Positions 1 through 64,000 of a DNA stretch of 64,000 bases are shown here, one piece after another. Where the stretch lies: positions 3,040,001 through 3,104,000 of the forward strand of contig OZ245742.1 of the NCBI GenBank assembly GCA_965227295.1, in the 5' to 3' direction. The first letter of the stretch is position 1, and each line of letters begins with the position of its first letter. Source of the DNA: Leptonemataceae bacterium. GTDB lineage: Bacteria > Spirochaetota > Leptospiria > Leptospirales > Leptonemataceae. The notes under the pieces are model-generated. The model had not been told where the DNA came from. It saw only the letters and a list, made by a program, of their open reading frames with translations, and made no database searches. Both the position numbers and the translations under genes were made by a program.

Positions 1-519
1 CCTTTCGACCGAAAGTAAATGCGTAAAGCCGACCCCGGTAATCCACAGGAAGATAAGGTCATTTCCCCGGACTTCGCCAGGAACTGGCAAGTTTATGGAA
101 TCGTCCATATACAATTTAGAAAGCCGATGGATGTCGCTTTCGGTGGCCTTCAGGGTCCATAGTTGACGAGTTGCCCGGTGAAGAAAAATTTTGTTCTGTT
201 CAAACCATTTTAGTATTCCCGGATGACGTTTGGAGACTCTCGATATTATTTCGAGTAGCTCATGGCGATCGATTGGTCCAGACTGAAACTGATTCTTGAG
301 CTCCTGCCAGATACCTGTGATGTTGACAGGCTTACTCAGCCGATACTCCGTGGCTGATTCAGATATTGGAAAGATTGCAACCCCTGTAATCCCTTGAGTC
401 CGCCGATAGAAGAAAACAACGTCCCCGTCCTCGATTCCCTCCGGATAAATCCATTCGGGCCCGCCGTCGAAACGTTTCGCGCCGCCCGACACGGCCATCC
501 AGAACTTCGGCTCACGCAT
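1..519 (-). CDS. Partial protein (runs off the window edge) with two EVE/PUA-like segments
   Basis: Hand translation from ATG 519 (MREPKFWMAVSGG...IEDGDVVFFYRRTQGITGVA...VRGNDLIFLWITGVGFTHLLSVER) stays open to base 1. Absent from the ORF track because it has no stop in the window. AT-richer than its neighbours. Confidence 0.7.
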   Translation of the reverse strand, partial: MREPKFWMAVSGGAKRFDGGPEWIYPEGIEDGDVVFFYRRTQGITGVAIFPISESATEYRLSKPVNITGIWQELKNQFQSGPIDRHELLEIISRVSKRHPGILKWFEQNKIFLHRATRQLWTLKATESDIHRLSKLYMDDSINLPVPGEVRGNDLIFLWITGVGFTHLLSVER

Positions 520-574
520 AACTGCACATGATTCACAGTTACGCCGTGAGGACGCCACTGATTTTCAAACGAAC

Positions 575-710
575 GCCGAGGGGGTGACGGAGGACCGAAA
601 GCGGCCGGGCAGGGCTGGCCGGAGGCTGGCCCGGTCGCGCGGAGCGCGAGCCCGGACGTGGTCGCGAAGCGATTCGGGCCGGAGTCAGGGGGAGCAAAGC
701 TCCCCCTCCC
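575..710. repeat. GC-rich palindromic intergenic element (REP-like)
   Basis: Nested short palindromes ending in the 9-bp stem AGGGGGAGC-AAA-GCTCCCCCT (687-707). Confidence 0.45.
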
Positions 711-864
711 ATCACCGGAAGGTTTCCAGAAAACACCGGCGAATCCAATGAGACAAAACCGTTCGAGGCGGATATCATCGCAGTAGACGCGCCGTGGCGC
801 CCAGGATCATGATGGACAAAACCATCGATGTTCTGTAGTCTCTCAGCAGGAGGACTTTGTATCC

Positions 865-1104
865 ATGAAATCCACCACGACAAACATCTTACGAAAACTC
901 AGCATAACATTCATCGCCGGAGCGTTTCTGTTCAGCTCCGTAACGGCCTGTAGCTATTTCCAGGACGACAGCGACGACGACAACTCCGGCCTCTTACTTC
1001 TGGGCGGTGCCGCCGCCCTTCTGGGCGTACTGTCGAATACTACGGCGACGGCCAATCAATCCGGCATGGTCATCGACGTACCGAAAGGCGTGGCGGCCGA
1101 CTGA
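865..1104 (+). CDS. Small lipoprotein
   Basis: AGGAGG upstream; basic N-terminus, hydrophobic stretch and lipobox-like SVTAC. Confidence 0.75.
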   Translation: MKSTTTNILRKLSITFIAGAFLFSSVTACSYFQDDSDDDNSGLLLLGGAAALLGVLSNTTATANQSGMVIDVPKGVAAD

Positions 1105-1128
1105 GTCGCGGAAACAGGAGATCCACTT

Positions 1129-2196
1129 ATGAAACGATTCCAAACAAATCGCGGCCGCATGCTCGCCGCTTTTGTCATGGCCGTCGCGTTCTTCGGCGTA
1201 AGCCTGAGCACCGGTACGAAGCGTGTGGCGACTCATCAGGGCCCCATCGAAACACTGCACGTGGACTTCGGCTTCAACGAATCCCTGCACGCCGCCGAGA
1301 ATGCCTGGGGTTTCGTGCGTCAGTCGGCCACCTGGGCGCGGAGCAACTCGTTGTTCATTGACGGCATTCTGGCCGGCCTCATTCGTTCCGGCCTGCTCAG
1401 TTCCAGCGGCACGTCCACGTTTGCGGGGCAGACCCTGTCCGGTCTGTCCGGAACCTGGACCCTGCGATTGACCGTGGGCGCGAACGAATCCGTCACCTCG
1501 TCGGCATATACCGGCTCGAAAACCTTCGCGAACAAGTTCGAGATCTGGCGCGACAGCGATAACGCCAAGGCCGTAGAGTTGTTCTTCAACGCCGCCGGCG
1601 ACGTCTCCGGCGACGGCGCGCTCATCTTCTATCAACTGAACGTACTGCAACCCGGCACCTGGACCGGCGATAACGTCATCGTCGAGTCGTACGTCTTCGG
1701 TAACACGTCCGAACGCAAACAGACGTACTCCTGGTCCGGCGGCAAGTTCACCAGCGACGGCATCACCACGCGCGGTCGCGTGATTCTGGAAGAGATGGAC
1801 GGCGGCACGCTCCTCTGTTTCAAGAGTGTCGTCGCGTTGAACACGAATATCTGCACCGGGGCGAGCGGCACGGAGTACTACTCCCTGGCGTATCCGGTGA
1901 ACGTCGCAGCGCCCAACGAAACCACGGCGAAGTTCGGCCTGGCCGACGGCTCCGTCGATAACAGCGGCACCATCTGCGGTGCGAACAACTCACTGAACTA
2001 CGGCCTCTTTCTGAACGGCGGATTCGTTTCCGACGGTACGGCTTCGTCCGCGGTACCTTCGAACTATCCGCCCAGCAGCCGCACCGACACGCTCTTTGCC
2101 GAGATCAACACGTCCGGCCAGGATGCCTGGGACGATACAACCCAGGCGACCATCGACGGCCTGAACATTCAATTTAAGTCGACGGCGGCGCCGTAA
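1129..2196 (+). CDS. Secreted hypothetical protein, Ser/Thr/Gly-rich
   Basis: 355-aa ORF with RBS (CAGGAG), signal peptide and GC3-rich codon usage; followed by a terminator. Confidence 0.8.
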   Translation: MKRFQTNRGRMLAAFVMAVAFFGVSLSTGTKRVATHQGPIETLHVDFGFNESLHAAENAWGFVRQSATWARSNSLFIDGILAGLIRSGLLSSSGTSTFAGQTLSGLSGTWTLRLTVGANESVTSSAYTGSKTFANKFEIWRDSDNAKAVELFFNAAGDVSGDGALIFYQLNVLQPGTWTGDNVIVESYVFGNTSERKQTYSWSGGKFTSDGITTRGRVILEEMDGGTLLCFKSVVALNTNICTGASGTEYYSLAYPVNVAAPNETTAKFGLADGSVDNSGTICGANNSLNYGLFLNGGFVSDGTASSAVPSNYPPSSRTDTLFAEINTSGQDAWDDTTQATIDGLNIQFKSTAAP

Positions 2197-2217
2197 GTTT
2201 CTGTACGCGTATGTTAA

Positions 2218-2254
2218 ACAAAGCCGCGGCCGCTTAAGCCGGTCGCGGCTTTGT
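2218..2254 (+). terminator. Intrinsic terminator-like hairpin
   Basis: ACAAAGCCGCGGCCG-N7-CGGTCGCGGCTTTGT just after the 2196 stop. Confidence 0.7.
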
Positions 2255-2433
2255 CGTGAATATTCGGCCGGCCCCACTCGACTTCGGCTGATGCCCCCGT
2301 CTTTCAGCCGGAGCGGGCGACTGCTCCTCCGGGAGAGCTTCCCGTCGTCTTGCATCGGCCCATCATTTCCCCATTGACCACCATCGCCCTCGCGGAGAGC
2401 GTATCCCTTACGCGCCCCGCGCGTCGCAACAGA

Positions 2434-3180
2434 GTGACCGCCACATCCGCCACATCCAGCACAGCCGCCGCGCAGACCCCCGCCATCGATGTCCGCAACC
2501 TCGTCGTCGCCTATCGCGGCGGCCGGGAAGTACTGCGCGGCGTCCATCTTACGGTGACTCCGGGAGAATGTTGCGTCGTCGTCGGCCCGAACGGTGGCGG
2601 GAAAACCACGCTCTTTCGCGCGATCCTCGGGCTCCTGGAAATACGTTCGGGCAGTCTGCACATCTTCGGCCGATCGCCGCGCGAAGGCCGGCGCCTCGTC
2701 GGTTATCTGCCGCAGCACAATCGTGTGGACCCGGACTTTCCGTTGCATGTCCGCGACGTGGTGGCCATGGGTTTGCTCGGTCCGGCGACGCTGATGGAGC
2801 GACTGCGCCGCGTATTGCGCGGGCAAAATCTCTCCGCCGCCGAAGAGCAGGTCGTCACGGAGGTCCTCGCGTCGGTAAACCTGGCCGGGTTTGAAGATCG
2901 GCGTCTCGGTGAACTTTCCGGCGGGCAAATGCAACGTGTCTTTCTCGCGCGGGCCCTGGCGTGCCGGCCGCGCATCCTGTTGCTCGACGAACCCGCGGCG
3001 CACCTCGATCCGCGCACCAGCGATTCGCTCTACGAGCTTTTGCGCGACCTCCGGCGCAACGATACCACCATCGTACTCAGCAGCCACGACCCCGGGGACT
3101 TCGCCGGGGACGACGTCACGGTGGTGCACGTGGACGGCGTATTGAGCGCGTACGATGCGACGACGGCGCATCGTCACTGA
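2434..3180 (+). CDS. znuC: Metal (Zn/Mn) ABC transporter ATP-binding protein
   Basis: GPNGGGKTT Walker A, GYLPQ, LSGGQMQR signature, LLLDEP. Start uncertain (ORF open from 2350). Confidence 0.85.
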   Translation: MTATSATSSTAAAQTPAIDVRNLVVAYRGGREVLRGVHLTVTPGECCVVVGPNGGGKTTLFRAILGLLEIRSGSLHIFGRSPREGRRLVGYLPQHNRVDPDFPLHVRDVVAMGLLGPATLMERLRRVLRGQNLSAAEEQVVTEVLASVNLAGFEDRRLGELSGGQMQRVFLARALACRPRILLLDEPAAHLDPRTSDSLYELLRDLRRNDTTIVLSSHDPGDFAGDDVTVVHVDGVLSAYDATTAHRH

Positions 3181-3202
3181 GTAAGTTTTACAAAAAGTTA
3201 GT

Positions 3203-4012
3203 ATGATGGAACTATTCGAATACGGCTTTATGCAGCAGGCCCTCGTCGCCGCGCTGCTCGTGAGTATCGCCACCGGGGTGATCGGCGTTTTCGTCGTGGT
3301 CAACCGCATGGTCTTCGTGAGCGGCGGCGTCGCCCACGCGGCGTACGGCGGCGTGGGTCTCGCCACGTTCCTGGGTTTTTCCCCGGTGCTGGGGGCCTTC
3401 GCCTTCACGGGCGCGGCGGCGATATTGATGGGCCTGGTCCAGCGCCGCGCCGGTGAACGCTCCGACACGATCATCGGCGTGCTCTGGGCCCTGGGCATGG
3501 CCGTGGGTGTCATCTTCACGGAACTCACGCCGGGTTACCGGGGCGACCTCATGAGTTATCTGTTCGGCAGCATCCTCATGGTCAGCGTACAGGATCTCTG
3601 GTTGATGCTTCTGTTCGATGCGGTGATCATCGTCACCGCGACGTTGTTTTATCGTGAATTCGTGGCCATCTCCTTCGACGAGACCTTCGCCGCGACACGC
3701 AACGTTCCGGTAACCGCGTTCTACCTGTTGTTATTGCTGCTCATCGCCTGCGCCGTCGTTCTGCTCATGCGCGCGACCGGCCTCATCCTGGTGATCGCGC
3801 TGCTTACGATTCCCGTCTCCATCGCCTCCTGGCTGACGCGCGACCTCGGTCGCCTCATCGTCTACTCGACTTTGTTCAGCGCGCTCTTCTGTTACGCCGG
3901 TCTCGGGCTTTCTATGTTGTGGAACTTTAGCTCGGGCGCGACGATCATACTAACCGCCGGTGTAGTGTACTTAGTCGGCCAGGGTGTTAGACTGGTAAAG
4001 GGGCGGGATTGA
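3203..4012 (+). CDS. znuB: Metal ABC transporter permease
   Basis: FMQQALVAALL, GVAHAAYGG and YLFGSIL motifs; multiple TM segments; adjacent to the ATPase. Confidence 0.88.
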   Translation: MMELFEYGFMQQALVAALLVSIATGVIGVFVVVNRMVFVSGGVAHAAYGGVGLATFLGFSPVLGAFAFTGAAAILMGLVQRRAGERSDTIIGVLWALGMAVGVIFTELTPGYRGDLMSYLFGSILMVSVQDLWLMLLFDAVIIVTATLFYREFVAISFDETFAATRNVPVTAFYLLLLLLIACAVVLLMRATGLILVIALLTIPVSIASWLTRDLGRLIVYSTLFSALFCYAGLGLSMLWNFSSGATIILTAGVVYLVGQGVRLVKGRD

Positions 4013-4034
4013 AAGGGAAGGGGAAGTAAAACTC

Positions 4035-4155
4035 TTTTGGGCGCCTCGCCGCTGCGCGGCGACCGGGCTTTCCAGGGCTCCGCCTTTCGGCTTCGGTCCT
4101 GCGCGCTTCGCGCTCCGGACGCGCGCTGGCGCGCGCCCCTTCCAATCCCTGGCGC
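4035..4155. repeat. REP-like palindromic intergenic element
   Basis: TTTTGGGCG-[hairpin]-CCGGGCT...TCCAATCCCTGGCGCG between convergent genes; related in reverse complement to 15340-15455. Confidence 0.55.
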
Positions 4156-4169
4156 GGAAGAATGGAGCC

Positions 4170-4946
4170 TTACAGCCGTCGATATTCCGCCGGGTCGGCT
4201 TTGAGGATGTACCAGCCGTCGCTGTACTCCACTTCGCCGGTGATCTCCACCGGCAGCGCCACGAGTCGTAACACACGATCATTGACGGTTTGCCCGGCCT
4301 CGTCCGTTAACAGAAAGTGCCGCGCCGTTTCGCCGTCCCGCACCACGAAGACCGGCGGAATGCCGCCGCTGATGCAGCGAATCGCGCAGCCGCGGTGACT
4401 CTTCCACTCGCCCGGATTCATGGCGCCCAGGTAACACTTGCTGTCCACGATCTCGCCCTGCAGCGTATACGTACCCAGGCTGCGCCGCGCAACGCCCGTA
4501 AGATTCGCGGCGGGCAGCGCGGCGTTCTCGCCTTCCGCGAGTTGCACGGTGCCCGGACGAACGGCGATCATCGTGCGGTTCTCGCGATACAACAACGCCC
4601 CTTCCAGGCTGACGCGGCGCCCGGCGAAATCCTGGACGTAGTCCGCGCCGCCGAACTTGAACGGGTCTACCAGTAAGTACGAAGAAACATAACTTAAGCC
4701 GGCACTCTTCCCGGGGCGACGCACCCGCAAATGCGGGTACGGCTCCATGCCGACGATGCCCTCGAAGCGGCGCCAGTTTTCAAACTCGTAGACCGAGGGG
4801 CCGTAGGCGTTCTGGGTGAAAGCGAGCAGGCCGCCCGTGATCAAGAGCAGCACTGCGGCGGCGGCCACCGTACGTTTCGTAAAAAGCGCGATGCCGGCGG
4901 GGGCCCGGTCTTCGAAGCCCACGTAAAATTCATCCTGTGCGTTCAT
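4170..4946 (-). CDS. Membrane-anchored hypothetical protein with a Cys/His motif
   Basis: Start MNAQDEFYVG overlaps the upstream stop (ATGA); one TM; motif DSKCYLG...HRGCAIRC. Confidence 0.75.
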   Translation of the reverse strand: MNAQDEFYVGFEDRAPAGIALFTKRTVAAAAVLLLITGGLLAFTQNAYGPSVYEFENWRRFEGIVGMEPYPHLRVRRPGKSAGLSYVSSYLLVDPFKFGGADYVQDFAGRRVSLEGALLYRENRTMIAVRPGTVQLAEGENAALPAANLTGVARRSLGTYTLQGEIVDSKCYLGAMNPGEWKSHRGCAIRCISGGIPPVFVVRDGETARHFLLTDEAGQTVNDRVLRLVALPVEITGEVEYSDGWYILKADPAEYRRL

Positions 4947-6031
4947 GCCTGGTGCTCCGACTGTGTGACTTCCAGCCGCGCCGGTTCCACGAAGCTGCCC
5001 GGCGGTCGGGGCTGCGGATCCACGTAGACGCGCTGATCGTCGTCGACGTAAACCGGGAACGTCGGCACCTTCTCGGTGTACGGCGGCGGGGAGGACCCGG
5101 TGGCCGGATCGTACTGAAAGCCGTGCCAGGGGCAAACCACGCAGCCGTCCACGATGCGCCCTTCACCCAGGGGGCCGTTCTGATGCCGGCATACGTTCGA
5201 AATCGCCGAGAGCAACGACACATCATCCTCGCCGGCGTAGCGAAACACGGCGATGCGTTCACCGGCCACCGTCACGATCTTCGCGCGATCCGGGGCGATG
5301 TCGCCGGTCTGGCAGACGTAGACGTAACCGTCCTCGATGTAATTGTTCGTCGGTGCATGTTTGGGCGGGAGCGGCTCGTCGCTCCGGAAGGCCGCGACCA
5401 GGTGTAGTCCCAGGACCCAGACCAGTCCCGCGCCGGTAACGACGGCGAAGGCGGGATTGCGAGTTTCCTGGAGAATGCCCAGGCCGACGTGCATCACGAT
5501 CAAAGCGTAGGCAACGTAGACGAGCATGTGCAGCGTCTTCCACACCGGCGGCGTAAGATTCTTGAGCCAGAAGTCATGGGACGTCGCCGCCATAAGAAAA
5601 AGGATGATCAGCGCGAAAAAGCCGAGCGGCTGAAACGGAAAGTTCGTGAGGCTCGTGTACTCCGTTTCCGAGACGAAGAGCGACAAGAGCGGATTCAAAT
5701 CGCCGAAGCCGTGAAAGTGCAGAATCGACAACACGCCGTGAGTCAGGGCGAGCACGAACATCATCACGCCCAGGTGGCGCCGGTTGTAGAGCCAGGGCAG
5801 GAAGCGCCGGTCCAATCGGCACAGCGGTCCGATGCTCAGGATGACGTGCAGGAGCAGAAAAGCCGCCGTTCCCGTGGAACGAATGATCAGTGTTTCGGCG
5901 ACGGCGGTGGGATGCAACACCGCGCTCACGCCGACGTACACGGAGATGTAAGCCAGCACGCCTGCGAACGCGCTCAGGTCGTAGATGCGCTTCTGCCGGT
6001 TCCAGCCGACGGCGATGTACTTCGCGCTCAT
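4943..6031 (-). CDS. Ferric reductase-like (MsrQ-like) transmembrane domain fused to a Rieske [2Fe-2S] domain
   Basis: RRHLG, LAxTS-like and WKTLHMLVY heme-membrane motifs; C-terminal CRH...CPWHG Rieske motif. Confidence 0.85.
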   Translation of the reverse strand: MSAKYIAVGWNRQKRIYDLSAFAGVLAYISVYVGVSAVLHPTAVAETLIIRSTGTAAFLLLHVILSIGPLCRLDRRFLPWLYNRRHLGVMMFVLALTHGVLSILHFHGFGDLNPLLSLFVSETEYTSLTNFPFQPLGFFALIILFLMAATSHDFWLKNLTPPVWKTLHMLVYVAYALIVMHVGLGILQETRNPAFAVVTGAGLVWVLGLHLVAAFRSDEPLPPKHAPTNNYIEDGYVYVCQTGDIAPDRAKIVTVAGERIAVFRYAGEDDVSLLSAISNVCRHQNGPLGEGRIVDGCVVCPWHGFQYDPATGSSPPPYTEKVPTFPVYVDDDQRVYVDPQPRPPGSFVEPARLEVTQSEHQA

Positions 6032-6573
6032 AGTTCCTCCGGCTTCGGCGTCGGTGCATCGTCACGCACTTCCATGGTTAACTTTGACAGATCGTAACTT
6101 ACGATGATCCGGCGATGGGCCAGGCTGTAAAAGTACAGGCCGCCGCGGCTTGCGGACGGCAGGTCGAAGCTGTGCTCCCGGAGTGGCAGCGGGCCGAGGA
6201 GCAGGGCGCGATCGGGGATGCCCGCGCTACTGACTTCGCCGCCGGCATAGTAGACCAGGACATCGGGCAGCATCAGATCATGCTGCGGTTGCAGGGTGAG
6301 TCCGAATCCATCCGCGCTGCGATAGAGACGCGCTTCATAGTAGAATTTGCCGGCTGCCGGTCCGGTGGCGAGAAACCCGGCCGCGGGGCGCACGGCGAAG
6401 GCGATGAGCGGTCCGGGCGTATCGTCCACGGGCCCGGTACCCGGCAGCCGTTCGGCCCGCGCCGCTTCCGGCGCTTCGAGTTTCGCCGACATGGCGGCCG
6501 CAAACAGCGGGACCAGCACGAGCGTGAGAACGATCCACATCCAGCGGTGGCGGCGACGGAGCGGGGCGATCAT
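6028..6573 (-). CDS. Hypothetical membrane-anchored protein
   Basis: MIAPLRRRHRWMW followed by a TM segment; 4-bp overlaps with both neighbours. Confidence 0.7.
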   Translation of the reverse strand: MIAPLRRRHRWMWIVLTLVLVPLFAAAMSAKLEAPEAARAERLPGTGPVDDTPGPLIAFAVRPAAGFLATGPAAGKFYYEARLYRSADGFGLTLQPQHDLMLPDVLVYYAGGEVSSAGIPDRALLLGPLPLREHSFDLPSASRGGLYFYSLAHRRIIVSYDLSKLTMEVRDDAPTPKPEEL

Positions 6574-6854
6574 TGCGCACCTCGCTCCCCGGATGTCGCG
6601 CGACAACGTTGCAGGTGCGCACTCCGTTCTTCCGGCGGTTCATCGCGGCCGACGATCCAGCGATACGCGAACAGCGGCCAGAACACCAGCAGGCCAGGCA
6701 GAATCAAAATGCGAAAGCCGATGGATGCGCCGCGGGCGTTCGGATCCAGGCGACCGGCACCGACGATCACGAACAGCAGGCCGAAGAGCAAACCGGCCGC
6801 AGCATAACCGGCAATGATCAGCATTACTATGGAAAAAATCGATTCAGCATTCAC
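6570..6854 (-). CDS. Small hypothetical membrane protein
   Basis: Two hydrophobic segments, FRILILPG...FWP motif; first gene of a coupled 4-gene operon. Confidence 0.7.
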   Translation of the reverse strand: MNAESIFSIVMLIIAGYAAAGLLFGLLFVIVGAGRLDPNARGASIGFRILILPGLLVFWPLFAYRWIVGRDEPPEERSAHLQRCRATSGERGAQ

Positions 6855-6910
6855 GCGAGAAGCACTCCGGTTCGATGCGGTCTCCTTCGGTCGTCGCTCG
6901 CGTGAAATTC

Positions 6911-8956
6911 TTACGCAGAAAAATCGTCCAGCTCCCGGCGATTCGTGCGACGCAATTCGCGCAGATCGAAGCGGGCCGGGGCCTGGGCTGCCATGAGGTC
7001 CCGCTCGAGCCCGGTGATTTCTCCCGCGATGCGCGCCGCAAGGTACTCGGCGCCGAGGTGAGCGTACAGCAAACCGCGGGAACCCAGGGCTGTTAGTGTG
7101 TAGACGCCGGGGACGTAGATCTCCGGGCGCTGATCCTCGCGCGGTAACTCGATCGCGGCCGGGGCGCGGCCGGACTTAAGTTGTTCCAGGTAGAAGTTAC
7201 GAAGTTCATTGCGGTAATGCACCGGACCGATCAGCGGCAGACGATCGCGGCTGGTCGTGCGAAACTCTGCCCGGGCCGGCAGCTTTTCCGGCGCATTCGC
7301 AAGGCCGGCGAACACGGGACTGCGCGCGGTCAGTACGTCAAGCAGGCGCCGGTTTTGTTCGGGGATGACGTCGGGGTCATGGTTCCACTCCTCGAACGTT
7401 GCGCCGATGTGATGGTACAATTGATCGTCCGTGCCGCGGACCGGCGGGCTCGCGTAACCATCGTAGCAGAGAATACGCCGTAATGATTCGGTCGCGGGAT
7501 TCGCCGGGGCGGCAAGGGTCTGGCCGCGCACGGTTTTCAGCGGGTACTCCGGCACACCGTCCATGCTACTCAGTAAATCCAGACGCGAGGCTCCGTCGGT
7601 GATGATGACGGCCTCCGCGCGGGCGATCGTCTTACCGCCGGCATCGAGGACTTCCCAATCCTTCCCATTCCGGCGCAGGCGGGAGGCGTGAACCTGCGTG
7701 TGCAGCCGGATACCGTTTTGTTCGAGATGAGCGCGGCAGAGTTGCGGCGGCGCGGCGCACGGAGCGGTCGGGAAAAAGAGCCCGCCGTGATTGAGTTCTA
7801 TTCCGGCCAGGGACGAGGCCTCATCCGCCTCGACGTAGCGCGCAAATTCTTCCGGCAATGCCAGGGCCGCCAGGGATCGACGATAGCGTTCGACCAGGGC
7901 CGGGCTGTGCGCTAATAACAGAGCGCCGCACGTTAAGAAAAAAGGCGGATGATTCAAGTCCGCGAAACTTTGCAACAGGCGCTGGAAAAAACCGGAGGCG
8001 GCCAGAGCATAGCGCGTCGCGGCCGTGGGTTGCGCGCTCACGGCGGGTACGGCGATGCCGATGGCGTTGCCCGAGGCCCGTCGGCCCGGTCCGGCTTCGC
8101 GCTCCAACAGACTAACTTTCACTCCGCGCCGGCTCAGCGCCGCCGCCGCGGCCGTGCCGGCCAGACCCGCGCCGATGATCACGACGTTCTCTGCCGAAGG
8201 AACCCCGGCGTTGCCGCGGACCTGCGCCCTCCGGCCGATGAAGCGCCCGCGAAGCATGTCCCGCTTGCGTGCGAAGCCGGGAATCTTTTCGACCGTAAAG
8301 CCGGAATCGGCCAGGGCGCGCCGGGCCATGCCGGCACTCGTATAAGTGGCGAAGCTGGCATCGTCCGCGGAAAGACGGGCCAGTTCTTGAAAGAGATCGA
8401 TCATCCACATGTCCGGATTCTTTGCCGGGGCGAAACCATCCAGGAACCAGGCGTCCACATTCCAGACGTGCCCCGCTTCGAGGGCGGCGTAACACTCCAG
8501 CGCCTCACCGTACATGAGAAACAAAGTGGCGCGATCCTTGAACTGCAAGACGTGAATGCCCGGGTGCATGGGCGGATAACATTCGAGGAGTTCCTCCGCC
8601 TCGCGCCGCAGCTCCGGATACACGGCCAGGGCCCTGCGCAGATCTTCCGCGCGGAGCGGATGCTTCTCGCAGCTAATATACAGAAAACGTAAGTTAGAGG
8701 AAGCCCGCTCGCGAAACAGGCGCAGGCTTTCGCAGAAATTCAGGCCGGTGCCGAAGCCGGTTTCGCCGATGGTGAAGAGACCGTGTTCGCGTGCCGTGAA
8801 TCGTTCGGCGATACGATTGTGTTCGAGGAAGACATGCCGGCTTTCTTCCAGGCCGCCGGTTTCGTGGGAGTAGTAGACGTCATCGTATGTGAGTGAAATC
8901 GGCGTGCGGCCGTCGCGAAACTCCACCCGGGCGGGCTCGATGGGGCCGGTGATCAT
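6911..8956 (-). CDS. mnmC: Bifunctional tRNA mnm5s2U34 methyltransferase / FAD-dependent oxidoreductase
   Basis: YDDVYYS, ETGFGTGLNF, WFLDGFAPAKNPDMW, then the GAGLAG FAD motif and LGSRGL. Confidence 0.95.
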   Translation of the reverse strand: MITGPIEPARVEFRDGRTPISLTYDDVYYSHETGGLEESRHVFLEHNRIAERFTAREHGLFTIGETGFGTGLNFCESLRLFRERASSNLRFLYISCEKHPLRAEDLRRALAVYPELRREAEELLECYPPMHPGIHVLQFKDRATLFLMYGEALECYAALEAGHVWNVDAWFLDGFAPAKNPDMWMIDLFQELARLSADDASFATYTSAGMARRALADSGFTVEKIPGFARKRDMLRGRFIGRRAQVRGNAGVPSAENVVIIGAGLAGTAAAAALSRRGVKVSLLEREAGPGRRASGNAIGIAVPAVSAQPTAATRYALAASGFFQRLLQSFADLNHPPFFLTCGALLLAHSPALVERYRRSLAALALPEEFARYVEADEASSLAGIELNHGGLFFPTAPCAAPPQLCRAHLEQNGIRLHTQVHASRLRRNGKDWEVLDAGGKTIARAEAVIITDGASRLDLLSSMDGVPEYPLKTVRGQTLAAPANPATESLRRILCYDGYASPPVRGTDDQLYHHIGATFEEWNHDPDVIPEQNRRLLDVLTARSPVFAGLANAPEKLPARAEFRTTSRDRLPLIGPVHYRNELRNFYLEQLKSGRAPAAIELPREDQRPEIYVPGVYTLTALGSRGLLYAHLGAEYLAARIAGEITGLERDLMAAQAPARFDLRELRRTNRRELDDFSA

Positions 8957-9018
8957 GGCCGCGATGATGAAAGCGATCGGGAAGATCGGTCAAGCCGTTT
9001 CGCCAGGCCGAACTAACG

Positions 9019-9384
9019 TTGCTTCCGTTTATTCCGCTCATGAAAGACGGCGGGCGATACATTGAACGCGCCTCGGAGAGAATACAGCACGAAGCTGATC
9101 TCTCTAACGATGAAAAAACGAGTTTACTGACGGTCTTATGCATCTATACTGGAATTCACGATCCCGAACGTGCGCGGGAAATTCTGAGCAAGGCAGGTCG
9201 GCTTATGATTGACTCACCCGTCTACGATTGGATTCGGCAGGAAGGTGTCGAGGAAGGCCGTGCGGAAGGAAAGCTCGAAGACGCGCAACGTATGCTGGAG
9301 CGCGGCATCGATCTCGCCACGGTCCTCGATGTTACCGGTTTGTCCGAAGACACGCTCCGCGAACGCGGGGTGTTGCCGGCCTGA
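9019..9384 (+). pseudogene. 5'-truncated Rpn (recombination-promoting nuclease) paralog; only the C-terminal part remains
   Basis: Closely matches the C-terminal half of 27267-28061 (LPFIPLM, DEKTSLL, YTGIHDPERAREI, SPVYDWIRQEG, TGLS..LRERGVL); nuclease half absent. Confidence 0.8.
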
Positions 9385-9388
9385 ACGA

Positions 9389-9419
9389 GCGGGGTCTCAG
9401 GACCCCGCCGGCGTTTTTT
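9389..9419 (+). terminator. Terminator-like hairpin between convergent genes
   Basis: GCGGGGTC-TCAG-GACCCCGC followed by a T-run. Confidence 0.5.
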
Positions 9420-10134
9420 CCTGGACCTGCTGGTCCTTTTCTTCCTGGATCTTCTGCAATTCATCGAAGCCCGGCAGGCTGGAAAGATCGGGAAGAATCA
9501 CAATTTCGATGCGGCGGTTTTGCGCACGGCCGTCTTTGGTTTCGTTATCGCCCACGGGCGCGGTCTCCGCGAACGATGCGGCGCTCACCCGGACCGGCGG
9601 CATGCCGGCGTCGATCATGGTGTTGACCACGGTAATGGCCCGGCCGGCCCCGAGTTCCCAGTTCGAGCGAAAGCGCCGCGTGTTGATGGGCCAGTCGTCG
9701 GTGTGACCTTCAATCTGATACTTGCGTTCTTCGACTTCAACCAGCACGCTCGTGATTTCTTTGATCGTTTCGCGGCCTTCCGGGGACAGATCGGCGGAGC
9801 CGCTGGCGAAGAGGATGTCCGAGGGGAGTTCGACGGTCATGCGTCCGTCGACGATCTTTACTTTGAGTTTGCCGGCGTCGATGAGGTCCTTGAACTTCGC
9901 GAGCAGATCGCGGTACTCCTGAATGCGTTCGCGCGCTTCGCTGTTGCGCTCGCGCATTTCGGTGAGCGCGTCGGAGAGCGCGGAACGATCTTTGACGCAC
10001 GCGGCCTCGGTATCGGCCAGGTTTTGCTGGCACGCGTCCAGCTCGGCCTGGAGCTGATCGTACTTTTGCTGCGAAACGCAGGCGCTGCCCGCCGTGCTCG
10101 CAATGAGAATCATACTAAATAAGAAGCGTTGCAT
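9397..10134 (-). CDS. OmpA/MotB family lipoprotein
   Basis: Lipobox GSACVS, coiled coil, LFASGSA, IEGHTD, NWELGAGRA, NRRIEI. Confidence 0.9.
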   Translation of the reverse strand: MQRFLFSMILIASTAGSACVSQQKYDQLQAELDACQQNLADTEAACVKDRSALSDALTEMRERNSEARERIQEYRDLLAKFKDLIDAGKLKVKIVDGRMTVELPSDILFASGSADLSPEGRETIKEITSVLVEVEERKYQIEGHTDDWPINTRRFRSNWELGAGRAITVVNTMIDAGMPPVRVSAASFAETAPVGDNETKDGRAQNRRIEIVILPDLSSLPGFDELQKIQEEKDQQVQEKTPAGS

Positions 10135-10179
10135 TACAATACCTCTGATAGTCCTACTTCGGCAAATCGGCAAGATACA

Positions 10180-11451
10180 TTATGCCTGCGCGTAACTTTC
10201 CAGAAATGCCCGCGCTGTTTCGACGCCGTTTTCGCCGCGAATGTTCCGACCGATTTCCGCCGCTCGTTCGATGATGACGGTGTTCCGAGTGGCCTCGGTG
10301 AGAGCTTCGGACAGTTTCTCGACGCTGAGTTTCTTCTGAGGGATGGCTCGCGGACCCGCGCCGAGTTCAAAAACCCGCCGGCCCCAGAACGGCTGATCCG
10401 CGAAGAACGGAACGATGATCGTCGGTCGCCCCGCGCGCAACCCGGCGGCCGTCGTGCCCGCCCCGCCGTGATGGACGACGGCCGCGGTCCGGGGAAACAG
10501 CCAGTGATGCGGGGCCTGGTCGATTTGTAAGATCGATTCCGGAAGATCGGCGGCCTTCAGTCCGCCCCAGCCCGTGGCCAGAATACCGCGCAGACCGGTC
10601 TGTTGCAGCGCCGCGATGACGATCTGCGCCAGGCGTTCCGGCCGGCGGCCCGCCATGCTGCCGAAGCCGATGTAGACCGGCAGATCCCCGGCGTTCAGAA
10701 AGTCCGTCAGTTCCCGGGGCGGCTGCCAGTCCACTCGTTCATCGAGGAACCAGTAGCCGGTGATCTTCGCGGAGTCCGGCCAATCGGCGGGGCGCGGGAA
10801 CACGGCCTTACTGAATGCATGCAACACGGGGATGTCTGCGCCGTCCGTAGTTTTTAACAGATCGAACTTAGCTTTCGGTAATCCGCACTTACGGCGAAAG
10901 TCGCGAATGTACGTACCGAGACCGAGCTTCGTCGCGAAGTGAATGAAGCGATAGCTCAGTCGATTGTACCAGCCGCCCAGCTTCCAGTTCGGTAGCAGAA
11001 AGAACGGATGCTCCGACGTCGGCACGTACATCGGTAGCGGGGTGGCGAGCACCACCGGCACGCCCAGTTCTTCGGCGATGTGCGGGCCCGCCGCCGCCTT
11101 CGGATGATAGACGATCAGTTGCGGCCGGAACGCCAGGGCGACGTCGCGAAACTCGTACATCTGCGCGATCTGGGCCGGCTTCATTTCCCGGGCGACCTTG
11201 ATCGCACCCCGGGCCATCCGCAACAGATTGCCGCCGGTTTCGAGCAGGGCCCTGCCCTCGTCGGTATCGAGCAGGGCGAGCACCGTATCGTTGACGTGGC
11301 CGTAGGCGAGGCCGTGGTCTTCAATGAACGATTGAAAGCGCGAAGCCGTGGCGACGCAAACTTCATGTCCGGCGGTCTTTAGCCGCAGGCCGAGGGCGAC
11401 GTAGGGTTGCACATCGCCTCGGGTTCCGAAGGTCATGATCAGGATTTTCAC
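10180..11451 (-). CDS. Family 1 glycosyltransferase (sterol/antibiotic glucosyltransferase-like)
   Basis: GTRGDVQP, YIGFGSM, HHGGAGTT, PFFADQPFWG. Confidence 0.9.
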   Translation of the reverse strand: MKILIMTFGTRGDVQPYVALGLRLKTAGHEVCVATASRFQSFIEDHGLAYGHVNDTVLALLDTDEGRALLETGGNLLRMARGAIKVAREMKPAQIAQMYEFRDVALAFRPQLIVYHPKAAAGPHIAEELGVPVVLATPLPMYVPTSEHPFFLLPNWKLGGWYNRLSYRFIHFATKLGLGTYIRDFRRKCGLPKAKFDLLKTTDGADIPVLHAFSKAVFPRPADWPDSAKITGYWFLDERVDWQPPRELTDFLNAGDLPVYIGFGSMAGRRPERLAQIVIAALQQTGLRGILATGWGGLKAADLPESILQIDQAPHHWLFPRTAAVVHHGGAGTTAAGLRAGRPTIIVPFFADQPFWGRRVFELGAGPRAIPQKKLSVEKLSEALTEATRNTVIIERAAEIGRNIRGENGVETARAFLESYAQA

Positions 11452-12119
11452 AAGGGCTGCGTCGCCGCCTTCAGCTTATCGAGATCCGCCCCGGTAATCG
11501 CTTCGACGTTCGCTTCAATTTTCTCCGGCGCCCAGTCCCACCAGCGAATCTCCAACAACGCCGCGATGGTCGCTTCGTCGAAGCGTTTCTTGATGGGCTT
11601 CGCGGGGTTGCCGCCGACGATCGTGTAGGGCTCCACGTCTTTTACGACGACGGAACGCGCACTGATGATTGCACCGTCACCGATCGTAACGTCCGGCATG
11701 ATCACGGCGTCCATGCCGATCCAGACGTCGTTGCCGACGATCGTGTCGCCCTTGCGTCCGGGAATTTCAAAAAGGGCCTGCACATCCTCCGGAGTCATGT
11801 CCGGGGTCATGAGAAAGTTCTGGAACGGGTAAGTGGAGAACCCGCTCATGTTATGATTCGCCGAACTGGTAATGAACTGCACGCCGTGGGCGAACTGGCA
11901 GAACTTGCCGATGACGAGTTGCTCCGGGCTCGGCGGAAAGAGATACGGGGCCAGCGCGGAGGCGTAGTCCTCCAGCTCGGTGAAGTTATGATAATAGCTG
12001 AAGTCGCCGATGGAGATGCGCGGATGATCGACGACCTGGTTCAGATGCACGACCTGACGAATGACGGTGCCGTCCGGCATCACCATGGGATGTTTTTTGT
12101 TCGGATCGAGCAGGGGCAT
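11448..12119 (-). CDS. CatB/Vat-related xenobiotic O-acetyltransferase
   Basis: IGKFC, ANH, STYPF, GDTIVGNDVWIG, GGNPAK.IKKRF and WWDW hexapeptide-repeat motifs. Confidence 0.9.
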   Translation of the reverse strand: MPLLDPNKKHPMVMPDGTVIRQVVHLNQVVDHPRISIGDFSYYHNFTELEDYASALAPYLFPPSPEQLVIGKFCQFAHGVQFITSSANHNMSGFSTYPFQNFLMTPDMTPEDVQALFEIPGRKGDTIVGNDVWIGMDAVIMPDVTIGDGAIISARSVVVKDVEPYTIVGGNPAKPIKKRFDEATIAALLEIRWWDWAPEKIEANVEAITGADLDKLKAATQPL

Positions 12120-12205
12120 GGGATTCCTGGAGAGACGGACTTGATTTTGTGAGAACTTTGCCGATACATCAAGCGTCGGACTACCACAGTCGCGACAGGG
12201 GTCCC

Positions 12206-13033
12206 ATGCGTTCACTGTTTTTTTGTAAAATCATCCTGTCCTGCACTTTGCTGCTGCCGGTCGTCCTGCCCGCGCAAACGTCGCCGCCGGATCTTACCAC
12301 CGCGCAGGAACTACGCCGCCAGGGAAAGTTCACGGCGGCCCTGAAGGAACTCGACGATCCGAAGTACTCCGCTTCCCGGGAGGCGGAACTGTTGCGCGCG
12401 AAACTCTTCCTGGATCTCGATCGCCTGCGCGAGGCCGGCGGTATCTACGACGCCCTGTGTCCGGTGGTGCAATCTTACGATTGCTGGAATTCCCTCGGCG
12501 TTGTTCGCATGATGCTCGGCGGTTACTCCGAAGCGGCCGAAGCCTTTCAGAAAGCGGTCGCGGCCAATCCCGGTTCCGCCGCCGGTTATTCCAACCTCGC
12601 ATTGGCCTACCAGTCCGCGTTTCAGATGGCGAAGGCCGGCGAGGCCCATCGCCGGGCCGTGCGCCTGGCCCCGGGCGATCCGATCATGCACATCAACTAC
12701 GGCGCCTTCTTGTATCGCGAGCGCAAGCTGGACGAGGCCGAAGAGCTCTTTGATCAGCTCATGCGCACGCACGCGGATCTTTTTTATGTACGTCTCTATC
12801 GCGGGCAGATCTATCTTGCCCGGCGCCAGTACGAACAGGCCCTGCGCGAACTGGACGCCGGCATTCAACTGAACGCGAAGTTTTTTGATTTGTATTATTA
12901 TCGCGCCGTGGCACGGTATCGCCTGCGGGATCCGGGCGGGGCGCTTTCCGATTTACAGATGGCCGATCGCCTGGAACCGCTGAACGGCAAGACCCGGGAA
13001 CTCCGGGACATCATCCAGAAGAAACGCCGCTGA
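12206..13033 (+). CDS. Tetratricopeptide repeat protein with signal peptide
   Basis: Repeated TPR consensus (WNSLG, YSNLA, HINYG, LYRG, YYRA). Confidence 0.85.
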   Translation: MRSLFFCKIILSCTLLLPVVLPAQTSPPDLTTAQELRRQGKFTAALKELDDPKYSASREAELLRAKLFLDLDRLREAGGIYDALCPVVQSYDCWNSLGVVRMMLGGYSEAAEAFQKAVAANPGSAAGYSNLALAYQSAFQMAKAGEAHRRAVRLAPGDPIMHINYGAFLYRERKLDEAEELFDQLMRTHADLFYVRLYRGQIYLARRQYEQALRELDAGIQLNAKFFDLYYYRAVARYRLRDPGGALSDLQMADRLEPLNGKTRELRDIIQKKRR

Positions 13034-13040
13034 ACCGGAA

Positions 13041-14204
13041 ATGATACTCATGCGCAGTCGATACAGGCAAAAACACATCGCCGGATTGCCGGCCCTGGCC
13101 GTCGCGCTCGTGCTGGCCTCGGCTAATCTTACGGCACAAACATCTTACGAAGAGAAGTCTGCGGCCCTCGCTTTGCTTGAGCCGCCCGTGACCGTGTTTA
13201 CGTTCTCCGGCGCGCGCGGAACGGTGCTCACGGCGGAGCGCGGCACCCGCGTGTACGTCCCGCCGTACGCCCTGCGTTATGCCGACGGTCGGGAGGATCA
13301 CGAAGAAAGCGTCCGCGAAACCGTGGTCTTGCGCCTCACCGAACGCCTGGAGGCCCTGGACTTCGCGGGCATGCCGCCGGGTACGGTTTATCCGGACGGT
13401 GCGCTGCTCATTCCTTCGGGCATGCTGGAACTCAGGGCGGTGACCGAGGGCGGCCGGCCGCTCGAGCTCGCACCGAATACTCAACTGAGCGTCTTTCTTC
13501 CGGAAGTACGCGCGGACAGCGTGACCGGGGGGAACGCCGTGTATCACTTCAGGGCATCCGAAGGCTGGCATCGTCGTTCCGATGCCGGTATACATCGTTC
13601 GGGTGCCCGGGCTTCCGATGATGCCGACCGGCCGCCGGTGCGCGGTGTGCGTGAGTTTCAGGTGAACGCCCTCGGCGCGTGGATGATCGGCCGACCGGCC
13701 GAAGCGCCCACGACCTGCCTGGAAGGTCGCGTGCATCGTCGCGCCGGCAGTCCCGGCGCCGGTGAGGGCAATCAGGTGCATGCCGTCAACGTCGAGGGTC
13801 GCGGCGCGTTTCAGGCGGAGTTTCGCGGTGATCGCTTTCGGGTGGAGTCTTTTCGGGATGAGCACGTGAAGTTGGTGGTGTTGTCCGAGGACGGTTTCGC
13901 CGGAGTGAGCGCGGAGTTCCTTCCGGCAAAGTTAACCCGCAACGGTTCAAGGCAGAACGGCGCCTGCCGCGACGCCGGTGTCGTGCGACTGGAGGTCGTG
14001 CCCGACGATGCCCGCTATGATCGCACGGCCTTTCGCGAAACCCTGGGGTTTTCGGAGCCGCTCTACGGCGTGGCGTACCCCCCGCCGCCGAACGGCTTCG
14101 ACGCTACGAAAGGCCTCTGGCCGCCCCAGGGCCTCGCGTCCGGTTCCGATTTGTTGTTCTTTGTGATTACGGTCGCCCTGTCCGCGGCGTCCGGTCTGAA
14201 GTAG
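13041..14204 (+). CDS. Secreted hypothetical protein
   Basis: 387-aa ORF with a signal peptide and a C-terminal hydrophobic segment; 7 bp after the TPR gene. Confidence 0.7.
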   Translation: MILMRSRYRQKHIAGLPALAVALVLASANLTAQTSYEEKSAALALLEPPVTVFTFSGARGTVLTAERGTRVYVPPYALRYADGREDHEESVRETVVLRLTERLEALDFAGMPPGTVYPDGALLIPSGMLELRAVTEGGRPLELAPNTQLSVFLPEVRADSVTGGNAVYHFRASEGWHRRSDAGIHRSGARASDDADRPPVRGVREFQVNALGAWMIGRPAEAPTTCLEGRVHRRAGSPGAGEGNQVHAVNVEGRGAFQAEFRGDRFRVESFRDEHVKLVVLSEDGFAGVSAEFLPAKLTRNGSRQNGACRDAGVVRLEVVPDDARYDRTAFRETLGFSEPLYGVAYPPPPNGFDATKGLWPPQGLASGSDLLFFVITVALSAASGLK

Positions 14205-14213
14205 GGCGCGGCT

Positions 14214-15308
14214 TCACGCCGTCGCGGGAAAGCCGATCACAAAAATCTGATGCGACGCCGGATGGGTGGCGCACAGCGTACGGCCCGCCGCGGCCCAGGT
14301 GACGGCCCCCCTTAACTGCGGGGCATCGTATCTTACCGTGCCGTCGTAGATGGAACCGTCGCCCGGATCCAGGCGCAGTTGTGTGGCGACGGCGTTCGGA
14401 GAATCCAGGTCGCCGTCGTCCATGAGTTCCAGGCGCACCCGGCGAAAGACGCTGCCGAAGATGTCCGTGTAGAGCAGATACTCGCCCTCGCGATCGTCCA
14501 CGAGAAAGCCGTGCTTGCTGTACTGAATGCGCGGCGGGGTGATGAACAAACCGCCGAAGCCGCTGAAGCCGCCGCAGGGCCGCAAAAGCGGGCGCGGTTT
14601 GTTAGATTCTTCCGGCTGCATGTTAAGCATTCGGCGGGCCGCGGCGTCCGGCGTCCGCCAGGCGTCGGCCTTCAGCGTATTCAGGAATTCCTCGTGCCGG
14701 CCTTCCAGGCGGTCCGGCGGCGTGACGGCAAAGTCCACGCCGAGGGATCGTAGAGCGGGCAGTACCGGCAGCGTTTCCGCAATCTCCAGGGCCCGGCGCC
14801 GGTAGTGGGCCATGCCGGCCCGCCAGGCGCTGACGATGCCCATGTCCAGATACGTTTGCATGTCCGTTGCGCCGTCGCCGATGCGCAGCATGTCCGCGAC
14901 CCATTGTTCCGGCCGGGCGCCGGTGGTGCGTGAGAGATTGTAGAGCGCGTTCGCGATGGAGCCGCTGAAGCGGCGCGGCTCCGCGAGCAGCATGGCACTG
15001 ACATCGTGCAGGATTTGCGTGAGTGATTCTTCGAAGCCTGGATACTTGCCGGCGTGACCGAGGTAGTCTTTGCCCGTAAGATCGAGCACGCGATCGTACA
15101 ATGCATGGACCGCGTCGCGGACCCGGTCGGCGGGGGCGTTCCCGCGACTCCACTCCGCGAGCAGCGGTTCGACGATCTTCACGAGCGCTAATGTAAACTC
15201 GTGGGACTCTAAGCGCGGATACATGGAACGCGCCATGGCGAAGCGTGCGTTGAAGCGGTCCCGGCCGTCCCGGAGGATGCTCGCGAATGTTTCACTTACT
15301 TGCGTCAT
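14214..15308 (-). CDS. Hypothetical protein downstream of the MoxR ATPase
   Basis: Long ORF; start taken at MTQVSETF because the longer start lies in the repeat element. Confidence 0.75.
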   Translation of the reverse strand: MTQVSETFASILRDGRDRFNARFAMARSMYPRLESHEFTLALVKIVEPLLAEWSRGNAPADRVRDAVHALYDRVLDLTGKDYLGHAGKYPGFEESLTQILHDVSAMLLAEPRRFSGSIANALYNLSRTTGARPEQWVADMLRIGDGATDMQTYLDMGIVSAWRAGMAHYRRRALEIAETLPVLPALRSLGVDFAVTPPDRLEGRHEEFLNTLKADAWRTPDAAARRMLNMQPEESNKPRPLLRPCGGFSGFGGLFITPPRIQYSKHGFLVDDREGEYLLYTDIFGSVFRRVRLELMDDGDLDSPNAVATQLRLDPGDGSIYDGTVRYDAPQLRGAVTWAAAGRTLCATHPASHQIFVIGFPATA

Positions 15309-15339
15309 GGGTGGATTGCAAATTGACTCCGAGGACCGA

Positions 15340-15455
15340 GAGGCCGAGGGAAGATGGAGCAGCCCGACCCCGCGCGCGACCAACAGGACGTTGGAAGTGT
15401 CCGCGGAGGCATGGATGCCGGGAGCGGATTCGCGCGGAGGGGCACGCCCAAAAAA
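15340..15455. repeat. REP-like palindromic intergenic element
   Basis: AGCCCGACCCCGCGCGCGA...TCGCGCGGAGGGGCACGCCCAAAAAA; reverse complement shares TTTTGGGCG...CGGGCT ends with the 4035 element. Confidence 0.55.
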
Positions 15456-15483
15456 CCAACTCTAACTCCCATCATTTCTGGTC

Positions 15484-17079
15484 TTAGTTTTTCCACTTCA
15501 CCCACTGCAAGTAGTTCGTGTAGCGTTGATGTAAATACTTTAACTTCAGCACATCGTCGAACACATGGCCGTACAGCTTGCGTTGTTTCGCGATGCCGTC
15601 GATGAGGCGTTCGATCTTCACCAGGCGTTCTTTGGTTTCTTTTTCGGTGACGCCGTCGAGGCCCCGGGCGAACTCCTCTTCGAGATCGCGGATGGGGTCT
15701 TTGGTGTCGAGGCTGAGGCGGTCGAACTCGGCGCAGGACATTTCGAACAGGCGACGCAGCCAGGAGATCTTGTCCACGCGAAAGACGCGGTGCTCGGGCT
15801 GTTCGAAGAACGGCGACTCGGAATTCTGGACGAGTTTGTCGTGCAACACAAACGGCAGGATTTGCCGCACGTCCTCGAAGGAAACGACGCGCTCGCCGCG
15901 AAAGTAGGCGAGGGCCTTTACGAAAACCAGGGCCGTCATGATGGCGCGTACCGACAGGCCGTTCTGAGTTTGCGAGCCGGGATCTTTGATGCGATCCTTG
16001 CCGCTTTCTTCGGCGGCCAGCAATCGAAAGTCGATGCCCGAGAGTTTTGCCGTGTCCTTGGTTTTGTACTCGATTTGCTGCCCCGCCGATTCCATGAATT
16101 CGAACTGGGCGGCAAAAAACTCGATGCGTCTTAACAATTCCTGAGGTAACTCTACGGCCAGGATCTCGCGATTGATTTGCGTGAGCTCTTCCTCGGTGAA
16201 GATGATGTCCTCGGGCACCATCTCCTCGGGTTTCGCGCCGGCCTCTATGCGCGCGAGCAAATCTTTAATGAACCGCGTATTAAAGTGCAGCGCCTTTACG
16301 ACGATGTCGATGCGATCCTGCAAGGCTTCGATGACCTGGTAGGTCCCGCCGCCGGCGTCGTCGTTGGCGGTGAGATACCAGGCCGCGTCCGGGCACTCGT
16401 AGACCTGGTCCATGATCTCGGCGTAGTTGTCCGCGAGCACCGTAAGCAGCGCCGACTGCGTACGCGTGGGGATGCGGTTGTACTCGTCGATGATCTTCAC
16501 GCGCATGCCCAGCCACTTACGCCAGGCGATTTTGATTTCGCTCATGTCCTTCGCGTTCATGAGGTCCGAGGGAATGGGGTTGCCCAGCAAATCCGAGACC
16601 GTCATCTGCGGCTGACCGTGCTGGATCGACCGTCGAATCTCGCTCAGGCTGTAACCCGCCAGTACGCCCATGAGAATCGCCGACGCCGTTTTGCCGCGCC
16701 CGGGACCGCCCACTAACAGACAGCGACGACGGGTTACGAGATTCAACAGCGGCATGAGCACGAAGCTGCTGTAGCTTTGACTGGAAGGCAGGACCAGCTC
16801 GGACTTCGCGTCGCCGAGCACGTAGGTTTTCGGCGGATCGTCGTTGTACTCGATGTCGTAGTACGGGCTGATGATGGCGTAGTTAATGATCCAGAAGTAG
16901 GCCTGGCGTAACTTCTCGTCCAGGCGACTTTCGTCGCTCGTGGCCGGCGAGCCGGCACTGCCTCCCGCCGGCCCTTTTTCGTAGAGATCGGCGACGTCGA
17001 AGCGGGTCGTCGTACTGCCCGCGCCGGGACGCGTGGGGGACTCGGAGACCTTGCCGCCTTTTTTACCAAACAATGCCAT
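15484..17079 (-). CDS. MoxR-family AAA+ ATPase
   Basis: GGPGRGKT Walker A, IIDEYNR Walker B, TQSALL, LTAN, EALQDR. Confidence 0.9.
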   Translation of the reverse strand: MALFGKKGGKVSESPTRPGAGSTTTRFDVADLYEKGPAGGSAGSPATSDESRLDEKLRQAYFWIINYAIISPYYDIEYNDDPPKTYVLGDAKSELVLPSSQSYSSFVLMPLLNLVTRRRCLLVGGPGRGKTASAILMGVLAGYSLSEIRRSIQHGQPQMTVSDLLGNPIPSDLMNAKDMSEIKIAWRKWLGMRVKIIDEYNRIPTRTQSALLTVLADNYAEIMDQVYECPDAAWYLTANDDAGGGTYQVIEALQDRIDIVVKALHFNTRFIKDLLARIEAGAKPEEMVPEDIIFTEEELTQINREILAVELPQELLRRIEFFAAQFEFMESAGQQIEYKTKDTAKLSGIDFRLLAAEESGKDRIKDPGSQTQNGLSVRAIMTALVFVKALAYFRGERVVSFEDVRQILPFVLHDKLVQNSESPFFEQPEHRVFRVDKISWLRRLFEMSCAEFDRLSLDTKDPIRDLEEEFARGLDGVTEKETKERLVKIERLIDGIAKQRKLYGHVFDDVLKLKYLHQRYTNYLQWVKWKN

Positions 17080-17438
17080 GGCGGGATGTTGCCGTCACCG
17101 CCATGGCATGCAAGTGAAATTGTGATAGGTACTACGTCGTTAGAGCGGCGCAGCCCCCGATGTCTGGCACTGTTTGATCGGAAGAGCGGCCAGCGGGCAT
17201 CCGGGCGGCGGTGCCTCCCGCTGTACGTTTTGCGTTTGCGGTGAGTCCGCGACCCCGGCCTCGGGGAGTGTCTCCATCGGGATCGCAATCGTGGTCGCTG
17301 CCACCGTATTATGGGTAACGCCGATACCTGGAACGTGACCTGTCCGGAGCAATCATCACAGAGATCTGAAAAAAAAGATGATTTCTTGTTTTTTTAGTTT
17401 TCACTACATGTACGCTCAATGACAGCTTCATCGTCGAT

Positions 17439-18056
17439 ATGATGGATGATGTCAGGCGCGACCGATCTATGAGTGCGCAAAACGACGACGCCCGGCCCGC
17501 AAACCCCGGCAGCAGCTATAGCGAAGCGGCAAAGGCCCGCGAGTTTCAGCGCTTCTATCGCGATCATTACGAAATGGGCTTTCGCTATTTGCGGGCGCTC
17601 CGCTTTCCCTACAATTCCCTGCGCGATGTTTTGAGTCATTGCTTTGAGCTGGCCTGGAATCGTTTCGACGAATACCTGAGCTCCGGCAAACCGCAGTACT
17701 GGTTCTACGGCATTCTCAAGAACAAGGCAGGGTACGAACGGCGCAAGTATTCGAAGAACGGCGAGTACCTGGGTCTGGTGGCAGACGATTCCGTCGGCCC
17801 AGGCGATGTTCGGCCCACGCCGGAAAAACAGTTGCTGGATAAAGAGCAGCGTTCTTTTTTTTACGGCACGATCTCGAAGTTGCCGGAGATGTACGCGGAA
17901 GTGGTGAAGCTGCGCCTGGACGGCCATGACTATCGTTTCATCAGCGAGACCCTTGGCATCAGTGTAACCAACGCGCAGACCCGCATGCGGCGGGCCGTCG
18001 TCATGCTGGAGAAGGCGTTCTCCGAGTACCTCGAAGTCTACGGCATAGACGCTTAA
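17439..18056 (+). CDS. ECF-type RNA polymerase sigma factor
   Basis: Region 2 (WFYGILKN) and region 4 HTH (ISKLPEMYAEVVKLR...YRFISETLGIS...TRMRRA). Confidence 0.85.
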   Translation: MMDDVRRDRSMSAQNDDARPANPGSSYSEAAKAREFQRFYRDHYEMGFRYLRALRFPYNSLRDVLSHCFELAWNRFDEYLSSGKPQYWFYGILKNKAGYERRKYSKNGEYLGLVADDSVGPGDVRPTPEKQLLDKEQRSFFYGTISKLPEMYAEVVKLRLDGHDYRFISETLGISVTNAQTRMRRAVVMLEKAFSEYLEVYGIDA

Positions 18057-18065
18057 ACAGATCCT

Positions 18066-19034
18066 ATGAGACTCAGCCGGGAACAAATTCAACGTGTGCA
18101 ATCGCTTTCGCGGAAAGCGCGCGTGCGTTTACTCTGGCAGGCCGAAGGCATCCTGCCGGAGGGAAGCGACGCGTTCGAAGGCATTGATGCGGACAGCGGC
18201 ATGTACGTACAGGCGGCGTGGCACCAACTGTTTGCGCGCGAGGCCGCGCTGTTGTTTCCGCTGGAGGTCGATGTTCCCGACAGCCGTGCATTGCCGCGGA
18301 GAACGACCGTCCGCCCGGCGAACCGCAGGATTGCAATCGCCGCCGCGGTGGCCTCGGCGTTGTTGATCGCCGTTTTTCTCTGGTTATTCCAAAGCGCGGT
18401 CTTCGATGCACCAGGCTTTCGCGCGGCAAACATGCAAATCGGACAGTCGTCCGTCGTGGCGTCACCGGCCGCGTTCACGCTGCCCGGCGAAAACGGACAG
18501 GCGGAAGGCAATGACGTCTTCTTTTTTGACGGCTTTGCCATGATTGCGCGGACTGCGGACGGCTTCGAAATTTATCCGGCGAATCTGGAAGCCAGGTTCG
18601 AACTGGACGGGGCGCCGGTGCACTTGTTGCTGCGCCATCCGCTCTCGACGGTCCGCGTGACGGGCACAAAGTTTTCCGTGGACTATCGCTATGGATATGG
18701 CGTGATTACCCTGGATGAGGGGAGCCTGGAAGTGCGTCATCATCCTCCGGGGAGTCCTCTCGACGGACCATCAGTTGCGCTCTCCGGCCCCGCGCATTTT
18801 GCCTTCGATGCCGCGAGGGCAACCCGGGCGGAACTGTCCGCTGATCCCGCGGCGGTTCCGGTGCCGACCGGCCCGTCGGCCGTATTTCAGCGCTTCAATT
18901 TACGAGATGGCCGCGTATTCGAGGGGCAGGTGGTGCGGGGCGATCGCGACGGGCTGACACTCCGGACCCGGGATGGGAAGCTGATTACGGTAGCGCGGAG
19001 TAATCTGATCCATAGTGAGGTCTTACGCGAGTGA
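18066..19034 (+). CDS. FecR-like anti-sigma factor
   Basis: Single TM then VRVTGTKFSV and LDEGSLEV FecR motifs; follows the sigma factor. Confidence 0.75.
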   Translation: MRLSREQIQRVQSLSRKARVRLLWQAEGILPEGSDAFEGIDADSGMYVQAAWHQLFAREAALLFPLEVDVPDSRALPRRTTVRPANRRIAIAAAVASALLIAVFLWLFQSAVFDAPGFRAANMQIGQSSVVASPAAFTLPGENGQAEGNDVFFFDGFAMIARTADGFEIYPANLEARFELDGAPVHLLLRHPLSTVRVTGTKFSVDYRYGYGVITLDEGSLEVRHHPPGSPLDGPSVALSGPAHFAFDAARATRAELSADPAAVPVPTGPSAVFQRFNLRDGRVFEGQVVRGDRDGLTLRTRDGKLITVARSNLIHSEVLRE

Positions 19035-19122
19035 TTTTTTTGCGCAGGTGTGATGAAGCTTGCTCTCGCGTCACAATACCAGTAGGGAGAGGTCTCTGGT
19101 TTGCTCAGTTTTTAGTTGCAGT

Positions 19123-20007
19123 ATGCTCGCGAATCGCTTTGTTTCCATAATCGTTATTCTCATTTGCTCTACGTTTCACGCGTTGCATGCCGAAGTTTTG
19201 ATTCTGGAAGATGGTTCCACGGTAGACGGGACAGTGATCCGTGAGGACGCCGTATCCGTAACCATCCGTTCCGGCGACGAAGTGGTTAAGATCGCAAAGG
19301 AAGATGTGCGCGAGTTCCTGTACGAATTCGCAACGGAGCAAGAGCGCCAGGCCGCGATTGCCCGGTTAAAGACGTCGCGCGAAGAGCTCGATGCGCAAAT
19401 GCTGCGAATCATGACACGGAGCGAATTGGAGGCCTTCATCACCGAAGAACGCCGGCGGATCGATGCCGGGATGCAGCCGGCGGGGACTGACTCCGTCGAA
19501 TCAGATAGGCCGGTCGCGGAAGAATTGGAAGGACTTGTGTGGCGGAGTGCGCTGTTGCCGGGGCAAGGGCAGTTGTATGCTGGCCGGGATGTTGCCGGTC
19601 GTGCGTTCGCGATCGGTATGCTTGGAATCGGGACGGTTTTTTTTGCAACCCACCGCGATGTGGTTCGCATGAACGCCGAATACGCCGCGGCGAATTTACG
19701 TACGCGAACGGCTTCCATCTACTCGGCCTGGATTGCATCCCCGCTGCCGGCGGCTCTGGCTTACGCTGACGAAGAGCGAATCTTCCACCGCCGTATCGAG
19801 GCGAGCCGCGACAGACAGGCGGTGTCGATTCTCTTTCTGGGCATCTATGTCTGGAATCTTGTCGATGCGGGTCTGACCTCGTCCGGTGCCGCCCCGGAGG
19901 CGGACGTGGGCTGGAACTTCGACGTTCGCCGCCAGGAAATCCAATCGTTTGCCTCCGAGCGTACGGCGGAGACGCGCACTACCGTGGCCTTCTACTGGAA
20001 ATTCTAA
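19123..20007 (+). CDS. LA_0442/LA_0875-like secreted/membrane protein
   Basis: Signal peptide, N-terminal LILEDGSTVDG motif, WRSALLPGQGQLY and YVWNLVDA motifs. Confidence 0.7.
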   Translation: MLANRFVSIIVILICSTFHALHAEVLILEDGSTVDGTVIREDAVSVTIRSGDEVVKIAKEDVREFLYEFATEQERQAAIARLKTSREELDAQMLRIMTRSELEAFITEERRRIDAGMQPAGTDSVESDRPVAEELEGLVWRSALLPGQGQLYAGRDVAGRAFAIGMLGIGTVFFATHRDVVRMNAEYAAANLRTRTASIYSAWIASPLPAALAYADEERIFHRRIEASRDRQAVSILFLGIYVWNLVDAGLTSSGAAPEADVGWNFDVRRQEIQSFASERTAETRTTVAFYWKF

Positions 20008-20040
20008 GATGCTTTTGCTGGATGTTAACAGGAGTTCTGT

Positions 20041-20583
20041 ATGTACCCTGGATTGAATCCCGTTCTGGCCTGTACGCTTCCCGTACTGCTGCTGTGTCTC
20101 GGTTGCCGCCTGGAAAATAGCGACGGCGGTACCGTGGGTTTTGCCGCCTCGTCCACGATCCTGAGCATCCTGGCTCAGTCTACGGCCGTGACCGCCACGG
20201 ATACGCAAATCGGACTGTACTGCGGGAGTTCACCCAATGTTTCCGGCGCCCTCGGCGGCTGGACCGGCGTTCGGGAATATTGTAAGGACACGTGCGACGA
20301 CAGTCCGACGGCGCATATGTGCACGATGCACGAACTTGCGATCAGCCTTCAATTCAGTAAGGGCTATGCCTCCTTGAATTATGTTCAGTGGATCGCGGGC
20401 TGGGGCGCGGGCGCCGTGATCGGCGGCCGGATCACGTCCGAGTGTCAGGGATGGACCTCCGCCAGTCCGGTTTACTCCGCCTCAATGGCGGACCTCGACC
20501 TCATTCCTGCCGCGGGTAGTTGCGATCAGAGTCGATCGATCGCCTGTTGCGACTATGTGAGCATTTCGACTCTTACGAATTAA
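20041..20583 (+). CDS. Cys-rich lipoprotein (DUF1554/Len-like)
   Basis: Lipobox CLGC; SGALGGWTG...C...C, AHMC, ECQGW and IACC motifs. Confidence 0.7.
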   Translation: MYPGLNPVLACTLPVLLLCLGCRLENSDGGTVGFAASSTILSILAQSTAVTATDTQIGLYCGSSPNVSGALGGWTGVREYCKDTCDDSPTAHMCTMHELAISLQFSKGYASLNYVQWIAGWGAGAVIGGRITSECQGWTSASPVYSASMADLDLIPAAGSCDQSRSIACCDYVSISTLTN

Positions 20584-20657
20584 CTTTTGCAAGCACTCCT
20601 GATCTCGATGCGCTTTTTCGTGCAAACTTACGCTGAATAAAAATTAGAGATTGTCTC

Positions 20658-21182
20658 ATGAAGTCCTGCTTATTGCTTTTGGCCGTTATTGCTTTCTCCG
20701 CTCTCTCCTGCGGATTGGAAAACGACCGTGCAGACATCGGACCCTGGTTCGCATCCTCCACTGCGATCAGTCTGCTTGCCCAGAGTGCCGGGGGAAATGC
20801 CGAGTCCGAAACGAAGGTCGGTGTGTTTTGCAACAGCACCGTCTCGGTATCCGGGGCGGTCGGTGGCTGGTCCGGCGTACAGATCCTGTGCAGCGCGGCG
20901 TGCGATAACAGCTCTACGGCCCATATGTGCACGGCGCCGGAAATCATTTTGAGTCTTCAGTTTCGGAAAGTCGAACTGACCACAGCTCACTGGGTTGCCG
21001 GCTGGGGGGCTGAGGCGGACTCCGGCGGCAATCCTATTACGGAATGCCACGGCTATAGTGTGGCCAACGCAAATCGTGGTTCCGTGGTTGGACCCGCGGG
21101 CAACGCGAGCAGTCAGTCGTGTTCGAGCGTTTTGCCCATCGCCTGCTGTGATTATGTTGCGCTGTCCACTCTTGCGAACTAA
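20658..21182 (+). CDS. Cys-rich lipoprotein, tandem paralog of the previous gene
   Basis: Lipobox ALSC; same Cys pattern; ends IACCDYVALSTLAN versus IACCDYVSISTLTN. Confidence 0.7.
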   Translation: MKSCLLLLAVIAFSALSCGLENDRADIGPWFASSTAISLLAQSAGGNAESETKVGVFCNSTVSVSGAVGGWSGVQILCSAACDNSSTAHMCTAPEIILSLQFRKVELTTAHWVAGWGAEADSGGNPITECHGYSVANANRGSVVGPAGNASSQSCSSVLPIACCDYVALSTLAN

Positions 21183-21199
21183 TCTTACCTGAATTAAAC

Positions 21200-21973
21200 T
21201 TAGCCGCGGCGTGCCCCGCTCACCGCCGTGGCGCAGCCGAAGAACAACGCGTGCTCGCGCACGTTCTCCAGACCGGCCTCGCGAAATACGGCGGCAATCT
21301 CCGCACAGTTTCGGAAGTTCTCGGTGTAGATGCCGAGCATACGATAGTTGTCCGGATTGCCCAGGCACAGGCGACCGATCCACGGAATCACGCGATGCAG
21401 ATAAAAAAGATACGGCATTCGCAGCCAGGCCGACGACGGCACCGATATTTCCAGAAACACAAAACGCCCGCCGGGTTTCAGTACGTAGCGAAGCAGGCGG
21501 ACCAGGTCGGCGTAACGTTCCGGGGCCAGGGTCTTGAGTCCGAAGTTGCATACCGCGACGTCGAAGCGTTCGCGCAGCTCGGTTTGTTGCGTAAGCGTGA
21601 AGACGTCCGCTTCCTCTACGGCAATCGCGCAACCGCTGCGCGACTGTAAGTGTGCTCCGTGTTCCCCGGCGCGGCGAATCATCTCATGCGAGAAGTCCAC
21701 GCCGAGGACGGCGCCGTGTTTGCCGACGCCGGCCGCCAGTTCGCCGAAGCACTCGCCCATGCCGGTCATGAGGTCCAGAACATGTTCGCCGGAACGTGGT
21801 TGTGCCAGGCGAATGCAGGCACGGCGCCAGAGATGGGCAAAGCCGAAGGACGCAACGAGGTTCACGAATCCGTAGGTGGCGCTCATCTCGTCGAAAAGAT
21901 TTACCAGCGAGGCGTTATCGTACGGAGCCTTTGCATGCGCCATGAGCGATGTTTCGTGTACGGCGATGCGCAC
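21200..21973 (-). CDS. Class I SAM-dependent methyltransferase (UbiE-like)
   Basis: VLDLMTGMG, GVDFS, FDVAVCNFG, LKPGG. Confidence 0.85.
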   Translation of the reverse strand: MRIAVHETSLMAHAKAPYDNASLVNLFDEMSATYGFVNLVASFGFAHLWRRACIRLAQPRSGEHVLDLMTGMGECFGELAAGVGKHGAVLGVDFSHEMIRRAGEHGAHLQSRSGCAIAVEEADVFTLTQQTELRERFDVAVCNFGLKTLAPERYADLVRLLRYVLKPGGRFVFLEISVPSSAWLRMPYLFYLHRVIPWIGRLCLGNPDNYRMLGIYTENFRNCAEIAAVFREAGLENVREHALFFGCATAVSGARRG

Positions 21974-22044
21974 GCAAGTGGATCACGCCGGTTCCATCCA
22001 CAAAAGTGATTTACGTTACGCCGTGGTCGCTGATTTCGTAATGC

Positions 22045-23556
22045 ATGCGATTCACGTCGCCGGTGTTTCTGGTTTTCTTTCTACTGGTGTACGTTCTGTT
22101 CTGGAGCGTACCCCGGCGGCGTTTTCGTCTGGCCTTGCTCTACGTCGGCTCGCTCGTTTTTTATGCGATGTGGTCGCTGCCTTTCGGCGCGCACTTTCTG
22201 TTTATGCTCGGCCTGAACTACGAGCTCGTGCGTTCCCTGGCCGCCGCGCGCCGCCGGGGGGACGGTCGCCTCTGGCTCGGTATCATCCTCGTTCTCAACT
22301 TCGGGAACCTGTTCTTTTTTAAGTACTCCCACGCATTTCTGCAGCTGTGGATCGATGCCGGCCTGGGAAGCGCGGCCGTGAGTCCGGCGCTGAGTTTTAC
22401 GGAGTCGATGGTGCTGCCCCTCGCCATCAGCTTTTACACGTTTCAGATGACGGCGTTTGCGGTGGATGTCTATCGTCGCGAGGTGCCGGCGCTGCCCGGG
22501 TACTTCGACTACGCCGTGTTCATTTTGTTTTTTCCGCAGCTCGTGGCCGGGCCCATCATGCGGCACGGGGATTTCCTCGGCCAACTGCAACGTCTGGATC
22601 AGCTCCGACCGCCGCCGGAACGGACCACCGGGGGCATGTATTTATTGATGCAGGGTCTCACGAAAAAGATTCTCATTGCCGATAACCTGGCGCTGCATAC
22701 CGTGCCCGTCTTTTACGATCCGGGCGGTTACGATGCCGGGACGTTGCTCATCGCCACGTTCGGCTACGCGGCGCAGCTCTACTGTGATTTCTCGGGTTAC
22801 ACGGACATTGCCCGCGGCCTGGGCAAACTGCTCGGCCTGGAGTTGCCGGAGAACTTTCGCGGTCCGTACCTGAACACCAGCATCCGGGATTTCTGGCAGA
22901 CCTGGCACATCACACTCACCGCCTGGATTCGAGATTACGTGTACATTCCCCTGGGCGGCAATCGCGTCTCCATGCTGCGGCGCGCGTTCAACACGGTCTT
23001 CACGCTGCTTTTGATCGGTATCTGGCACGGCGCCGGTTATAACTTCTTCGCCCTCGGCCTGGTCAACGGCCTGTTGTTGATCGGAGAGGACTGGCTGGCC
23101 GGCGTGGTTCGTTCCGCGGCCCGGCTGGTGGGGCTCAGTGTGCCGGAGCACGGGCTGGTGCGTAGCGTGCTGACGATCGCCCAGGTCATGATTACGTTCA
23201 GCATTGTCGCGCTGGTGATGATCATGTTGATCACGCCGGACTTTTCCCATACGCTGCTTGTTTACCGGCGCATCTTTACTCTGGCCGGTGGAAATAGTTC
23301 GGAGGCCGTGAACGAGATCTTTCCGCTCTTGATCGTCTTCACGTTCGTCCTGAACGGACTGCAACGGCCCATCTGGTTCAGCAACGTCAAGGACCGGCCG
23401 CCGGGACCGGAGAACCGGACCATCGGCCAGGCCGTGGCGGATTCGCTGAGCCCGCGCACGCGTTTGCTTGCGCTCTGGATTCTGGGCCTGGCCTTGCTGC
23501 TCGCCCTGGGCCGCTTCGCCCCGCAGGGGGCGGACTTCATCTACTTCCAATTTTAA
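22045..23556 (+). CDS. MBOAT family O-acyltransferase (AlgI/DltB-like)
   Basis: LPLAISFYTFQ, FFPQLVAGPI, YCDFSGYTD, FWQTWHITL, GIWHG. Confidence 0.92.
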   Translation: MRFTSPVFLVFFLLVYVLFWSVPRRRFRLALLYVGSLVFYAMWSLPFGAHFLFMLGLNYELVRSLAAARRRGDGRLWLGIILVLNFGNLFFFKYSHAFLQLWIDAGLGSAAVSPALSFTESMVLPLAISFYTFQMTAFAVDVYRREVPALPGYFDYAVFILFFPQLVAGPIMRHGDFLGQLQRLDQLRPPPERTTGGMYLLMQGLTKKILIADNLALHTVPVFYDPGGYDAGTLLIATFGYAAQLYCDFSGYTDIARGLGKLLGLELPENFRGPYLNTSIRDFWQTWHITLTAWIRDYVYIPLGGNRVSMLRRAFNTVFTLLLIGIWHGAGYNFFALGLVNGLLLIGEDWLAGVVRSAARLVGLSVPEHGLVRSVLTIAQVMITFSIVALVMIMLITPDFSHTLLVYRRIFTLAGGNSSEAVNEIFPLLIVFTFVLNGLQRPIWFSNVKDRPPGPENRTIGQAVADSLSPRTRLLALWILGLALLLALGRFAPQGADFIYFQF

Positions 23557-23562
23557 GTTAAC

Positions 23563-24669
23563 ATGTTATTAAGTCACAAACATCTACTGCTGCCGCTGAT
23601 CTTTCTTGCGAGTTACCTGGCCCTGGATCGGGTGTTCGCCTTGCCGGCGGTGCGCCGGCATACGCAGCACTGGACGAACGTTGAGGACGTGTTCTACGAA
23701 ACCCGGGAGCGTCTGTTTCAGCTTCTGAAACAGGAACATCGCGAGCACCCTGACGAAGAGCTGGTACTGGTCTTCGGTTCGTCGCGGTCGGCCCCGTTTC
23801 CGCCGGCCTGGTTTGCGGAGCACGTTCCCGATGCGCGGCTCTACAACTTCAGCGCGCCCAGCGCGGCCCCGTCGTACTACGCCTACTGGCTGGGGCATAT
23901 CGCGGCCCTTGTGCCGGAACCGAAGATTCGCGCGGCCGTCGTGGAGATCGACAGCGGTCTTTTTTCCCGGGCCGCGCTCCAGCCGTCTCTGGCCTACGCC
24001 TACGATCCCGCGTTCATGCTGCGGCACCTGGACGTCCTGGGAACCGGGGAGGGCTTTGCTTTGAGCGCCGCGGAAACGTTTTTTCTGAAGCGCGCCTTTG
24101 CAAGCTACCGCTATCCCGTGAAAATTTCCAACGTAATCGACAATCACAAGAAGTTAACGTTCTTTGAAGACGGGGAGATCATCGAGACCAATCAACTCGC
24201 CATTCGGGATCGTCTGTTCGTGCTCATGGACCGGAACTTCGACGCCTTCCGCGGCGGCATCCCGTACCCCGTGCCGAACCGCGTGCCGCCCCACGAGCTC
24301 GAGGCCCACGCCGATCGGACGATGCTGCGCTACGCCGCCGCCGCGAAACCCCTGCCGTCTCAGCTTTATTTCTTTGAACTAACGCTGGAACATCTGGCCG
24401 CCCGGGACGTGCCGGTGCTGTTGTACTGGCCCGTGGTGTCGGAGCCGCTGCGTCGTCGCATGGTGGAGGCGAATCTCGTGGCTCCGTACAAAAATCGAAT
24501 AATAAATATCTTAGAAGATGTAGTTAAGAAATTCCCGGGCGCGCGCATCACCTTGATTGACCCCAACGACGACCCGGAGTTCGGCTGCCGGGTGTTCTCG
24601 GATTCCTTTCACCTGGAGGGCGCGTGTTACGGTGAGCTTTCGGAGTATCTCTGGAGTCGAATGCCGTAA
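23563..24669 (+). CDS. DUF1574-like SGNH partner of the MBOAT
   Basis: N-terminal TM, FGSSRS and FSDSFHL (DxxH) motifs; directly follows the MBOAT gene. Confidence 0.75.
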   Translation: MLLSHKHLLLPLIFLASYLALDRVFALPAVRRHTQHWTNVEDVFYETRERLFQLLKQEHREHPDEELVLVFGSSRSAPFPPAWFAEHVPDARLYNFSAPSAAPSYYAYWLGHIAALVPEPKIRAAVVEIDSGLFSRAALQPSLAYAYDPAFMLRHLDVLGTGEGFALSAAETFFLKRAFASYRYPVKISNVIDNHKKLTFFEDGEIIETNQLAIRDRLFVLMDRNFDAFRGGIPYPVPNRVPPHELEAHADRTMLRYAAAAKPLPSQLYFFELTLEHLAARDVPVLLYWPVVSEPLRRRMVEANLVAPYKNRIINILEDVVKKFPGARITLIDPNDDPEFGCRVFSDSFHLEGACYGELSEYLWSRMP

Positions 24670-24745
24670 CTCAGGCCTGGATCGCCGCCGATTCCCGCCA
24701 AAAACCTGCTTTTCAAATACGCACCCGCGTCGGATCACTGACCTG

Positions 24746-25723
24746 ATGTCGCGGATCAACGCCGATCAGTTCGAAGCACTTCTGTTTCAGGAAATCCGCG
24801 ATATCTACGGCCAGGGCCTGCCGTATTTCCAGCCTTTGCGGGTGCTGGGTTCCACCGTCGGCTACGACTTCGGCGTCTACGGCGACTACTGGAAGCTCGA
24901 AATCGAAGGCCGCCAGCTCGACTCGCACATTCTGCGCGGCCTGTTGCCGGTGCAACGTCGGGCTCTGCTGCCGAACAAGTACCAGAGCGTGTTCCTGCGC
25001 ATCGAACATCCGCAGCACGTCACCTCATCGCGCTCAAAAAATCCGGAGGTCTATCAGGACTGGAAGGACGCGGGTTATCGCGGCTACTACCGGTTCGAGC
25101 CGGACGACCTTGAGTGCCGACGCCTCTCGGAGCTGGAGCGAAACCTGGGGGATACGGGCACGGTGATGTATGCGTCGCCGGCGTTTACGACCACGCGCGA
25201 GGCGGACATCGCCCGGGCGGCGGGGACCGTGTTGCAACAAACGCACTTTCAGTCGCCGGGCGCGCTCCTGCATCAGGAGTTCTACGCGTACGGGGACGCC
25301 CACGGGGCCGGCAAGGTCTATCCCGGCGAGCGGGAAATCGCGGCGGTGAAGTTTCTGCGCGAGGTCATCGAGCTGCGCCATGCCGCGGACGTGGAGCCTT
25401 TCCTGGTGCATCTCGCGCGGGTGTGGGACGTCATCGTACACGTCGCCGATTCTTTCGCGGACGCCGACGAAGAGGACCGCGACGATCCCTACGACCCCGC
25501 CGTGGATCGCAAGCTTGCGCAGGAAGCCCTCGGCGAGGCGGCGCGGCTGCCCGCGGAACCGTTACATATTTTAGGAGAAGGTCGCATCACGTTGCCGCAC
25601 TTCCACGAGGAAGACGACCGCGTGCGGCCCATCGATCTGGAATCGTTCGGGGCGGCGGTCTTCGCCGTGCATCGTCTGGCGCGGGAAAAGTTCGGCTGCG
25701 TGTGGACGGTATTTTATAGTTAA
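24746..25723 (+). CDS. Hypothetical protein, possibly a degenerate nuclease-like fold
   Basis: ORF with GC3-rich codon usage; start chosen at MSRINADQFE. Confidence 0.7.
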   Translation: MSRINADQFEALLFQEIRDIYGQGLPYFQPLRVLGSTVGYDFGVYGDYWKLEIEGRQLDSHILRGLLPVQRRALLPNKYQSVFLRIEHPQHVTSSRSKNPEVYQDWKDAGYRGYYRFEPDDLECRRLSELERNLGDTGTVMYASPAFTTTREADIARAAGTVLQQTHFQSPGALLHQEFYAYGDAHGAGKVYPGEREIAAVKFLREVIELRHAADVEPFLVHLARVWDVIVHVADSFADADEEDRDDPYDPAVDRKLAQEALGEAARLPAEPLHILGEGRITLPHFHEEDDRVRPIDLESFGAAVFAVHRLAREKFGCVWTVFYS

Positions 25724-25735
25724 GGGTTTATTCTT

Positions 25736-26470
25736 ATGATTGAAATGTTTTCTGATCCTAACACGTACGTGGCGTTACTTACGCTGACGTTGCTGGAAAT
25801 CGTCCTCGGGATCGACAACATCGTTTTTATTTCGATTCTCTCCGGGAAGCTGCCGAAGGAGCAGCAAAACAAGGCGCGCCTCCTGGGCCTCGGTCTTGCG
25901 ATGGGCATGCGCATCTTACTATTGCTTTCGATTTCCTGGATCATGCGCCTCACCGAGCCGCTGTTTACGGTGCTCGACCACGACATCTCGGGCAAGTCGT
26001 TGATTCTTCTCGGCGGCGGCCTCTTCTTGATTGCGAAGTCGACGTTCGAGATTCACGAGAAGATGGAAGTGGCCGGCTCTCCGCACGAGACGAACATCAA
26101 GGTCAGCTCGTTTGCGTCCGTGATTACGCAAATCATCCTGCTGGACCTGGTCTTTTCTCTGGATTCCGTCATCACCGCCGTCGGCATGACGGACAAAATT
26201 CCCGTTATGATCATCGCCATCGTCATTGCCGTGGGCATCATGATGATTTCCGCCGGTCCGGTGTCGAACTTCGTGGAGCGTCACCCGACGGTGAAGATCC
26301 TGGCGTTGAGTTTCTTGATTCTAATCGGCGTCGCGTTGCTGGGCGAAGGCCTCGAACTGCACATTCCGAAAGGATACATCTACTTCGCCATGGGCTTCTC
26401 CGTGGTGGTCGAAATGATCAACCTGCGCGTCCGCGGCAGCAAGACGGCGGGGAAGAAAGCGGCGCATTAA
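25736..26470 (+). CDS. TerC family membrane protein
   Basis: LEIVLGIDN, DLVFSLDSVITAVG, IPKGYIYFAM. Confidence 0.93.
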   Translation: MIEMFSDPNTYVALLTLTLLEIVLGIDNIVFISILSGKLPKEQQNKARLLGLGLAMGMRILLLLSISWIMRLTEPLFTVLDHDISGKSLILLGGGLFLIAKSTFEIHEKMEVAGSPHETNIKVSSFASVITQIILLDLVFSLDSVITAVGMTDKIPVMIIAIVIAVGIMMISAGPVSNFVERHPTVKILALSFLILIGVALLGEGLELHIPKGYIYFAMGFSVVVEMINLRVRGSKTAGKKAAH

Positions 26471-26484
26471 ATTCTACACAGGGA

Positions 26485-27258
26485 ATGTTAAGAATGAATT
26501 CTCGAATTGTTGTCTTGTTTGCGGCGGTCGCTTTCGCCGCGGTCGGTTGCGGCGGCCCACTGGCTGAGGCGCGCATGTGTCAGAAGCTCGAAGGCGGGGA
26601 GTGTCCCGAGGGCCTGGAGATGTTCGTGCGCACGGCGAAGCGTTTGTATCTGAGCGGTCATCCGAACGTGGGAGCCGGCGCCGGCATTGAAGTGGACGTG
26701 CTGTATCTCCCGGAACCGGAAACGCCGGAGAGTGTTTACAACACGGTCTTCGAAGTGCCCGAGGGTGACGGGCCGGTGGCGATTCCCCTGGAACCGGGGC
26801 GGCTGAAGGTCGGATCGTATCGCCTGGTGGCGGGGGAGGCGGGCGCGGAGCCGGCCCTGGCCATGGAGTTCAGCGTCTGGAACACCCAGGCGGAGATTGA
26901 TGCGTTGCGCGAACTGGGTGACAAACGCGGTGCGATTCTCACGAGCATTCGCGTTTGCAAAGAAGCGGTGGACAACGAGTGCGAAGAAAGCTTCGAAAGC
27001 ATGCCGCACGGACAGAAGCAGTTTCATCTTACGTTTCACTACGACGATGTCATCGACGGCACCGAGGTTTCGATCGAATGGCTACGCAACGGCAAACGCA
27101 TCCACTTTCAAAAGAATCCGGCGGATTCCAGCAGCGGTCGCATGTGGGCGATGATCGGTCTTAAGAACTCGCCCATGGCCCGCGGAAAGTACGAGGCGCG
27201 CATTACGGCTTCGAAGAGCAAGCAGGGGATGTTGCGGAAGACGTGGGTGGTGAAGTAG
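26485..27258 (+). CDS. Lipoprotein with two tandem Cys-paired beta-rich domains
   Basis: Lipobox AVGC; RMCQKLEGGECPE and RVCKEAVDNECEE repeats. Confidence 0.7.
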   Translation: MLRMNSRIVVLFAAVAFAAVGCGGPLAEARMCQKLEGGECPEGLEMFVRTAKRLYLSGHPNVGAGAGIEVDVLYLPEPETPESVYNTVFEVPEGDGPVAIPLEPGRLKVGSYRLVAGEAGAEPALAMEFSVWNTQAEIDALRELGDKRGAILTSIRVCKEAVDNECEESFESMPHGQKQFHLTFHYDDVIDGTEVSIEWLRNGKRIHFQKNPADSSSGRMWAMIGLKNSPMARGKYEARITASKSKQGMLRKTWVVK

Positions 27259-27266
27259 GGGGAGGC

Positions 27267-28061
27267 TCAGGCGTCCTCTAAGACTCCGCGTTCGCGCAGT
27301 AGTTCTGCGGAGAGCCCGGTGGCCTCAATGACCGTGGCCGGATCGATCCCGAGTTCCAGCAAGCGCCGGGCAGTGTCGAGTTTGCCTTCTGCAATGCCTT
27401 CTTCACGGCCTTCTTCAATGCCTTCCTGGCGAATCCAATCGTAGACGGGAGACTCAAACATCAACGGACCTGCCTGGCGCATGATTTCCCGCGCACGCTC
27501 GGGATCGTGGATTCCAGTATAGATGTATAAAACCGAAAGTAAACTCGTTTTTTCATCCGGTGATAGGTTGTCTTCGTTTTGGATGCGTTGTCTTGCGCGC
27601 TCGACATACTGGTCGCCGTCCTGCATCAGGGGGATAAACGGCAGGATCGACACCCCGGCATCAATATAATCTGCTGCGGGCAATTCCCAGAGTTTCACAA
27701 GATGATAGCGAAATCGCAGGGCGTGGTCCGCGTACACATCTCGCGCGCCGGCATGCGGCCGAATCAAAAATACAAGCGCATCCACCGGCAGGCGATAGCG
27801 CAGCCAATAACGTGCATGGTACTCCACCAATCGCATGGGCAGGCCCGTCTCCCAGTTCGTCTGGTACTCTACTAAGACGACACGTTCCTCTCCGGATGCC
27901 AGAGTCATACGAACCGGCGCGTCGGATCGACGGACGTTGACGGTTTCCGTCGGCAGTTCGTCGAGAGTCTGAATTGCCGACGGCCGGACCTGTAGGAACT
28001 TTTGTAAGATCTCGTGTCCGCTGATCTGCATGAATTCTTTGGATGCGATGTCGTACTGCAT
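27267..28061 (-). CDS. Rpn family recombination-promoting nuclease / putative transposase
   Basis: YDIASK, RRSD...LVEYQ catalytic-type motif, LPFIPLM, EEGREEG repeats, TGLS tail. Confidence 0.85.
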   Translation of the reverse strand: MQYDIASKEFMQISGHEILQKFLQVRPSAIQTLDELPTETVNVRRSDAPVRMTLASGEERVVLVEYQTNWETGLPMRLVEYHARYWLRYRLPVDALVFLIRPHAGARDVYADHALRFRYHLVKLWELPAADYIDAGVSILPFIPLMQDGDQYVERARQRIQNEDNLSPDEKTSLLSVLYIYTGIHDPERAREIMRQAGPLMFESPVYDWIRQEGIEEGREEGIAEGKLDTARRLLELGIDPATVIEATGLSAELLRERGVLEDA

Positions 28062-28086
28062 GACGCGGCCTGCCAGAGCTGCGTCC

Positions 28087-28113
28087 AGTATATCAGATCC
28101 GGGTTGGTGTCAA
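28087..28113 (-). promoter_or_regulatory. Sigma70-like promoter for the Rpn gene
   Basis: Minus strand TTGACA-N15-TATACT with an extended -10 TG; spacer is short. Confidence 0.45.
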
Positions 28114-28229
28114 GGAAGAAATGTAGAATGGATCGCGATGTGCGGGCTGCTTTATGAATCGCCTGTAATGTCTCGCAGTCAGGATGCTGCGGTAGTCACG
28201 AGTGGTGAAGCAGGGGATAGGGTGCCCTT

Positions 28230-28721
28230 TCAGATTTCACGGATATATCGAATGGGAATGAACGAGATGTTTTCCGTCTGATCTAGCTTCCCGTCATCTT
28301 CGGCGCCCGTTACGGCGATGCCGACGACTCGACCGCTCTTATTGAACACTGGTCCGCCACTGTTTCCTGCAACAATACCCGAGTCGAGCAGGATACGTTT
28401 GATTCCGGAAACCATTCTATGGCCCGTGATTCGGACTTCCTTTCGGATGCCGGAGTCTCCATGGCGATAGTTTGGAAAGCCGCATACATATAGTGTTTCT
28501 CCGGTGTGGTAAGATGCGTTGTATTCCGCCTGAAAAGGGATTGTAGACACGGATGAATAGCACTCACAGACTGCAAGGTCGATGTCGGACGACCTTTTCA
28601 CTAAGTTGAGGGAGAAACTCTTGGTATCCTGATCGCGCAAGAAGGCTTTCGAATCTGCAAATACGACATGATCGCAAGTTACAATGCCCAGATCTTCCAA
28701 GGCGAATGCTGTTCCCTGCAT
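28230..28721 (-). CDS. Trypsin-like serine protease domain (retron effector), in frame with the RT
   Basis: Catalytic triad motifs TCDHVV, DIDLAV and GNSGGP; frame stays open upstream to 28787, directly behind the RT stop. Confidence 0.85.
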   Translation of the reverse strand: MQGTAFALEDLGIVTCDHVVFADSKAFLRDQDTKSFSLNLVKRSSDIDLAVCECYSSVSTIPFQAEYNASYHTGETLYVCGFPNYRHGDSGIRKEVRITGHRMVSGIKRILLDSGIVAGNSGGPVFNKSGRVVGIAVTGAEDDGKLDQTENISFIPIRYIREI

Positions 28722-28787
28722 AGCCTCCTGCTCAGATTCTACAACGAATATGCTGTTCCACTCAGAAATCGGAGGTGGTGCGACAAT

Positions 28788-29774
28788 TTAATCTGGAAGC
28801 ACGGATCTGAGTCTATCAAAGTAATTCTGATACACGGGATGATAAGGCCCCAATATCGCATATAAAAAGCTGAGCTTGCCGTTGATATGATGTACCAAAG
28901 ACGGATCGCGATCGCGGTATCGATTCCTATTTGCATATTTCGTTGAGAACTCTTCTTGGGTTTTCTTCAGGTCTTCCTTCCGTATTTTGCTGTAAATCGC
29001 TCTGAGCTCTCTTATGAATTTTCTGCCCGGAGTGACCGAGCTAGTCACTCGTAGGCCGGTGACGATTCCGCCGTTACTACCGTAGTAGAATTTTTGTTTC
29101 CGGCGGTTAATATGAAACCCATTTTCTTGGATGCAGTCCTCTATAGTATTCTGTAGAGATTGAGGTAGTTGGCCCGGGGATGACAGGTATTTCTTACTGC
29201 GGGATGAAAATGTAAGGTCGTCGGCGTAACGAGTATAGAATATCGAATATTCTCGGGCAACGGAGAGAAGATCGCGATCCATACTTCTGCAGACGATGTT
29301 AGACAGGATCGGAGATGCCGGAGAGCCAAGCGGAAGTGCGTTATCCAATGTGCTTAGCCTTGAAATGGCAACCGCGACTTGTTTATTGAAGCAAAAAGGT
29401 CTACCTCTTAGAGCACCGAGCACTCTTCCGAAATTGATAGAACCGAAAAAGTCCTCAAGATCCAGATTTAGAATCCACGCCGCGCCAACGTGCTGCCTGG
29501 CATTCGTGATAATACTCCGGCCAGTTCTGAAACCATGAGTCGAGCCCGGCGCAGTGTACGATTGTTCCAAAAGGGTTTTGATTTTCCTCTGCAAGGCTTT
29601 GAGGTAACTACCCGGGGCCGCAATTTGGCGGGCCTTTCCTTCGTATTTCACAATTTCGTGGCGACTGTAGAAGGAGGGCAGGTAGGCCTTAAATGCAAAG
29701 AACTCTAACCCTTTGTAGCTAACATTCAAAATTTGTGCGAGCTGGTGTAGGTTCCCCGGATAATTCGTTTCCAT
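28788..29774 (-). CDS. Retron-type reverse transcriptase
   Basis: NARQH (retron NAxxH), LDLEDFFGSI, LPLGSPASPILSN, YTRYADDLTFS, VTGL (retron VTG). Start taken at METNYP; ORF open from 29804. Confidence 0.92.
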   Translation of the reverse strand: METNYPGNLHQLAQILNVSYKGLEFFAFKAYLPSFYSRHEIVKYEGKARQIAAPGSYLKALQRKIKTLLEQSYTAPGSTHGFRTGRSIITNARQHVGAAWILNLDLEDFFGSINFGRVLGALRGRPFCFNKQVAVAISRLSTLDNALPLGSPASPILSNIVCRSMDRDLLSVAREYSIFYTRYADDLTFSSRSKKYLSSPGQLPQSLQNTIEDCIQENGFHINRRKQKFYYGSNGGIVTGLRVTSSVTPGRKFIRELRAIYSKIRKEDLKKTQEEFSTKYANRNRYRDRDPSLVHHINGKLSFLYAILGPYHPVYQNYFDRLRSVLPD

Positions 29775-29779
29775 AAGTA

Positions 29780-29945
29780 AAAATAGCCTCGTTAGAGTTC
29801 GCACTCTGATACATCAACCGACTACAGTCAGTCGCAAAGTCACATAAAGCGTTCTCAGGATTCATGTCCTGAATCGGCTGCAGTAACAACAGCCTTGAAA
29901 AACTCTGGAGGCAGTTGCAAATGGGCCTTCCCAATGCTCACATTT
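29780..29945 (-). ncRNA. Candidate retron msr-msd non-coding RNA
   Basis: Hairpins at 29917-29937, 29876-29894, 29855-29872, 29819-29834 and 29794-29807; long-range pairing of 29900-29912 with 29786-29800; immediately upstream of the RT. Confidence 0.6.
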
Positions 29946-30135
29946 ATTGTTATTAGTAGGATCAAAACTAGTTATAGTGGGTTTAGGGTCAATACAATAA
30001 GCCAGCCTGATATCCCGTCGTCTTACTGAAGCTCTCATCCTCCTGTAAAATCTTCCCCATCTGCCACCGCCCGCCAGAATGTCAGCCCCACGCAAAAAAT
30101 CGCAACCGAATCGCCCCATCGGCACGCCTTCTCTC

Positions 30136-30151
30136 CGGCACGCCGGTTGCA
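30136..30151 (+). promoter_or_regulatory. Sigma54 (-24/-12) promoter upstream of hsp20
   Basis: CGGCACG-CCGG-TTGCA matches TGGCACG-N4-TTGCW. Confidence 0.65.
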
Positions 30152-30205
30152 ATCCTCTTACCAACAGCAGCGGCCGACCGCCGCACATAGACTGGAGGAA
30201 CAACA

Positions 30206-30610
30206 ATGGCAGCATTAACGAAATACCGTACCCCGAGTCTCCTGGACCTCTTCTACGATGAAGAGCGGCGCCCGGAAAGCCGGAAGTACCGCCCGGCCGT
30301 AGCCGTACGCAAAAACGAGGCTGAGTATCAGCTCGTCGCCCATCTGCCGGGCGTGCGCAAAGAAGACTTGAACATCGCCGTGGAAGACGGCGTGCTCAAG
30401 ATCAGCGGCAAAGTCGCGGCGCACGCGGCGGAAGGATACGAAACCATCTACGACGAACTGCACGGCGCCGCCGAGTTCGAGCGCAACCTGAAGATCGATG
30501 CACGTCACTTTCAGGTAGATCGCATCGAAGCGAAGTTAAGCGACGGTGTGCTGACGGTAAACCTGCCGGTGGCCGAGGCGGTGAAGCCGCGGCAGATCAG
30601 CGTGGGTTAA
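30206..30610 (+). CDS. Hsp20/alpha-crystallin small heat shock protein
   Basis: LPGVRKEDL, VEDGVLKISG, FER, AKLSDGVLTVNLP; GGAGG RBS. Confidence 0.92.
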   Translation: MAALTKYRTPSLLDLFYDEERRPESRKYRPAVAVRKNEAEYQLVAHLPGVRKEDLNIAVEDGVLKISGKVAAHAAEGYETIYDELHGAAEFERNLKIDARHFQVDRIEAKLSDGVLTVNLPVAEAVKPRQISVG

Positions 30611-30623
30611 GAGAATCAAATAT

Positions 30624-30668
30624 AACCACCGAGGCACCGAGGACACTGAGACCGGTGCCCCGGTGGTT
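30624..30668. terminator. Inverted repeat between convergent genes
   Basis: AACCACCGAGGCACCG...CGGTGCCCCGGTGGTT. Confidence 0.55.
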
Positions 30669-30678
30669 TACCCCTCTT

Positions 30679-31875
30679 TCACTTCAACATCCACCGCACG
30701 TGATTGTAGTTCCACTCGATATCGTCCACCGTGCGTTCGCTTTCCGCGAAGCGGCCGATCTTGCGCGCATCGCAAACATAACCGCCGCGAACCTTTGAAA
30801 GATAGCGCCCGGCCCGTCGTTTCCAGAACCGCCCCAGGCGATCCTCGGCGTAGGTCGCGTCCGCGAGCGGCGAAGGCGGGCACTCCGGATGTTCGCGGAG
30901 CCGCGCAACGATCTCCAGGTAACGCTCGCGAAATTCCGCGCGCGTAAACGCATCGCGGCCCCGCCAATCGTGCAGGACCGCGGCGACGGCGTGACTCGCC
31001 GTGGGGATCGTGTTTTCCGTTAACGTGCGCCGGCCGTCATCTAAGAAATCCTCAATGCGTTCCCGTTCCGGCGGTGACACCGGCGGTCGCAGACGCAGGA
31101 ACGCCGCAATGCGGCCGAAGACGTCCGGGCACAGTTCATCGTAACTCATGGAGCCGAAGATCGTGCGCGCGTTTTTGCGACAGGCGAAGACGCCCATGAA
31201 ATCCTGGAGTTGCAGCACACGACCGTCGTGGCGGTAAGCGCCCTCGGGCATAATGAAAAACAATCGATTGTGATGTTCGAAGTCCTCCTGCACGGCGACG
31301 AGGGAATGCAGCGTCGTGCGGCGCGCGGTTTTGACGAAGGCGTCGTAGCCGAGGCCGGTGAGCCGCCGCCCGGCGAAGATCGTCGGATCATCGTATGCTT
31401 CCCGCTCGGGAACATCGCGTCCTTCGCGGTAGACCGGATGACAGTGCACGCCTTCGAAAATTCGTTTCACGAGCGCGCCGAGGGATTTCGCCGCGCCAAG
31501 GCCGAGCGGCCGGAGCAGCGTGTTCCGCTTGATGAACGGCGGCATGAGATCGCGGTATGGGTAGATGGGACCGAAGAGACCGCCCTGGGCAATGATCGTG
31601 AAGTCCTGGAAGCATTCGATCGGCCGGCCGATCATGAACTCGATGATGGAGTATACGTCGAGGGCCTTCTTGTGCGAGAACGCCAGGATCGGCGCCGGTT
31701 CGTCGCAACGCGGTAGATGTTCGTAGCCGTCGACGTAAAGTTCTTCTAATAAAAGGGGCAGCCGACCAATGCAGCGAAAGCGCGCGCCCCAGCGCACGGC
31801 CGCCGGTCCGACCAGTTTCGCCAGTTCGGCGCGGCGTTGAAGATTGCGACGGGACAGCGGGCGAACGGCGATCAT
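30679..31875 (-). CDS. Glycerolipid acyltransferase (PlsC-like) domain protein
   Basis: HX4D motif (SHKKALD) and MPEG; start uncertain. Confidence 0.7.
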   Translation of the reverse strand: MIAVRPLSRRNLQRRAELAKLVGPAAVRWGARFRCIGRLPLLLEELYVDGYEHLPRCDEPAPILAFSHKKALDVYSIIEFMIGRPIECFQDFTIIAQGGLFGPIYPYRDLMPPFIKRNTLLRPLGLGAAKSLGALVKRIFEGVHCHPVYREGRDVPEREAYDDPTIFAGRRLTGLGYDAFVKTARRTTLHSLVAVQEDFEHHNRLFFIMPEGAYRHDGRVLQLQDFMGVFACRKNARTIFGSMSYDELCPDVFGRIAAFLRLRPPVSPPERERIEDFLDDGRRTLTENTIPTASHAVAAVLHDWRGRDAFTRAEFRERYLEIVARLREHPECPPSPLADATYAEDRLGRFWKRRAGRYLSKVRGGYVCDARKIGRFAESERTVDDIEWNYNHVRWMLK

Positions 31876-31957
31876 GCGAATCAAGGAGTTTGTTCGTTTG
31901 CAGGGGCTACGCAAGCCTTTTTGTTGCGAACACGATGAGAGCGTATAGATCTGGTGC

Positions 31958-33088
31958 GTGCGGGAAACGCTGTTAGAATTCCGAACGCCGGCCGAGCGCC
32001 GCAACTTCTTGCTCGAAGTCAGCGAGGCCTGGCTCCAACCGGAGATCGATTACCACGCGCTCTACAACGGCATCCACGCCCTGCACGCCGAACTCGCCGC
32101 CGTTTCGAAGATTGACGCCTTTGCAGAGGCGCCGCGGCATTCCGAGGAGCACTACGCCACGGCCGGCGGCCTGGGTCTCGCGCCCCGCGAGGCCGCGCTG
32201 TGTTTGCCCGACCTCATGCGCACCAGGCAATTCGCGCGCGGTCTCTACGCGGCGATCCTGGATGCGCGCAAAAAATTCCCCGGTGAAACCGTGCGTGTGT
32301 TGTATGCCGGCACCGGTCCGTATGCGTTGCTGGCCCTGCCGGTACTCGCACGCTTCTCGAGGGAAGAGGTGCGATTTACGATGATCGAAGCCGTGGATGC
32401 AAGCTTCACCGCCGCGCAACGCGTACTGGAAGCCTTCGGCCTTTCGGAGGCGGTGGAACGCTGGTCTCACGGCGACGCCTTTGACTTTGAAAGTGATGAA
32501 CTCTATCATATTTTGCTGAGTGAGACGATGCGCGCGGCGTTGCATGCCGAACCCCAGGTACCGCTCACGTACTGCCTGGATCGTTTCCTGGTGGACGGCG
32601 GTTTCCTGGTGCCGGCCAGGATCCGCGTCGACCTGGCCGTATCGCGCGGGCGTGATTACCGCAGTCTTGGTCCGGCCTTCGTGTGGGATCGTGCCTCCAT
32701 TGCCCGCTTGCGCCGGGAACACAATTACGCGCACCGCCTGGCCGGAGACTTTGCATTCGCGGCAGGATCATTCAACATTCCTCCGGCGGAGGAGCGGAGC
32801 GGTTGCAATTTGCTACGGTTGTATACGATGATCGAAACCCACGCGGATCTCCTACTGAATCCGTATGAATCCGGTCTTACACTTCCCCGTGATCTGTGTG
32901 ATCTGGGCGCCGTGGAGCGAGGCGGTCGTCAATTAGAACGCGTGGAAATACAATACTTCCTGGGGCAACGACCGTTTCTGCGGCGGCGTTATTGCTTCAG
33001 CAACGGTACAGTCTATTCTCAGAATGATTCTAAGGCGCCGCGCCCCGATCTGGAAGACCTGCGTCGACCACCGATCGCGCAAGATTGA
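31958..33088 (+). CDS. SAM-dependent methyltransferase-like protein
   Basis: VLYAGTGP motif I, IEA, GDA, ILLSETM...EPQ, GGFLVP. Confidence 0.7.
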   Translation: MRETLLEFRTPAERRNFLLEVSEAWLQPEIDYHALYNGIHALHAELAAVSKIDAFAEAPRHSEEHYATAGGLGLAPREAALCLPDLMRTRQFARGLYAAILDARKKFPGETVRVLYAGTGPYALLALPVLARFSREEVRFTMIEAVDASFTAAQRVLEAFGLSEAVERWSHGDAFDFESDELYHILLSETMRAALHAEPQVPLTYCLDRFLVDGGFLVPARIRVDLAVSRGRDYRSLGPAFVWDRASIARLRREHNYAHRLAGDFAFAAGSFNIPPAEERSGCNLLRLYTMIETHADLLLNPYESGLTLPRDLCDLGAVERGGRQLERVEIQYFLGQRPFLRRRYCFSNGTVYSQNDSKAPRPDLEDLRRPPIAQD

Positions 33089-33252
33089 GTGCGAATAAGA
33101 ACACGTCTCAGAATCAGCTGTAAGTACGACGTGCATTCGTGTTTTTGCGAATCTTGCTTGCGCTCCGGGGCCCTTCCATTGGATCAGAATAGTACGTCGG
33201 TGAATCACGGAACGCTTTCAGCGCATACCTTCGATCATCGTACGCGTCATTC

Positions 33253-33284
33253 TTATAATTGTTAAATTTCAACAAAAATTATAA
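33253..33284. promoter_or_regulatory. AT-rich inverted repeat upstream of ccoN
   Basis: TTGTT-N7-AACAA flanked by TTATAATT and AATTATAA. Confidence 0.45.
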
Positions 33285-33313
33285 TATGCAACGCAGCACA
33301 CTGGAGACCGCGC

Positions 33314-34729
<1,416 letters not shown>

Positions 34730-34766
34730 CTGCGCCCCGCAGAACGTTAGTAACGGAGAGTAATAC

Positions 34767-35489
34767 ATGAAAGACGATAAAACCGGTTACGAAAACGTCG
34801 ATCCGAAAGACCTTAAGTGGTACGAGAAGCTCAGCGCGAAGGTCGACTCCAACGCGCCGAAGCTCATCATCTGGACGACCATCGCCATTCTCATCGGCGG
34901 TCTGGTGGAAATTCCGCCGTTCTTCATGATGGGCGAGGTCAAACCCATCGCAGGGCTGAAACCGCCGAACGCCATTGAACTGGCGGGTCGCGACGTCTAC
35001 CAGGCCGAGGGCTGTACCTACTGTCATACGCAGATGATCCGCCCGTTCAAATGGGAAACGGACCGCTGGGATCCGAACCGCGAGTACGGTCCCGACCCGT
35101 ACAGCAAGGCCGGCGAGTTCGTTTACGATCACCCCTTCCTGTGGGGCTCAAAGCGCACGGGACCGGACCTGGCTCACGAGGCGTCCATCAACCCCTCGGC
35201 TGCCTGGCACAAGGCCCACCTCATCAATCCGCGCGGAGCGGTGTCGAACTCGGTGATGCCGGCCTATCCCTGGCTCTTTGAACAGGACGTCGACGTCGAA
35301 GAAATTAAAGGTAACATGCGGGCGCTGCGCAGCATCGGCGTTCCGTACTCGGACGCGGACATTGCCGCAGCGGATGAATTGCTCGCGGGCAAAAGCAAAG
35401 GCGACGCCCTCGTGGCCTATATCCTGTCGCTGGGACGTGACACCCGTGTGAATCCGGTGGAAGTGGATTCCACGGCCGTCGCTGACTGA
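34767..35489 (+). CDS. ccoO: cbb3-type cytochrome c oxidase subunit II
   Basis: EGCTYCHTQMIRP, WGSKRTGPDL, SVMPAYPWL. Confidence 0.96.
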   Translation: MKDDKTGYENVDPKDLKWYEKLSAKVDSNAPKLIIWTTIAILIGGLVEIPPFFMMGEVKPIAGLKPPNAIELAGRDVYQAEGCTYCHTQMIRPFKWETDRWDPNREYGPDPYSKAGEFVYDHPFLWGSKRTGPDLAHEASINPSAAWHKAHLINPRGAVSNSVMPAYPWLFEQDVDVEEIKGNMRALRSIGVPYSDADIAAADELLAGKSKGDALVAYILSLGRDTRVNPVEVDSTAVAD

Positions 35490-35515
35490 ACGCTAACTTT
35501 TACGGAGCAAAGACT

Positions 35516-35740
35516 ATGGAATTCGACTACGAAACCTGGGTCGGCATCTACAAGGGGCTGCGTATGCCGCTCCTCGGGATGATCCTCATCTTTATTGCGT
35601 ACTACGTCTATCGTCCGTCCAAGAAAAAGGAGCTGGAACAGGCTCGTTTCAACATGCTGGATGACGACGTGGATCAGGGCCTGGCGGAGAAGTTCGAACG
35701 CCGGGAACAACCCGTGCAGCCCGCGCCGCGAGGGCGCTAA
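35516..35740 (+). CDS. ccoQ: cbb3-type oxidase small subunit
   Basis: Single TM then YRPSKKKELEQA; position in the operon. Confidence 0.8.
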   Translation: MEFDYETWVGIYKGLRMPLLGMILIFIAYYVYRPSKKKELEQARFNMLDDDVDQGLAEKFERREQPVQPAPRGR

Positions 35741-35773
35741 GACGATTGAATTTAACGTTTGTGAGAATACATC

Positions 35774-36319
35774 ATGGCTAAAGACTTTGAAGAATATCCG
35801 GACGACGAAGATATCCACGAGGGGCGGGGCTGGCTTCCGACCTGGTGGACGGTAATGCTCTGGGGCGGTTTTATCATCGCCATCGTTTATTCGATCTACG
35901 TGCACGCGATCCTGGGTTGGACCCAGGGCTCCGGCTATCGCCAGGAGATCGCCACGTTCGAAAAAGAACACCCGCAGATCGAAGTGAGTCTCACCGAAGA
36001 AGGCGTGAACCCGTATCGTGGAGACGAGTCCGCCATCGCCAGCGGGGAGAAGGTCTATGCGGGCACCTGCGCCGCCTGTCATAAGGCGGACATGAGCGGT
36101 CTCATCGGCCCGTCTCTCGCCGACGGCACCTGGTTGCACGGTAACTCGGATGAGCAGGTCTACGAGATCATCATGGAAGGTGTACTCGACGCGAGTAAGT
36201 GGAAGCAGCAGCCGCCGAAAGGACCCATGCCGCCGCACAAGACCAGCCTCGGCGGGCAAAAGGTTCTCCAGGTCATGGCCTTTCTCGCGAGTAAGAACGA
36301 CACGCTGAAAGAAAAATAA
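35774..36319 (+). CDS. ccoP: cbb3-type oxidase subunit III (short, single heme)
   Basis: LPTWW N-terminal motif, one CAACH, GPSL, MPP. Confidence 0.85.
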   Translation: MAKDFEEYPDDEDIHEGRGWLPTWWTVMLWGGFIIAIVYSIYVHAILGWTQGSGYRQEIATFEKEHPQIEVSLTEEGVNPYRGDESAIASGEKVYAGTCAACHKADMSGLIGPSLADGTWLHGNSDEQVYEIIMEGVLDASKWKQQPPKGPMPPHKTSLGGQKVLQVMAFLASKNDTLKEK

Positions 36320-36384
36320 AAACTCAGCGTCGCCAACGAAGAGTGGGGGTACTATAAAAGGGCGCCGCCGCGCCGGAGGACAGC

Positions 36385-37740
36385 ATGGTCATCGCACGGG
36401 AAACTACAGGCAAACACCGCACGATCAAGACGCGCATCAACTACGTGTTGTTTGCATTGTTCTTGATCACTCCGTTCATTCGTATCGGCGAGATACCCCT
36501 GGTGCTCCTCGACATTCCGGAGCGAACCTTTCACATCTTCGGTCTGACGATCTGGCCGCAGGAACTCTACTTCCTGCACATGCTTTTGATCGCCATGGGG
36601 CTCATGCTTTTTTTCTTTACGGCGCTGTCCGGCCGCATCTGGTGCGGCTACGCCTGCCCGCAAACGATCTTCACCGAGGCTTACAACTGGACCGGCCGGC
36701 TCGTCGCCGGCAAGTCCTACGGCCGACCGACGATGAGCAAGGCGGACTGGGCGAAGGTCATCGTCGTCTGGTTCTTTCAGTCGCTGCTGTTCTCGTTCGT
36801 GTTTCTCGCGTACTTCATGCCGTACGAAGAGATTCTCGCGAAGCTGGCGGCGGGGCAGATTTTCGCTCACGAAGGCAGCCTCGTGCCGTCGTTCTGGCTG
36901 GTTTTCCTGAGTGCGTCCACGGCGGTCGCGTTCTTCAACATGGTCTACTATCGGGAAAACCTCTGCAAACTCATTTGCCCGTACGGCCGCTTTCAGACGG
37001 CCCTGCTCGACAAACATTCGCCCATCGTAGCCTACGATGTGAATCGCGGCGAACCGCGCCGCGAGAAAGGGCAGAAGCTCGGTCAACACGACGGCGACTG
37101 CATCGATTGCGGGCTGTGCAACGTTGTCTGTCCCACGGGCATCGATATTCGTGAGGGCCTGCAAATCGGCTGCATTTCCTGCGGCCTCTGCGTCGACGCG
37201 TGTACGGACATTCTGGCGAAGTACAACAAGAAGACGCTCATCGATTACCGGACCATCGCCCAGGCGAACGATCCCGCCGCCCCGCGCAAGTACCTCACGG
37301 CCCGGACCGGGATCTACGGAGCCCTGTTGGTGATCGTTATCGGAATCTTCGGCACGCTGCTGTATTCGCGCATCCCGCTGCACGCTACGGCCGTGCGGGA
37401 CAAGAATCTTACGAACCTCTACATTCCCACCGTCGGCTACCAGAACGTCTACGAGATCCGCGTCGCTAACATGTCTTACAATGAAATTACGGTGAGCGTG
37501 GAACTGGAAAACGGCGGCGAAGAGTTCGAAGTGATTTCCGCCTCGGATACCTACACCCTGGCATCCACGGAGTACGGAGCGTATCGCTTTATTGTGCGTT
37601 ATCCGGCGGAGAGTGACGATCACTCCAGCGCCGATCTGAAGAAGCTGCGCTTTCGGGTGCAGAATGTCGAGAACCCGCAACACGTTACCTACGCGACGAG
37701 TGTTTTCTCGTTCCCGGGGCCGCGCAAGGGCGGTTCGTGA
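36385..37740 (+). CDS. ccoG: Cytochrome c oxidase accessory ferredoxin-like protein
   Basis: GRIWCGYACPQT, CPYGRFQ, CIDCGLCNVVCPTGIDIR, CISCGLCVDAC. Confidence 0.95.
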   Translation: MVIARETTGKHRTIKTRINYVLFALFLITPFIRIGEIPLVLLDIPERTFHIFGLTIWPQELYFLHMLLIAMGLMLFFFTALSGRIWCGYACPQTIFTEAYNWTGRLVAGKSYGRPTMSKADWAKVIVVWFFQSLLFSFVFLAYFMPYEEILAKLAAGQIFAHEGSLVPSFWLVFLSASTAVAFFNMVYYRENLCKLICPYGRFQTALLDKHSPIVAYDVNRGEPRREKGQKLGQHDGDCIDCGLCNVVCPTGIDIREGLQIGCISCGLCVDACTDILAKYNKKTLIDYRTIAQANDPAAPRKYLTARTGIYGALLVIVIGIFGTLLYSRIPLHATAVRDKNLTNLYIPTVGYQNVYEIRVANMSYNEITVSVELENGGEEFEVISASDTYTLASTEYGAYRFIVRYPAESDDHSSADLKKLRFRVQNVENPQHVTYATSVFSFPGPRKGGS

Positions 37741-37764
37741 ATCGCGGAAAATGAGAGGCAAATC

Positions 37765-38283
37765 ATGGGTAAAGAATTACGTCGAGCATTCATCATCATC
37801 GGAGTGTTTTTCCTGACGCTCTTCGCGGGCATCGGCTACACCCTCAAGCTGGCCTTCGAAAATCATCAGCCCGTGCTGGTGGATCGTTACTACGAACGCG
37901 GCCTGGACTACCAAAAACACCTGGACGCTCTGGAGCGCGGTCGCAGCGAGGGCTGGGACTTCGAGGCGCCGATGCTTGAAGACGGCGCGGCCCTGGCCCG
38001 GGGGGAGCAGAACATCGAGGTCCGCCTGGTAAACCGCAAGTCTCCGAAAGTTAGCGAAAAGATCGAAAACGCCTCCGTGCGTCTGACCTTCGATCGCCCC
38101 GCCACGACGGACGGGCGCCAGGAATTCGAGTTCTCCCTGGCCGACGCGCAGAAGTCCGGCGACGGCTACGCTTTTGTCGCCGCGGTGCAACTGCCTCGCC
38201 CCGGGTACTGGGACGTACGTCTGGACGGGACCATCAACGACGGCGCGGACGTATTCCGGCAATCCCGCATTCTGGTACGCTGA
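37765..38283 (+). CDS. ccoH: FixH family protein
   Basis: N-terminal TM, YYERGLDYQ, RPAT, PGYWDV. Confidence 0.8.
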   Translation: MGKELRRAFIIIGVFFLTLFAGIGYTLKLAFENHQPVLVDRYYERGLDYQKHLDALERGRSEGWDFEAPMLEDGAALARGEQNIEVRLVNRKSPKVSEKIENASVRLTFDRPATTDGRQEFEFSLADAQKSGDGYAFVAAVQLPRPGYWDVRLDGTINDGADVFRQSRILVR

Positions 38284-38284
38284 C

Positions 38285-38479
38285 GTGTCCGGTCTTTTGT
38301 TGATGCTGCCCATCGCGGTGGGAATCGCGCTGGTCTTTCTGGGGTTCTTTTTGTGGTCGCTGCGCAACGGCGACTACGAGGACCCGGAGATGATCAAGTA
38401 TCGCATGTTGATGGACGATGACAGCGAGGCCGACGAAAACGTAACGGCTTCGAAGGAATCACAACCGCGCAATGTTTAG
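38285..38479 (+). CDS. ccoS: cbb3 assembly protein
   Basis: GTG start; LLLMLPIAV...FFLWSLRNGDYED...RMLMDD. Confidence 0.85.
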   Translation: MSGLLLMLPIAVGIALVFLGFFLWSLRNGDYEDPEMIKYRMLMDDDSEADENVTASKESQPRNV

Positions 38480-39236
38480 CTTCGAACAGTGGATTCTGCC
38501 CGGCCTGGCCGGCGTCGCATTTCTACAGGGCCTCGCCGGATCGTTGCACTGCGCCGGCATGTGCGGGCCGTTCGTGCACAGCCTGAACAGCCGCGGCTCT
38601 TCGCTGATTATAAATATCGTTTATAATTTCGGCCGCAGCCTCTCGTACGTCGGTATCGGGCTGATCCTCGGCCTGGCCGGTTCCGGGGTGAACGCCTTCT
38701 TCGCAAGTCCGGTGGCCGCCGTACTTGGAGGCCTGTTGATCGCTTACTTCGGCCTCACGTATCTTTTCCCCGGCCGCCTCGGTGCCCGGTGGTTTATGCA
38801 CCTGCCCGCGGGTTTTGCGCGTTTCTTCGGCCGTTTGCTCGGCCGCGCCGGGGACGGCGAGCCCTCGGCGACTGCGAACATCGTGCCGTCGTTTCTGTTC
38901 GGCCTGGTATCCGGTCTGTTGCCGTGCGGTCTGTTGTATCCGGCCTACGCCCTGGCGCTGTCCTCGGGCGGCATCTTAAGTTCGGCCGGTATAATGTTTG
39001 CGTTCAGTCTGGGCACGTATCCGGCACTCCTCGCGGTGGGGCTCTCGAGCGGCATGATCTGGCGGCGGATGCAGACACCGGCCCTGCGCGTGGTGATGGG
39101 CACGGTGATGATTCTGCTCGGCGTGTTCATGATCTACCATCGTCTGTACCATCCGCACGTGCACGGGGACTCCGGTCATGTTCCCGGCGACGGCCCGGAG
39201 TCGCATCATCATATGCACCACTCCGGCGAACTATGA
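38472..39236 (+). CDS. DsbD-2/TauE-like membrane protein with a His-rich tail
   Basis: GSLHCAGMCGP, YNFGR, GLLPCGLLY, FSLGT. Confidence 0.88.
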   Translation: MFSFEQWILPGLAGVAFLQGLAGSLHCAGMCGPFVHSLNSRGSSLIINIVYNFGRSLSYVGIGLILGLAGSGVNAFFASPVAAVLGGLLIAYFGLTYLFPGRLGARWFMHLPAGFARFFGRLLGRAGDGEPSATANIVPSFLFGLVSGLLPCGLLYPAYALALSSGGILSSAGIMFAFSLGTYPALLAVGLSSGMIWRRMQTPALRVVMGTVMILLGVFMIYHRLYHPHVHGDSGHVPGDGPESHHHMHHSGEL

Positions 39237-41692
39237 ACCGCGTTCTGCGCAAACATACGGAGAACGCATGTTACCACTGCGGCCTGCCGGTTCAGGGAGC
39301 CGCCGCCGTAAGCGTGGATGATCGGGACTTCTGTTGCTCCGGTTGCGCCGCGGCCTATGAAATCATCACGGCGGCCGGCGGGGAGAACTACTATCGCTTT
39401 CGCACCGACTATGCCCCCCGGGCCGGGGAGTTTCGGGACGAGGACCTCTACCGTCACTACGAGGAACGCCTGGTAGAAGACGAACAGGGACACAAACGTG
39501 CGGCCTTCGTCGTCGAGGGGATTCATTGCGCCTCGTGTGTATGGCTGAGCGAAACGGTACTGCGCCGCGTCGAGGGCGTGCTTGAGGTCGAGGTGCACCT
39601 GGCCACGAACCGCGCCTATCTGACGTACGACGCGCGCTCCGTGCCGCTGGCAAAGATCGCCGCCGCCCTGGCGCGCACGGGCTATCGACTCATGCCGCTG
39701 CCGGAATCCGGCGATCGTTCACATCCCGCGGACCGCGATCTCCTGCGCCGCACGGTGGTGGCGGGTTTCTTCGCGGGCAACATCATGCTCGTGAGCGTGG
39801 CCCTGTACGCCGGCTACTTCGGAACCATGGACCGGCTCACGAAAGATTTTTTTCATCTCGTGAGTTTTCTCTTCACATTGCCGGTGTTTATGTACTCGGC
39901 CGTGCCGTTCTTTCGCAGCGCCCGGGAGGCCCTGCGTCACGGCATTCCCGGCATGGATCTGCTCACCAGCGCCGGGATATCCCTCGCGTTTTTTTACAGT
40001 TGTTACGCCGCCTGGTTTCAGGCCGGCGAGGTCTACTTCGATTCGGTCTGTTTTGTTACGTTTGCCGTGCTCGCCGGTCGATACCTGGAAAGCCGGCTCA
40101 AACATCGCAGCGCGGCGTTGATCGACAACCTGCGCCGATCCTCGAATGTGCCGGTGCGGGTTGTTAAGAAAAACTCTCCGGAACTTAAAGAGGACGACCT
40201 GGAGTTTACGGATGCCGAAGACGTACAGGTCGGCGACATCCTGGTGATTGCGGACGGCGAACGTTTGCCGGTGGACGGCGTGCTGTTGGGTGCGGACGGC
40301 GAAGTGGATGAGTCCACGCTCACCGGTGAGTTTCGTCCGGTGATGAAGCGCGCCGGCGACGTGATCTATTCCGGCTCGCAGTCCGTGGGCGCAAGCCTGC
40401 GCATTCGGGCCACGGCCGTGTATCGCGACAGCGCTCTGTATCGCATCCAGACCATGGCCGAAGCCAGCATGAACGACGTGCCGCCGTTGCGTCGCCTGGC
40501 CGAACGCGCGGGCCGCTGGTTCATCGTGTTCGTCCTCGGTGCCGCGGTCGCCTCGTTCGTCTACTGGTGGGTGATTGTCGGGGATCGGGACGCCGCGATT
40601 CTGAATACCATTGCGTTGTTGATCGTCGCGTGTCCGTGCGCGTTGAACCTGGCGGTACCGGCGGCCTACATCGCGGCGCTGTCCCGGGCGTTTACCGGCG
40701 GCGTCCTTTTGCGCCAGGGCCAGGCATTGGAGGTCCTGGCGAAGGCGAACCGCTTTTGTTTCGATAAGACGGGGACCCTGACCGCGGGGCGGATGCGGCT
40801 GAGTCAAGTTAGCATTTATTCAGAAGCAGTTAGCAAAACGCAATGCTTTCATCTGGCGCGCAGTCTACAGAATTTGGCCGGGGTGCGCCATCCCATCGCC
40901 GAAGCCTTTCGTCGGGAACACGTCGAAGCCGCGCCCGGGCCTGCTCCCGGCGACGTTCGTTACGAAGCCGGGCGGGGCGTCAGCGCCCGGCACGACGGCT
41001 ACGATTTACGCCTGGGATCCACCGCTTACGTTCGAGAGTGGTTTGAGGATCTGCCCGCGGGCGGCGAGGCCGGTCGGGTGGCCGTGTACCTGGCGCGGCG
41101 CCCGTTTTCCGGCGGCGAGGCGGAGCTGCTCGCCCGTTTCGATCTGGAGGACGAAATCCGTGCGGAAGGCGCTGAGGTCCTGGCCCGCCTCAAGCAGGAC
41201 GGCGCCGCGCTTTCATTGCTCACCGGCGATCTTTCAGAAAACGCCGGGCACCTGGCCCGGCATATGGGCCGGGCCTTCGCCGACGAGGACGTGCACGCCC
41301 GGTTGAGTCCCGAAGACAAACTTGCGCTCATTCGAAGTTACCAACAGGCCGGGGAGGTCGTGGTGATGGTGGGGGACGGCATCAACGACGCCGCGGCTCT
41401 CGGTCAGGCGGATCTGGGCATCAGTTTCGCCCACGGCGCGGACCTGGCCATGTTTTCCTCGGACGTTCTCATCTTAGATGGAGATTTCCGCACGTTAGCG
41501 CGCCTGGCCCGCCTCGCACGACGCACACGCGCTAAAATCTTACAAAACCTGGGCCTGGCCTTTGCCTACAACGTGCTGCTGATTCCGGCCGCGTTCTTCG
41601 GCTGGATCTCGCCGTTTTTGGGGGCCGTGTTCATGTCGCTCTCGTCCATCACCGTCGTCGGTAACGCCTTTCTTCTGTTACGCCGGCGCTGA
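39233..41692 (+). CDS. ccoI: Heavy-metal (Cu) P1B-type ATPase
   Basis: CYHCG, FCCSGC, HCASC, LTGE, CPC, DKTGT, GDGIND; ATG 39233 overlaps the upstream stop. Confidence 0.93.
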   Translation: MNRVLRKHTENACYHCGLPVQGAAAVSVDDRDFCCSGCAAAYEIITAAGGENYYRFRTDYAPRAGEFRDEDLYRHYEERLVEDEQGHKRAAFVVEGIHCASCVWLSETVLRRVEGVLEVEVHLATNRAYLTYDARSVPLAKIAAALARTGYRLMPLPESGDRSHPADRDLLRRTVVAGFFAGNIMLVSVALYAGYFGTMDRLTKDFFHLVSFLFTLPVFMYSAVPFFRSAREALRHGIPGMDLLTSAGISLAFFYSCYAAWFQAGEVYFDSVCFVTFAVLAGRYLESRLKHRSAALIDNLRRSSNVPVRVVKKNSPELKEDDLEFTDAEDVQVGDILVIADGERLPVDGVLLGADGEVDESTLTGEFRPVMKRAGDVIYSGSQSVGASLRIRATAVYRDSALYRIQTMAEASMNDVPPLRRLAERAGRWFIVFVLGAAVASFVYWWVIVGDRDAAILNTIALLIVACPCALNLAVPAAYIAALSRAFTGGVLLRQGQALEVLAKANRFCFDKTGTLTAGRMRLSQVSIYSEAVSKTQCFHLARSLQNLAGVRHPIAEAFRREHVEAAPGPAPGDVRYEAGRGVSARHDGYDLRLGSTAYVREWFEDLPAGGEAGRVAVYLARRPFSGGEAELLARFDLEDEIRAEGAEVLARLKQDGAALSLLTGDLSENAGHLARHMGRAFADEDVHARLSPEDKLALIRSYQQAGEVVVMVGDGINDAAALGQADLGISFAHGADLAMFSSDVLILDGDFRTLARLARLARRTRAKILQNLGLAFAYNVLLIPAAFFGWISPFLGAVFMSLSSITVVGNAFLLLRRR

Positions 41693-41709
41693 ATCCGATT
41701 CGTTATGGT

Positions 41710-42300
41710 CTAATCCCACGTCAACTGCGCCGCCAGCTCCACGCATTCCACGAAGGCGCGCAGATCGGTGAAACGTTCACCCGGCGGGACGTCCCGGCGA
41801 ACCACGATGCGCGCGCCCGAAGACAACACGGCGCCGTCCAGCATGAGGTTGTCCGTGAGGTCGAAGCCTTCGATCTCCATGCCGTCGGAATCTTCCAGAC
41901 TGCCGTCCTCGCGCTTGCGCACGCCGCCGCCCGTATCTTCGATGAAACGTTGTGTGCGTTCGGTGAAACTGCCGGCCACGTTCGAGTAAGCGAAGACGGG
42001 CCGGCCGAGGGCGCGCATGAATCCCATCTCAAAGGCCGTGCCGACGTCCGCGGACGGGCTGCGAAACGGAGTCATGTTCGCGATGATCAGATCGCAGGAG
42101 CGCATGAGCTCTTCGTTCGAACGGGAAATGCGATGGCCGGCTTCTTCGGCGTCGAGGCCGTTCAAATCCAGGGCGTTTTCCAGGGGAAAGATGCCGGCGA
42201 AGCCGAAGTCCGAGCAGATTTCTCTTTTCGCGGCGGCGACGGCCAGGGGATCGCGAAGGAAGACGTCCGGCCCGGCCAGGTAGATGCGTTTGGAACTCAC
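41710..42300 (-). CDS. Nucleoside 2-deoxyribosyltransferase family protein
   Basis: IYLAGPDVF, DVGTAFEMGF, NLML. Confidence 0.9.
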   Translation of the reverse strand: MSSKRIYLAGPDVFLRDPLAVAAAKREICSDFGFAGIFPLENALDLNGLDAEEAGHRISRSNEELMRSCDLIIANMTPFRSPSADVGTAFEMGFMRALGRPVFAYSNVAGSFTERTQRFIEDTGGGVRKREDGSLEDSDGMEIEGFDLTDNLMLDGAVLSSGARIVVRRDVPPGERFTDLRAFVECVELAAQLTWD

Positions 42301-43283
42301 GAATCGCTCCGGCGCACGTAGTCGCGAAGCAGCTTCAGACTCGCCTCACGGTCCTGCGCGGAAAGGGGATAGAGTCCCAGGGGGCGCAGCAGTTGTTGCG
42401 ATTCCGGCGCTAAGATGAACTCAAGGAAACTCAGGGCCCGCGGGTTCGGCCGCTTCGGCGTTCCCGGCGGTGGTAGATAGACATAATAGTAGCGGGCGAG
42501 GGCGTACCGTCCGCTCGTTAAGTTTTCCTCAGTGGGAGCTAAGGCCGCGGACTCCGCGCTTTTTCGCAGGGGCAGGGCGATGACCCCGTCCGTGAGTTCC
42601 GCGGGGCGGGCGTAACCGAAGCCGTGGCTGTAGGCCGGGCCGGTGGCGGCGACGCGGTCCACGAGTTCCAGGGGACCCGGGACCTCCAGCACACGATCCG
42701 AAAACTCGCCGCCCTCTGCGAGAACCGTCGCCTTGAACCAACGGTACCGATCCGATGCCGTGTTCTGGCCGAAGACTTCGAGGGGCCGGTTTTCATGCGG
42801 GCCACCCTCCACTTCCGGGAAGACGTCGATGAGGGAATGCGGCGCTTCGGCGTAAATGCGACGGAGCTCTGCAAGTTCGATGTCTTTCAGCAAAGAAGAC
42901 TGCGGGACGATGACGGCCAGGCCTTCCACGGCCACGGGAACGGCGACGGGTTTCGCGCCGAACGTACGGACGAAGGCGTCGATCTCGGCGTCGGTCATGG
43001 GCCGCGTCATGGGTGCGAAATCGCAGACGCCGTCCCGCAGGGCGCCGGGGGCCGTCGCATTGCCGCGGCCCTCATGGACCGGCGGGGTTTCCAGGTCGGC
43101 CGCGTCGGCGTAACGTTTGGTCCAGTGATCGAAGGCCGTGTTCAGTTCCTCCGTGCCGATGGAACAAAAGCCGTCGTTGAAACGCGCGGGCCCGCGACGG
43201 CAGTGTGCGGTAGTTACGGCGGCAACAATGATTCCAACGATGATCCAGGTACGCAATCGCATCGATGTGTGATTGCGCCGCAA
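42297..43283 (-). CDS. PstS-like phosphate ABC substrate-binding protein
   Basis: Signal peptide, MTRPM...E, VAVEGLAVIV, SGRYALARYYYVY. Confidence 0.75.
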   Translation of the reverse strand: MRRNHTSMRLRTWIIVGIIVAAVTTAHCRRGPARFNDGFCSIGTEELNTAFDHWTKRYADAADLETPPVHEGRGNATAPGALRDGVCDFAPMTRPMTDAEIDAFVRTFGAKPVAVPVAVEGLAVIVPQSSLLKDIELAELRRIYAEAPHSLIDVFPEVEGGPHENRPLEVFGQNTASDRYRWFKATVLAEGGEFSDRVLEVPGPLELVDRVAATGPAYSHGFGYARPAELTDGVIALPLRKSAESAALAPTEENLTSGRYALARYYYVYLPPPGTPKRPNPRALSFLEFILAPESQQLLRPLGLYPLSAQDREASLKLLRDYVRRSDS

Positions 43284-43334
43284 AGTCGCCGCGTCAACAG
43301 CAAATTTCCGAACGGCCCGGGAAGGCGCCGCGGC

Positions 43335-43763
43335 CTAGCGCCGGTTCGTGGTCAGATTAAAGTTCGTAAGGCCGGCCTGCTGCACCTCGTCGATGACCGC
43401 GATGATGCTCTGATACGAAGCACCGGCGTCGCCCTTGATGTTGATCTCCGGCACGGCGGCCGCGCTCTCTGCCGTCTTCTTCAGCGTTGCGGCCAGGGAC
43501 TCCAGGGGGACTTCCGTTTCGTTTACCAGGACGACACCGTCCGCCTGCACGGCGATATCGATGGCCTCTTCGCCGACGTACGAGGCCGTTTCGGACTTCG
43601 GCAGGTCGATGCGAATGGCCGGCGTTTTGGCCAGGGTGGAGTTGATCAAAAAATAAGCGAGCAGGAGAAATATGATGTCCACCATCGGTGCGAGGTCGAT
43701 GCCGTTGCGGGTCTCCATGACCCGGGCGTGATCGTTCTGAGAGGAGCGCTTAGACTTTCGCAC
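43335..43763 (-). CDS. exbD: Biopolymer transporter ExbD
   Basis: IDLAPMVDIIFLLLAYF, IDLP, IKGD. Confidence 0.92.
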   Translation of the reverse strand: MRKSKRSSQNDHARVMETRNGIDLAPMVDIIFLLLAYFLINSTLAKTPAIRIDLPKSETASYVGEEAIDIAVQADGVVLVNETEVPLESLAATLKKTAESAAAVPEINIKGDAGASYQSIIAVIDEVQQAGLTNFNLTTNRR

Positions 43764-44403
43764 GCTCTGCTCCGCTCACCGACGCTTCCGCCGTGATGTT
43801 CTGACGTTCCAGTTCTTCGGCGACCTGCTCGGTGAAGGCCGCGGTTTCCGCCGCGATCTGATTCACGCGGTTCGCGAAGTAGTTGTAAGCGATCAGCGCG
43901 GGAATGGCGACGATGAGTCCGAGGGCGGTGGTGATCAGCGCTTCGTCGATTCCGCCGACCAACTGCGCGTTCTGGACTCTTTCGGCGTCGAAGGCGTGAA
44001 AGGATTTGATCATGCCGGTTACGGTGCCGAGCAGGCCGAGCAACGGCGCGATCGTACTGATGGTCCCCAGGGTCTGCAAAAAACGTTTGAGATGGCCGTT
44101 CATGCGCTGGGCTTCGGCGTCGGCAGCGCTGATCAGGTTCAGGCCGCGCCGGGACGATTCGATCAGCGTGCGCACCACGGCGAAGGCGGGATGTGTTCTT
44201 TCGGCGGCGTAATCGGCGGCCCGCTGCAGTTCGCGTTCCCGAATGTGGTCGAGCAACTGATGTTCCTCGTCGACGGAGATGGCCCGGATGCGGAACCACA
44301 GCAGTCGCGCTCGATCGATGATGATCGCCGCGGCGACGATGGAAAGGATGAGGATGATGACCGGGATGAGCCAGTCGGGAACCTGTCGGATGATGTGTGT
44401 CAT
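43750..44403 (-). CDS. exbB: MotA/TolQ/ExbB proton channel
   Basis: APLLGLLGTVTGMI, EALITTALGLIVAIPA. Confidence 0.92.
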   Translation of the reverse strand: MTHIIRQVPDWLIPVIILILSIVAAAIIIDRARLLWFRIRAISVDEEHQLLDHIRERELQRAADYAAERTHPAFAVVRTLIESSRRGLNLISAADAEAQRMNGHLKRFLQTLGTISTIAPLLGLLGTVTGMIKSFHAFDAERVQNAQLVGGIDEALITTALGLIVAIPALIAYNYFANRVNQIAAETAAFTEQVAEELERQNITAEASVSGAERAKV

Positions 44404-44406
44404 ATA

Positions 44407-45069
44407 CTAAGTCTCTGAATCGGTTAACTTAAACAAAAGTGAGATTACCACCGTTTCGGTACTCTCCCCCGGCGTGAAGCGGTGTGCCCGGACGCCGTCC
44501 AGGGCGGCCTGATCGAGAATGCCGTAGCCGGAACTGCCGATCACCTCGGCCCCGAGCACGTCGCCGTCCGGACCGACCCGGGCCCGAATGCGCACTCGTC
44601 CCTGCCAGCCCATCTTGCGCGCCATGCGCGGGTAAGTGATGCTGTTCCAGATGGACGTGGTGTGTTGCTGGAGGACGTCGGAGTTGAACCGGCTGACCTC
44701 TTTGACGTTTTTGCCCCCGGCGGGCGGCTGTCTGCCGGCGTCGTCCGGTTTCTGTTCGAGCGGCTTTTGTCGTTTGAGGCTTACGTCAAACGAGCGGCTC
44801 GTTGCGGCCACGGCGGAAAGCTGAAGCTCCCGGCGACGGTCGGAATCCAGGAAACCGCCGAGCACGAGGGGCAACACGATGAACAGGCCGTGGGCCGCCA
44901 CCGAGACGATGATCGCCCGGGAGAACAGGGACCGGCTCAGCGGTTCGTAAGCGGACAGGTCCAGGCTGCCGTAGCCGGATGCGGGACTGTTCGAAGGGGA
45001 CTGCACGACCGCGAACACTCTTTCGCGAGACTTCCAGGCGTCAAATGTAATTTGAGATTGAGTCTCCAT
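44407..45069 (-). CDS. tonB: Energy transducer TonB
   Basis: TM with SxxxH, YPRMARKMGWQGRV, SSGYGILDQAA; start uncertain. Confidence 0.88.
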   Translation of the reverse strand: METQSQITFDAWKSRERVFAVVQSPSNSPASGYGSLDLSAYEPLSRSLFSRAIIVSVAAHGLFIVLPLVLGGFLDSDRRRELQLSAVAATSRSFDVSLKRQKPLEQKPDDAGRQPPAGGKNVKEVSRFNSDVLQQHTTSIWNSITYPRMARKMGWQGRVRIRARVGPDGDVLGAEVIGSSGYGILDQAALDGVRAHRFTPGESTETVVISLLFKLTDSET

Positions 45070-45120
45070 TGCATATAGGCTCTTCCTCTATATGAGATTG
45101 CAAACGAGATTCAATCTCAA
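45052..45120. promoter_or_regulatory. Two 17-bp operator-like boxes between the divergent tonB and receptor genes
   Basis: TTGAGATTGAGTCTCCA (45052-45068) and ACGAGATTCAATCTCAA (45104-45120); similar box at 61625. Confidence 0.6.
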
Positions 45121-45201
45121 AAAGGATGGACAGCCACGTGCCGTCTGGAATCAGTGCCCACGAAACGCGGGACGGTGCCCGCGCAACGCAACAGAGGCAA
45201 G

Positions 45202-47607
45202 ATGCAAGAGAGAATTCATAAAGTTTCTTATATAATTTCCGGCGTATTGCTCGCCGCGATTCTGGCCGGTGTCCCGGCCGATCTGCGTGCGCAGCCGGCT
45301 CATGCTCCGGACGATGAGCAGGCGCCGCCAGGCGAAGAAGGTACGCCGGAAGACGGCGAAGACGACATCGTCATCGAGGGCCAGGACGCCCGGGAGGGGG
45401 AGTACATCCGCCGCCGGGCGCCGGGGGTCATCAAGTCGGACGCGTCGATTATGGAGACACCGTCCACCGTGCAGATCATTCCGCGCCAGGTCTATGAAGA
45501 CCAGAAGGCCGACAACCTCGGCGAGGCGGCTCGCAACGTTTCGAACGTGATCGACGCTTCGCAGCTCGGCGTCGGCGACAATCTCTACATTCGCGGTTTC
45601 CAGACGTTCCTGTTCAACATCGACGGTCTGCCGAATACGGCCGGCCTCGCCGGTTACGCGCCGCGGGAGATGAGTCGTTACGAACACATTGAAATCTCGA
45701 AGGGGCCTTCGTCGGTACTCTTCGGCGCCATTGAACCCGGCGGCGCCATCAACCTGGTTACGAAGAAACCCGAGGCCGAAGCGAAGTACACCGCGGAAGT
45801 CTCTCACGGTCGTTGGGATAACAACGCGGCCACGTTGGATTTCACCGGGCCGCTGACGGAAGATCGCACGTTGCTCTATCGATTGATCGGCACGTATCGT
45901 TCGGCGGACAGCTTTCGCGATGAGGTGGAGACCGAGCGCGGTTTCGTCGCCCCGTCGTTGTCCTGGTTCATCACCCCCGATACCATGCTGACGGTTTTCG
46001 CGCACTATCAACGCGACGTCATCAAAAACGACCGCGGCGTTCCGGCGCCCCGGGATACGAACACCGCGGCCCTGCGCGAATTGTATGCGGCTCAGGCTCC
46101 GGCGTTGTTGCAGACGGCATTCTCCGCGCGGGAGTTGTTTCCGGAAGAGTTCCAGCTCAGCGACGCCGTCTACACCGAGAAGTACTTCGGGAACATGGAG
46201 GGCGAGCAGAACGAACAGGTTCAGGGCGGCGCCGGTTATTCGATCGAAAGCGAGTTCGATCACTGGATTCTGCGTCATCGCAGTCAGGGCGAATCATCCG
46301 CGACGAAGGACAACCGGACCACCGTCACCGGCGTCGACCCCGACAACCGTACGGTCTCGCGACGTTACGACGAGCGCGCCTGGTACATCGCCAGCTACAA
46401 TACCCAGCTCGCTGCCGAGGGCAAGTACGAGAGCGACGGCGTGGTGCATCGTCCGTATCTCGGCGTGGACTTTACGCACACGTTTCTGCACGTGAACATC
46501 ATGGATCAGTACTCCGACGCCGGACGTAAGGATCTTTTTCTTTCGGATTCCGAGCGCGCGTTCTTCGACGATCCCTCGAACATTGCCGGCGTGCTGATCG
46601 CCGAGAACTTCGATCCCGGCGTGAATCCGAAGTCGTTCTTTCCGGTGCCCATCGGTTTTAAGCTGCGCCTGAACAGCACCGGCGTTACCGGTCGCTACCA
46701 GCTTTCGCTCGGGGAGATGTGGCATGTGCTCGCCGGGGCGCGCTACGACAACGTGCAGGGTTTCGCCCGGGACGAAAGTTACGGGCTCCGCGAACAGCTC
46801 TTCTTCGTGCCGAGCATTACACCGACGCTCTACACTAACCCGCGAAGAATCAGCATTAAGGCGGATTCCATCAATCCCCAGGGCGGCCTGCTGTTTCGGC
46901 CCATTAAACAAATTTCGTTCTACGCCGGCGCGTCCACCTCGTTCACCCAGGACTACGTCGTCCTCCTGCAGGGCGGCCTCGCTCCTGAACCGGTGGAGAG
47001 TGTCGGTTACGAAGGCGGCGTGAAGTTTCAGTTCTTCGACGAAAAGATGACCGCCACGGTGGCCGGCTTCGAGATTCGCAAGAGCAACATCGCCGTCCCC
47101 GATCCCCTGGACATCGGCCGGTTGATTCAGTCCGGCGAACAAACGCACCGCGGCTGGGAAGTGGACTTGCTCGCATCCCCGGCGGCCGGCCTGGACCTGA
47201 TCGCCTCCTACGGTTACATCGAAGCGGAGATCACGAAAGACGAAACCCGCGATCCGGATACCGGCAAGAAGATCCTCGAAGGCAATCGCCCGGGCCTGGT
47301 GCCGGAACACACGGCGAGTTTCTGGGTGGTCTACGAGTTTCAGCGCGGTTTCGCGCGGGGTTTCGGTCTCGGCGGCGGGGCGTACTACAACTCAGAGCGT
47401 TACGCCACCGGTGAAAACGTCCTGGTGCTGCCCCAGTATACCATTGCGAACGCGCTGGTCTATTATCGTTTCACCGAGTCCGTACGGGCTTCCGTGACGG
47501 TAAAGAATCTTTACAATGAACGCTACTATGCCGGGGCGACGAATCGCTTTCAGGTGCATCCCGGTCGGCCCTTTGAAGCGATCTTCGCCGTCGATGCAAG
47601 CTTTTGA
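45202..47607 (+). CDS. TonB-dependent siderophore receptor
   Basis: Signal peptide, ETPSTVQII, YIRGF, KGPSSVLFG...PGGAINLVTKKP plug, C-terminal Phe. Confidence 0.93.
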   Translation: MQERIHKVSYIISGVLLAAILAGVPADLRAQPAHAPDDEQAPPGEEGTPEDGEDDIVIEGQDAREGEYIRRRAPGVIKSDASIMETPSTVQIIPRQVYEDQKADNLGEAARNVSNVIDASQLGVGDNLYIRGFQTFLFNIDGLPNTAGLAGYAPREMSRYEHIEISKGPSSVLFGAIEPGGAINLVTKKPEAEAKYTAEVSHGRWDNNAATLDFTGPLTEDRTLLYRLIGTYRSADSFRDEVETERGFVAPSLSWFITPDTMLTVFAHYQRDVIKNDRGVPAPRDTNTAALRELYAAQAPALLQTAFSARELFPEEFQLSDAVYTEKYFGNMEGEQNEQVQGGAGYSIESEFDHWILRHRSQGESSATKDNRTTVTGVDPDNRTVSRRYDERAWYIASYNTQLAAEGKYESDGVVHRPYLGVDFTHTFLHVNIMDQYSDAGRKDLFLSDSERAFFDDPSNIAGVLIAENFDPGVNPKSFFPVPIGFKLRLNSTGVTGRYQLSLGEMWHVLAGARYDNVQGFARDESYGLREQLFFVPSITPTLYTNPRRISIKADSINPQGGLLFRPIKQISFYAGASTSFTQDYVVLLQGGLAPEPVESVGYEGGVKFQFFDEKMTATVAGFEIRKSNIAVPDPLDIGRLIQSGEQTHRGWEVDLLASPAAGLDLIASYGYIEAEITKDETRDPDTGKKILEGNRPGLVPEHTASFWVVYEFQRGFARGFGLGGGAYYNSERYATGENVLVLPQYTIANALVYYRFTESVRASVTVKNLYNERYYAGATNRFQVHPGRPFEAIFAVDASF

Positions 47608-47624
47608 TCAGGAGGACTTAGCAA

Positions 47625-49019
47625 ATGTCAGCAAACTACGCGATCATTACCGGTCTGGAACTTCGGGATCTCTCGCCCGACGAACACCTGGTGCGCGGTC
47701 AGGCGATCGAGTCCGCCGCGCGTTCGTATCCCCGGCGCATTCCCATCACCGTATCGGAGGCCCGGGGCCTGCGCCTCACCGATACTCGCGGTCAGACCTT
47801 CATCGACTGCCTGGCCTGCGCCGGCGCCCTGCCGTTGGGTCACAATCATCCCGAGGTCAACGCGGCGGTGATCGATTATCTGCAAAGCAACGGCCCGTCC
47901 CAGGCGCTGGACCTGATGACGTCGGCGAAGTCCGCGTTCATGGACGCGCTCTTCGGCGTGCTGCCGGCGCACTGGCGCGAAGACTATCGCGTGTTGTTTT
48001 GCGGGCCGGGCGGATCGGACGCCGTCGAGGCCGCGACGAAACTCGCGCGCATTGCCACGGGCAACGAAACCATCCTTTCGTTCCAGGGCGGCTACCACGG
48101 TATGTCGCAGTCCAGCCTCGGACTCACCGGCAATCACGGGGCCAAAAAAGGTCTCCCGGGCAACGGCGGCCAGGTTCAATTTTTGCCGTATCCTGTGATT
48201 TATAGGTCCCCCTTCGGTTCCACCGAGTTCGAGGCCGCCGAACGCAACTTTCGTTACATCAACGATTTTCTGCACGATCCGGAAAGCGGCATTGCCCGCC
48301 CCGCCGGCATGATTCTCGAAATGATTCAGGGCGAGGGCGGGGTGAATCCGGCGCCGGTGAGCTGGCTGCAACGCCTGCGTCGTCTCACCCGTTCCCTCCG
48401 CATTCCCATGATCGTCGACGAAGTGCAGACGGGTCTCGGTCGTACGGGCGATATGTTCGCCTTCCAACACGCCGGCATTGAACCGGATATCCTGGTGTTA
48501 TCGAAGGCGATCGGCGGCGGCTTCCCCCTGGCGGTGGTTGTCTATCGTAAGGAACTGGATGTGTGGGGACCGGGTGCGCACGCCGGTACGTTTCGCGGCA
48601 ATCAGATCGCCATGGTCGCCGGGGCGAAGACCATCGAGATCCTGGTGCGCGACGGCATCGTCGATCGCGTGCGTGAGATGGGCGCGTTCCTGCGCCAGGA
48701 GTTGCAACGTCTTGCGGATCGTTTTGCGTTTATCGGTAACGTGCGCGGCCGCGGTCTCATGCTGGGCATGGAAATCGTATCCACCGTCGAAGACGACGTC
48801 GATGCCCAGGGCTATCCCGCACCGGCGCCGAATACCGCGCGGCGTTTGCAGCGTTTGCTGCTGGAGCGCGGGTTGATCGTCGAGCCCGGCGGTCGTTTCG
48901 GTTGTGTGCTGCGTTTTCTGCCGCCGTTGACCCTCGACGAGGAAGATGTAGAACGCATCGTCGCGATCCTCGATGCAGGCTTCACGGCGCTGTCCCGCGA
49001 AGCTGAGGCGGAAGGCTGA
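47625..49019 (+). CDS. Diaminobutyrate--2-oxoglutarate aminotransferase (RhbA/Dat-like)
   Basis: ESAARSYPR, LGHNHP, DEVQTG, LSKAIGGG, HAGTFRGNQ. Confidence 0.93.
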   Translation: MSANYAIITGLELRDLSPDEHLVRGQAIESAARSYPRRIPITVSEARGLRLTDTRGQTFIDCLACAGALPLGHNHPEVNAAVIDYLQSNGPSQALDLMTSAKSAFMDALFGVLPAHWREDYRVLFCGPGGSDAVEAATKLARIATGNETILSFQGGYHGMSQSSLGLTGNHGAKKGLPGNGGQVQFLPYPVIYRSPFGSTEFEAAERNFRYINDFLHDPESGIARPAGMILEMIQGEGGVNPAPVSWLQRLRRLTRSLRIPMIVDEVQTGLGRTGDMFAFQHAGIEPDILVLSKAIGGGFPLAVVVYRKELDVWGPGAHAGTFRGNQIAMVAGAKTIEILVRDGIVDRVREMGAFLRQELQRLADRFAFIGNVRGRGLMLGMEIVSTVEDDVDAQGYPAPAPNTARRLQRLLLERGLIVEPGGRFGCVLRFLPPLTLDEEDVERIVAILDAGFTALSREAEAEG

Positions 49020-49020
49020 C

Positions 49021-50493
49021 GTGACCACGGCATCGAATCAAGAACTGCGCGAAATCGGCGAGCGCATTCGGGATCTCTTAGACGCGCTGGCGACGCAACG
49101 CGAAAGCGAGGACCGTCGCAGTCTCGCAAGCACCCCGGAAGAAACGCGAGAATTTTTGGCGGGCCTGGGGGATTGGTTCCCCGAGGAGCCGCTAACTTTC
49201 AATGAGTTAAAGTCTGAGATGATCGAAACGGCCCGGCGGTGCGTGGACGTGCGTCATCCGTTTACCGCGGCGCATTTGCACTGCCCGCCGCTGGCGGACG
49301 CCGTCGCGGCCGACGCCCTGGTCTCCGCGCTGAATCCTTCGATGGATTCCTGGGACCAGTCCGGTGCGGCCACCGTCGTGGAGAGTGAGCTGATTCGCCG
49401 GCTCGGCGAAGAATGTTTTGCCGCGCATACGACTGACGGCGTCTTCAGCAGCGGCGGTACGCAATCGAATCTCATGGGCCTGCTGCTCGCGCGGGAATGG
49501 GCCGTAAAAAAATGGACGCGTAGTTCGGTCTTCCAGGACGGCCTGCCCGAGGATCACCGGCGCTATCGCATTCTCTGTTCGGAAAACGCGCACTTCAGCG
49601 CGCTCAAAGCCGCCGCATTGCTCGGCCTCGGCGCGCGCTCCCTGGTGAAGGTAGGCGTCGACGAGGCCGGCCGCCTTGCGCCGGACGATCTTGCACGGGC
49701 GCATGCGGAACTACTAACTCACGGTGAACGCCCCTTTGTAGTTTTCGCCACGGCCGGCAGCACGGACCACGGCGCCGTCGACGATCTGAACGCCGTGGCG
49801 GACTTCTGCGATGCAAACGATCTGTGGATGCACGTGGACGCCGCGTACGGCGGCGCGCTCCTGTTCAGCCGTCAGCGCGATCGTTTGCGCGGGATCGAAC
49901 GCGCTCGCTCGGTGACCATGGACTTTCACAAGCTGTTCTTTCAGCCCATCGCGTGCAGCGCCTTTCTCGTCCGCCGGGCGGAGGATCTCAGCGCGATCAC
50001 CTACAACGCCGACTACCTCAATCGCGAGGACGACGTCTTCCCGAACCTGGTCGACAAATCCCTCGCGACCACCCGCCGCTTCGACGCCTTCAAGCTCTTC
50101 GTTTCCCTGCGCGGCCTCGGCCGCCGGAAATTCGCGGAGTACATCGACACGCTCCTGGAACTCACTCGATCCGCCGCGACGTTGCTGGCCGGACGCGAGG
50201 ACTTCGAACTGCTCGCGGAACCGCAGCTTACGACGGTGCTCTTTCGGTTGATCGACCCGCACGGCCAGTGGAGCGCGGAGGAAACCGACGCACGCAACAC
50301 ATCCGTGCGGGAGCAGTTGATCCGGAGCGGTGCGGCCGTGGTCGGCGAGAGCCGGGTGAACGGCCGGACGGCTCTTAAGTTTACGTTCATGAATCCTTAC
50401 TGCGAGGTCCAGGACGTAGTGGAACTCATTCAATGGATCGCGCGTGCGAGCGCGCACGATGCCGAGCACATGCCGGTGAGTAACGGAGGCTAA
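49021..50493 (+). CDS. PLP-dependent diaminobutyrate decarboxylase (RhbB/Ddc-like)
   Basis: AHLHCP, SWDQS, GGTQSNL, HVDAAYGG, DFHK. Confidence 0.92.
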   Translation: MTTASNQELREIGERIRDLLDALATQRESEDRRSLASTPEETREFLAGLGDWFPEEPLTFNELKSEMIETARRCVDVRHPFTAAHLHCPPLADAVAADALVSALNPSMDSWDQSGAATVVESELIRRLGEECFAAHTTDGVFSSGGTQSNLMGLLLAREWAVKKWTRSSVFQDGLPEDHRRYRILCSENAHFSALKAAALLGLGARSLVKVGVDEAGRLAPDDLARAHAELLTHGERPFVVFATAGSTDHGAVDDLNAVADFCDANDLWMHVDAAYGGALLFSRQRDRLRGIERARSVTMDFHKLFFQPIACSAFLVRRAEDLSAITYNADYLNREDDVFPNLVDKSLATTRRFDAFKLFVSLRGLGRRKFAEYIDTLLELTRSAATLLAGREDFELLAEPQLTTVLFRLIDPHGQWSAEETDARNTSVREQLIRSGAAVVGESRVNGRTALKFTFMNPYCEVQDVVELIQWIARASAHDAEHMPVSNGG

Positions 50494-50494
50494 T

Positions 50495-52303
50495 ATGCAG
50501 AAAACACAGGTTAAAGTTGATTTTAGTTATCAGGCGGTCTTGAACTGCTTCTTGCGCGAGACGGCGGACTGGAGCCGGCTCCCCCTCGAACACGAAGCCT
50601 GCCCGGAGGAATTTCGGGAGGCCGGGCTGGACTCTTTCGCGTTGATTCCGCTGACCGGAGAACGAGAAATCGCCGTGGGCATTCGGTACCACTCGTTGAC
50701 TCTGCGCCATCAACTACAGTTCCCGGTACTCACGCGTGCGCGCGGCGAGGCCTGGCATAGAATGGACCTGGCGGATTTTGTAGAGCAAAGCCTGCGCAGC
50801 ACGGCGGAGAAATTGAACGTGAAACGCCGGCCGGAGCCGGAGTTGCTGATCCGCAAAATTCAGAACAGCGCCGCGAACATCGAGCGATTCATTGAAGCGC
50901 GCTCGGCGGATATAACGGCGCTCAACAGCGCGGCGCCGCAATCGTTCATCGAGTCCGAGCAGAGTTTGCTCATCGGTCACCAGACGCATCCCGTCGGCAA
51001 AACGCGTGAGGGTTTCGACGATGCGGAGATGGAACTCTATTCGCCGGAGTTGCAGGGCCGCTTCGCGCTGCATTTTTTTCGAGTGCATCCATCCGTGCTG
51101 CACAGCGACTCCGCCGTTCCCGGCCGGAGCACGGATCAAATCTTACGCGACATGATCGCGCAGGATCCCGCGGTGAGCGCGGAGTTCCGTGAACGTTGCG
51201 ATGAAAAGCGCGATTGGGCGCTGCTTCCCGTGCATCCCTGGCAGGCGCGGTACGTGCGGGAGCACGTGCCGGAAGTGCGCGAGTTGTTTGCGCAAGGTTT
51301 GCTGGAGGACCTCGGCCCGGCGGGTTCGGAGTTCACGCCGACGACTTCGATCCGTACGGTCTATCGCGAAGGTTTTGAGTTCATGTTTAAGTTTTCGCTG
51401 AACGTGAAGATCACCAACAGCGTGCGTGTCAGCCTCGCGCGGGAACTGGATCGCTCCGTGGAGATGGCGCGACTCATGTCGACCGACTACGGTCGGACGA
51501 TCCAGGCGGACGTGCCCGAATTCGTGTTCATCCAGGATCCGGCGTACGTCGCGGTGAAATGGAACGGCAAAGTGATCGAACCGCTGTCGTGTACGCTGCG
51601 CGACGCCGCAACGGTGAACGGTGTCCAGGACATCAGCGCGGTGGCCGCCCTGGTCCAGGATCACCCGCGCGGCGGCGTGCCGCGTTTGGGCAGCATCATC
51701 GAAGGCATTGCCGCGCGCGAAAGCCGCGATGTCGAAGCCGTCAGCCTCGATTGGTATCGCGCGTACTTAAGCGTGAGCATCTACAATCTGCTCAAACTGT
51801 TCTTCAAGTGGGGCCTGTGTTTCGAAGCGCACGGTCAAAATTCGTTGCTGGAACTCAAGAACGGTTATCCGGTGCGGTACTTTTACCGCGACAGCCAGGG
51901 ATACTTTCATCGCGCCGCCGCTCATGAGGACTTCACGAAGGTCATTCCGCGATTGGGCGAAGTCACCGAGTCGATCTTTCCCGAGGACCTCGCCAACGAA
52001 CGTCTGGTCTATTATCTCATCGTGAACCAGGTTTTTTCGATCATCAACGCGCTGGGAACCCAGGGCCTGGCCGACGAACACGAACTCATGCGTGAGTTCG
52101 ATGTCATGCTGGATCGTGTCGCCGAAGACGGCGCGCGTTATCCGACGACGATGATCGATCAGCTCAAGAACCTGGAACGTCTCCCGTGCAAAGGCAATCT
52201 GCTCACGCAGTTGTTCGACATGGACGAACTGGTGGGGGACATCGCGACGCAGTCGGTGTACGTTACGATTCCGAACATCGTAAGGCAAGGGGGAGTCGGA
52301 TGA
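50495..52303 (+). CDS. IucA/IucC family NIS siderophore synthetase (RhbC-like)
   Basis: EQSLLIGHQTHP, LPVHPWQ, TTSIRT, KITNSVR, EAHGQN, YRDSQG. Confidence 0.93.
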   Translation: MQKTQVKVDFSYQAVLNCFLRETADWSRLPLEHEACPEEFREAGLDSFALIPLTGEREIAVGIRYHSLTLRHQLQFPVLTRARGEAWHRMDLADFVEQSLRSTAEKLNVKRRPEPELLIRKIQNSAANIERFIEARSADITALNSAAPQSFIESEQSLLIGHQTHPVGKTREGFDDAEMELYSPELQGRFALHFFRVHPSVLHSDSAVPGRSTDQILRDMIAQDPAVSAEFRERCDEKRDWALLPVHPWQARYVREHVPEVRELFAQGLLEDLGPAGSEFTPTTSIRTVYREGFEFMFKFSLNVKITNSVRVSLARELDRSVEMARLMSTDYGRTIQADVPEFVFIQDPAYVAVKWNGKVIEPLSCTLRDAATVNGVQDISAVAALVQDHPRGGVPRLGSIIEGIAARESRDVEAVSLDWYRAYLSVSIYNLLKLFFKWGLCFEAHGQNSLLELKNGYPVRYFYRDSQGYFHRAAAHEDFTKVIPRLGEVTESIFPEDLANERLVYYLIVNQVFSIINALGTQGLADEHELMREFDVMLDRVAEDGARYPTTMIDQLKNLERLPCKGNLLTQLFDMDELVGDIATQSVYVTIPNIVRQGGVG

Positions 52304-52872
52304 TCGCGAATGCGACGCGCGTGGAGTTGCGCCCGGTGAATGTGGAGCGCGATGCGGAGCAGGTCTACGCCTGGTCCCGGCGTCCGCACGTGCGCGAATT
52401 CTGGCAGGACCTGGGCGACAACCGGGTCGACGTAGGCGAGTATCTGCTCGCTAAGATAATCTTAGAGCATCTTAATCCTTACATCATCGTCATCGACGGC
52501 ACGGACGCCGGTTATGCGGAACTCTACGATTACAACCGCGATCCGGTGGCGCAGATCTTTCCCGGCGAGGACGGGGACCGGGGCTGGCACATCTTTCTTG
52601 GCGAAGAACGTTTTCTGGGTACCGGTCACGCCATGCACGCGGGGCACGCGATTCTCGCGACGTTGTTCGAACATGAGAATTGCCGGCGGGTGCTCTGCGA
52701 ACCGGACGAACGCAACGCACGCATGTTGCGTTTCGTGCAGAAGCTCGGCCATCGCCCCATCGGCACGGCCGTCCTGCCGGACAAAATCGCGACGATCCTG
52801 GCGTGCCGCCGGGAGGACTTTGCGGACCTCGGCCCGCTTCCGAACGTTTCGAAATCAGAGAGGACTTTATGA
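52300..52872 (+). CDS. Siderophore N-acyltransferase (RhbD/IucB-like GNAT)
   Basis: PHVREFW, DRGWHIFLGE, EPDERN, LPDK; ATGA overlap. Confidence 0.88.
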   Translation: MIANATRVELRPVNVERDAEQVYAWSRRPHVREFWQDLGDNRVDVGEYLLAKIILEHLNPYIIVIDGTDAGYAELYDYNRDPVAQIFPGEDGDRGWHIFLGEERFLGTGHAMHAGHAILATLFEHENCRRVLCEPDERNARMLRFVQKLGHRPIGTAVLPDKIATILACRREDFADLGPLPNVSKSERTL

Positions 52873-54236
52873 AACTATGTAAGCACGACCTGGCCGGTGT
52901 CGGCATCGGCCCCTTCAATCTCAGCCTGGCGGCGTTGCTCGAGCCCCTGCGAGCGAACGGCGAAAACGTGCGGCCTGTATTTTTTGAAAGCAAACCGCAA
53001 TTCGACTGGCACAGCGGGATGATCCTGCCCGGTACCACGCTGCAGGTTCCGTTCCTGGCAGACCTGGTGAGCATGGCGGATCCGACGAGTCGCTTCTCGT
53101 TTTTGAACTACCTGCACGAAATGCGGCGCCTGTATCGGTTCTATTTTTACGAAAACTTCAAGATCCCGCGCAAAGAGTACAATCAGTACTGTCGTTGGGT
53201 CGCGGAGCAACTGGACAGCCTGCAGTTCGGCGCGCGTGTAATCGACGTGCGGCCGTTGAACGACGGGGGCTTTGAGTTGTACTATCGTCCCGCGGGGGGC
53301 GGTGCAACTCAGTCTGTAACTTCTGCAAATGTTGTGTTAGGCTACGGCACCGTCCCGAACGTACCGGAATGCGCGCGGCCGTTTTTGGGCGACGGCGTGT
53401 ATCACACCGCACAGTTTCGCAACAATCGAGAACGTTTCGCGAACGCCGGACGCATTGCCGTTTTCGGCAGCGGGCAGAGCGCCGGAGAGTGTGTGCTCAG
53501 TTTGCTGCAGGATCAGGCGGAGCGGCGCTACTCCCTGGATTGGTTCACCCGCGGCCCCGGCTTTTTGCCCATGGAGTATTCGAAGCTCGGTCTCGAACAT
53601 TTTTCACCGGAGTACATCGACTACTTTCACGGACTGCCCGCGGCGGCGCGCGATCGCATTCGTGCCGGCCAGAACTTGTACTACAAAGGCATGTCCGATG
53701 ATACCATCGCCGCGATCTACGACACGCTGTACGAACTGCAGCTCGAAGCCGACGCCGTACCGGTGACCCTGGCCGGCAACACGGAGTTGCTCGACATCCA
53801 ACGTGACGGCCGGGGCTTCGCTTTGCATCTGCGACACCGCGAACTGGATCGTCGTTTTGTCCGCAACGTCGACGCGGTCCTTCTGGGTACCGGTTACGCC
53901 TATCGTCTGCCGGAGTTTCTCGACAACCTGTTGCCGATTCTCGAACGCGACGAACAGGGGCGCCTGGCAATCGATCGCGACTATCGCGCGCGACGAAACG
54001 ACGGCCGGCCCGGAGACGTCTTCGTTCAAAACGGGGAGATCCACAGTCACGGCATCGGCGCGCCGGACCTGGGCCTCGGTGCGTATCGCAGCGCGAGCAT
54101 CGTGAATACGCTGCTCGGTCGCGCCGCGTATCGCCTGGATCGGAAGAACGTTTTTCAGACCTTCGGTGTGCCCGATGTCGACGTCGATGTCGTGGCAACG
54201 AGCGACGATCTCGCCGGTGTCCTGGGAGGAGCATGA
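52869..54236 (+). CDS. N-hydroxylating flavin monooxygenase (RhbE/IucD-like)
   Basis: GIGPFNLSLA, WHSGM, LQVPFLADLV, GSGQSA, LGTGY, APDLGLG. Confidence 0.93.
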   Translation: MKLCKHDLAGVGIGPFNLSLAALLEPLRANGENVRPVFFESKPQFDWHSGMILPGTTLQVPFLADLVSMADPTSRFSFLNYLHEMRRLYRFYFYENFKIPRKEYNQYCRWVAEQLDSLQFGARVIDVRPLNDGGFELYYRPAGGGATQSVTSANVVLGYGTVPNVPECARPFLGDGVYHTAQFRNNRERFANAGRIAVFGSGQSAGECVLSLLQDQAERRYSLDWFTRGPGFLPMEYSKLGLEHFSPEYIDYFHGLPAAARDRIRAGQNLYYKGMSDDTIAAIYDTLYELQLEADAVPVTLAGNTELLDIQRDGRGFALHLRHRELDRRFVRNVDAVLLGTGYAYRLPEFLDNLLPILERDEQGRLAIDRDYRARRNDGRPGDVFVQNGEIHSHGIGAPDLGLGAYRSASIVNTLLGRAAYRLDRKNVFQTFGVPDVDVDVVATSDDLAGVLGGA

Positions 54237-56089
54237 TTATGATGATCGATCAAACACAAACACAAAGTTACGAACGGCTCCAGGCAGCCCTCGACGAACG
54301 CACCTGGGCACAGGCCAACCGGCGACTCGTCGCGAAGATCCTCTCGGAGTTTATGTACGAAGAGATCATCGCGCCGGAAGCGAACGAAGACGTGCCGGAC
54401 GGATTTACCCTGCAAATCGTCGAGGGCCTGCGCTATGAGTTCCGGACGCTGCGGCGAGAATTCTTCGGCTTTCATCGCGTGATTCCGGAAAGTGTCGTGC
54501 GCTACGGCGTACCGGCGGAAACGCACGGTGACGCTCCGGACGTAATCACGCTCTTAGAAGATCTTCACCGTATGCTAAGGATGGACCCGGGCATCCTGGC
54601 GCCGGCCCTGCGCGAGATTCTCAATACACTCGTGGCGGACTGTCACATGCTGCAGAATCCGCAGTCGCTCTCCGCGCGACAGTGGCTGGAGACGCCGGAT
54701 GCCTGGCTGGAAGGCGAACTCAGCGCTCATCCCTGGATCGTGGCGAACAAGAGCCGCCTGGGCTTCAGTTACGCGGACTATCGGAACTTCGCGCCGGAAA
54801 GTAAAAAACCTCTGCGTTTGCTGTGGCTCGCGGCGCGGCGAAACGTGGCGGACTTTCGATCCGTGCCGGGCTGGAACTACGAAGAGTTGATCGCGGGCGT
54901 CCTGGACCCCGAAGATCGCGAGCGTTTTGAGCGGGCCCTTAAAGCGCGCGCGGAACGGCCGGAAGATTTCTACATGCTTCCGGTACATCCGTGGCAGTTC
55001 GAGAATCGTATCGCCTGTTTGTTTGCGCGGGAGCTGGCGACGAAAGATTTGATCGTGCTCGGCGAAGGGCGTGACAACTATCTTCCGCAACAATCCATTC
55101 GCACGCTGAGCAATCTAACACACCCGGAGCGGCCGTTTGTAAAACTGCCCATCAGCATTTTGAATACTTCGGTGTATCGCGGTTTGCCGTCGGAACGTAC
55201 GAAGACCGCCCCGGAACTTTCGGCCTGGCTGCAATCCATGGTGGATCGTGACGCCTTCTTAACGGAGGAGTGCCGGATCATTCTGCTCGGCGAGTTTGCG
55301 AGTCTCAACGTCAGTCATCCGTTTTACAGTCGCCTCGATCAGGTGCCGTACCAGTACAACGAGTTGCTGGGCGTGATCTTTCGCGAAAGCCTGGAGACTC
55401 GCCTGGACGACGACGAACGCGCGTTGCCGCTGGCCGCGCTCTTCGAACGCGATCGCTACGGTGACTCGGTGCTGCGCGCGATCATCGACGCCTCGGAACT
55501 TTCGCCGGCGCAGTGGATCGACGCGTTTCTCGAAGCGGTGCTCTTGCCGTTGCTGCATTTTCTGTACAAATACGGCTTTGTATTTTCACCGCACGGTCAG
55601 AACGCGCTCATCGCGCTCCGCAATCACACGCCCACGCGGTTGGTGATCAAAGACTTCGTGGACGACGCGAACCTCAGCGTGGACCCGCTGCCCGAACACG
55701 AGGAACTGCCCGAGCACATCTACGACCTGCTCGACTCCCTGGAACCGTCGGTGCTGATTCAGTGGATCCAGAGCGGACTGTTCGTCTGCGTCTTTCGTTA
55801 CCTTACGGAAATCCTGGAAGACGACGGGCTTCTGACCGAGACGGACTTCTGGGAACGCGTCGTACAAACCATGCGCGCTTACGAACAACGTTTTCCCGAA
55901 CTACAGGATCGTTTCGCGCACTTTAACATGTTCGCGCCGGTCTTTCCGAAGCTCACGCTGAACAGCACGCGTCTGCTGGACATCGGTTACGCCGACAGCG
56001 CCGAACGGCCCACGGCCTCCGTGGCAAGCATGCTGGAGAATCCCCTGTATGCCGTCGAACAAAACATGAAACAGAAGGTAAGCCAATGA
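54233..56089 (+). CDS. IucA/IucC family NIS siderophore synthetase (RhbF/IucC-like)
   Basis: HPWIVANKSRLGF, PVHPWQ, QQSIRT, SPHGQN, IKDF. Confidence 0.93.
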   Translation: MIMMIDQTQTQSYERLQAALDERTWAQANRRLVAKILSEFMYEEIIAPEANEDVPDGFTLQIVEGLRYEFRTLRREFFGFHRVIPESVVRYGVPAETHGDAPDVITLLEDLHRMLRMDPGILAPALREILNTLVADCHMLQNPQSLSARQWLETPDAWLEGELSAHPWIVANKSRLGFSYADYRNFAPESKKPLRLLWLAARRNVADFRSVPGWNYEELIAGVLDPEDRERFERALKARAERPEDFYMLPVHPWQFENRIACLFARELATKDLIVLGEGRDNYLPQQSIRTLSNLTHPERPFVKLPISILNTSVYRGLPSERTKTAPELSAWLQSMVDRDAFLTEECRIILLGEFASLNVSHPFYSRLDQVPYQYNELLGVIFRESLETRLDDDERALPLAALFERDRYGDSVLRAIIDASELSPAQWIDAFLEAVLLPLLHFLYKYGFVFSPHGQNALIALRNHTPTRLVIKDFVDDANLSVDPLPEHEELPEHIYDLLDSLEPSVLIQWIQSGLFVCVFRYLTEILEDDGLLTETDFWERVVQTMRAYEQRFPELQDRFAHFNMFAPVFPKLTLNSTRLLDIGYADSAERPTASVASMLENPLYAVEQNMKQKVSQ

Positions 56090-56721
56090 CTGCAACGACG
56101 GAAGTATTTATGCCGCGCACCGAGTGTCTCTTCGAACACTGTGCCTACTCCGAACACTATCCCATGGCGAACAAGACCATCTGGATGCGTCCGGTGGATG
56201 TGCACTTTGATCTGAGCGTCATTCATCGCTGGATGAACCTGCCGCACGTCGAGAAGTTCTGGGAGAAGGCATGGCCGATCGAAAAAATCCGCGAATATCT
56301 CGTGGAATGCAAAGAACGAACCGGCTTCGATCCGCACATTGTGTACATGGACGAGGAACCCTTCGGTTACATCGAGATCTACGATCCGGCTCACGACCGC
56401 ATGAAGGAGTATTATGACGTGGAGCCCCACGATCAGGGCCTGCATATCTTAATCGGCGAAGAGAAGTACTTAAAACGATTTATCATTCGCCTGAGCCTTT
56501 CGGTGATTCGTTTTACGTTTCTGCACCGGCCGGGCACGCGGCGCATCATCGGTGAACCGGACGAACGCAATCGCCAGGTGCTCGGTCTCATGCGTTACGT
56601 CGGCTTTCGCCCCGTACGCAAGCTCGAACTTCCGGAGAAGGTCGCGGAGTTTATGATCCTCCGTCGCGAGGAATACGAACAGGCCCACGGCAAAATCCAG
56701 GCGAGCGCTCATGCAGGCTGA
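56086..56721 (+). CDS. Second siderophore N-acyltransferase (GNAT)
   Basis: HRWMNLPHVEKFW, DQGLHILIGE, GEPDERN, LPEK. Confidence 0.88.
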   Translation: MTATTEVFMPRTECLFEHCAYSEHYPMANKTIWMRPVDVHFDLSVIHRWMNLPHVEKFWEKAWPIEKIREYLVECKERTGFDPHIVYMDEEPFGYIEIYDPAHDRMKEYYDVEPHDQGLHILIGEEKYLKRFIIRLSLSVIRFTFLHRPGTRRIIGEPDERNRQVLGLMRYVGFRPVRKLELPEKVAEFMILRREEYEQAHGKIQASAHAG

Positions 56722-57529
56722 ACCGCTCGTACGCATACGCAATCTGCGCAAGAGCTACGAGGTCGGCCGGCCGGTGTTGCGTGATGTTTCCCTGGATCTC
56801 ACGGCCGGTCGCATTACGGCGTTGCTCGCGCGAAACGGCGCGGGCAAGTCCACGGCCATCGCGCTCCTGGCGGGCAAGCTCAAACCCGACGGCGGCAGCA
56901 TCGCCTGGGGCGGCGCGTCGGCCATTCCCCCGGCGGACGTCGGAGTGGCCCCCCAGGACACGGGTGTGTATCCCGATCTTACCACGGAAGAAAACGTAAG
57001 ATTCATGGGCCGTTGCTACGGACTGGGAGGGCGCGATCTCGCGGGCCGCGTCGCGGAAACCGTGGAACTCTTCGGCCTGGAACGATTGGCCCGGCAGCGC
57101 GCGCGCACGCTTTCCGGAGGACAGAAGCGTCGTTTGCATACGGCCATGGCCGTGGTTCATCGGCCGCGACTGATCCTGCTCGACGAACCCACGGTGGGCT
57201 CCGACCCGGGCGCCCGTAACTATATATTAAATGCGGTTAAGGAACTCGCCCGCCGCGGTTCGGCGATCCTGTATACGAGCCACTACTTTCCGGAAATAGA
57301 GGCCCTGAATGCCGACGTGGCGATCCTGCACCAGGGCATCATCAAAACCTGTGCTCCGCTTCAGGAATTGATTGCGCGGTACGGCGTCGGCGTGCGGCGC
57401 GTCGTTCGGCCCGAGGCGGACCTGGAGTCGGTTTTTCTACGAATGACGGACGAAGCGCAGGATGATGAGCCGACCGCGCGGCATCAGGAGGAACGTTATG
57501 AAACACAGCCTGAATATACTCGCGCATGA
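56711..57529 (+). CDS. ABC exporter ATP-binding protein
   Basis: RNGAGKST, LSGGQKRR, LLDEPTVG. Confidence 0.9.
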   Translation: MQAEPLVRIRNLRKSYEVGRPVLRDVSLDLTAGRITALLARNGAGKSTAIALLAGKLKPDGGSIAWGGASAIPPADVGVAPQDTGVYPDLTTEENVRFMGRCYGLGGRDLAGRVAETVELFGLERLARQRARTLSGGQKRRLHTAMAVVHRPRLILLDEPTVGSDPGARNYILNAVKELARRGSAILYTSHYFPEIEALNADVAILHQGIIKTCAPLQELIARYGVGVRRVVRPEADLESVFLRMTDEAQDDEPTARHQEERYETQPEYTRA

Positions 57530-58265
57530 ACTGCGCATCGCCCGGGGCGACCCGGCGTTGTTCGCGATCCTGTTCGTGATGCCGTTTACGGTGTTGTATC
57601 TCGTGGCGCCGGCCATGCGTCCGGCCATGATCATGCAGGGTTACGCGGACGCGAGCGGGGCCGAGCAGGCCATGCCCGGCATGGCGGTGCTCTTCGGAAA
57701 CTTCGGCATGGCCTTCCTGGCTTTCGCCGTCTTTCGCGAGCACACCTGGAACACCTGGGACCGTTTGATGTACGCGCCGGTGCCCCGCGCGTCGATCTTC
57801 GCCGGCAAGGCCCTGTTGCCCTTCGGCTTAGTAGTGATTCAACAGATCTTAATGCTCGGCGCGGCGCATTTAATTTTCGACGTGCAGCTGAGCGGAAGCT
57901 TCGCCGCGTATTGCCTGATCGCCGGGGCCTTTGCGTTGTTCGTCGTGTCGGCGGGTTTTCTCTGCACGGCGGTGTTCTCCTCGATGCAACAGGTGAACGC
58001 CGTTATCAACATCGGCTCGTTGCTGCTGGCGGGTCTCGGCGGGGCCTTCGCTCCCATCGAACACCTGCCGCCGTGGATGCAGAGCGCGGCCGTGTTTTCT
58101 CCGAACTACTGGGCCATCGCTTCGTTTAAGGCGATCATCCTGGACGGCGCGGGTCTCCGGCAGGTGTTGCCGGCGGCGGGCATTCTCACGGGCATCGCCG
58201 TACTGTGTTTCGCGGGGGCGATCCTGCGCTTCAGGGATGAACATCGTAAAATGTCCTGGGCCTAG
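57498..58265 (+). CDS. ABC-2 type exporter permease
   Basis: About six TM segments, GGAFAP, LPPWMQ, PNYWA; AGGAGG upstream of ATG 57498. Confidence 0.87.
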   Translation: MKHSLNILAHELRIARGDPALFAILFVMPFTVLYLVAPAMRPAMIMQGYADASGAEQAMPGMAVLFGNFGMAFLAFAVFREHTWNTWDRLMYAPVPRASIFAGKALLPFGLVVIQQILMLGAAHLIFDVQLSGSFAAYCLIAGAFALFVVSAGFLCTAVFSSMQQVNAVINIGSLLLAGLGGAFAPIEHLPPWMQSAAVFSPNYWAIASFKAIILDGAGLRQVLPAAGILTGIAVLCFAGAILRFRDEHRKMSWA

Positions 58266-58285
58266 CTCAATCTCGGGAGCGATTT

Positions 58286-59071
58286 ATGGATATATTTCTA
58301 ACGAACTTCATGCTTGAGTACCGGCCGCAAATCTTCGCCGGCTTTGGTGTCCTGCTCCTTGTCGAGTTGATCTGGAGTTGGAGGCGCAAGAAACACAACT
58401 ATGATCTGAGAGAGAGCGCGGCCAATGTTTTTATGTACGGCACGTTGCTGAGCAGTAAGATTTTCCTCGGGGCGTATCAGATCTTTCTGCTGTACTTAAC
58501 TTACGACTACAGATTATTTACGATCGAGTCGAACGTCTATACGTTCGTGGCGGTCTTCGTGCTCGCGGAGTTCACGTACTACTGGCAGCACCGGCTCATG
58601 CACGAATCGAAGCCGTTCTGGGCCGTGCATCTCGTGCATCACTCAAGCCCCTGGATGAACCTGACGACGAGTTTGCGCCTGCCGTGGCTGGACCCCGTCG
58701 TGCAGCCGCTCTTTCATTTGTGGATGATCTTCATCGGCTTTCATCCGTTGCTCGTGGGCGCGGCCGTACTTTCGAATCTGTTTTATCAGTACTGGCTGCA
58801 CACCGAGATGGTGCCGAAGCTGGGTTTCCTGGAAGGCTGGCTCAATACACCCTCGGCGCACCGCGTGCATCACGCCTCGAACCACGTCTACATCGACAAA
58901 AACTACGGCGGCGTAACGATGATCTTCGACCGCATCTTCGGAACCTACCAGGCGGAGACGGAACCGCCGGTTTACGGTGTGACCACCGGATTCCAGGGAC
59001 ACAACCCGTTCAAGATTCAGGTAATCGGGATATGGGATTTCGTGCGCGGGAAGTTCGACTACAAAGGATAA
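58286..59071 (+). CDS. Sterol desaturase / fatty acid hydroxylase family protein
   Basis: His boxes YYWQHRLMH, HLVHHS and HRVHH; KNYGG. Confidence 0.9.
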   Translation: MDIFLTNFMLEYRPQIFAGFGVLLLVELIWSWRRKKHNYDLRESAANVFMYGTLLSSKIFLGAYQIFLLYLTYDYRLFTIESNVYTFVAVFVLAEFTYYWQHRLMHESKPFWAVHLVHHSSPWMNLTTSLRLPWLDPVVQPLFHLWMIFIGFHPLLVGAAVLSNLFYQYWLHTEMVPKLGFLEGWLNTPSAHRVHHASNHVYIDKNYGGVTMIFDRIFGTYQAETEPPVYGVTTGFQGHNPFKIQVIGIWDFVRGKFDYKG

Positions 59072-59078
59072 ACGCCAC

Positions 59079-60215
59079 ATGAATGATCGTAAGTATTACC
59101 TGGATTGGCTTAAAGTACTGTTCGTACTTGTGCTGGTGACGGCCCACGCGGCGCGGGTGTTCGACCATTTGCCGTTTTATCTGAAGCAGGGCGAGTACCT
59201 CGCGGCGGAGCTGTACATCCGCTTTCTCGACGCCTGGTTCATGCCGCTGTTCTTCGTGATCTCGGGCATGGCGGCGGCCTTTTCCATTCAACGCCGCGGC
59301 TTCGCGGCCTTTCGGGCCGAACGCGCAAAACGTCTCCTGGTGCCGCTGGTTTTCGGTATCGTGACGCTGCTGCCACTGGTCGGCTACGTCGCGTATACGA
59401 ATCAACACGGGAATGAACCGATCGGTTTCTTAGAGTACTATCCGCGTTTCTTTGTACCGGACCCCGCGAGTCTCGAAGGTTACACCGGACATCTGACGCC
59501 GTCGCATCTGTGGTTTCTGCTCTATCTTTTCATCTATGCCGTGGTGAGCGGCCCGATCTTGCGCATGTTCGCGGCGAATCGACTGTCCGGCCTGGCGAAA
59601 CGCAGGCCGCTCCTGTTTGGGTTGCTCTGCATTCTAATTGCAAAGCTTACGCTGCTGCCGTATCCGAATCCCGTCTACTTTCTCGCGTACTTCTGGATTG
59701 GTTGTGCCCTGGGTACGGCGCAGGCGGACTTTGACGTCTTTCGTAGCCTGCGTGAACGCCCGGTACTGATTGTGTCGATTGCCGTGGTGACGATGGCGTT
59801 GCTCCTCGGCGTGCGGGCGTATTATCTGCCGGACAACGGCCCCGGGTGGGTCTACTTCGCCATGCAGCCGGTCTACGTAACGACGGCGTTTCTCTGGGTG
59901 CTGATCATCATGCACTACGGCAGCAAGATCTTCACGCAATCGAGCGCGCTGCTCCGTTACTTAAGCGAGGCTTCGTTGTTCGTGTATGTGGCGCACATGG
60001 CGTTTGTGATCTGGATCGGTTGGTATGTGATCGATCGTTTTGCTCCGCCGGTGGCATTTGTGATGATGACGGTCGGTACGTATGCCGGTTTGTTCATCGT
60101 ATACGAGTTGCTGGTGAAGCGCGTTCCGCTGTTGCGTCTTGCCTTCGGTCTGGGCGAAAGGACATTCCCTGTACTCCAAAATAAAAGAGGTGATTATGTT
60201 TCAAGAACGCTCTAA
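59079..60215 (+). CDS. Acyltransferase-3 family membrane protein
   Basis: RKYYLDWLK, MPLFFVISG, RAKRLLVP, HLWFL, SLFVYVAH. Confidence 0.9.
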   Translation: MNDRKYYLDWLKVLFVLVLVTAHAARVFDHLPFYLKQGEYLAAELYIRFLDAWFMPLFFVISGMAAAFSIQRRGFAAFRAERAKRLLVPLVFGIVTLLPLVGYVAYTNQHGNEPIGFLEYYPRFFVPDPASLEGYTGHLTPSHLWFLLYLFIYAVVSGPILRMFAANRLSGLAKRRPLLFGLLCILIAKLTLLPYPNPVYFLAYFWIGCALGTAQADFDVFRSLRERPVLIVSIAVVTMALLLGVRAYYLPDNGPGWVYFAMQPVYVTTAFLWVLIIMHYGSKIFTQSSALLRYLSEASLFVYVAHMAFVIWIGWYVIDRFAPPVAFVMMTVGTYAGLFIVYELLVKRVPLLRLAFGLGERTFPVLQNKRGDYVSRTL

Positions 60216-60241
60216 GCTCCTGACCCGGATCCGTTCAGATT

Positions 60242-60460
60242 CTATTTTCCGCGCAACGCCCGGCCCAGAAACCACAACAACAGCACGACCGACGGTGCCA
60301 GTAAGACGGCCCCCGCGACATCGGCATAACCTTCACCGAGCACCGAAATAAAAATCCCCGTGAGCGCGGCAGTTGAAATCAATACCGGCACACCGTAACT
60401 ATCAAGGAAAGAATCTTTGCGGGCTTTGCTCCGCGCGTCGCTCCGGGCTGGTTTCCTCAT
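60242..60460 (-). CDS. Small membrane protein
   Basis: Two TM segments; 4-bp overlap with the PepSY gene. Confidence 0.7.
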   Translation of the reverse strand: MRKPARSDARSKARKDSFLDSYGVPVLISTAALTGIFISVLGEGYADVAGAVLLAPSVVLLLWFLGRALRGK

Positions 60461-61641
60461 GCCGACTCACCGTTCTTCTTGCGTCGTCGCCGTGCAAAGT
60501 ACATCACGTAACCGGTGACCGCGAGCGCGCCGGTCGTAAGCCCCAGGATGCAGTAGAGCACCTTCACCGGCCAACCGCCGAAGTTGCCGAAGTGAAACGG
60601 CTGGGAGATGGCGATCAACTGGATGTACCACGGCAGCACCAGTTCCCGAATCAGCTCTCCGCTGTGACGATCCAGGAGCAGCGGCCGCGGTACGAAGCGC
60701 TTGAGGCCTGCCGGTTCTTCTCCGAGTGTTACGAAGTAATCGTCACCCTGCAGACCGCCGGGAAAGAGCACGGCCGTCAGGACCACGGGCTCCGCTTGTT
60801 CGGCGAAGTGCGCGCGCGAATGCGCGAGGATCGTGTCGACGTCGGCGAGCGTTTCCCCGGTGCTGATCGTTTGTACGGAGGCCGGTGCGGGTGCGCTCGT
60901 TAACTCAAAGTAAACGTAAATTTGCAGCACGAACGTTCCGAGGGTCAGGCAGGCGCCGGTGAAGGCCATGAGTCCCTGAAAGGCCAGGGTGACAACGCCG
61001 ACGAACTTGTGAATGTCCGCGGCGGCGAGGTTGACGGAGCCCGGTCGAATCATACCGAACGCGAGTTGTTTCATGAACGGGCCGTAGAGAATAAAACCGC
61101 TCACCGTCGAAAACAGAAACACCAGGCTGATCAATCCGAGAAAGAGCAGGCCCGCCCGGCCCGCGAAGAGGTCCACGTGCAAATGAAAGAGGATGTGCAG
61201 GAGATCCAGGCCTTCTTCTTCGGCCGGCCGGGCCTCGCCGGTCCACGGATCCACGTAGACGTCCAGGCGTTCCGGCATGGATTTCTCGCGCTCAGCAGCG
61301 GTCGCAAGGGCGGACTCCGTCGGCACGAAGATGATCCGGTGCTGGGCACGTTCCGCGCCGGCGAGGCCGATGGAACTTGCCCGAAACTCCGGATGGGCCG
61401 CGACGTTGTCGGTGACGATGGGTTGCAGGGCCACGACGGGCAACTGCGCGGGATTTTCCAGGCGCCGTGCGTCGGCCCCGGCGGGATGCATGAGGGCCTC
61501 GAGTTCCTCGTGGAAGACCAGGATCGCGCCGGTAAGGCTCAGGATGATGAGATTCACCCCGCTGATCAGCCCGCTCCAGTAATGCCAGCGAAAGAGTGTA
61601 CGTGTGGTTTCGGCTTTCACGATATTGCGACTCAATCTCAC
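60457..61641 (-). CDS. PepSY-associated TM helix protein (iron-regulated membrane protein)
   Basis: WHYWSGL, TGAILVF, VDPWTG, LHVDL, PFHFG; true start may be GTG 61620. Confidence 0.88.
   Translation of the reverse strand: MRLSRNIVKAETTRTLFRWHYWSGLISGVNLIILSLTGAILVFHEELEALMHPAGADARRLENPAQLPVVALQPIVTDNVAAHPEFRASSIGLAGAERAQHRIIFVPTESALATAAEREKSMPERLDVYVDPWTGEARPAEEEGLDLLHILFHLHVDLFAGRAGLLFLGLISLVFLFSTVSGFILYGPFMKQLAFGMIRPGSVNLAAADIHKFVGVVTLAFQGLMAFTGACLTLGTFVLQIYVYFELTSAPAPASVQTISTGETLADVDTILAHSRAHFAEQAEPVVLTAVLFPGGLQGDDYFVTLGEEPAGLKRFVPRPLLLDRHSGELIRELVLPWYIQLIAISQPFHFGNFGGWPVKVLYCILGLTTGALAVTGYVMYFARRRRKKNGESA
61625..61641. promoter_or_regulatory. 17-bp operator-like box
   Basis: TTGCGACTCAATCTCAC, similar to the reverse complement of the 45052 box (TGGAGACTCAATCTCAA). 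Confidence 0.55.
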
Positions 61642-61950
61642 CGATGCGGATCGCCGTCAAGTCCAACGCGCCGCGTTCTGCATTGCCTGTCGCTTCAACG
61701 GACGCGCGCGACACCGTGCACTATCGCTGTCCTCGCTGCGGCGGTCGCCTCTAACGATCACAAGGAATTCGCCCGGCTGAAGTTGTATGATCGGGCCCTG
61801 CAGCGGGAATCCGCGGGCGGGCTAAGTCAATCTGAAGATAAGTTAACCGAAGACCACGTTCCGGAACTGCTGCGCCTGGTTCGCAAGAATCACGCCGGTT
61901 GATCGGCACTTTGTGCTTGCACGCTGCGGCTCCGCGGTCCAAACATAACC

Positions 61951-62232
61951 ATGGCCGAAAACAATTCCCTCGAAGTCCTGCTGGTTCTGGATCTCAAGAA
62001 CGCGACGGAGGAACAGAAGAGTTCTTTTTTCGAAAATCTGAAGCAGAACGATTGGGAGCCCGTCCCCGAAGTGAACGGCGCCTGGTCGGCCTCGTTCGAA
62101 GAAATGAATCGCGAAGACGTCGTCGACGAAGTGGACGGCGACCTGGATGAAGCCGCGGAGGCGTCCGGGGTTGGAAGTTACGCGGCGGCATTGCAGTTCA
62201 GTGAAAACCAGGCCTGGGTCCTCGAGGGATAA
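61951..62232 (+). CDS. Small acidic hypothetical protein
   Basis: 93-aa ORF filling the gap before phoX. Confidence 0.65.
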   Translation: MAENNSLEVLLVLDLKNATEEQKSSFFENLKQNDWEPVPEVNGAWSASFEEMNREDVVDEVDGDLDEAAEASGVGSYAAALQFSENQAWVLEG

Positions 62233-62350
62233 ACGCGTTCGTATAACGCCGCCGTTACGATCCTGCAACGGCTCGACTACAAAAGCGTTGAATCGACGCA
62301 GGCGCGCGAAAAAAGGTTGAGCACCACGGCGGCGACGTTTCGATTCCTGC

Positions 62351-64000
62351 ATGAAGGATCGTCTCTGGTCTCGCAAAGATTTTCTGAAGTTCATGGGCCG
62401 CGGCGCCGCGGCCGTTCCCGCCGCAACCATGTTGGGCGCTTTCATGAACCGTTGCCGGCCCGGTAACGCACCCGCGGGCATCGCTCCCTCGGACAGGGAC
62501 GCTCTGCTTCTCGCGCACGGTCTGAACTACGACATCCTCGTGCGTCACGGCGACATCATTCAAAACGAAGCCGGGCTGCGTTTCGGAATGAACAACGATT
62601 ACCTGGCGTTGCTCCCCGACCGTGACGGCCGCGCCGATCGACTGACGCTCTGGGCGAACCACGAAACACCGGCGGGCATGTTCTACGAACCGACCGGGCG
62701 TTTCATCTGGCGTCCGAAAAACGCCGCCGAGTTCGCGGCGCAGCGCACTGCCGTCGGCGGGAGCTGTCTGACGATCCGCCGGGATACGAAGCGCAAGTGG
62801 CACGTGGAAACGGCGGACCAACGGAACTTTCGCATCGATGCGACGACGATGATTCCGTTTAGCGTGCCCATCGACGGGGCCGAAGTCGCCGAGGGTACGT
62901 TCGGCAATTGCGCGGGGGGCTTAACTCCCTGGGGTACGATCTTAACGTGCGAGGAGAATCACACCTACTACTACGGCGACTCCATGTGGCAGGGCGGGCG
63001 GAACGTGGACCTGTTCGATGCGATCCGAACCGGCGGCTACGCCTGGAATCGTTTTCGTCCGGGAAATCGGCCGAATCACTACGGCTGGGTCGTCGAGGTG
63101 GACCCGCGCACGGGCCGCGCACAGAAACACGTTTCCCTGGGGCGTTGTTTTCACGAATGCGCCACCGTGGCGCAGGCCCGGGACTACGATCAGAGCGGTC
63201 TCGTAGCCGTTTACACCGGCGACGATCGTTACGGCGGCTGCATCTATAAGTTTCTCTCAACGAAAGCTAAGAGCGTGGAGGCGGGGCGGCTCTTCGTCGC
63301 CGTAATGGACGAGTCTCCCCGGGCGGAGGTTGCCGCCGAGGGCAAGAAAATTCGCGGGCGCTGGGTGGAACTGAACGTTCGCGATCCGCGGCTCGCGCGC
63401 TTTCGTTCGCAGACGAACGTCATGATCCACGCCCGCCAGGCCGCGATGGCCGTGGGCGGCACGGAACAGGATCGCCCCGAGGACATCGAAGTCGATCCGC
63501 ATAGCGGAGACGTTTATGTTACGCTCACCTATGATAACAAAAAAGAAATACCGAATTTGTTCGGTTCCATTCTGCGCATCGAAGAAGACGGCGGCGATCC
63601 CTTCGCCGCGGAATTCACAGCGTCCGTCTTCAAAAGCGGCGGGACCGAGAACGGCTTCGCCTGCCCGGACAACCTGGTCTTCGATCCGCGCGGCAATCTG
63701 TGGATGGTCAGCGACATCTCCGAAAAGAGCATGAACAAAGGCGAGTACGCCCCGTTCAAGAACAACGGTTTGTTTTTTATTCCCATGCGCGGAGCCGACG
63801 CCGGCCGGGTGATCCAGGTCGCCAGTGCGCCGGTGGACGCCGAGTTTACAGGGCCGTGTTTTGCGCCGGACGGCCGCACGTTGTTTTTGTCCGTGCAGCA
63901 TCCCGGCCTGCGTTCGACGACGCTCTCCGACATGACGTCTCGCTGGCCCGACGGCGATCGGCCGAAGAGCGCCGTCGTTGCGATTCGCGGTGAGCTGCTG
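62351..64000 (+). CDS. phoX: PhoX family alkaline phosphatase (partial, stop beyond the window)
   Basis: Tat-like SRKDFLK, LWANHE, NCAGGLTPWGTILTCEEN, DRPED, ACPDN, EFTGP, SVQHPG. Frame is consistent at both ends; absent from the ORF track. Confidence 0.9.
   Translation, partial: MKDRLWSRKDFLKFMGRGAAAVPAATMLGAFMNRCRPGNAPAGIAPSDRDALLLAHGLNYDILVRHGDIIQNEAGLRFGMNNDYLALLPDRDGRADRLTLWANHETPAGMFYEPTGRFIWRPKNAAEFAAQRTAVGGSCLTIRRDTKRKWHVETADQRNFRIDATTMIPFSVPIDGAEVAEGTFGNCAGGLTPWGTILTCEENHTYYYGDSMWQGGRNVDLFDAIRTGGYAWNRFRPGNRPNHYGWVVEVDPRTGRAQKHVSLGRCFHECATVAQARDYDQSGLVAVYTGDDRYGGCIYKFLSTKAKSVEAGRLFVAVMDESPRAEVAAEGKKIRGRWVELNVRDPRLARFRSQTNVMIHARQAAMAVGGTEQDRPEDIEVDPHSGDVYVTLTYDNKKEIPNLFGSILRIEEDGGDPFAAEFTASVFKSGGTENGFACPDNLVFDPRGNLWMVSDISEKSMNKGEYAPFKNNGLFFIPMRGADAGRVIQVASAPVDAEFTGPCFAPDGRTLFLSVQHPGLRSTTLSDMTSRWPDGDRPKSAVVAIRGELL

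Follow-up and report, generated by a model that had tools for sequence, protein, structure and literature searches.

Several short words are iterated through bacterial genomes, among them Chi, KOPS, the uptake sequences and HIP1, and each of these has brought to light a machine by which the whole chromosome is read. Uptake sequences are dense, lie within genes in any frame and are accompanied by enriched near-matches; the known ones are contiguous, asymmetric 9-12-mers from known competent lineages. Type I targets have spacers of 5–9 bp, the dRS3 repeats are intergenic integration targets with 6-bp ends and an 8-bp core, and 23 bp is the scale of the footprint of a histone-fold dimer. HIP1 is described in PMC6604393 as a palindrome that recurs throughout genes and lies within methylated sites. 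According to PMC12701072, the Leptospira histone HLp binds DNA independently of sequence through backbone contacts and has only a mild preference for GC, while the sites of EbfC/YbaB are given as GTnAC in PMC2665219.

The word TAA-N17-TTA occurs as an exact match 31 times (31/31 verified) in the window, the whole 64-kb stretch of DNA that was analysed. This is about 15-fold over chance, a density of 0.48 per kb, and all site counts given here refer to this one window of one genome. An earlier note on this DNA had listed 28 starts, all of which are exact, and three further sites start at 3711, 24134 and 40186 (Table 1). The peak at a spacer length (k) of 17, on which that note had proposed to judge the word, is sharp, with 31 sites at k=17 and 2, 1 and 2 at k=14, 20 and 23, respectively. 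There are 10 sites at k=18, and the background spacers (k 5 to 119 without 15–19) have a mean of 1.98, a standard deviation of 1.52 and a maximum of 6, with none of the 3-base phase classes of spacer length raised over k 5 to 119. An unbiased scan of 64x64 trinucleotide pairs at gaps of 3–80 places TAA-17-TTA at the top (31 vs. 2.68, z 17.3). The null models that had been suggested beforehand give far lower counts: Markov chains of orders 1, 3 and 5 expect 2.71, 2.16 and 2.17 sites (maximum 6–7, 100 runs each), and a synonymous shuffle of codons within genes, which retains the 7 stop-codon-based sites, gives 9.31 ± 1.62 (maximum 15 in 400 runs). In a codon-aware test, 23 of the 255 places permitted by the proteins at k=17 are realised (9.0%), against 20 of 3,772 (0.53%) for the other 18 same-phase spacers; the writable places themselves also peak at k=17 (255 vs. 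180–237). As only 9% of the writable places are used, the pressure appears to be moderate.

The word behaves as a dyad of duplex DNA. Only the inverted form is enriched, the other orientations being at background (TTA-N17-TAA 2, TAA-N17-TAA 2, TTA-N17-TTA 3), and the one-mismatch copies come in mirror pairs: AAA..TTA and TAA..TTT occur 16 and 15 times (4.6 expected each), and TAG..TTA and TAA..CTA 7 and 6 times (1.7 expected each). The eight one-mismatch copies reported in the earlier note are all present and all belong to the 13 members of the TAG-N17-TTA / TAA-N17-CTA class. The earlier claim of a real dyad-symmetric signal at the DNA level within genes is borne out. The relaxed form WAA-N17-TTW is found 80 times against 23 expected, so that exact sites and variants amount to about 1 per kb. 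A spacer of N18 is enriched (10 vs. ~2) while N16 is not (4), implying an optimum near two helical turns; the centres of the half-sites are 20 bp apart for N17 and 21 bp apart for N18, in agreement with the two turns proposed earlier. Testing of positions beyond the six selected bases against 671 other TAA contexts extends the consensus to about 25 bp, Y-TAA-S-T-T-N4-T-N-A-N4-A-A-S-TTA-R. Position 0 favours Y (p = 1e-8) with G depleted (27% vs. 45% at other TAAs), A is disfavoured at position 4 (p = 3e-3), T is favoured at positions 5–6 (p = 2e-5 and 3e-4), and T at position 11 is mirrored by A at position 13 (p = 8e-5); no conservation is seen outside positions 0–24. Thus YTAA-N17-TTAR is present 14 times (0.29 expected) and TAAS-N15-STTA 19 times (0.80 expected), in which TAAC..GTTA and TAAG..CTTA account for 10 and the non-complementary combinations for 9. 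The spacer, with a GC content of 0.49 against 0.59 in the flanks, shows no self-pairing (complementary in 6–13 of 31 per position pair) and no common sequence, since pairwise identity peaks at 4–5/17 and only two pairs of spacers are outliers (13/17 and 12/17). Specific orientation, symmetric tolerance of mismatches, lack of spacer covariation and symmetric extra preferences are in keeping with a symmetric protein that recognises the DNA as a duplex.

The sites are largely written through genes, as had been noted before: 24 of the 31 lie fully within a CDS, where 1.53 would be expected, and 7 at gene edges, where 0.54 would be. Both non-stop reading frames are occupied, on both strands. The sites use rare codons, half-sites overlapping 19 of the 104 in-frame TTA leucine codons and 7 of the 153 GTA codons, and 8 of the 24 TAA stop codons are followed by TTA at N17. 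Each site is costly, since four of the six bases of the word fall at non-synonymous codon positions. In ccoG the left half of the site is formed by a conserved Asn codon and the preceding wobble base and the right half falls in a variable stretch, and the double site of ccoI is located in a variable, gap-rich part of the protein. The earlier statement that sites recur roughly every 2 kb is correct only as an average; the gaps look near-random (CV 0.82, range 21 to 8,259 bp) and thus give no sign of selection for regular spacing. The retron island indeed lacks an exact copy, none being found between 26468 and 34727, and, as estimated from the gaps, this 8.3-kb site-free stretch is not significant at the observed density.

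Table 1. Exact TAA-N17-TTA sites, in window coordinates; sites marked new were absent from the earlier list.
Site	Gene or ORF	Strand	Placement
519..541	ORF 539-883	-	TTA is its stop codon; site within open ORF 1-558 (no Pfam match)
2194..2216	ORF 1129-2196	+	TAA is its stop codon
3711..3733	ABC-3 permease gene 3203-4012	+	within; new
3951..3973	ABC-3 permease gene 3203-4012	+	within
4674..4696	ORF 4170-5135, no family	-	within
6079..6101	ORF 6028-6606, no family	-	within
7177..7199	mnmC-like gene 6911-8956	-	within
7913..7935	mnmC-like gene 6911-8956	-	within
8674..8696	mnmC-like gene 6911-8956	-	within; 13/17 spacer bases in common with site 50491
14313..14335	ORF 14214-15383, no family	-	within
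16714..16736	MoxR-like AAA gene 15484-17079	-	within
20005..20027	ORF 19060-20007	+	TAA is its stop codon
21180..21202	ORFs 20658-21182 and 21200-21973	+ and -	TAA and TTA are the stops of these convergent ORFs
24134..24156	DUF1574 gene 23563-24669	+	within; new
25759..25781	TerC gene 25736-26470	+	within, 23 nt past start
26468..26490	TerC gene; ORF 26485-27258		TAA is TerC stop codon; TTA overlaps start of the ORF
34727..34749	ccoN		TAA is its stop codon; TTA in ccoN-ccoO spacer
37467..37489	ccoG		within
40165..40187	ccoI		within; first of tandem pair with common TTAA
40186..40208	ccoI		within; second of tandem pair; new
44425..44447	tonB-like gene 44407-45069	-	within; overlaps N18 site starting at 44408
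46836..46858	TonB-dependent receptor gene		within
50491..50513	PLP-decarboxylase gene; IucA/IucC gene		TAA is stop of the former; TTA in first codons of the latter
52452..52474	GNAT acetyltransferase gene 52186-52872		within
53317..53339	Lys/Orn N-monooxygenase gene		within
56450..56472	GNAT gene 56086-56721		within
57217..57239	ABC ATPase gene 56711-57529		within
57850..57872	ABC-2 permease gene		within; TAG-N17-TTA copy at 57829 shares its TTAA
59090..59112	acyltransferase-3 gene		within, 11 nt past start
61823..61845	ORF 61843-62481	-	TTA is its stop codon
62922..62944	phoX		within

The word is lineage-specific. A peak at k=17 was seen in none of the 80 loci examined from other bacteria, including the nearest relative found, a Leptospiraceae MAG locus (L001). 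A search of the full-text literature found no published description of a spaced-dyad motif with a ~15-fold intragenic excess, and the ORFs of the window yielded neither a DNA-binding nor a histone domain.

Writing of the word at about 15 times the chance level suggests that a protein reads TAA-N17-TTA along the chromosome. The explanation we put forward, with confidence a little short of even, is that of a lineage-specific word of duplex DNA, read by a putative protein of two-fold symmetry and kept by positive pressure. The reader would act on duplex DNA as a dimer or a dimer of dimers, each subunit recognising one TAA half-site base-specifically; the two half-sites would face the same side of the helix, separated by about two turns. 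It would span the AT-enriched spacer, which is otherwise free in sequence apart from the weak central T-N-A. Sites would be created and kept wherever coding allows by a positive pressure, which may be selection for the density of sites or a drive through biased conversion; this pressure would be sufficient to enforce rare codons and to supply the second half-site behind one in three TAA stop codons. If one candidate is to be named, it may be a chromosome protein that is abundant and sequence-specific, of an architectural or 'self-marking' kind, with about one strong site per 1–2 kb. Against this, we know of no described nucleoid protein with thousands of exact sites maintained inside genes. 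The function is not discriminated by these data, since the same sequence pattern would be expected if the word were read by a repair enzyme, an uptake receptor or a symmetric methyltransferase. A more far-reaching version, a chromosome-wide address code with an abundant symmetric architectural protein on thousands of dyad sites two turns apart, is possible and, in our judgement, rather unlikely. Under such a code, selection on the sites would determine the use of rare codons, the choice of amino acids and the bases that follow stop codons, and bacterial chromatin would be organised in a way not described so far. The word shows how far, in a GC-rich genome, a signal at the DNA level can outweigh the demands of codon usage and of the encoded protein.

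Two adenine-containing specific half-sites of 3 bp, inverted around a fixed non-specific spacer, would also suit a bipartite palindromic DNA methyltransferase, an architecture which we take to be like that of the targets of homodimeric half-size Type I specificity subunits, with an extra helical turn in the spacer. As has been proposed for HIP1 of cyanobacteria, the excess would then stem from biased repair linked to methylation or from selection in favour of an epigenetic mark; the iteration of HIP1 through genes within methylated sites (PMC6604393) is a precedent. A methyltransferase target is nevertheless improbable, as neither hsdM nor hsdS was found within the 64-kb window and restriction targets are usually neutral or avoided, whereas the word is enriched 15-fold. 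Its 17-bp spacer (18 bp in the minor form) stands against the 5–9 bp of known Type I targets, among which N17 is, to our knowledge, without precedent, and tolerance of N18 would be unusual for a rigid specificity subunit. A drive of the very-short-patch type predicts a depleted one-mismatch class, and none is consistently depleted at these small counts. A self-recognition sequence for DNA uptake or another self/non-self step, accumulating by molecular drive like DUS and USS, has a low probability in our view. It would account for the density (0.5 per kb for exact sites and about 1 per kb when variants are included), for sites that fall within genes regardless of frame, in variable parts of proteins and after stop codons, and for the enrichment of one-mismatch copies, and the low-GC retron island is devoid of exact sites. 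However, that absence is not significant, the word is a spaced dyad where known uptake sequences are contiguous and asymmetric, no competence genes were found within the 64-kb window, and we know of no competence in this lineage. About equally low is the probability that the word is a functionless by-product of site-specific mutation or repair, left for example by a symmetric nicking or transposase-like enzyme. Unsaturated, near-randomly placed sites and lineage specificity are in line with a by-product; against it, we know of no process that writes two trinucleotides at a distance of 17 bp and leaves the bases between them free, every site has its cost at non-synonymous positions, and the extra symmetric preferences over 25 bp resemble a recognition surface.

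That the word positions a bacterial histone, the candidate raised in the earlier note, or some other wrapping protein has become very improbable. The A/T-rich patches at positions 1–6, 11–13 and 18–23 lie about one helical turn apart in an AT-enriched 23 bp, and the DUF1574 match and the best CcoN match point to a Leptospira-related spirochaete, a group in which histones have been reported. Yet HLp is reported to bind without regard to sequence through backbone contacts (PMC12701072), and the requirement for exact trinucleotides in one orientation is not histone-like. Once the exact sites are set aside, TA-N19-TA is not in excess, AA-N17-TT by itself shows no enrichment (174 vs. 161), the Leptospiraceae locus has no peak, and no longer periodic array is seen, k=38 and k=39 being at background. 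The probability of chance, or of an artefact of composition, codon usage, repeats or assembly, is negligible. The frequency of TAA and TTA is somewhat above that in other loci with ~60% GC, but every null fails by a wide margin, and the lack of relationship among the spacers shows that the sites did not arise as copies of one repeat. Each of the 59 ORFs tested looks intact and has domain matches over the full length. Had the sites been planted at random, about a third of the 24 within genes would have brought in an in-frame stop. Some described classes of element were also rejected: dispersed repeats such as REP, MITE and dRS3, because of the low spacer identity and the predominance of sites in CDSs; the EbfC/YbaB half-sites (GTnAC; PMC2665219), because GTAA-N17-TTAC occurs 0 times and G is depleted at position 0; and promoters of the sigma-70 type, with a 17-bp spacer between asymmetric -35 and -10 hexamers upstream of genes, because the word is symmetric, mostly intragenic and without conservation beyond positions 0–24.

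Like dRS3 of Neisseria, a family of hundreds of copies with conserved inverted ends and a variable core, the word is a spaced inverted repeat, but dRS3 is intergenic while 24 of the 31 sites here are inside genes. Positioning of histones or nucleosomes relies on weak periodic dinucleotide preferences and no exact bases, whereas exact trinucleotides and their orientation are needed here. With Type I targets, including the palindromes of half-size subunits, it has in common two short, inverted, adenine-containing specific parts and a fixed non-specific spacer; it differs in a spacer about 10 bp longer than any known to us for Type I and in its strong over-representation. DUS of the Neisseriaceae and USS of the Pasteurellaceae are similar in density, in any-frame intragenic sites, in enriched near-matches and in favouring places under weak constraint, for instance the ends of genes (here 8/24 TAA stops completed), and are different in being contiguous asymmetric 9-12-mers instead of a spaced dyad. 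HIP1 is likewise a palindromic word found about once per kb in coding and non-coding DNA of one lineage and strongly over-represented, also inside genes (here 31 vs. ~2, with 24 in CDS, in the 64 kb examined), and its mechanism is unsettled, with a suspected link to DNA-modifying or DNA-binding proteins. HIP1 is, however, a contiguous GC-rich 8-bp palindrome, whereas the present word consists of two AT trinucleotides in a GC-rich genome, split by a free 17-bp spacer, so that any reader must span two helical turns.

The word TAA-N17-TTA occurs 31 times in the 64,000 bp of the window, whose G+C content is 60.0%, when it is counted by regular expression. All 28 starts that an earlier note had listed by reading the sequence alone are among them, together with three more, and the eight one-mismatch copies reported there are all present, within a class of 13 sites of the form TAG-N17-TTA or TAA-N17-CTA. 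The spacer specificity proposed in that note is borne out. When the spacer length k between TAA and TTA is varied, a sharp peak appears with 31 sites at k=17 and 10 at k=18; other spacers (k=5-119, leaving out 15-19) have a mean of 1.98 sites (sd 1.52, maximum 6), and none of the 3-base phase classes is elevated. Of the controls this spectrum is the cleanest, as composition is preserved in it along with codon usage and local AT patches. An unbiased scan that covered every one of the 4,096 trinucleotide pairs, with gaps of 3-80, puts TAA-17-TTA first (31 vs 2.68, z 17.3), and the runners-up, TAA-18-TAA, TAA-16-GTT and AAC-16-TTA, are its shadows. Markov simulations of orders 1, 3 and 5 (100 runs per order) gave 2.71, 2.16 and 2.17 sites, with maxima of 6-7. 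Synonymous codon shuffling within each gene, which leaves unchanged the seven sites resting on stop codons, gave 9.31 ± 1.62 sites with a maximum of 15 in 400 runs.

In a codon-aware test at k=17, 23 of the 255 places that the protein sequence permits carry the word (9.0%), against 20 of 3,772 (0.53%) at 18 other same-phase spacers. The spectrum, this test and the null models together rule out codon usage, 3-base periodicity and local AT clustering as the cause, and the probability of chance or artefact is negligible. The permitted places themselves peak at k=17 (255 vs 180-237 at other spacers), which suggests that the word has shaped the amino-acid sequence too.

The window is about 94% coding, and its genes are ordinary and intact as judged by Pfam, which assigns mnmC-like, MoxR-like, ccoNOQP-GHI, TonB/ExbBD and receptor genes, an IucA/IucC siderophore cluster, ABC transporters, PhoX and, where G+C is low, a reverse transcriptase. 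Twenty-four sites lie fully inside coding sequences (1.53 expected from other spacers), seven straddle a gene edge (0.54 expected) and none is purely intergenic. Within genes, both frames that avoid in-frame stops are occupied, on both strands, and rare codons overlap the half-sites: 19 of 104 in-frame TTA Leu codons and 7 of 153 GTA codons do so. In ccoG the left half-site is formed by a conserved Asn codon and the wobble base before it, and the double site in ccoI falls where the protein is variable and gapped. At all seven gene-edge sites a real stop codon serves as half-site, and 8 of the 24 TAA stop codons are followed by TTA exactly 17 nt downstream. TAA ends 24 of 60 called genes, a share that seems high at a genomic G+C of 60% and that may itself be connected with the word. 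The DUF1574 gene overlaps the following called ORF by about 110 nt, and the true start of the latter is probably downstream of its first TTG.

Sites and neighbouring features in the window (positions in nucleotides of the window)
Feature	Position	Strand	Remark
Exact site	3711		additional to earlier list
Exact site	24134		additional to earlier list
Exact site	40186		additional to earlier list
Abutting pair 40165/40186	40165-40208		both exact
Abutting pair 10848/10869	10848-10891		mixed
Abutting pair 57829/57850	57829-57872		mixed
Site	8674-8696	mnmC on the opposite strand	within mnmC
Site	50491-50513		spans stop/start junction with ribosome-binding site
Site	21180		half-sites are stop codons of two convergent ORFs
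Interval between exact sites	26468-34727		0 exact sites
DUF1574 gene	23563-24669
Called ORF	24557-25723
Low-GC stretch	28001-30000		47.5% G+C vs 60% elsewhere
Retron-like stretch	28230-30215	minus
Trypsin-like peptidase ORF	28233-28721	minus	adjoins reverse transcriptase ORF
Reverse transcriptase ORF (RVT_1)	28791-29804	minus
Small unassigned ORF	29865-30215	minus	beside RVT_1 ORF
TonB/ExbBD and TonB-dependent receptor	41710-47607		neighbours of siderophore cluster
NIS siderophore cluster	47625-57529		complete-looking

The anatomy of the word is that of an inverted repeat. Only the inverted orientation is enriched in the window, the counts for TTA-N17-TAA, TAA-N17-TAA and TTA-N17-TTA being 2, 2 and 3, and single mismatches are tolerated in mirror fashion: AAA..TTA and TAA..TTT occur 16 and 15 times (about 4.6 each expected), TAG..TTA and TAA..CTA 7 and 6 times (about 1.7 each expected). 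WAA-N17-TTW is found 80 times against 23, so that strong and weak sites together amount to about one per kb. When the sites are aligned over positions 0-24 and compared with the 671 other TAA contexts of the window, Y is preferred at position 0 (p 1e-8), where A and G are both disfavoured, A is disfavoured at position 4 (p 3e-3), T is preferred at positions 5 and 6 (p 2e-5 and 3e-4), and T at position 11 is mirrored by A at position 13 (p 8e-5). YTAA-N17-TTAR occurs 14 times against 0.29 and TAAS-N15-STTA 19 times against 0.80. These extra symmetric preferences give the word a length of about 25 bp, Y-TAA-S-T-T-N4-T-N-A-N4-A-A-S-TTA-R; no conservation across sites was found beyond positions 0-24. 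The centres of the half-sites are 20 bp apart in N17 and 21 bp apart in N18; since these two spacers are enriched and N16 is not (4 sites), the optimum is close to two helical turns, which places both half-sites on the same face of the helix.

The spacer has a G+C content of 48.8% (flanks 59.5%). Complementarity at each of its position pairs is limited to 6-13 of 31 sites, which amounts to no self-pairing, and positions 4 and 20 do not covary; a hairpin or cruciform is thereby ruled out. Pairwise spacer identity peaks at 4-5 of 17 bases, two pairs standing out with 13 and 12, and copies of a mobile element or repeat are ruled out because the spacers are unrelated to one another. The sites at 8674 and 50491 agree at 13 of 17 spacer bases and in part of the left flank, well beyond the 4-5 bases usual for other pairs.

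Inverted half-sites, mirror tolerance of mismatches, the absence of spacer covariation, the 25-bp symmetric preferences and independence of frame and strand together make up the trace expected of a two-fold symmetric protein on duplex DNA. If the word were read in RNA, by a molecule with two identical surfaces, direct repeats would be preferred, and the repeats seen are inverted. It is thus quite probable that some symmetric protein recognises the word. A positive pressure must make or maintain the sites: rare codons are imposed, the sites occupy places tolerant of protein change, and the dyad is completed behind a third of the TAA stops. As to the nature of the reader, an abundant, sequence-specific protein with an architectural or self-marking role is the leading candidate, although the reading as a whole is held tentatively, at slightly less than even confidence. 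Pfam revealed no candidate reader gene among the ORFs of the 64 kb and no DNA-binding domain in the 19 unassigned ORFs (E<=0.01), and Rfam gave 0 matches across the window.

Other explanations are weighed against the same evidence. A methyltransferase whose bipartite target is palindromic, coupled to a HIP1-like drive, is unlikely; an uptake or self-recognition sequence is less likely again, as is, to the same degree, a functionless by-product of site-specific repair or nicking. The histone named among the candidates in the earlier note is more doubtful still: a positioning signal of this kind is disfavoured, since the Leptospira protein HLp reportedly binds independently of sequence through backbone contacts (PMC12701072) and the word demands exact bases. 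EbfC, whose site is given as GTnAC (PMC2665219), is ruled out, GTAA-N17-TTAC being absent from the window.

The distribution of sites along the window is irregular. The earlier note put them at roughly every 2 kb, but regular spacing is unsupported, as the gaps are 21 to 8,259 bp long and, with a CV of 0.82, close to random. In each of three abutting N17 pairs the middle half-site is common to both sites, and the three half-sites follow one another at 21-bp steps; such cases are judged too few for tandem or cooperative arrays of 21-bp period, and k=38-39 is at background. The retron island does lack exact copies, as first observed, and the size of the interval is not unusual at this site density. 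The stretch on the minus strand looks like a retron-type defence island, and no msr/msd was matched by Rfam at the gathering threshold. The siderophore cluster comprises an aminotransferase, a PLP decarboxylase, two IucA/IucC synthetases, two GNAT acyltransferases, an N-monooxygenase and an ABC exporter. With five exact sites in it, the cluster does not look like a recent acquisition.

Both the DUF1574 match and the top CcoN hit indicate a GC-rich relative of the Leptospiraceae. With CcoN as query, 80 loci from genome contigs of many phyla were compared, and the k=17 peak is absent in all of them; within the reach of these data, then, the word is specific to the lineage. The nearest locus, from a Leptospiraceae MAG (67% CcoN identity, 37% G+C), has 9 sites vs 8.2 expected and no peak, and in four loci with G+C near 60% the count is 0-1 each. 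AT-rich loci show the usual 3-base periodicity only (pooled 393 vs 355 ± 16 same-phase). Weak excesses in a Bdellovibrionota MAG (31 vs 19.3±3.6 at same-phase spacers) and a Bdellovibrionaceae MAG (19 vs 11±3) are gone when the extra symmetric preferences are added to the word, and are therefore probably due to chance. With this refined word the window alone stands out (z 20.5), the next highest value being 4.4 on 3 sites.

Among the full-text literature retrieved with motif strings, there was no description of the word, the matches apparently being on promoters or integrons; those on highly iterated palindromes offered HIP1 alone as relevant, and those on spaced dyads or palindromes and DNA uptake sequences only a footprinting match. 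The word is filed among genome-wide iterated words, and a bolder reading is possible. The closest kinds are HIP1, the DUS/USS uptake sequences, Type I bipartite targets and dRS3, and the word lacks a defining feature of each.

Follow-up and report, generated by a model that had tools for sequence, protein, structure and literature searches.

A type XI retron in a spirochaete genome, probably recently inactivated by a stop codon between its reverse transcriptase and protease

Type XI retrons are defined as clade 8 reverse transcriptases (RTs) fused to a trypsin-like protease; the accessible text of the defining study recognises no ncRNA for them in 2020 and names three clade 8 fusions, XI, XII and I-C (PMC7736814). 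A 2024 census states, in the part available, that clade 8 type XI ncRNAs were validated (bioRxiv 2024.01.25.577267); parts 1 and 3 of the four parts of its supplementary table hold type XI entries and no ncRNA sequences. XI-like lineages without a protease are described in a 2026 survey, which notes that type XI has no covariance model (PMC13712802); type XI is not mentioned in PMC12548924. In the literature searched, whose coverage left out most subscription papers, we found no functional test of type XI defence. In retron Eco2, according to the available parts of two papers, the fused TOPRIM is blocked by msDNA until DenB, a phage nuclease, breaks that msDNA down (PMC12916289), and the isolated TOPRIM is toxic, whereas the full fusion protein is not (PMC12405507). 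Concerning the start of msDNA synthesis, the accessible sections report that characterised retrons prime at a G after a1 (PMC6868368) and that in Eco1 substitutions around the priming G impair RT-DNA production (PMC11257497).

We analysed a stretch of 64,000 nucleotides (the window) from a Leptonemataceae bacterium. The features of its retron are presented in Table 1; all retron parts share the minus strand. The RT frame runs from ATG 29774 to TAA 28790-28788 and is then open for 185 codons up to TGA 28232-28230, so that in translation RT and protease form one reading frame parted by a single TAA. The read-through sequence (P0001, 516 residues with X at the stop) is the source of the residue numbering used here. 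An earlier note on this DNA had claimed an ncRNA-like region, an RT with NAxxH, VTG and YADD motifs and a protease with a catalytic triad on one strand, and all of these parts were recovered. Its description of an RT followed by a protease holds as far as both are present; it had left unstated that they share a frame with a single TAA.

Table 1. Coordinates of the retron features and of the surrounding low-GC patch in the window.
Feature	Position	Strand	Basis or remark
Retron ncRNA (msr-msd)	29786..29912	minus	Fold, alignment with L027 and L028 upstream DNA, msr hairpin covariation
ncRNA, a1 arm	29912-29901		
ncRNA, msr hairpin	29894-29876		
ncRNA, variable msd region			
ncRNA, a2 arm	29799-29786		
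Predicted priming (branch) nucleotide	29900	minus	T; inferred from alignment; opposite G at 29800
Retron reverse transcriptase, 328 aa	28791..29774	minus	PADLOC, Pfam, PDB match, tree
In-frame TAA in the RT-protease linker	28788..28790	minus	Translation, alignment, X1 and X2 contigs
Trypsin/HtrA-fold serine protease domain, 185 codons	28230..28787	minus	PADLOC, Pfam, structure model, Foldseek
Low-GC patch of ~1.8 kb with the retron as sole content	28200..30000	none	GC profile and GC3; edges approximate

The RT contains the motifs NARQH (NAxxH; 29504-29490), YADD (29228-29217) and VTG (29063-29055). The usual PQG is replaced by PLG (Q151L), and a residue other than Q is also found there in 8 of 87 homologues. 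The best PADLOC model for the RT half is RT-Protease_XI (E 1.9e-93), and the top 25 models are all retron RTs, led by XI, XII and I-C. Pfam assigns RVT_1; the NCBIfam retron models match at E 1e-74, compared with 1e-19 for group II and 1e-10 for DRT models, and the NCBIfam Ec67 model reaches 250 bits against a cut-off of 450. The best solved relative in the PDB is retron Ec67/Eco2 (E 3e-37). In a tree of 118 RT sequences the window RT groups with the intact fusions L027 and L028 (support 1.0) and lies apart from all four non-retron outgroups, three of which are group II intron RTs; DGR and Abi RTs were left out of this tree. The RT phylogeny proposed in the earlier note thus placed the RT with the retrons, and on these comparisons it is a clade 8 RT, as type XI is defined. 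Of 69 columns conserved in the RT, the window sequence deviates in 11, against a mean of 3.2 among 87 fused homologues; the intact P0003 deviates in 13, and seven of the window's columns are common to both. Q151L counts among the window-only changes. The root-to-tip distance of the window RT is 0.60, compared with 0.76-0.91 in three intact relatives. We rejected decay of the RT as evidence, since intact P0003 departs more and the window branch is not long once rooted.

The predicted catalytic triad of the protease half consists of H371 (28670), D401 (28580) and S474 in GNSGG (28361). H and D are kept in all 87 fused homologues, which are those of 120 listed matches that carry GNSG, and S474 was hence a selection criterion. 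RT-Protease_XI is the best PADLOC model for this half too (E 1.3e-34), and Pfam assigns Trypsin_2; the type XI identity given in the earlier note therefore holds for both halves as well as for the position of the RT beside two type XI fusions in the tree. The structure model (mean pLDDT 87.4) matches DegS/HtrA in Foldseek (E ~1e-11). Judged against the 87 fused homologues the sequence of the protease half is without sign of decay: it departs at none of 23 conserved columns, and its root-to-tip distance is 0.36, compared with 0.69-0.80 in three intact relatives. The absence of decay points to a probably recent break, or else to a protease that remains in use.

Besides the window's own, three stand-alone homologues of the protease half were found; two lie on contigs shorter than 1.3 kb and the other, P0123, is a 178-aa protein on a 10-kb contig. 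The same protease family is also fused to an unnamed N-terminal domain of ~165 aa (P0128, P0130, P0133, P0136 and others). This domain is common to 40 of the top 150 profile hits and had no Pfam or separate PADLOC match in the members scanned; the fusion is possibly a non-retron defence protein with the same effector.

Of 7,999 proteins scored in the protein search, 1,147 were hits, and 120 of these were listed. Among those listed, the best matches after the window's own RT are three intact fusions of 509-523 aa with 43-46% identity, or 45-46% as measured by BLAST, two of them named Leptospira. A full-length match is present in 2 of 155 other genomes of the order (L027 and L028) and in none of a further phylum sample of 400 genomes. 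The host had been read as an apparent spirochaete, in agreement with its GTDB order, which is that of the genomes whose RT-proteases match proteins named Leptospira. No relative above 46% identity was found in the protein matches, 156 genomes of the order, 401 genomes of the phylum, or the best 80 loci from each of the genome, metagenome and viral collections. We screened 242 fetched loci besides the window's own, and 83 of them have a protease right after the RT; they are a sample, because loci were not dereplicated and only the best of each collection were taken. Eighty of the 83 are single ORFs and three are frameshifted, L044 at the protease start and L172 and L174 within the RT.

Some of the relatives differ in their make-up or setting. 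In L055 (2890-4503) the fusion partner of a clade 8-like retron RT is a Schlafen/AlbA_2 domain, an effector outside the three clade 8 fusions named in the accessible text of PMC7736814. Both intact Leptospira copies resemble integron gene cassettes, as judged by eye: attC-like long inverted repeats come after the stop codon, one such repeat precedes L027, and an integrase-like ORF is found just upstream in L290. The stretches concerned are L289:9603-9760, L290:8977-9170, L027:1150-1310 and L290:6074-7177. No attC-like site was found at the window copy.

The low-GC patch has 47.5% GC compared with 59.8% for the genome, and only 0.18% of 29,685 genome windows of equal length are as low; the AT-rich island of the earlier note is thus real. 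The GC3 of the retron is 0.51-0.53, compared with 0.68-0.85 in nine of ten neighbouring genes checked; the adjacent Rpn-like gene has 0.62. Because GC and GC3 are low and a full-length match occurs in so few other genomes of the order, we infer a foreign origin, in line with the horizontal acquisition suggested earlier. The patch is flanked by the Rpn-like gene and hsp20; within two genes no WYL or DnaB_C neighbour is found, and the neighbours are these two genes and two proteins without a Pfam or NCBIfam match. The longest stretch shared by the flanks is 8 nt. An empty insertion site could not be defined in the two genomes of the same genus, because the homologues of some flanking genes that are kept there do not adjoin. 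A scan for promoters and terminators gave two promoter-like sites, with 2.3 expected.

The Rpn-like putative transposase/nuclease gene (27267-28061, minus strand) lies directly downstream of the retron, matches TIGR01784 below the cut-off and has two full-length paralogues (~70% identity) and two partial copies elsewhere in the genome. After hsp20 there is a short intergenic repeat (30604-30651), with about a dozen similar stretches genome-wide. The same genome contains five further RT loci (L002/L003, L004/L005, L006), two pairs having identical match scores; these are of the group II intron type, by a GIIM domain in L002 and by eye in L004 and L006.

The ncRNA comprises 127 nt upstream of the RT, with a1/a2 arms around three hairpins. 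The stretch 29784-29914 folds at -47.3 kcal/mol (z = -4.03), and none of 200 shuffles folds as well. It aligns with the DNA upstream of the two intact relatives L027 and L028, whose folds are weaker (z = -2.48 and -1.81). For the msr hairpin, 33 loci picked because they show it were compared: 93% of cells are paired, compared with 24-63% for slid controls, and three of seven pairs have compensatory changes on both sides. Pair counts are limited to the msr hairpin because MAFFT left a1/a2 unaligned across loci. No Rfam family matches positions 27000-31000. A search of viral contigs with the 19-nt hairpin pattern gave one hit, dismissed as chance as it lies inside a phage ORF with no RT. At 29809-29794 of the window, and in the matching stretch of L027 and L028, the bases that would be templated first are a repeat of the a1 end and change together with it (three sequences only). 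It is therefore conceivable that the msDNA folds its 5' end back on a1 across the branch, or that a2 swaps partners.

Concerning the priming site, the base after a1 is T in the window, where the aligned base of both L027 and L028 is G. With the facing G, the T closes as a U-G wobble in the window fold; L027 and L028 have G/G. For 83 relatives, a script located the base after a1 and its facing base by the best pairing within 9-12 nt of the hairpin, with Watson-Crick pairs excluded; the pairing is partly circular because the site was chosen for it, the enrichment of G/G and A/A being free of this circularity. Thirty relatives were without anchor, four were weak and eight were duplicates. The remaining 41 callable relatives comprise 24 G/G, 8 A/A, 6 C/A, 1 G/T, 1 T/T and 1 T/G. 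When re-read by eye, the six C/A calls are G/G one base further in, so that a purine follows a1 in 33 of 41 by script and in 39 of 41 after the re-reading. The T/G call belongs to an intact fusion (L051:2797), whose sister L054 has G. Two earlier automatic a1/a2 callings misplaced several loci, the window's a2 in both, and were not counted. At the predicted position the window copy therefore lacks the priming G directly after a1 that is found in characterised retrons, and the T there is probably a second lesion. An alternative is the G at 29903, three bases upstream: all three Leptospirales copies have it, and priming could in reality start there.

The A/A loci (L072:2797, L085:2851, L111:2837, L150:1600, L174:1149, L195:2351, L198:2348 and L200:2303, plus the duplicate L094) occupy four separate places on the RT tree, and in most the stretch from a1 to the msr hairpin has no unpaired G. 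This makes them candidates for adenosine-primed retrons, L150 being the least sure call; no description of such retrons was found in the literature searched, as far as its text was available.

In the alignment with the three closest fusions, which has no indel at this point, the stop is opposite E, N or D, and an in-frame linker stop is found in none of the 83 other RT-protease loci. The linker makes up ~13 of 516 codons (2.5%), and both domains are left whole by the stop. TAA is an ordinary stop codon in this genome, where it ends 715 of 2,130 long ORFs. The window copy thus departs from the one uninterrupted RT-protease ORF of type XI, and we file it as a broken descendant of the type and not as a functional member. 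Because a single stop codon cuts the protease off, the locus is probably a disabled copy and not a new system. Our preferred reading is that it is a horizontally acquired type XI retron whose fused gene was cut by the linker TAA and which has probably been inactivated recently. The earlier note had proposed a working defence module, and this part of it does not survive the in-frame TAA and the replacement of the predicted priming G by T. In the intact ancestor, by analogy with Eco2, the RT would start at the nucleotide that follows a1 and copy the msd region into msDNA. The complex of msDNA and RT would keep the fused protease inactive until phages damage the msDNA; the freed protease would then cleave a host or phage protein and cause abortive infection. 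The msDNA gating suggested in the earlier note has the same analogy as its basis. In the window copy translation would stop after 328 aa, giving an RT without effector, and msDNA priming is probably impaired too; the likeliest state is accordingly an RT without effector and with little or no msDNA. As no relative exceeds 46% identity, the recent age of the stop is a probable one, and, as the full-length Eco2 protein was non-toxic in the assay cited above, either lesion may have come first. What speaks against plain pseudogenisation is chiefly the undecayed protease and the placement of the stop in a linker of ~13 codons.

These same two points are what a functional stop would lead one to expect, with low-level readthrough or re-initiation at ATG 28721 yielding a little protease beside excess RT and so dosing a toxic effector. 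ATG 28721, the first in-frame and only internal ATG of the protease part, is preceded by a strong anti-SD match (-10.3 kcal/mol), and the 178-aa P0123 shows that a stand-alone homologue exists. However, that match ends just 2 nt upstream of the ATG, where the usual SD-to-start spacing is ~5-10 nt. Also, the ATG sits past the first barrel beta-strand (model residues 13-18), which holds E348, a residue kept in 78 of 87 homologues; judging from the structure model, proper folding of a product started there is improbable. Of 87 ordinary fusions, 7 also have a Met at most four residues away from this position. As for readthrough, ARAGORN found 86 genes and no suppressor anticodon among them, and no special structure follows the stop, the 90 nt from it folding no better than shuffles (z = +0.4). 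With none of the 83 other loci having a linker stop, we regard a functional stop as doubtful. A fuller version, in which the TAA is a built-in throttle through rare readthrough or re-initiation and the priming base of the msDNA is not the canonical G that follows a1, is slightly more doubtful still.

It is also conceivable that the effector was dropped and that RT and ncRNA continue to function as a retron without protease, in the manner of the type XI-like lineages that have no protease and rely on different partners. The catalytic motifs of the RT are intact, its branch is not accelerated and the ncRNA fold is preserved; the accessible part of PMC13712802 counts 207 of 232 type XI-like loci in SPIRE without a protease. 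The T where priming is predicted, the Q151L change of the PQG motif (with the 8 of 87 exceptions given above), the Rpn-like and hsp20 flanks in place of a WYL or DnaB_C neighbour, and the whole protease coding sequence, which is still there, make this reading quite improbable. That the type XI retron is in truth intact and the stop an error of assembly or sequencing is highly improbable. The genome is a single-contig assembly whose method is unstated, but contigs of two runs cover the TAA codon, X1 at depth 175 and X2 at depth ~12, with no other letters and no gaps. The runs were separately assembled, and both come from one study, X1 possibly being the source sample; contigs drop rare alleles. 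The TAA in both therefore rules out most assembly errors and, because they come from one study, does not represent a second population.

As a probably broken copy, the locus has little importance alone. The intact spirochaete fusions L027 and L028, together with the defined ncRNA, are material for testing type XI defence, and a conserved ncRNA layout is now given for protease-fused type XI, for which the available sections of the 2026 survey hold no covariance model (PMC13712802). The A/A relatives, if confirmed, would be adenosine-branched retrons, and readthrough, if true, would be a new way to dose a retron effector.

Compared with known systems, the protease has the fold and the GNSGG triad of the HtrA/DegS family of serine proteases, at ~21% identity; it differs from them in being the C-terminal part of an RT gene, and no PDZ domain was matched in Pfam. 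Like the protease-less lineages that resemble type XI (TXI_C2like as well as TXI_noncan_h), the window copy has a type XI-like RT that is translated without protease. Those lineages, however, as described in the accessible part of PMC13712802, contain no protease sequence at all, have WYL or DnaB_C neighbours and belong to Bacteroidota and Bacillota; the window copy has a protease in frame and neither neighbour, and so falls outside them. Retron Eco2/Ec67 (type I-C; PDB 9LM3, 9I2F) belongs to the same RT clade, is the closest solved structure and likewise joins RT and effector in a single protein, with the ncRNA upstream. The Eco2 effector is a tRNA-cutting TOPRIM RNase, whereas that of the window copy is a protease, and the Eco2 mechanism is demonstrated (PMC12916289, PMC12405507). 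The nearest system is type XI itself, as set out in the accessible text of Mestre et al. 2020 (PMC7736814): the window copy likewise has a clade 8 RT with a trypsin-like serine protease behind it in the same frame, and its ncRNA is laid out as in other type XI loci. The canonical type XI is one ORF, whereas the window copy has a TAA between the two domains and a T at the predicted priming G.

What the first reader, a model, noticed from the sequence alone, without database searches (positions are those of the whole stretch)
28722..28790. RT and protease are one reading frame broken by a single TAA
Seen: minus strand reads GTG CTT CCA GAT TAA ATT GTC GCA CCA CCT CCG..., i.e. VLPD*IVAPPPISEWNSIFVVESEQEAMQGTAF. 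Twenty-two sense codons follow the stop and lead in frame into the protease. They include a Pro-rich linker and SIFVVE, which resembles the first strand of a trypsin fold. Read-through would give a fusion of about 514 aa. AGGAGG lies only 2 nt before ATG 28721, too close for normal initiation. Inference: a recent nonsense mutation that silences a toxic effector while leaving the RT intact, a sequencing error, or a regulated read-through or fission. The read-through case would be new, for example a sensor of phage suppressor tRNAs.
Basis: partly seen in the sequence, partly recalled or inferred. Interest (0 to 1): 0.75.

Follow-up and report, generated by a model that had tools for sequence, protein, structure and literature searches.

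The report
Type XI retron with nonsense mutation
A single stop codon splits a bacterial anti-phage retron gene between its reverse transcriptase and its protease, which are one protein in nearly all relatives examined, so this is most likely an ordinary, recently broken copy rather than a new read-through switch.

Summary
In detail: a 328-aa retron RT, one TAA (28788-28790), then 185 in-frame codons of a trypsin-like protease with an intact His-Asp-Ser triad. Both halves score best to PADLOC RT-Protease_XI, so the locus derives from a type XI retron. The TAA stands in contigs of both runs that hold the locus (one study; one may be the source), so a random error is unlikely; a shared systematic error stays open. 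No relative shares the stop: 119 of 119 other top protein hits and 40 of 41 other DNA loci are fused; the exception is another one-hit knockout (frameshift). TAA is an ordinary stop here, no suppressor tRNA was found, and the phage-recoding survey I read reports TAG and TGA reassignment only. Starting at ATG 28721 would drop a conserved beta-strand. The protease shows no decay, so the stop is recent. An msr-msd-like RNA lies upstream; its predicted branching G is T here (G in 19 of 23 relatives), and the RT has PLG for PQG. Verdict: likely a recently inactivated allele. Read-through about 6%.

The parts
29786..29912 (-). predicted msr-msd ncRNA: 5' arm 29901-29912, hairpin 29876-29894, second hairpin 29855-29872, 3' arm 29786-29799
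   Evidence: fold z -3.97, 0 of 200 shuffles as stable; 12 of 12 named pairs kept in 3 of 3 Leptospirales loci, 2 with changes on both sides, shuffle control 51/500 so not significant alone; same layout at 23 of 41 other type XI loci
29900..29900 (-). T at the position predicted to be the branching G
   Evidence: G in L009 and L010; G after two pyrimidines at this register in 19 of 23 other type XI loci, counted by eye; position assigned by analogy with Eco2 rG15, not tested
28788..29774 (-). retron RT ORF, 328 aa, ending at the TAA; YADD at 29217-29228; PLG for PQG at 29328-29330
   Evidence: Pfam RVT_1; PADLOC RT-Protease_XI best; best structural match Eco2
28788..28790 (-). in-frame TAA in the variable RT-protease linker
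   Evidence: same letters in contigs of runs X1 and X2; aligned codon GAA in L010 and AAC in L009
28722..28787 (-). 22 sense codons: linker, short helix and a conserved beta-strand of the protease (28734-28751)
   Evidence: strand E352-357 in the model; columns F353, V354, E356 are W 92, V 88, E 104 among 119 relatives
28724..28729 (-). AGGAGG formed by the codons CAG GAG GCT, 2 nt before ATG 28721; likely incidental
   Evidence: the ATG aligns to ATA in L010 and AAA in L009
28230..28787 (-). trypsin-like serine protease domain, 185 aa; triad His 28668-28670, Asp 28578-28580, Ser 28359-28361; annotated only from ATG 28721 as 163 aa
   Evidence: Pfam Trypsin_2 E 4e-17; triad columns invariant in 22 of 22 aligned; 0 of 20 highly conserved columns changed

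Best explanation
The locus is a type XI retron gene (upstream ncRNA plus RT-protease) in which a single TAA, likely a recent nonsense mutation, cuts the reading frame in the linker, so the cell would make the 328-aa RT but not the fused protease and the system is predicted to be switched off. Shown: the frame, the stop, the family, fusion in relatives, an undecayed protease. Inferred: that translation ends at the TAA, that no useful protease is made from ATG 28721, that the protease is the toxic effector, and that the stop is recent. Sub-hypothesis, about 30%: the sensor side failed first (branch G to T, PQG to PLG) and the stop was selected because it removed an unrestrained protease; neutral decay of an acquired island fits as well.
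For: 119 of 119 other listed protein hits carry both domains in one chain. 40 of 41 other RT-plus-protease DNA loci are one open frame; the other, L051, has one frameshift near the RT end, i.e. another one-hit loss of the protease. 4 of 153 related RT loci have a stop or frameshift inside the RT, so broken copies occur at a few per cent. The three closest relatives are fused. TAA ends 1416 of 4123 coding-like frames in this genome; none of 86 tRNAs found reads a stop. Both runs that hold the locus show the TAA with no other letter. The protease half has 0 of 20 conserved columns changed and a shorter branch than the RT half (0.44 against 0.72), so there has been little time to decay. The locus is low in G+C (0.47-0.49 against 0.60) and not found in 2 of 2 same-genus genomes, as expected of a recently acquired defence element.
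Against: An intact protease is equally expected under sequencing error or read-through. No close sense allele was found (nearest relatives are 43-46% identical), so the mutation is not seen directly. The ncRNA and RT changes are not proof of inactivity: L033 has T at the same ncRNA position with an intact fusion, 10 of 119 fused relatives lack the PQG glutamine, and intact P0003 departs from consensus as often (8 against 7 of 57 RT columns).
Confidence: 0.78

Rival explanations
1. The TAA is a systematic base-calling error shared by both runs, and the real gene is an intact 514-aa type XI retron.
For: The protease is undecayed. Both runs come from one study, their library type is not on record, and X1 may be the source of the assembly. 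Only contigs were available, which drop minor variants. The context GAT-TAA could arise from a miscalled GATC.
Against: Zero differences at depth 175 (X1) and 12 (X2, another sample). GAT precedes 31 of 1306 TAA/TAG junctions (2.4%) against 53 of 1846 terminal TAA/TAG (2.9%), although 1649 in-frame GAT-CAR targets exist; GATC is at 0.98 of expectation. Only 10 of 146 adjacent same-frame pairs have a late start, so nonsense errors are not common in this assembly.
Confidence: 0.1
2. The TAA is a conditional read-through switch: the protease is attached only when a phage suppressor tRNA or loss of release-factor activity lets ribosomes pass, which would make the retron a sensor of phage recoding.
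For: The stop lies in the variable linker, where many residues are tolerated (20 different residues among 119 relatives); it leaves an RT that ends where stand-alone clade-8 RTs end (4-10 residues past the profile in L012, L013, L031, L032 and others); the protease is intact. Phage suppressor tRNAs exist (10.1101/2021.08.26.457843, passages).
Against: Seen in 1 of 42 type XI loci; a selected switch should recur. That survey reports only TAG-to-Gln and TGA-to-Trp reassignment and finds TAA the preferred stop; both release factors read TAA (same passages). No host suppressor tRNA. No precedent in searches.
Confidence: 0.06
3. Gene fission: RT and protease are now two proteins, the protease starting at ATG 28721 or by re-initiation, and are held together on msDNA.
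For: An in-frame ATG with AGGAGG nearby exists and the 163-aa product keeps the triad. The same protease module is fused to other N-terminal domains in many proteins, so it is modular. Many other retron types have separate effectors (PMC7736814, passages).
Against: The 163-aa product lacks strand 352-357, conserved across the family. The 2-nt spacing is too short for efficient initiation (own knowledge), the ATG is not conserved, and no ordinary start precedes the strand. No split pair among 41 other loci. The 2 stand-alone-length relatives found look like fragments of longer non-RT fusions (P0124 is the tail of 377-aa P0125; P0123 resembles the tail of 346-aa P0126). In Eco2 the freed effector domain is toxic while the fusion is not (PMC12405507, passages). 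About a dozen short hits could not be placed in context.
Confidence: 0.04

Closest known systems
[quoted passage not shown]
   Same: Same RT clade, same protease, same order and linker length; both halves score best to these models; upstream ncRNA with inverted repeats.
   Different: The fusion is interrupted by one TAA; predicted branch G is T; PQG is PLG.
Closest fused relatives P0003 (Leptospira sp. SA-E8), P0004 (Leptospira kobayashii), P0005
   Same: One clade with the window protein in both halves, support 1.0; the loci of P0003 and P0004 share the near-identical ncRNA hairpin.
   Different: All three are open through the linker (509-523 aa); only 40-43% identical in the RT and 49-50% in the protease.
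Retron Eco2 (Ec67, type I-C, RT-TOPRIM)
   Same: Best structural match (9lm3, E 1e-24); same ncRNA layout of repeat arm, branching G, short single strand, stem-loop; effector caged by msDNA is the model for how type XI likely works.
   Different: Effector is a TOPRIM RNase, not a protease; the gene is intact and its defence is shown.
[quoted passage not shown]
   Same: An XI-like RT without a fused protease.
   Different: Those have lost the protease and carry WYL or DnaB_C partners; here the whole protease is still in frame behind the stop.

Membership tests
Retron type XI | clade-8 retron RT with YADD, NAxxH and VTG | tested here: met
   PQG reads PLG
Retron type XI | trypsin-like serine protease with His-Asp-Ser directly behind the RT | tested here: met
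Retron type XI | RT and protease in a single open reading frame | tested here: not met
   TAA at 28788-28790; filed as a broken allele derived from type XI, not as a working member
Retron type XI | upstream ncRNA with a1/a2 inverted repeats and hairpins | tested here: met
   no Rfam match
Retron type XI | branching G directly after the repeat arm | tested here: inconclusive
   T at the predicted position, G in 19 of 23 relatives, T also in intact L033; the true branch point is unmapped
Retron type XI | msDNA production and phage defence | not testable with these tools
   needs experiments
Programmed stop-codon read-through | stop kept at the same place in diverged relatives with a conserved frame behind it | tested here: not met
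   0 of 41 other loci and 0 of 119 listed proteins
Programmed stop-codon read-through | a decoding tRNA or an altered code in the host | tested here: not met
   no stop-reading anticodon among 86 tRNAs; TAA is a common terminator
Programmed stop-codon read-through | fusion protein detected | not testable with these tools
   no RNA holder listed; no proteomics
[quoted passage not shown] | no protease; WYL or DnaB_C gene within two genes | tested here: not met
   protease present; neighbours are an Rpn-like gene and Hsp20

The most novel reading that the evidence does not exclude
A type XI retron that has traded msDNA sensing (branch G and PQG lost) for a translational fuse: its protease stays behind an ochre stop until a phage suppressor tRNA or a phage attack on termination lets ribosomes read through, making it a sensor of phage recoding.
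Probability: 0.06. Interest if true: 0.85.

Novelty: new member of a known kind. Interest (0 to 1): 0.15.

Why it matters
As a broken allele it matters little: it is one more defence gene caught just after inactivation, with a second one-hit example (L051). Two modest uses: gene callers split such alleles into an RT and a truncated protease and can inflate counts of 'protease-less type XI' retrons; and the locus yields a recognisable ncRNA layout for canonical type XI (23 of 41 other loci), for which PMC7736814 found none, PMC13712802 gives models only for non-canonical lineages in the section read, and the Khan census validated at least one. If read-through were real it would be a new way for a defence system to sense phage, directly testable in a suppressor strain.

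Tried and rejected
Rfam: no match at E up to 10. No RNA holder listed; run X3 laid nothing; neither is evidence. A protease-only alignment had no searchable stretch; the narrower one gave a metagenome scan dominated by other trypsin-like proteases and added 6 RT-protease loci of 80. The phylum search (401 genomes) found no further full-length type XI; the plasmid search listed 4 records covering 80% or more, each one piece, not inspected further. The paralogue test for broken genes was swamped by off-frame matches (159 junctions) and was used only for the GAT-context count. Relaxed ARAGORN returned 3707 calls, which is noise, and timed out. The promoter/terminator scan was at chance level. An empty insertion site could not be defined: no synteny in G019 or G020. 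The Atlas gave no answer for the side family. Three look-ups in earlier findings returned nothing. My first reading of L051 as 'two stops plus a frameshift' was corrected to a single frameshift. Genomic context of short protease hits (P0123, P0229, P0232 and others) could not be read.

Full report
Observation. The minus strand carries a 328-aa ORF from ATG 29774 that ends in TAA at 28788-28790, followed in frame by 185 sense codons and a TGA at 28230-28232. Twenty-two codons separate the TAA from ATG 28721 and none is ATG, GTG, TTG or CTG. AGGAGG lies 2 nt before that ATG.

Identity. The first part is a reverse transcriptase and the second a trypsin-like protease (Pfam). Both score best to PADLOC's single-gene RT-Protease_XI models. 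[quoted passage not shown] A model of the read-through with X at the stop is confident (pLDDT 87.5) and its best structural match is retron Eco2. His379, Asp409 and Ser482 are invariant in 22 of 22 aligned sequences. The host is in the same order as Leptospira but another family (inferred: loci L009 and L010 from same-order genomes encode P0004 and P0003). The locus is low in G+C (0.47-0.49 against 0.60) and was not found in 2 of 2 same-genus genomes, 93% complete.

Is the stop real? Two runs hold the stretch, from two samples of one study. Their contigs cover the stop at depth 175 and 12 with no other letter and no gap. X1 may be the source of the assembly, the platform is not on record, and contigs drop minor variants, so this excludes a random error but not a shared systematic one. 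For the one systematic error I could name (GATC read as GATT), GAT is not enriched before TAA/TAG junctions (31 of 1306 against 53 of 1846 terminal stops, with 1649 in-frame targets). Few genes look split by a stop (10 of 146 adjacent same-frame pairs have a late start). I leave 10% for error.

Is the stop shared? The protein search listed 120 of 1879 hits; apart from the window's own RT, 119 of 119 carry both domains in one chain, though this search favours full-length proteins. DNA searches read through stops and so test this better: among all loci fetched up to, 44 had RT followed by protease; 3 were copies of this locus and were dropped; of the other 41, 40 are one open frame. The exception, L051, has a single frameshift near the RT end, so the method does see broken copies. 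Four of 153 related RT loci are broken inside the RT, so a few per cent of copies are broken at any time. The aligned codon is GAA in L010 and AAC in L009.

Read-through. TAA ends 1416 of 4123 coding-like frames, and none of the 86 tRNAs found has a stop-reading anticodon. The survey of phage recoding reports only TAG-to-Gln and TGA-to-Trp changes, finds TAA the preferred stop, and notes that both release factors read it (10.1101/2021.08.26.457843, passages; its figure on TAA suppressors was not visible). Searches for a defence system gated by read-through, or a retron effector behind a premature stop, listed nothing relevant (listings only). In favour: the stop sits in a tolerant linker and leaves an RT as long as stand-alone clade-8 RTs.

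Fission. A protein from ATG 28721 lacks strand 352-357, whose columns are conserved (W 92, V 88, E 104 of 119). The ATG and AGGAGG arise from codons that differ in the closest relatives. A search for protease-length relatives gave 2 besides the window's own, both apparently pieces of longer non-RT fusions. In Eco2 the isolated effector is toxic and the fusion is not (PMC12405507, passages), which argues against a free effector being kept.

Age. The protease half has 0 of 20 highly conserved columns changed, one stop only and no frameshift, and its branch is shorter than that of the RT half (0.44 against 0.72). By my own rough estimate (about 46 non-synonymous sites untouched) less than about 6% neutral divergence has passed since the stop. 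This fits a recent mutation but equally an error or read-through.

The ncRNA and the sensor side. An element at 29786-29912 folds with terminal inverted repeats and two hairpins (z -3.97; L010 z -2.68, L009 z -1.42). All 12 pairs named are kept in the three Leptospirales loci, two by changes on both sides; with three sequences this is not significant alone (51 of 500 shuffles; slid controls 28-47% paired). The same arm-G-linker-hairpin layout, with complementary arms, was found at 23 of the 41 other type XI loci, three of them weak hits. It matches Eco2's repeat, rG15, short single strand, stem-loop. At that position 19 of 23 have G (counted by eye); the window has T. The RT also has PLG for PQG (Q in 109 of 119). 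Against reading these as lesions: intact L033 also has T, 10 fused relatives lack the Q, and intact P0003 departs from consensus as often. So the RT-ncRNA may or may not still make msDNA. Type XI was described as lacking a recognisable ncRNA; PMC13712802 (abstract, section 15 part 1 of 2, section 16) gives models for non-canonical lineages; the Khan census (10.1101/2024.01.25.577267, passages and section 4 parts 1-2 of 3) says some validated ncRNAs are type XI. Its supplementary data, which I did not see, may map the type XI branch point.

Mechanism. By analogy with Eco2, where msDNA cages the fused effector until a phage nuclease degrades it (PMC12916289, passages), an intact type XI protein would hold its protease inactive until infection; this is inferred, and the searches listed no functional study of a type XI protease. 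Here translation is predicted to end after the RT, the protease is not attached, and defence is lost. Whether the stop was neutral or selected against self-harm, possibly after the ncRNA or RT changes, cannot be told from one allele.

Verdict. Observation confirmed; most likely a recently inactivated type XI retron (0.78); shared error 0.10; read-through 0.06; fission 0.04. Interest 0.15.

Noticed in passing
window 27267-28061 (-): An Rpn-family nuclease/putative transposase gene (TIGR01784, just under cut-off) lies directly behind the retron, flanked by a 35-nt direct repeat at 27227-27261 and 28182-28216, with at least three paralogues in the genome. Rpn proteins are reported as anti-phage toxins with intragenic antitoxins (10.1101/2023.05.02.539157, listing only).
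   Followed up: partly
proteins P0126-P0137 and many more: A large family of about 345-aa proteins joins a roughly 170-aa N-terminal domain with no Pfam match to the same protease as type XI retrons; other partners are about 580-aa, 1065-aa (HEAT repeats) and 1376-aa proteins. Possibly unnamed defence sensors sharing one effector.
   Followed up: partly
L051:2947-4543 (+): A second type XI retron with a single frameshift near the RT end that uncouples an otherwise intact protease; its ncRNA keeps the predicted branch G.
   Followed up: yes
genome C1 4547528-4550814 and 4555959-4559530 (outside the window): Two tRNA arrays of 26 and 15 genes that look like partly inverted copies of each other.
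   Followed up: no
L030:2760-2800 and L035:2755-2795; L050, L068, L083, L097: Some clade-8 retrons have T or C where most have the predicted branching G, so priming may differ in these lineages.
   Followed up: partly
L012, L013, L031, L032, L035, L039, L045, L049, L070, L071: Clade-8 RTs that end 4-10 residues past the RT profile with no fused effector and no protease in the flanks fetched.
   Followed up: no
window 63351-63446 (-): ARAGORN calls a tRNA-like element with an undefined anticodon.
   Followed up: no
whole genome: CTAG is strongly avoided (0.10 of expectation).
   Followed up: no
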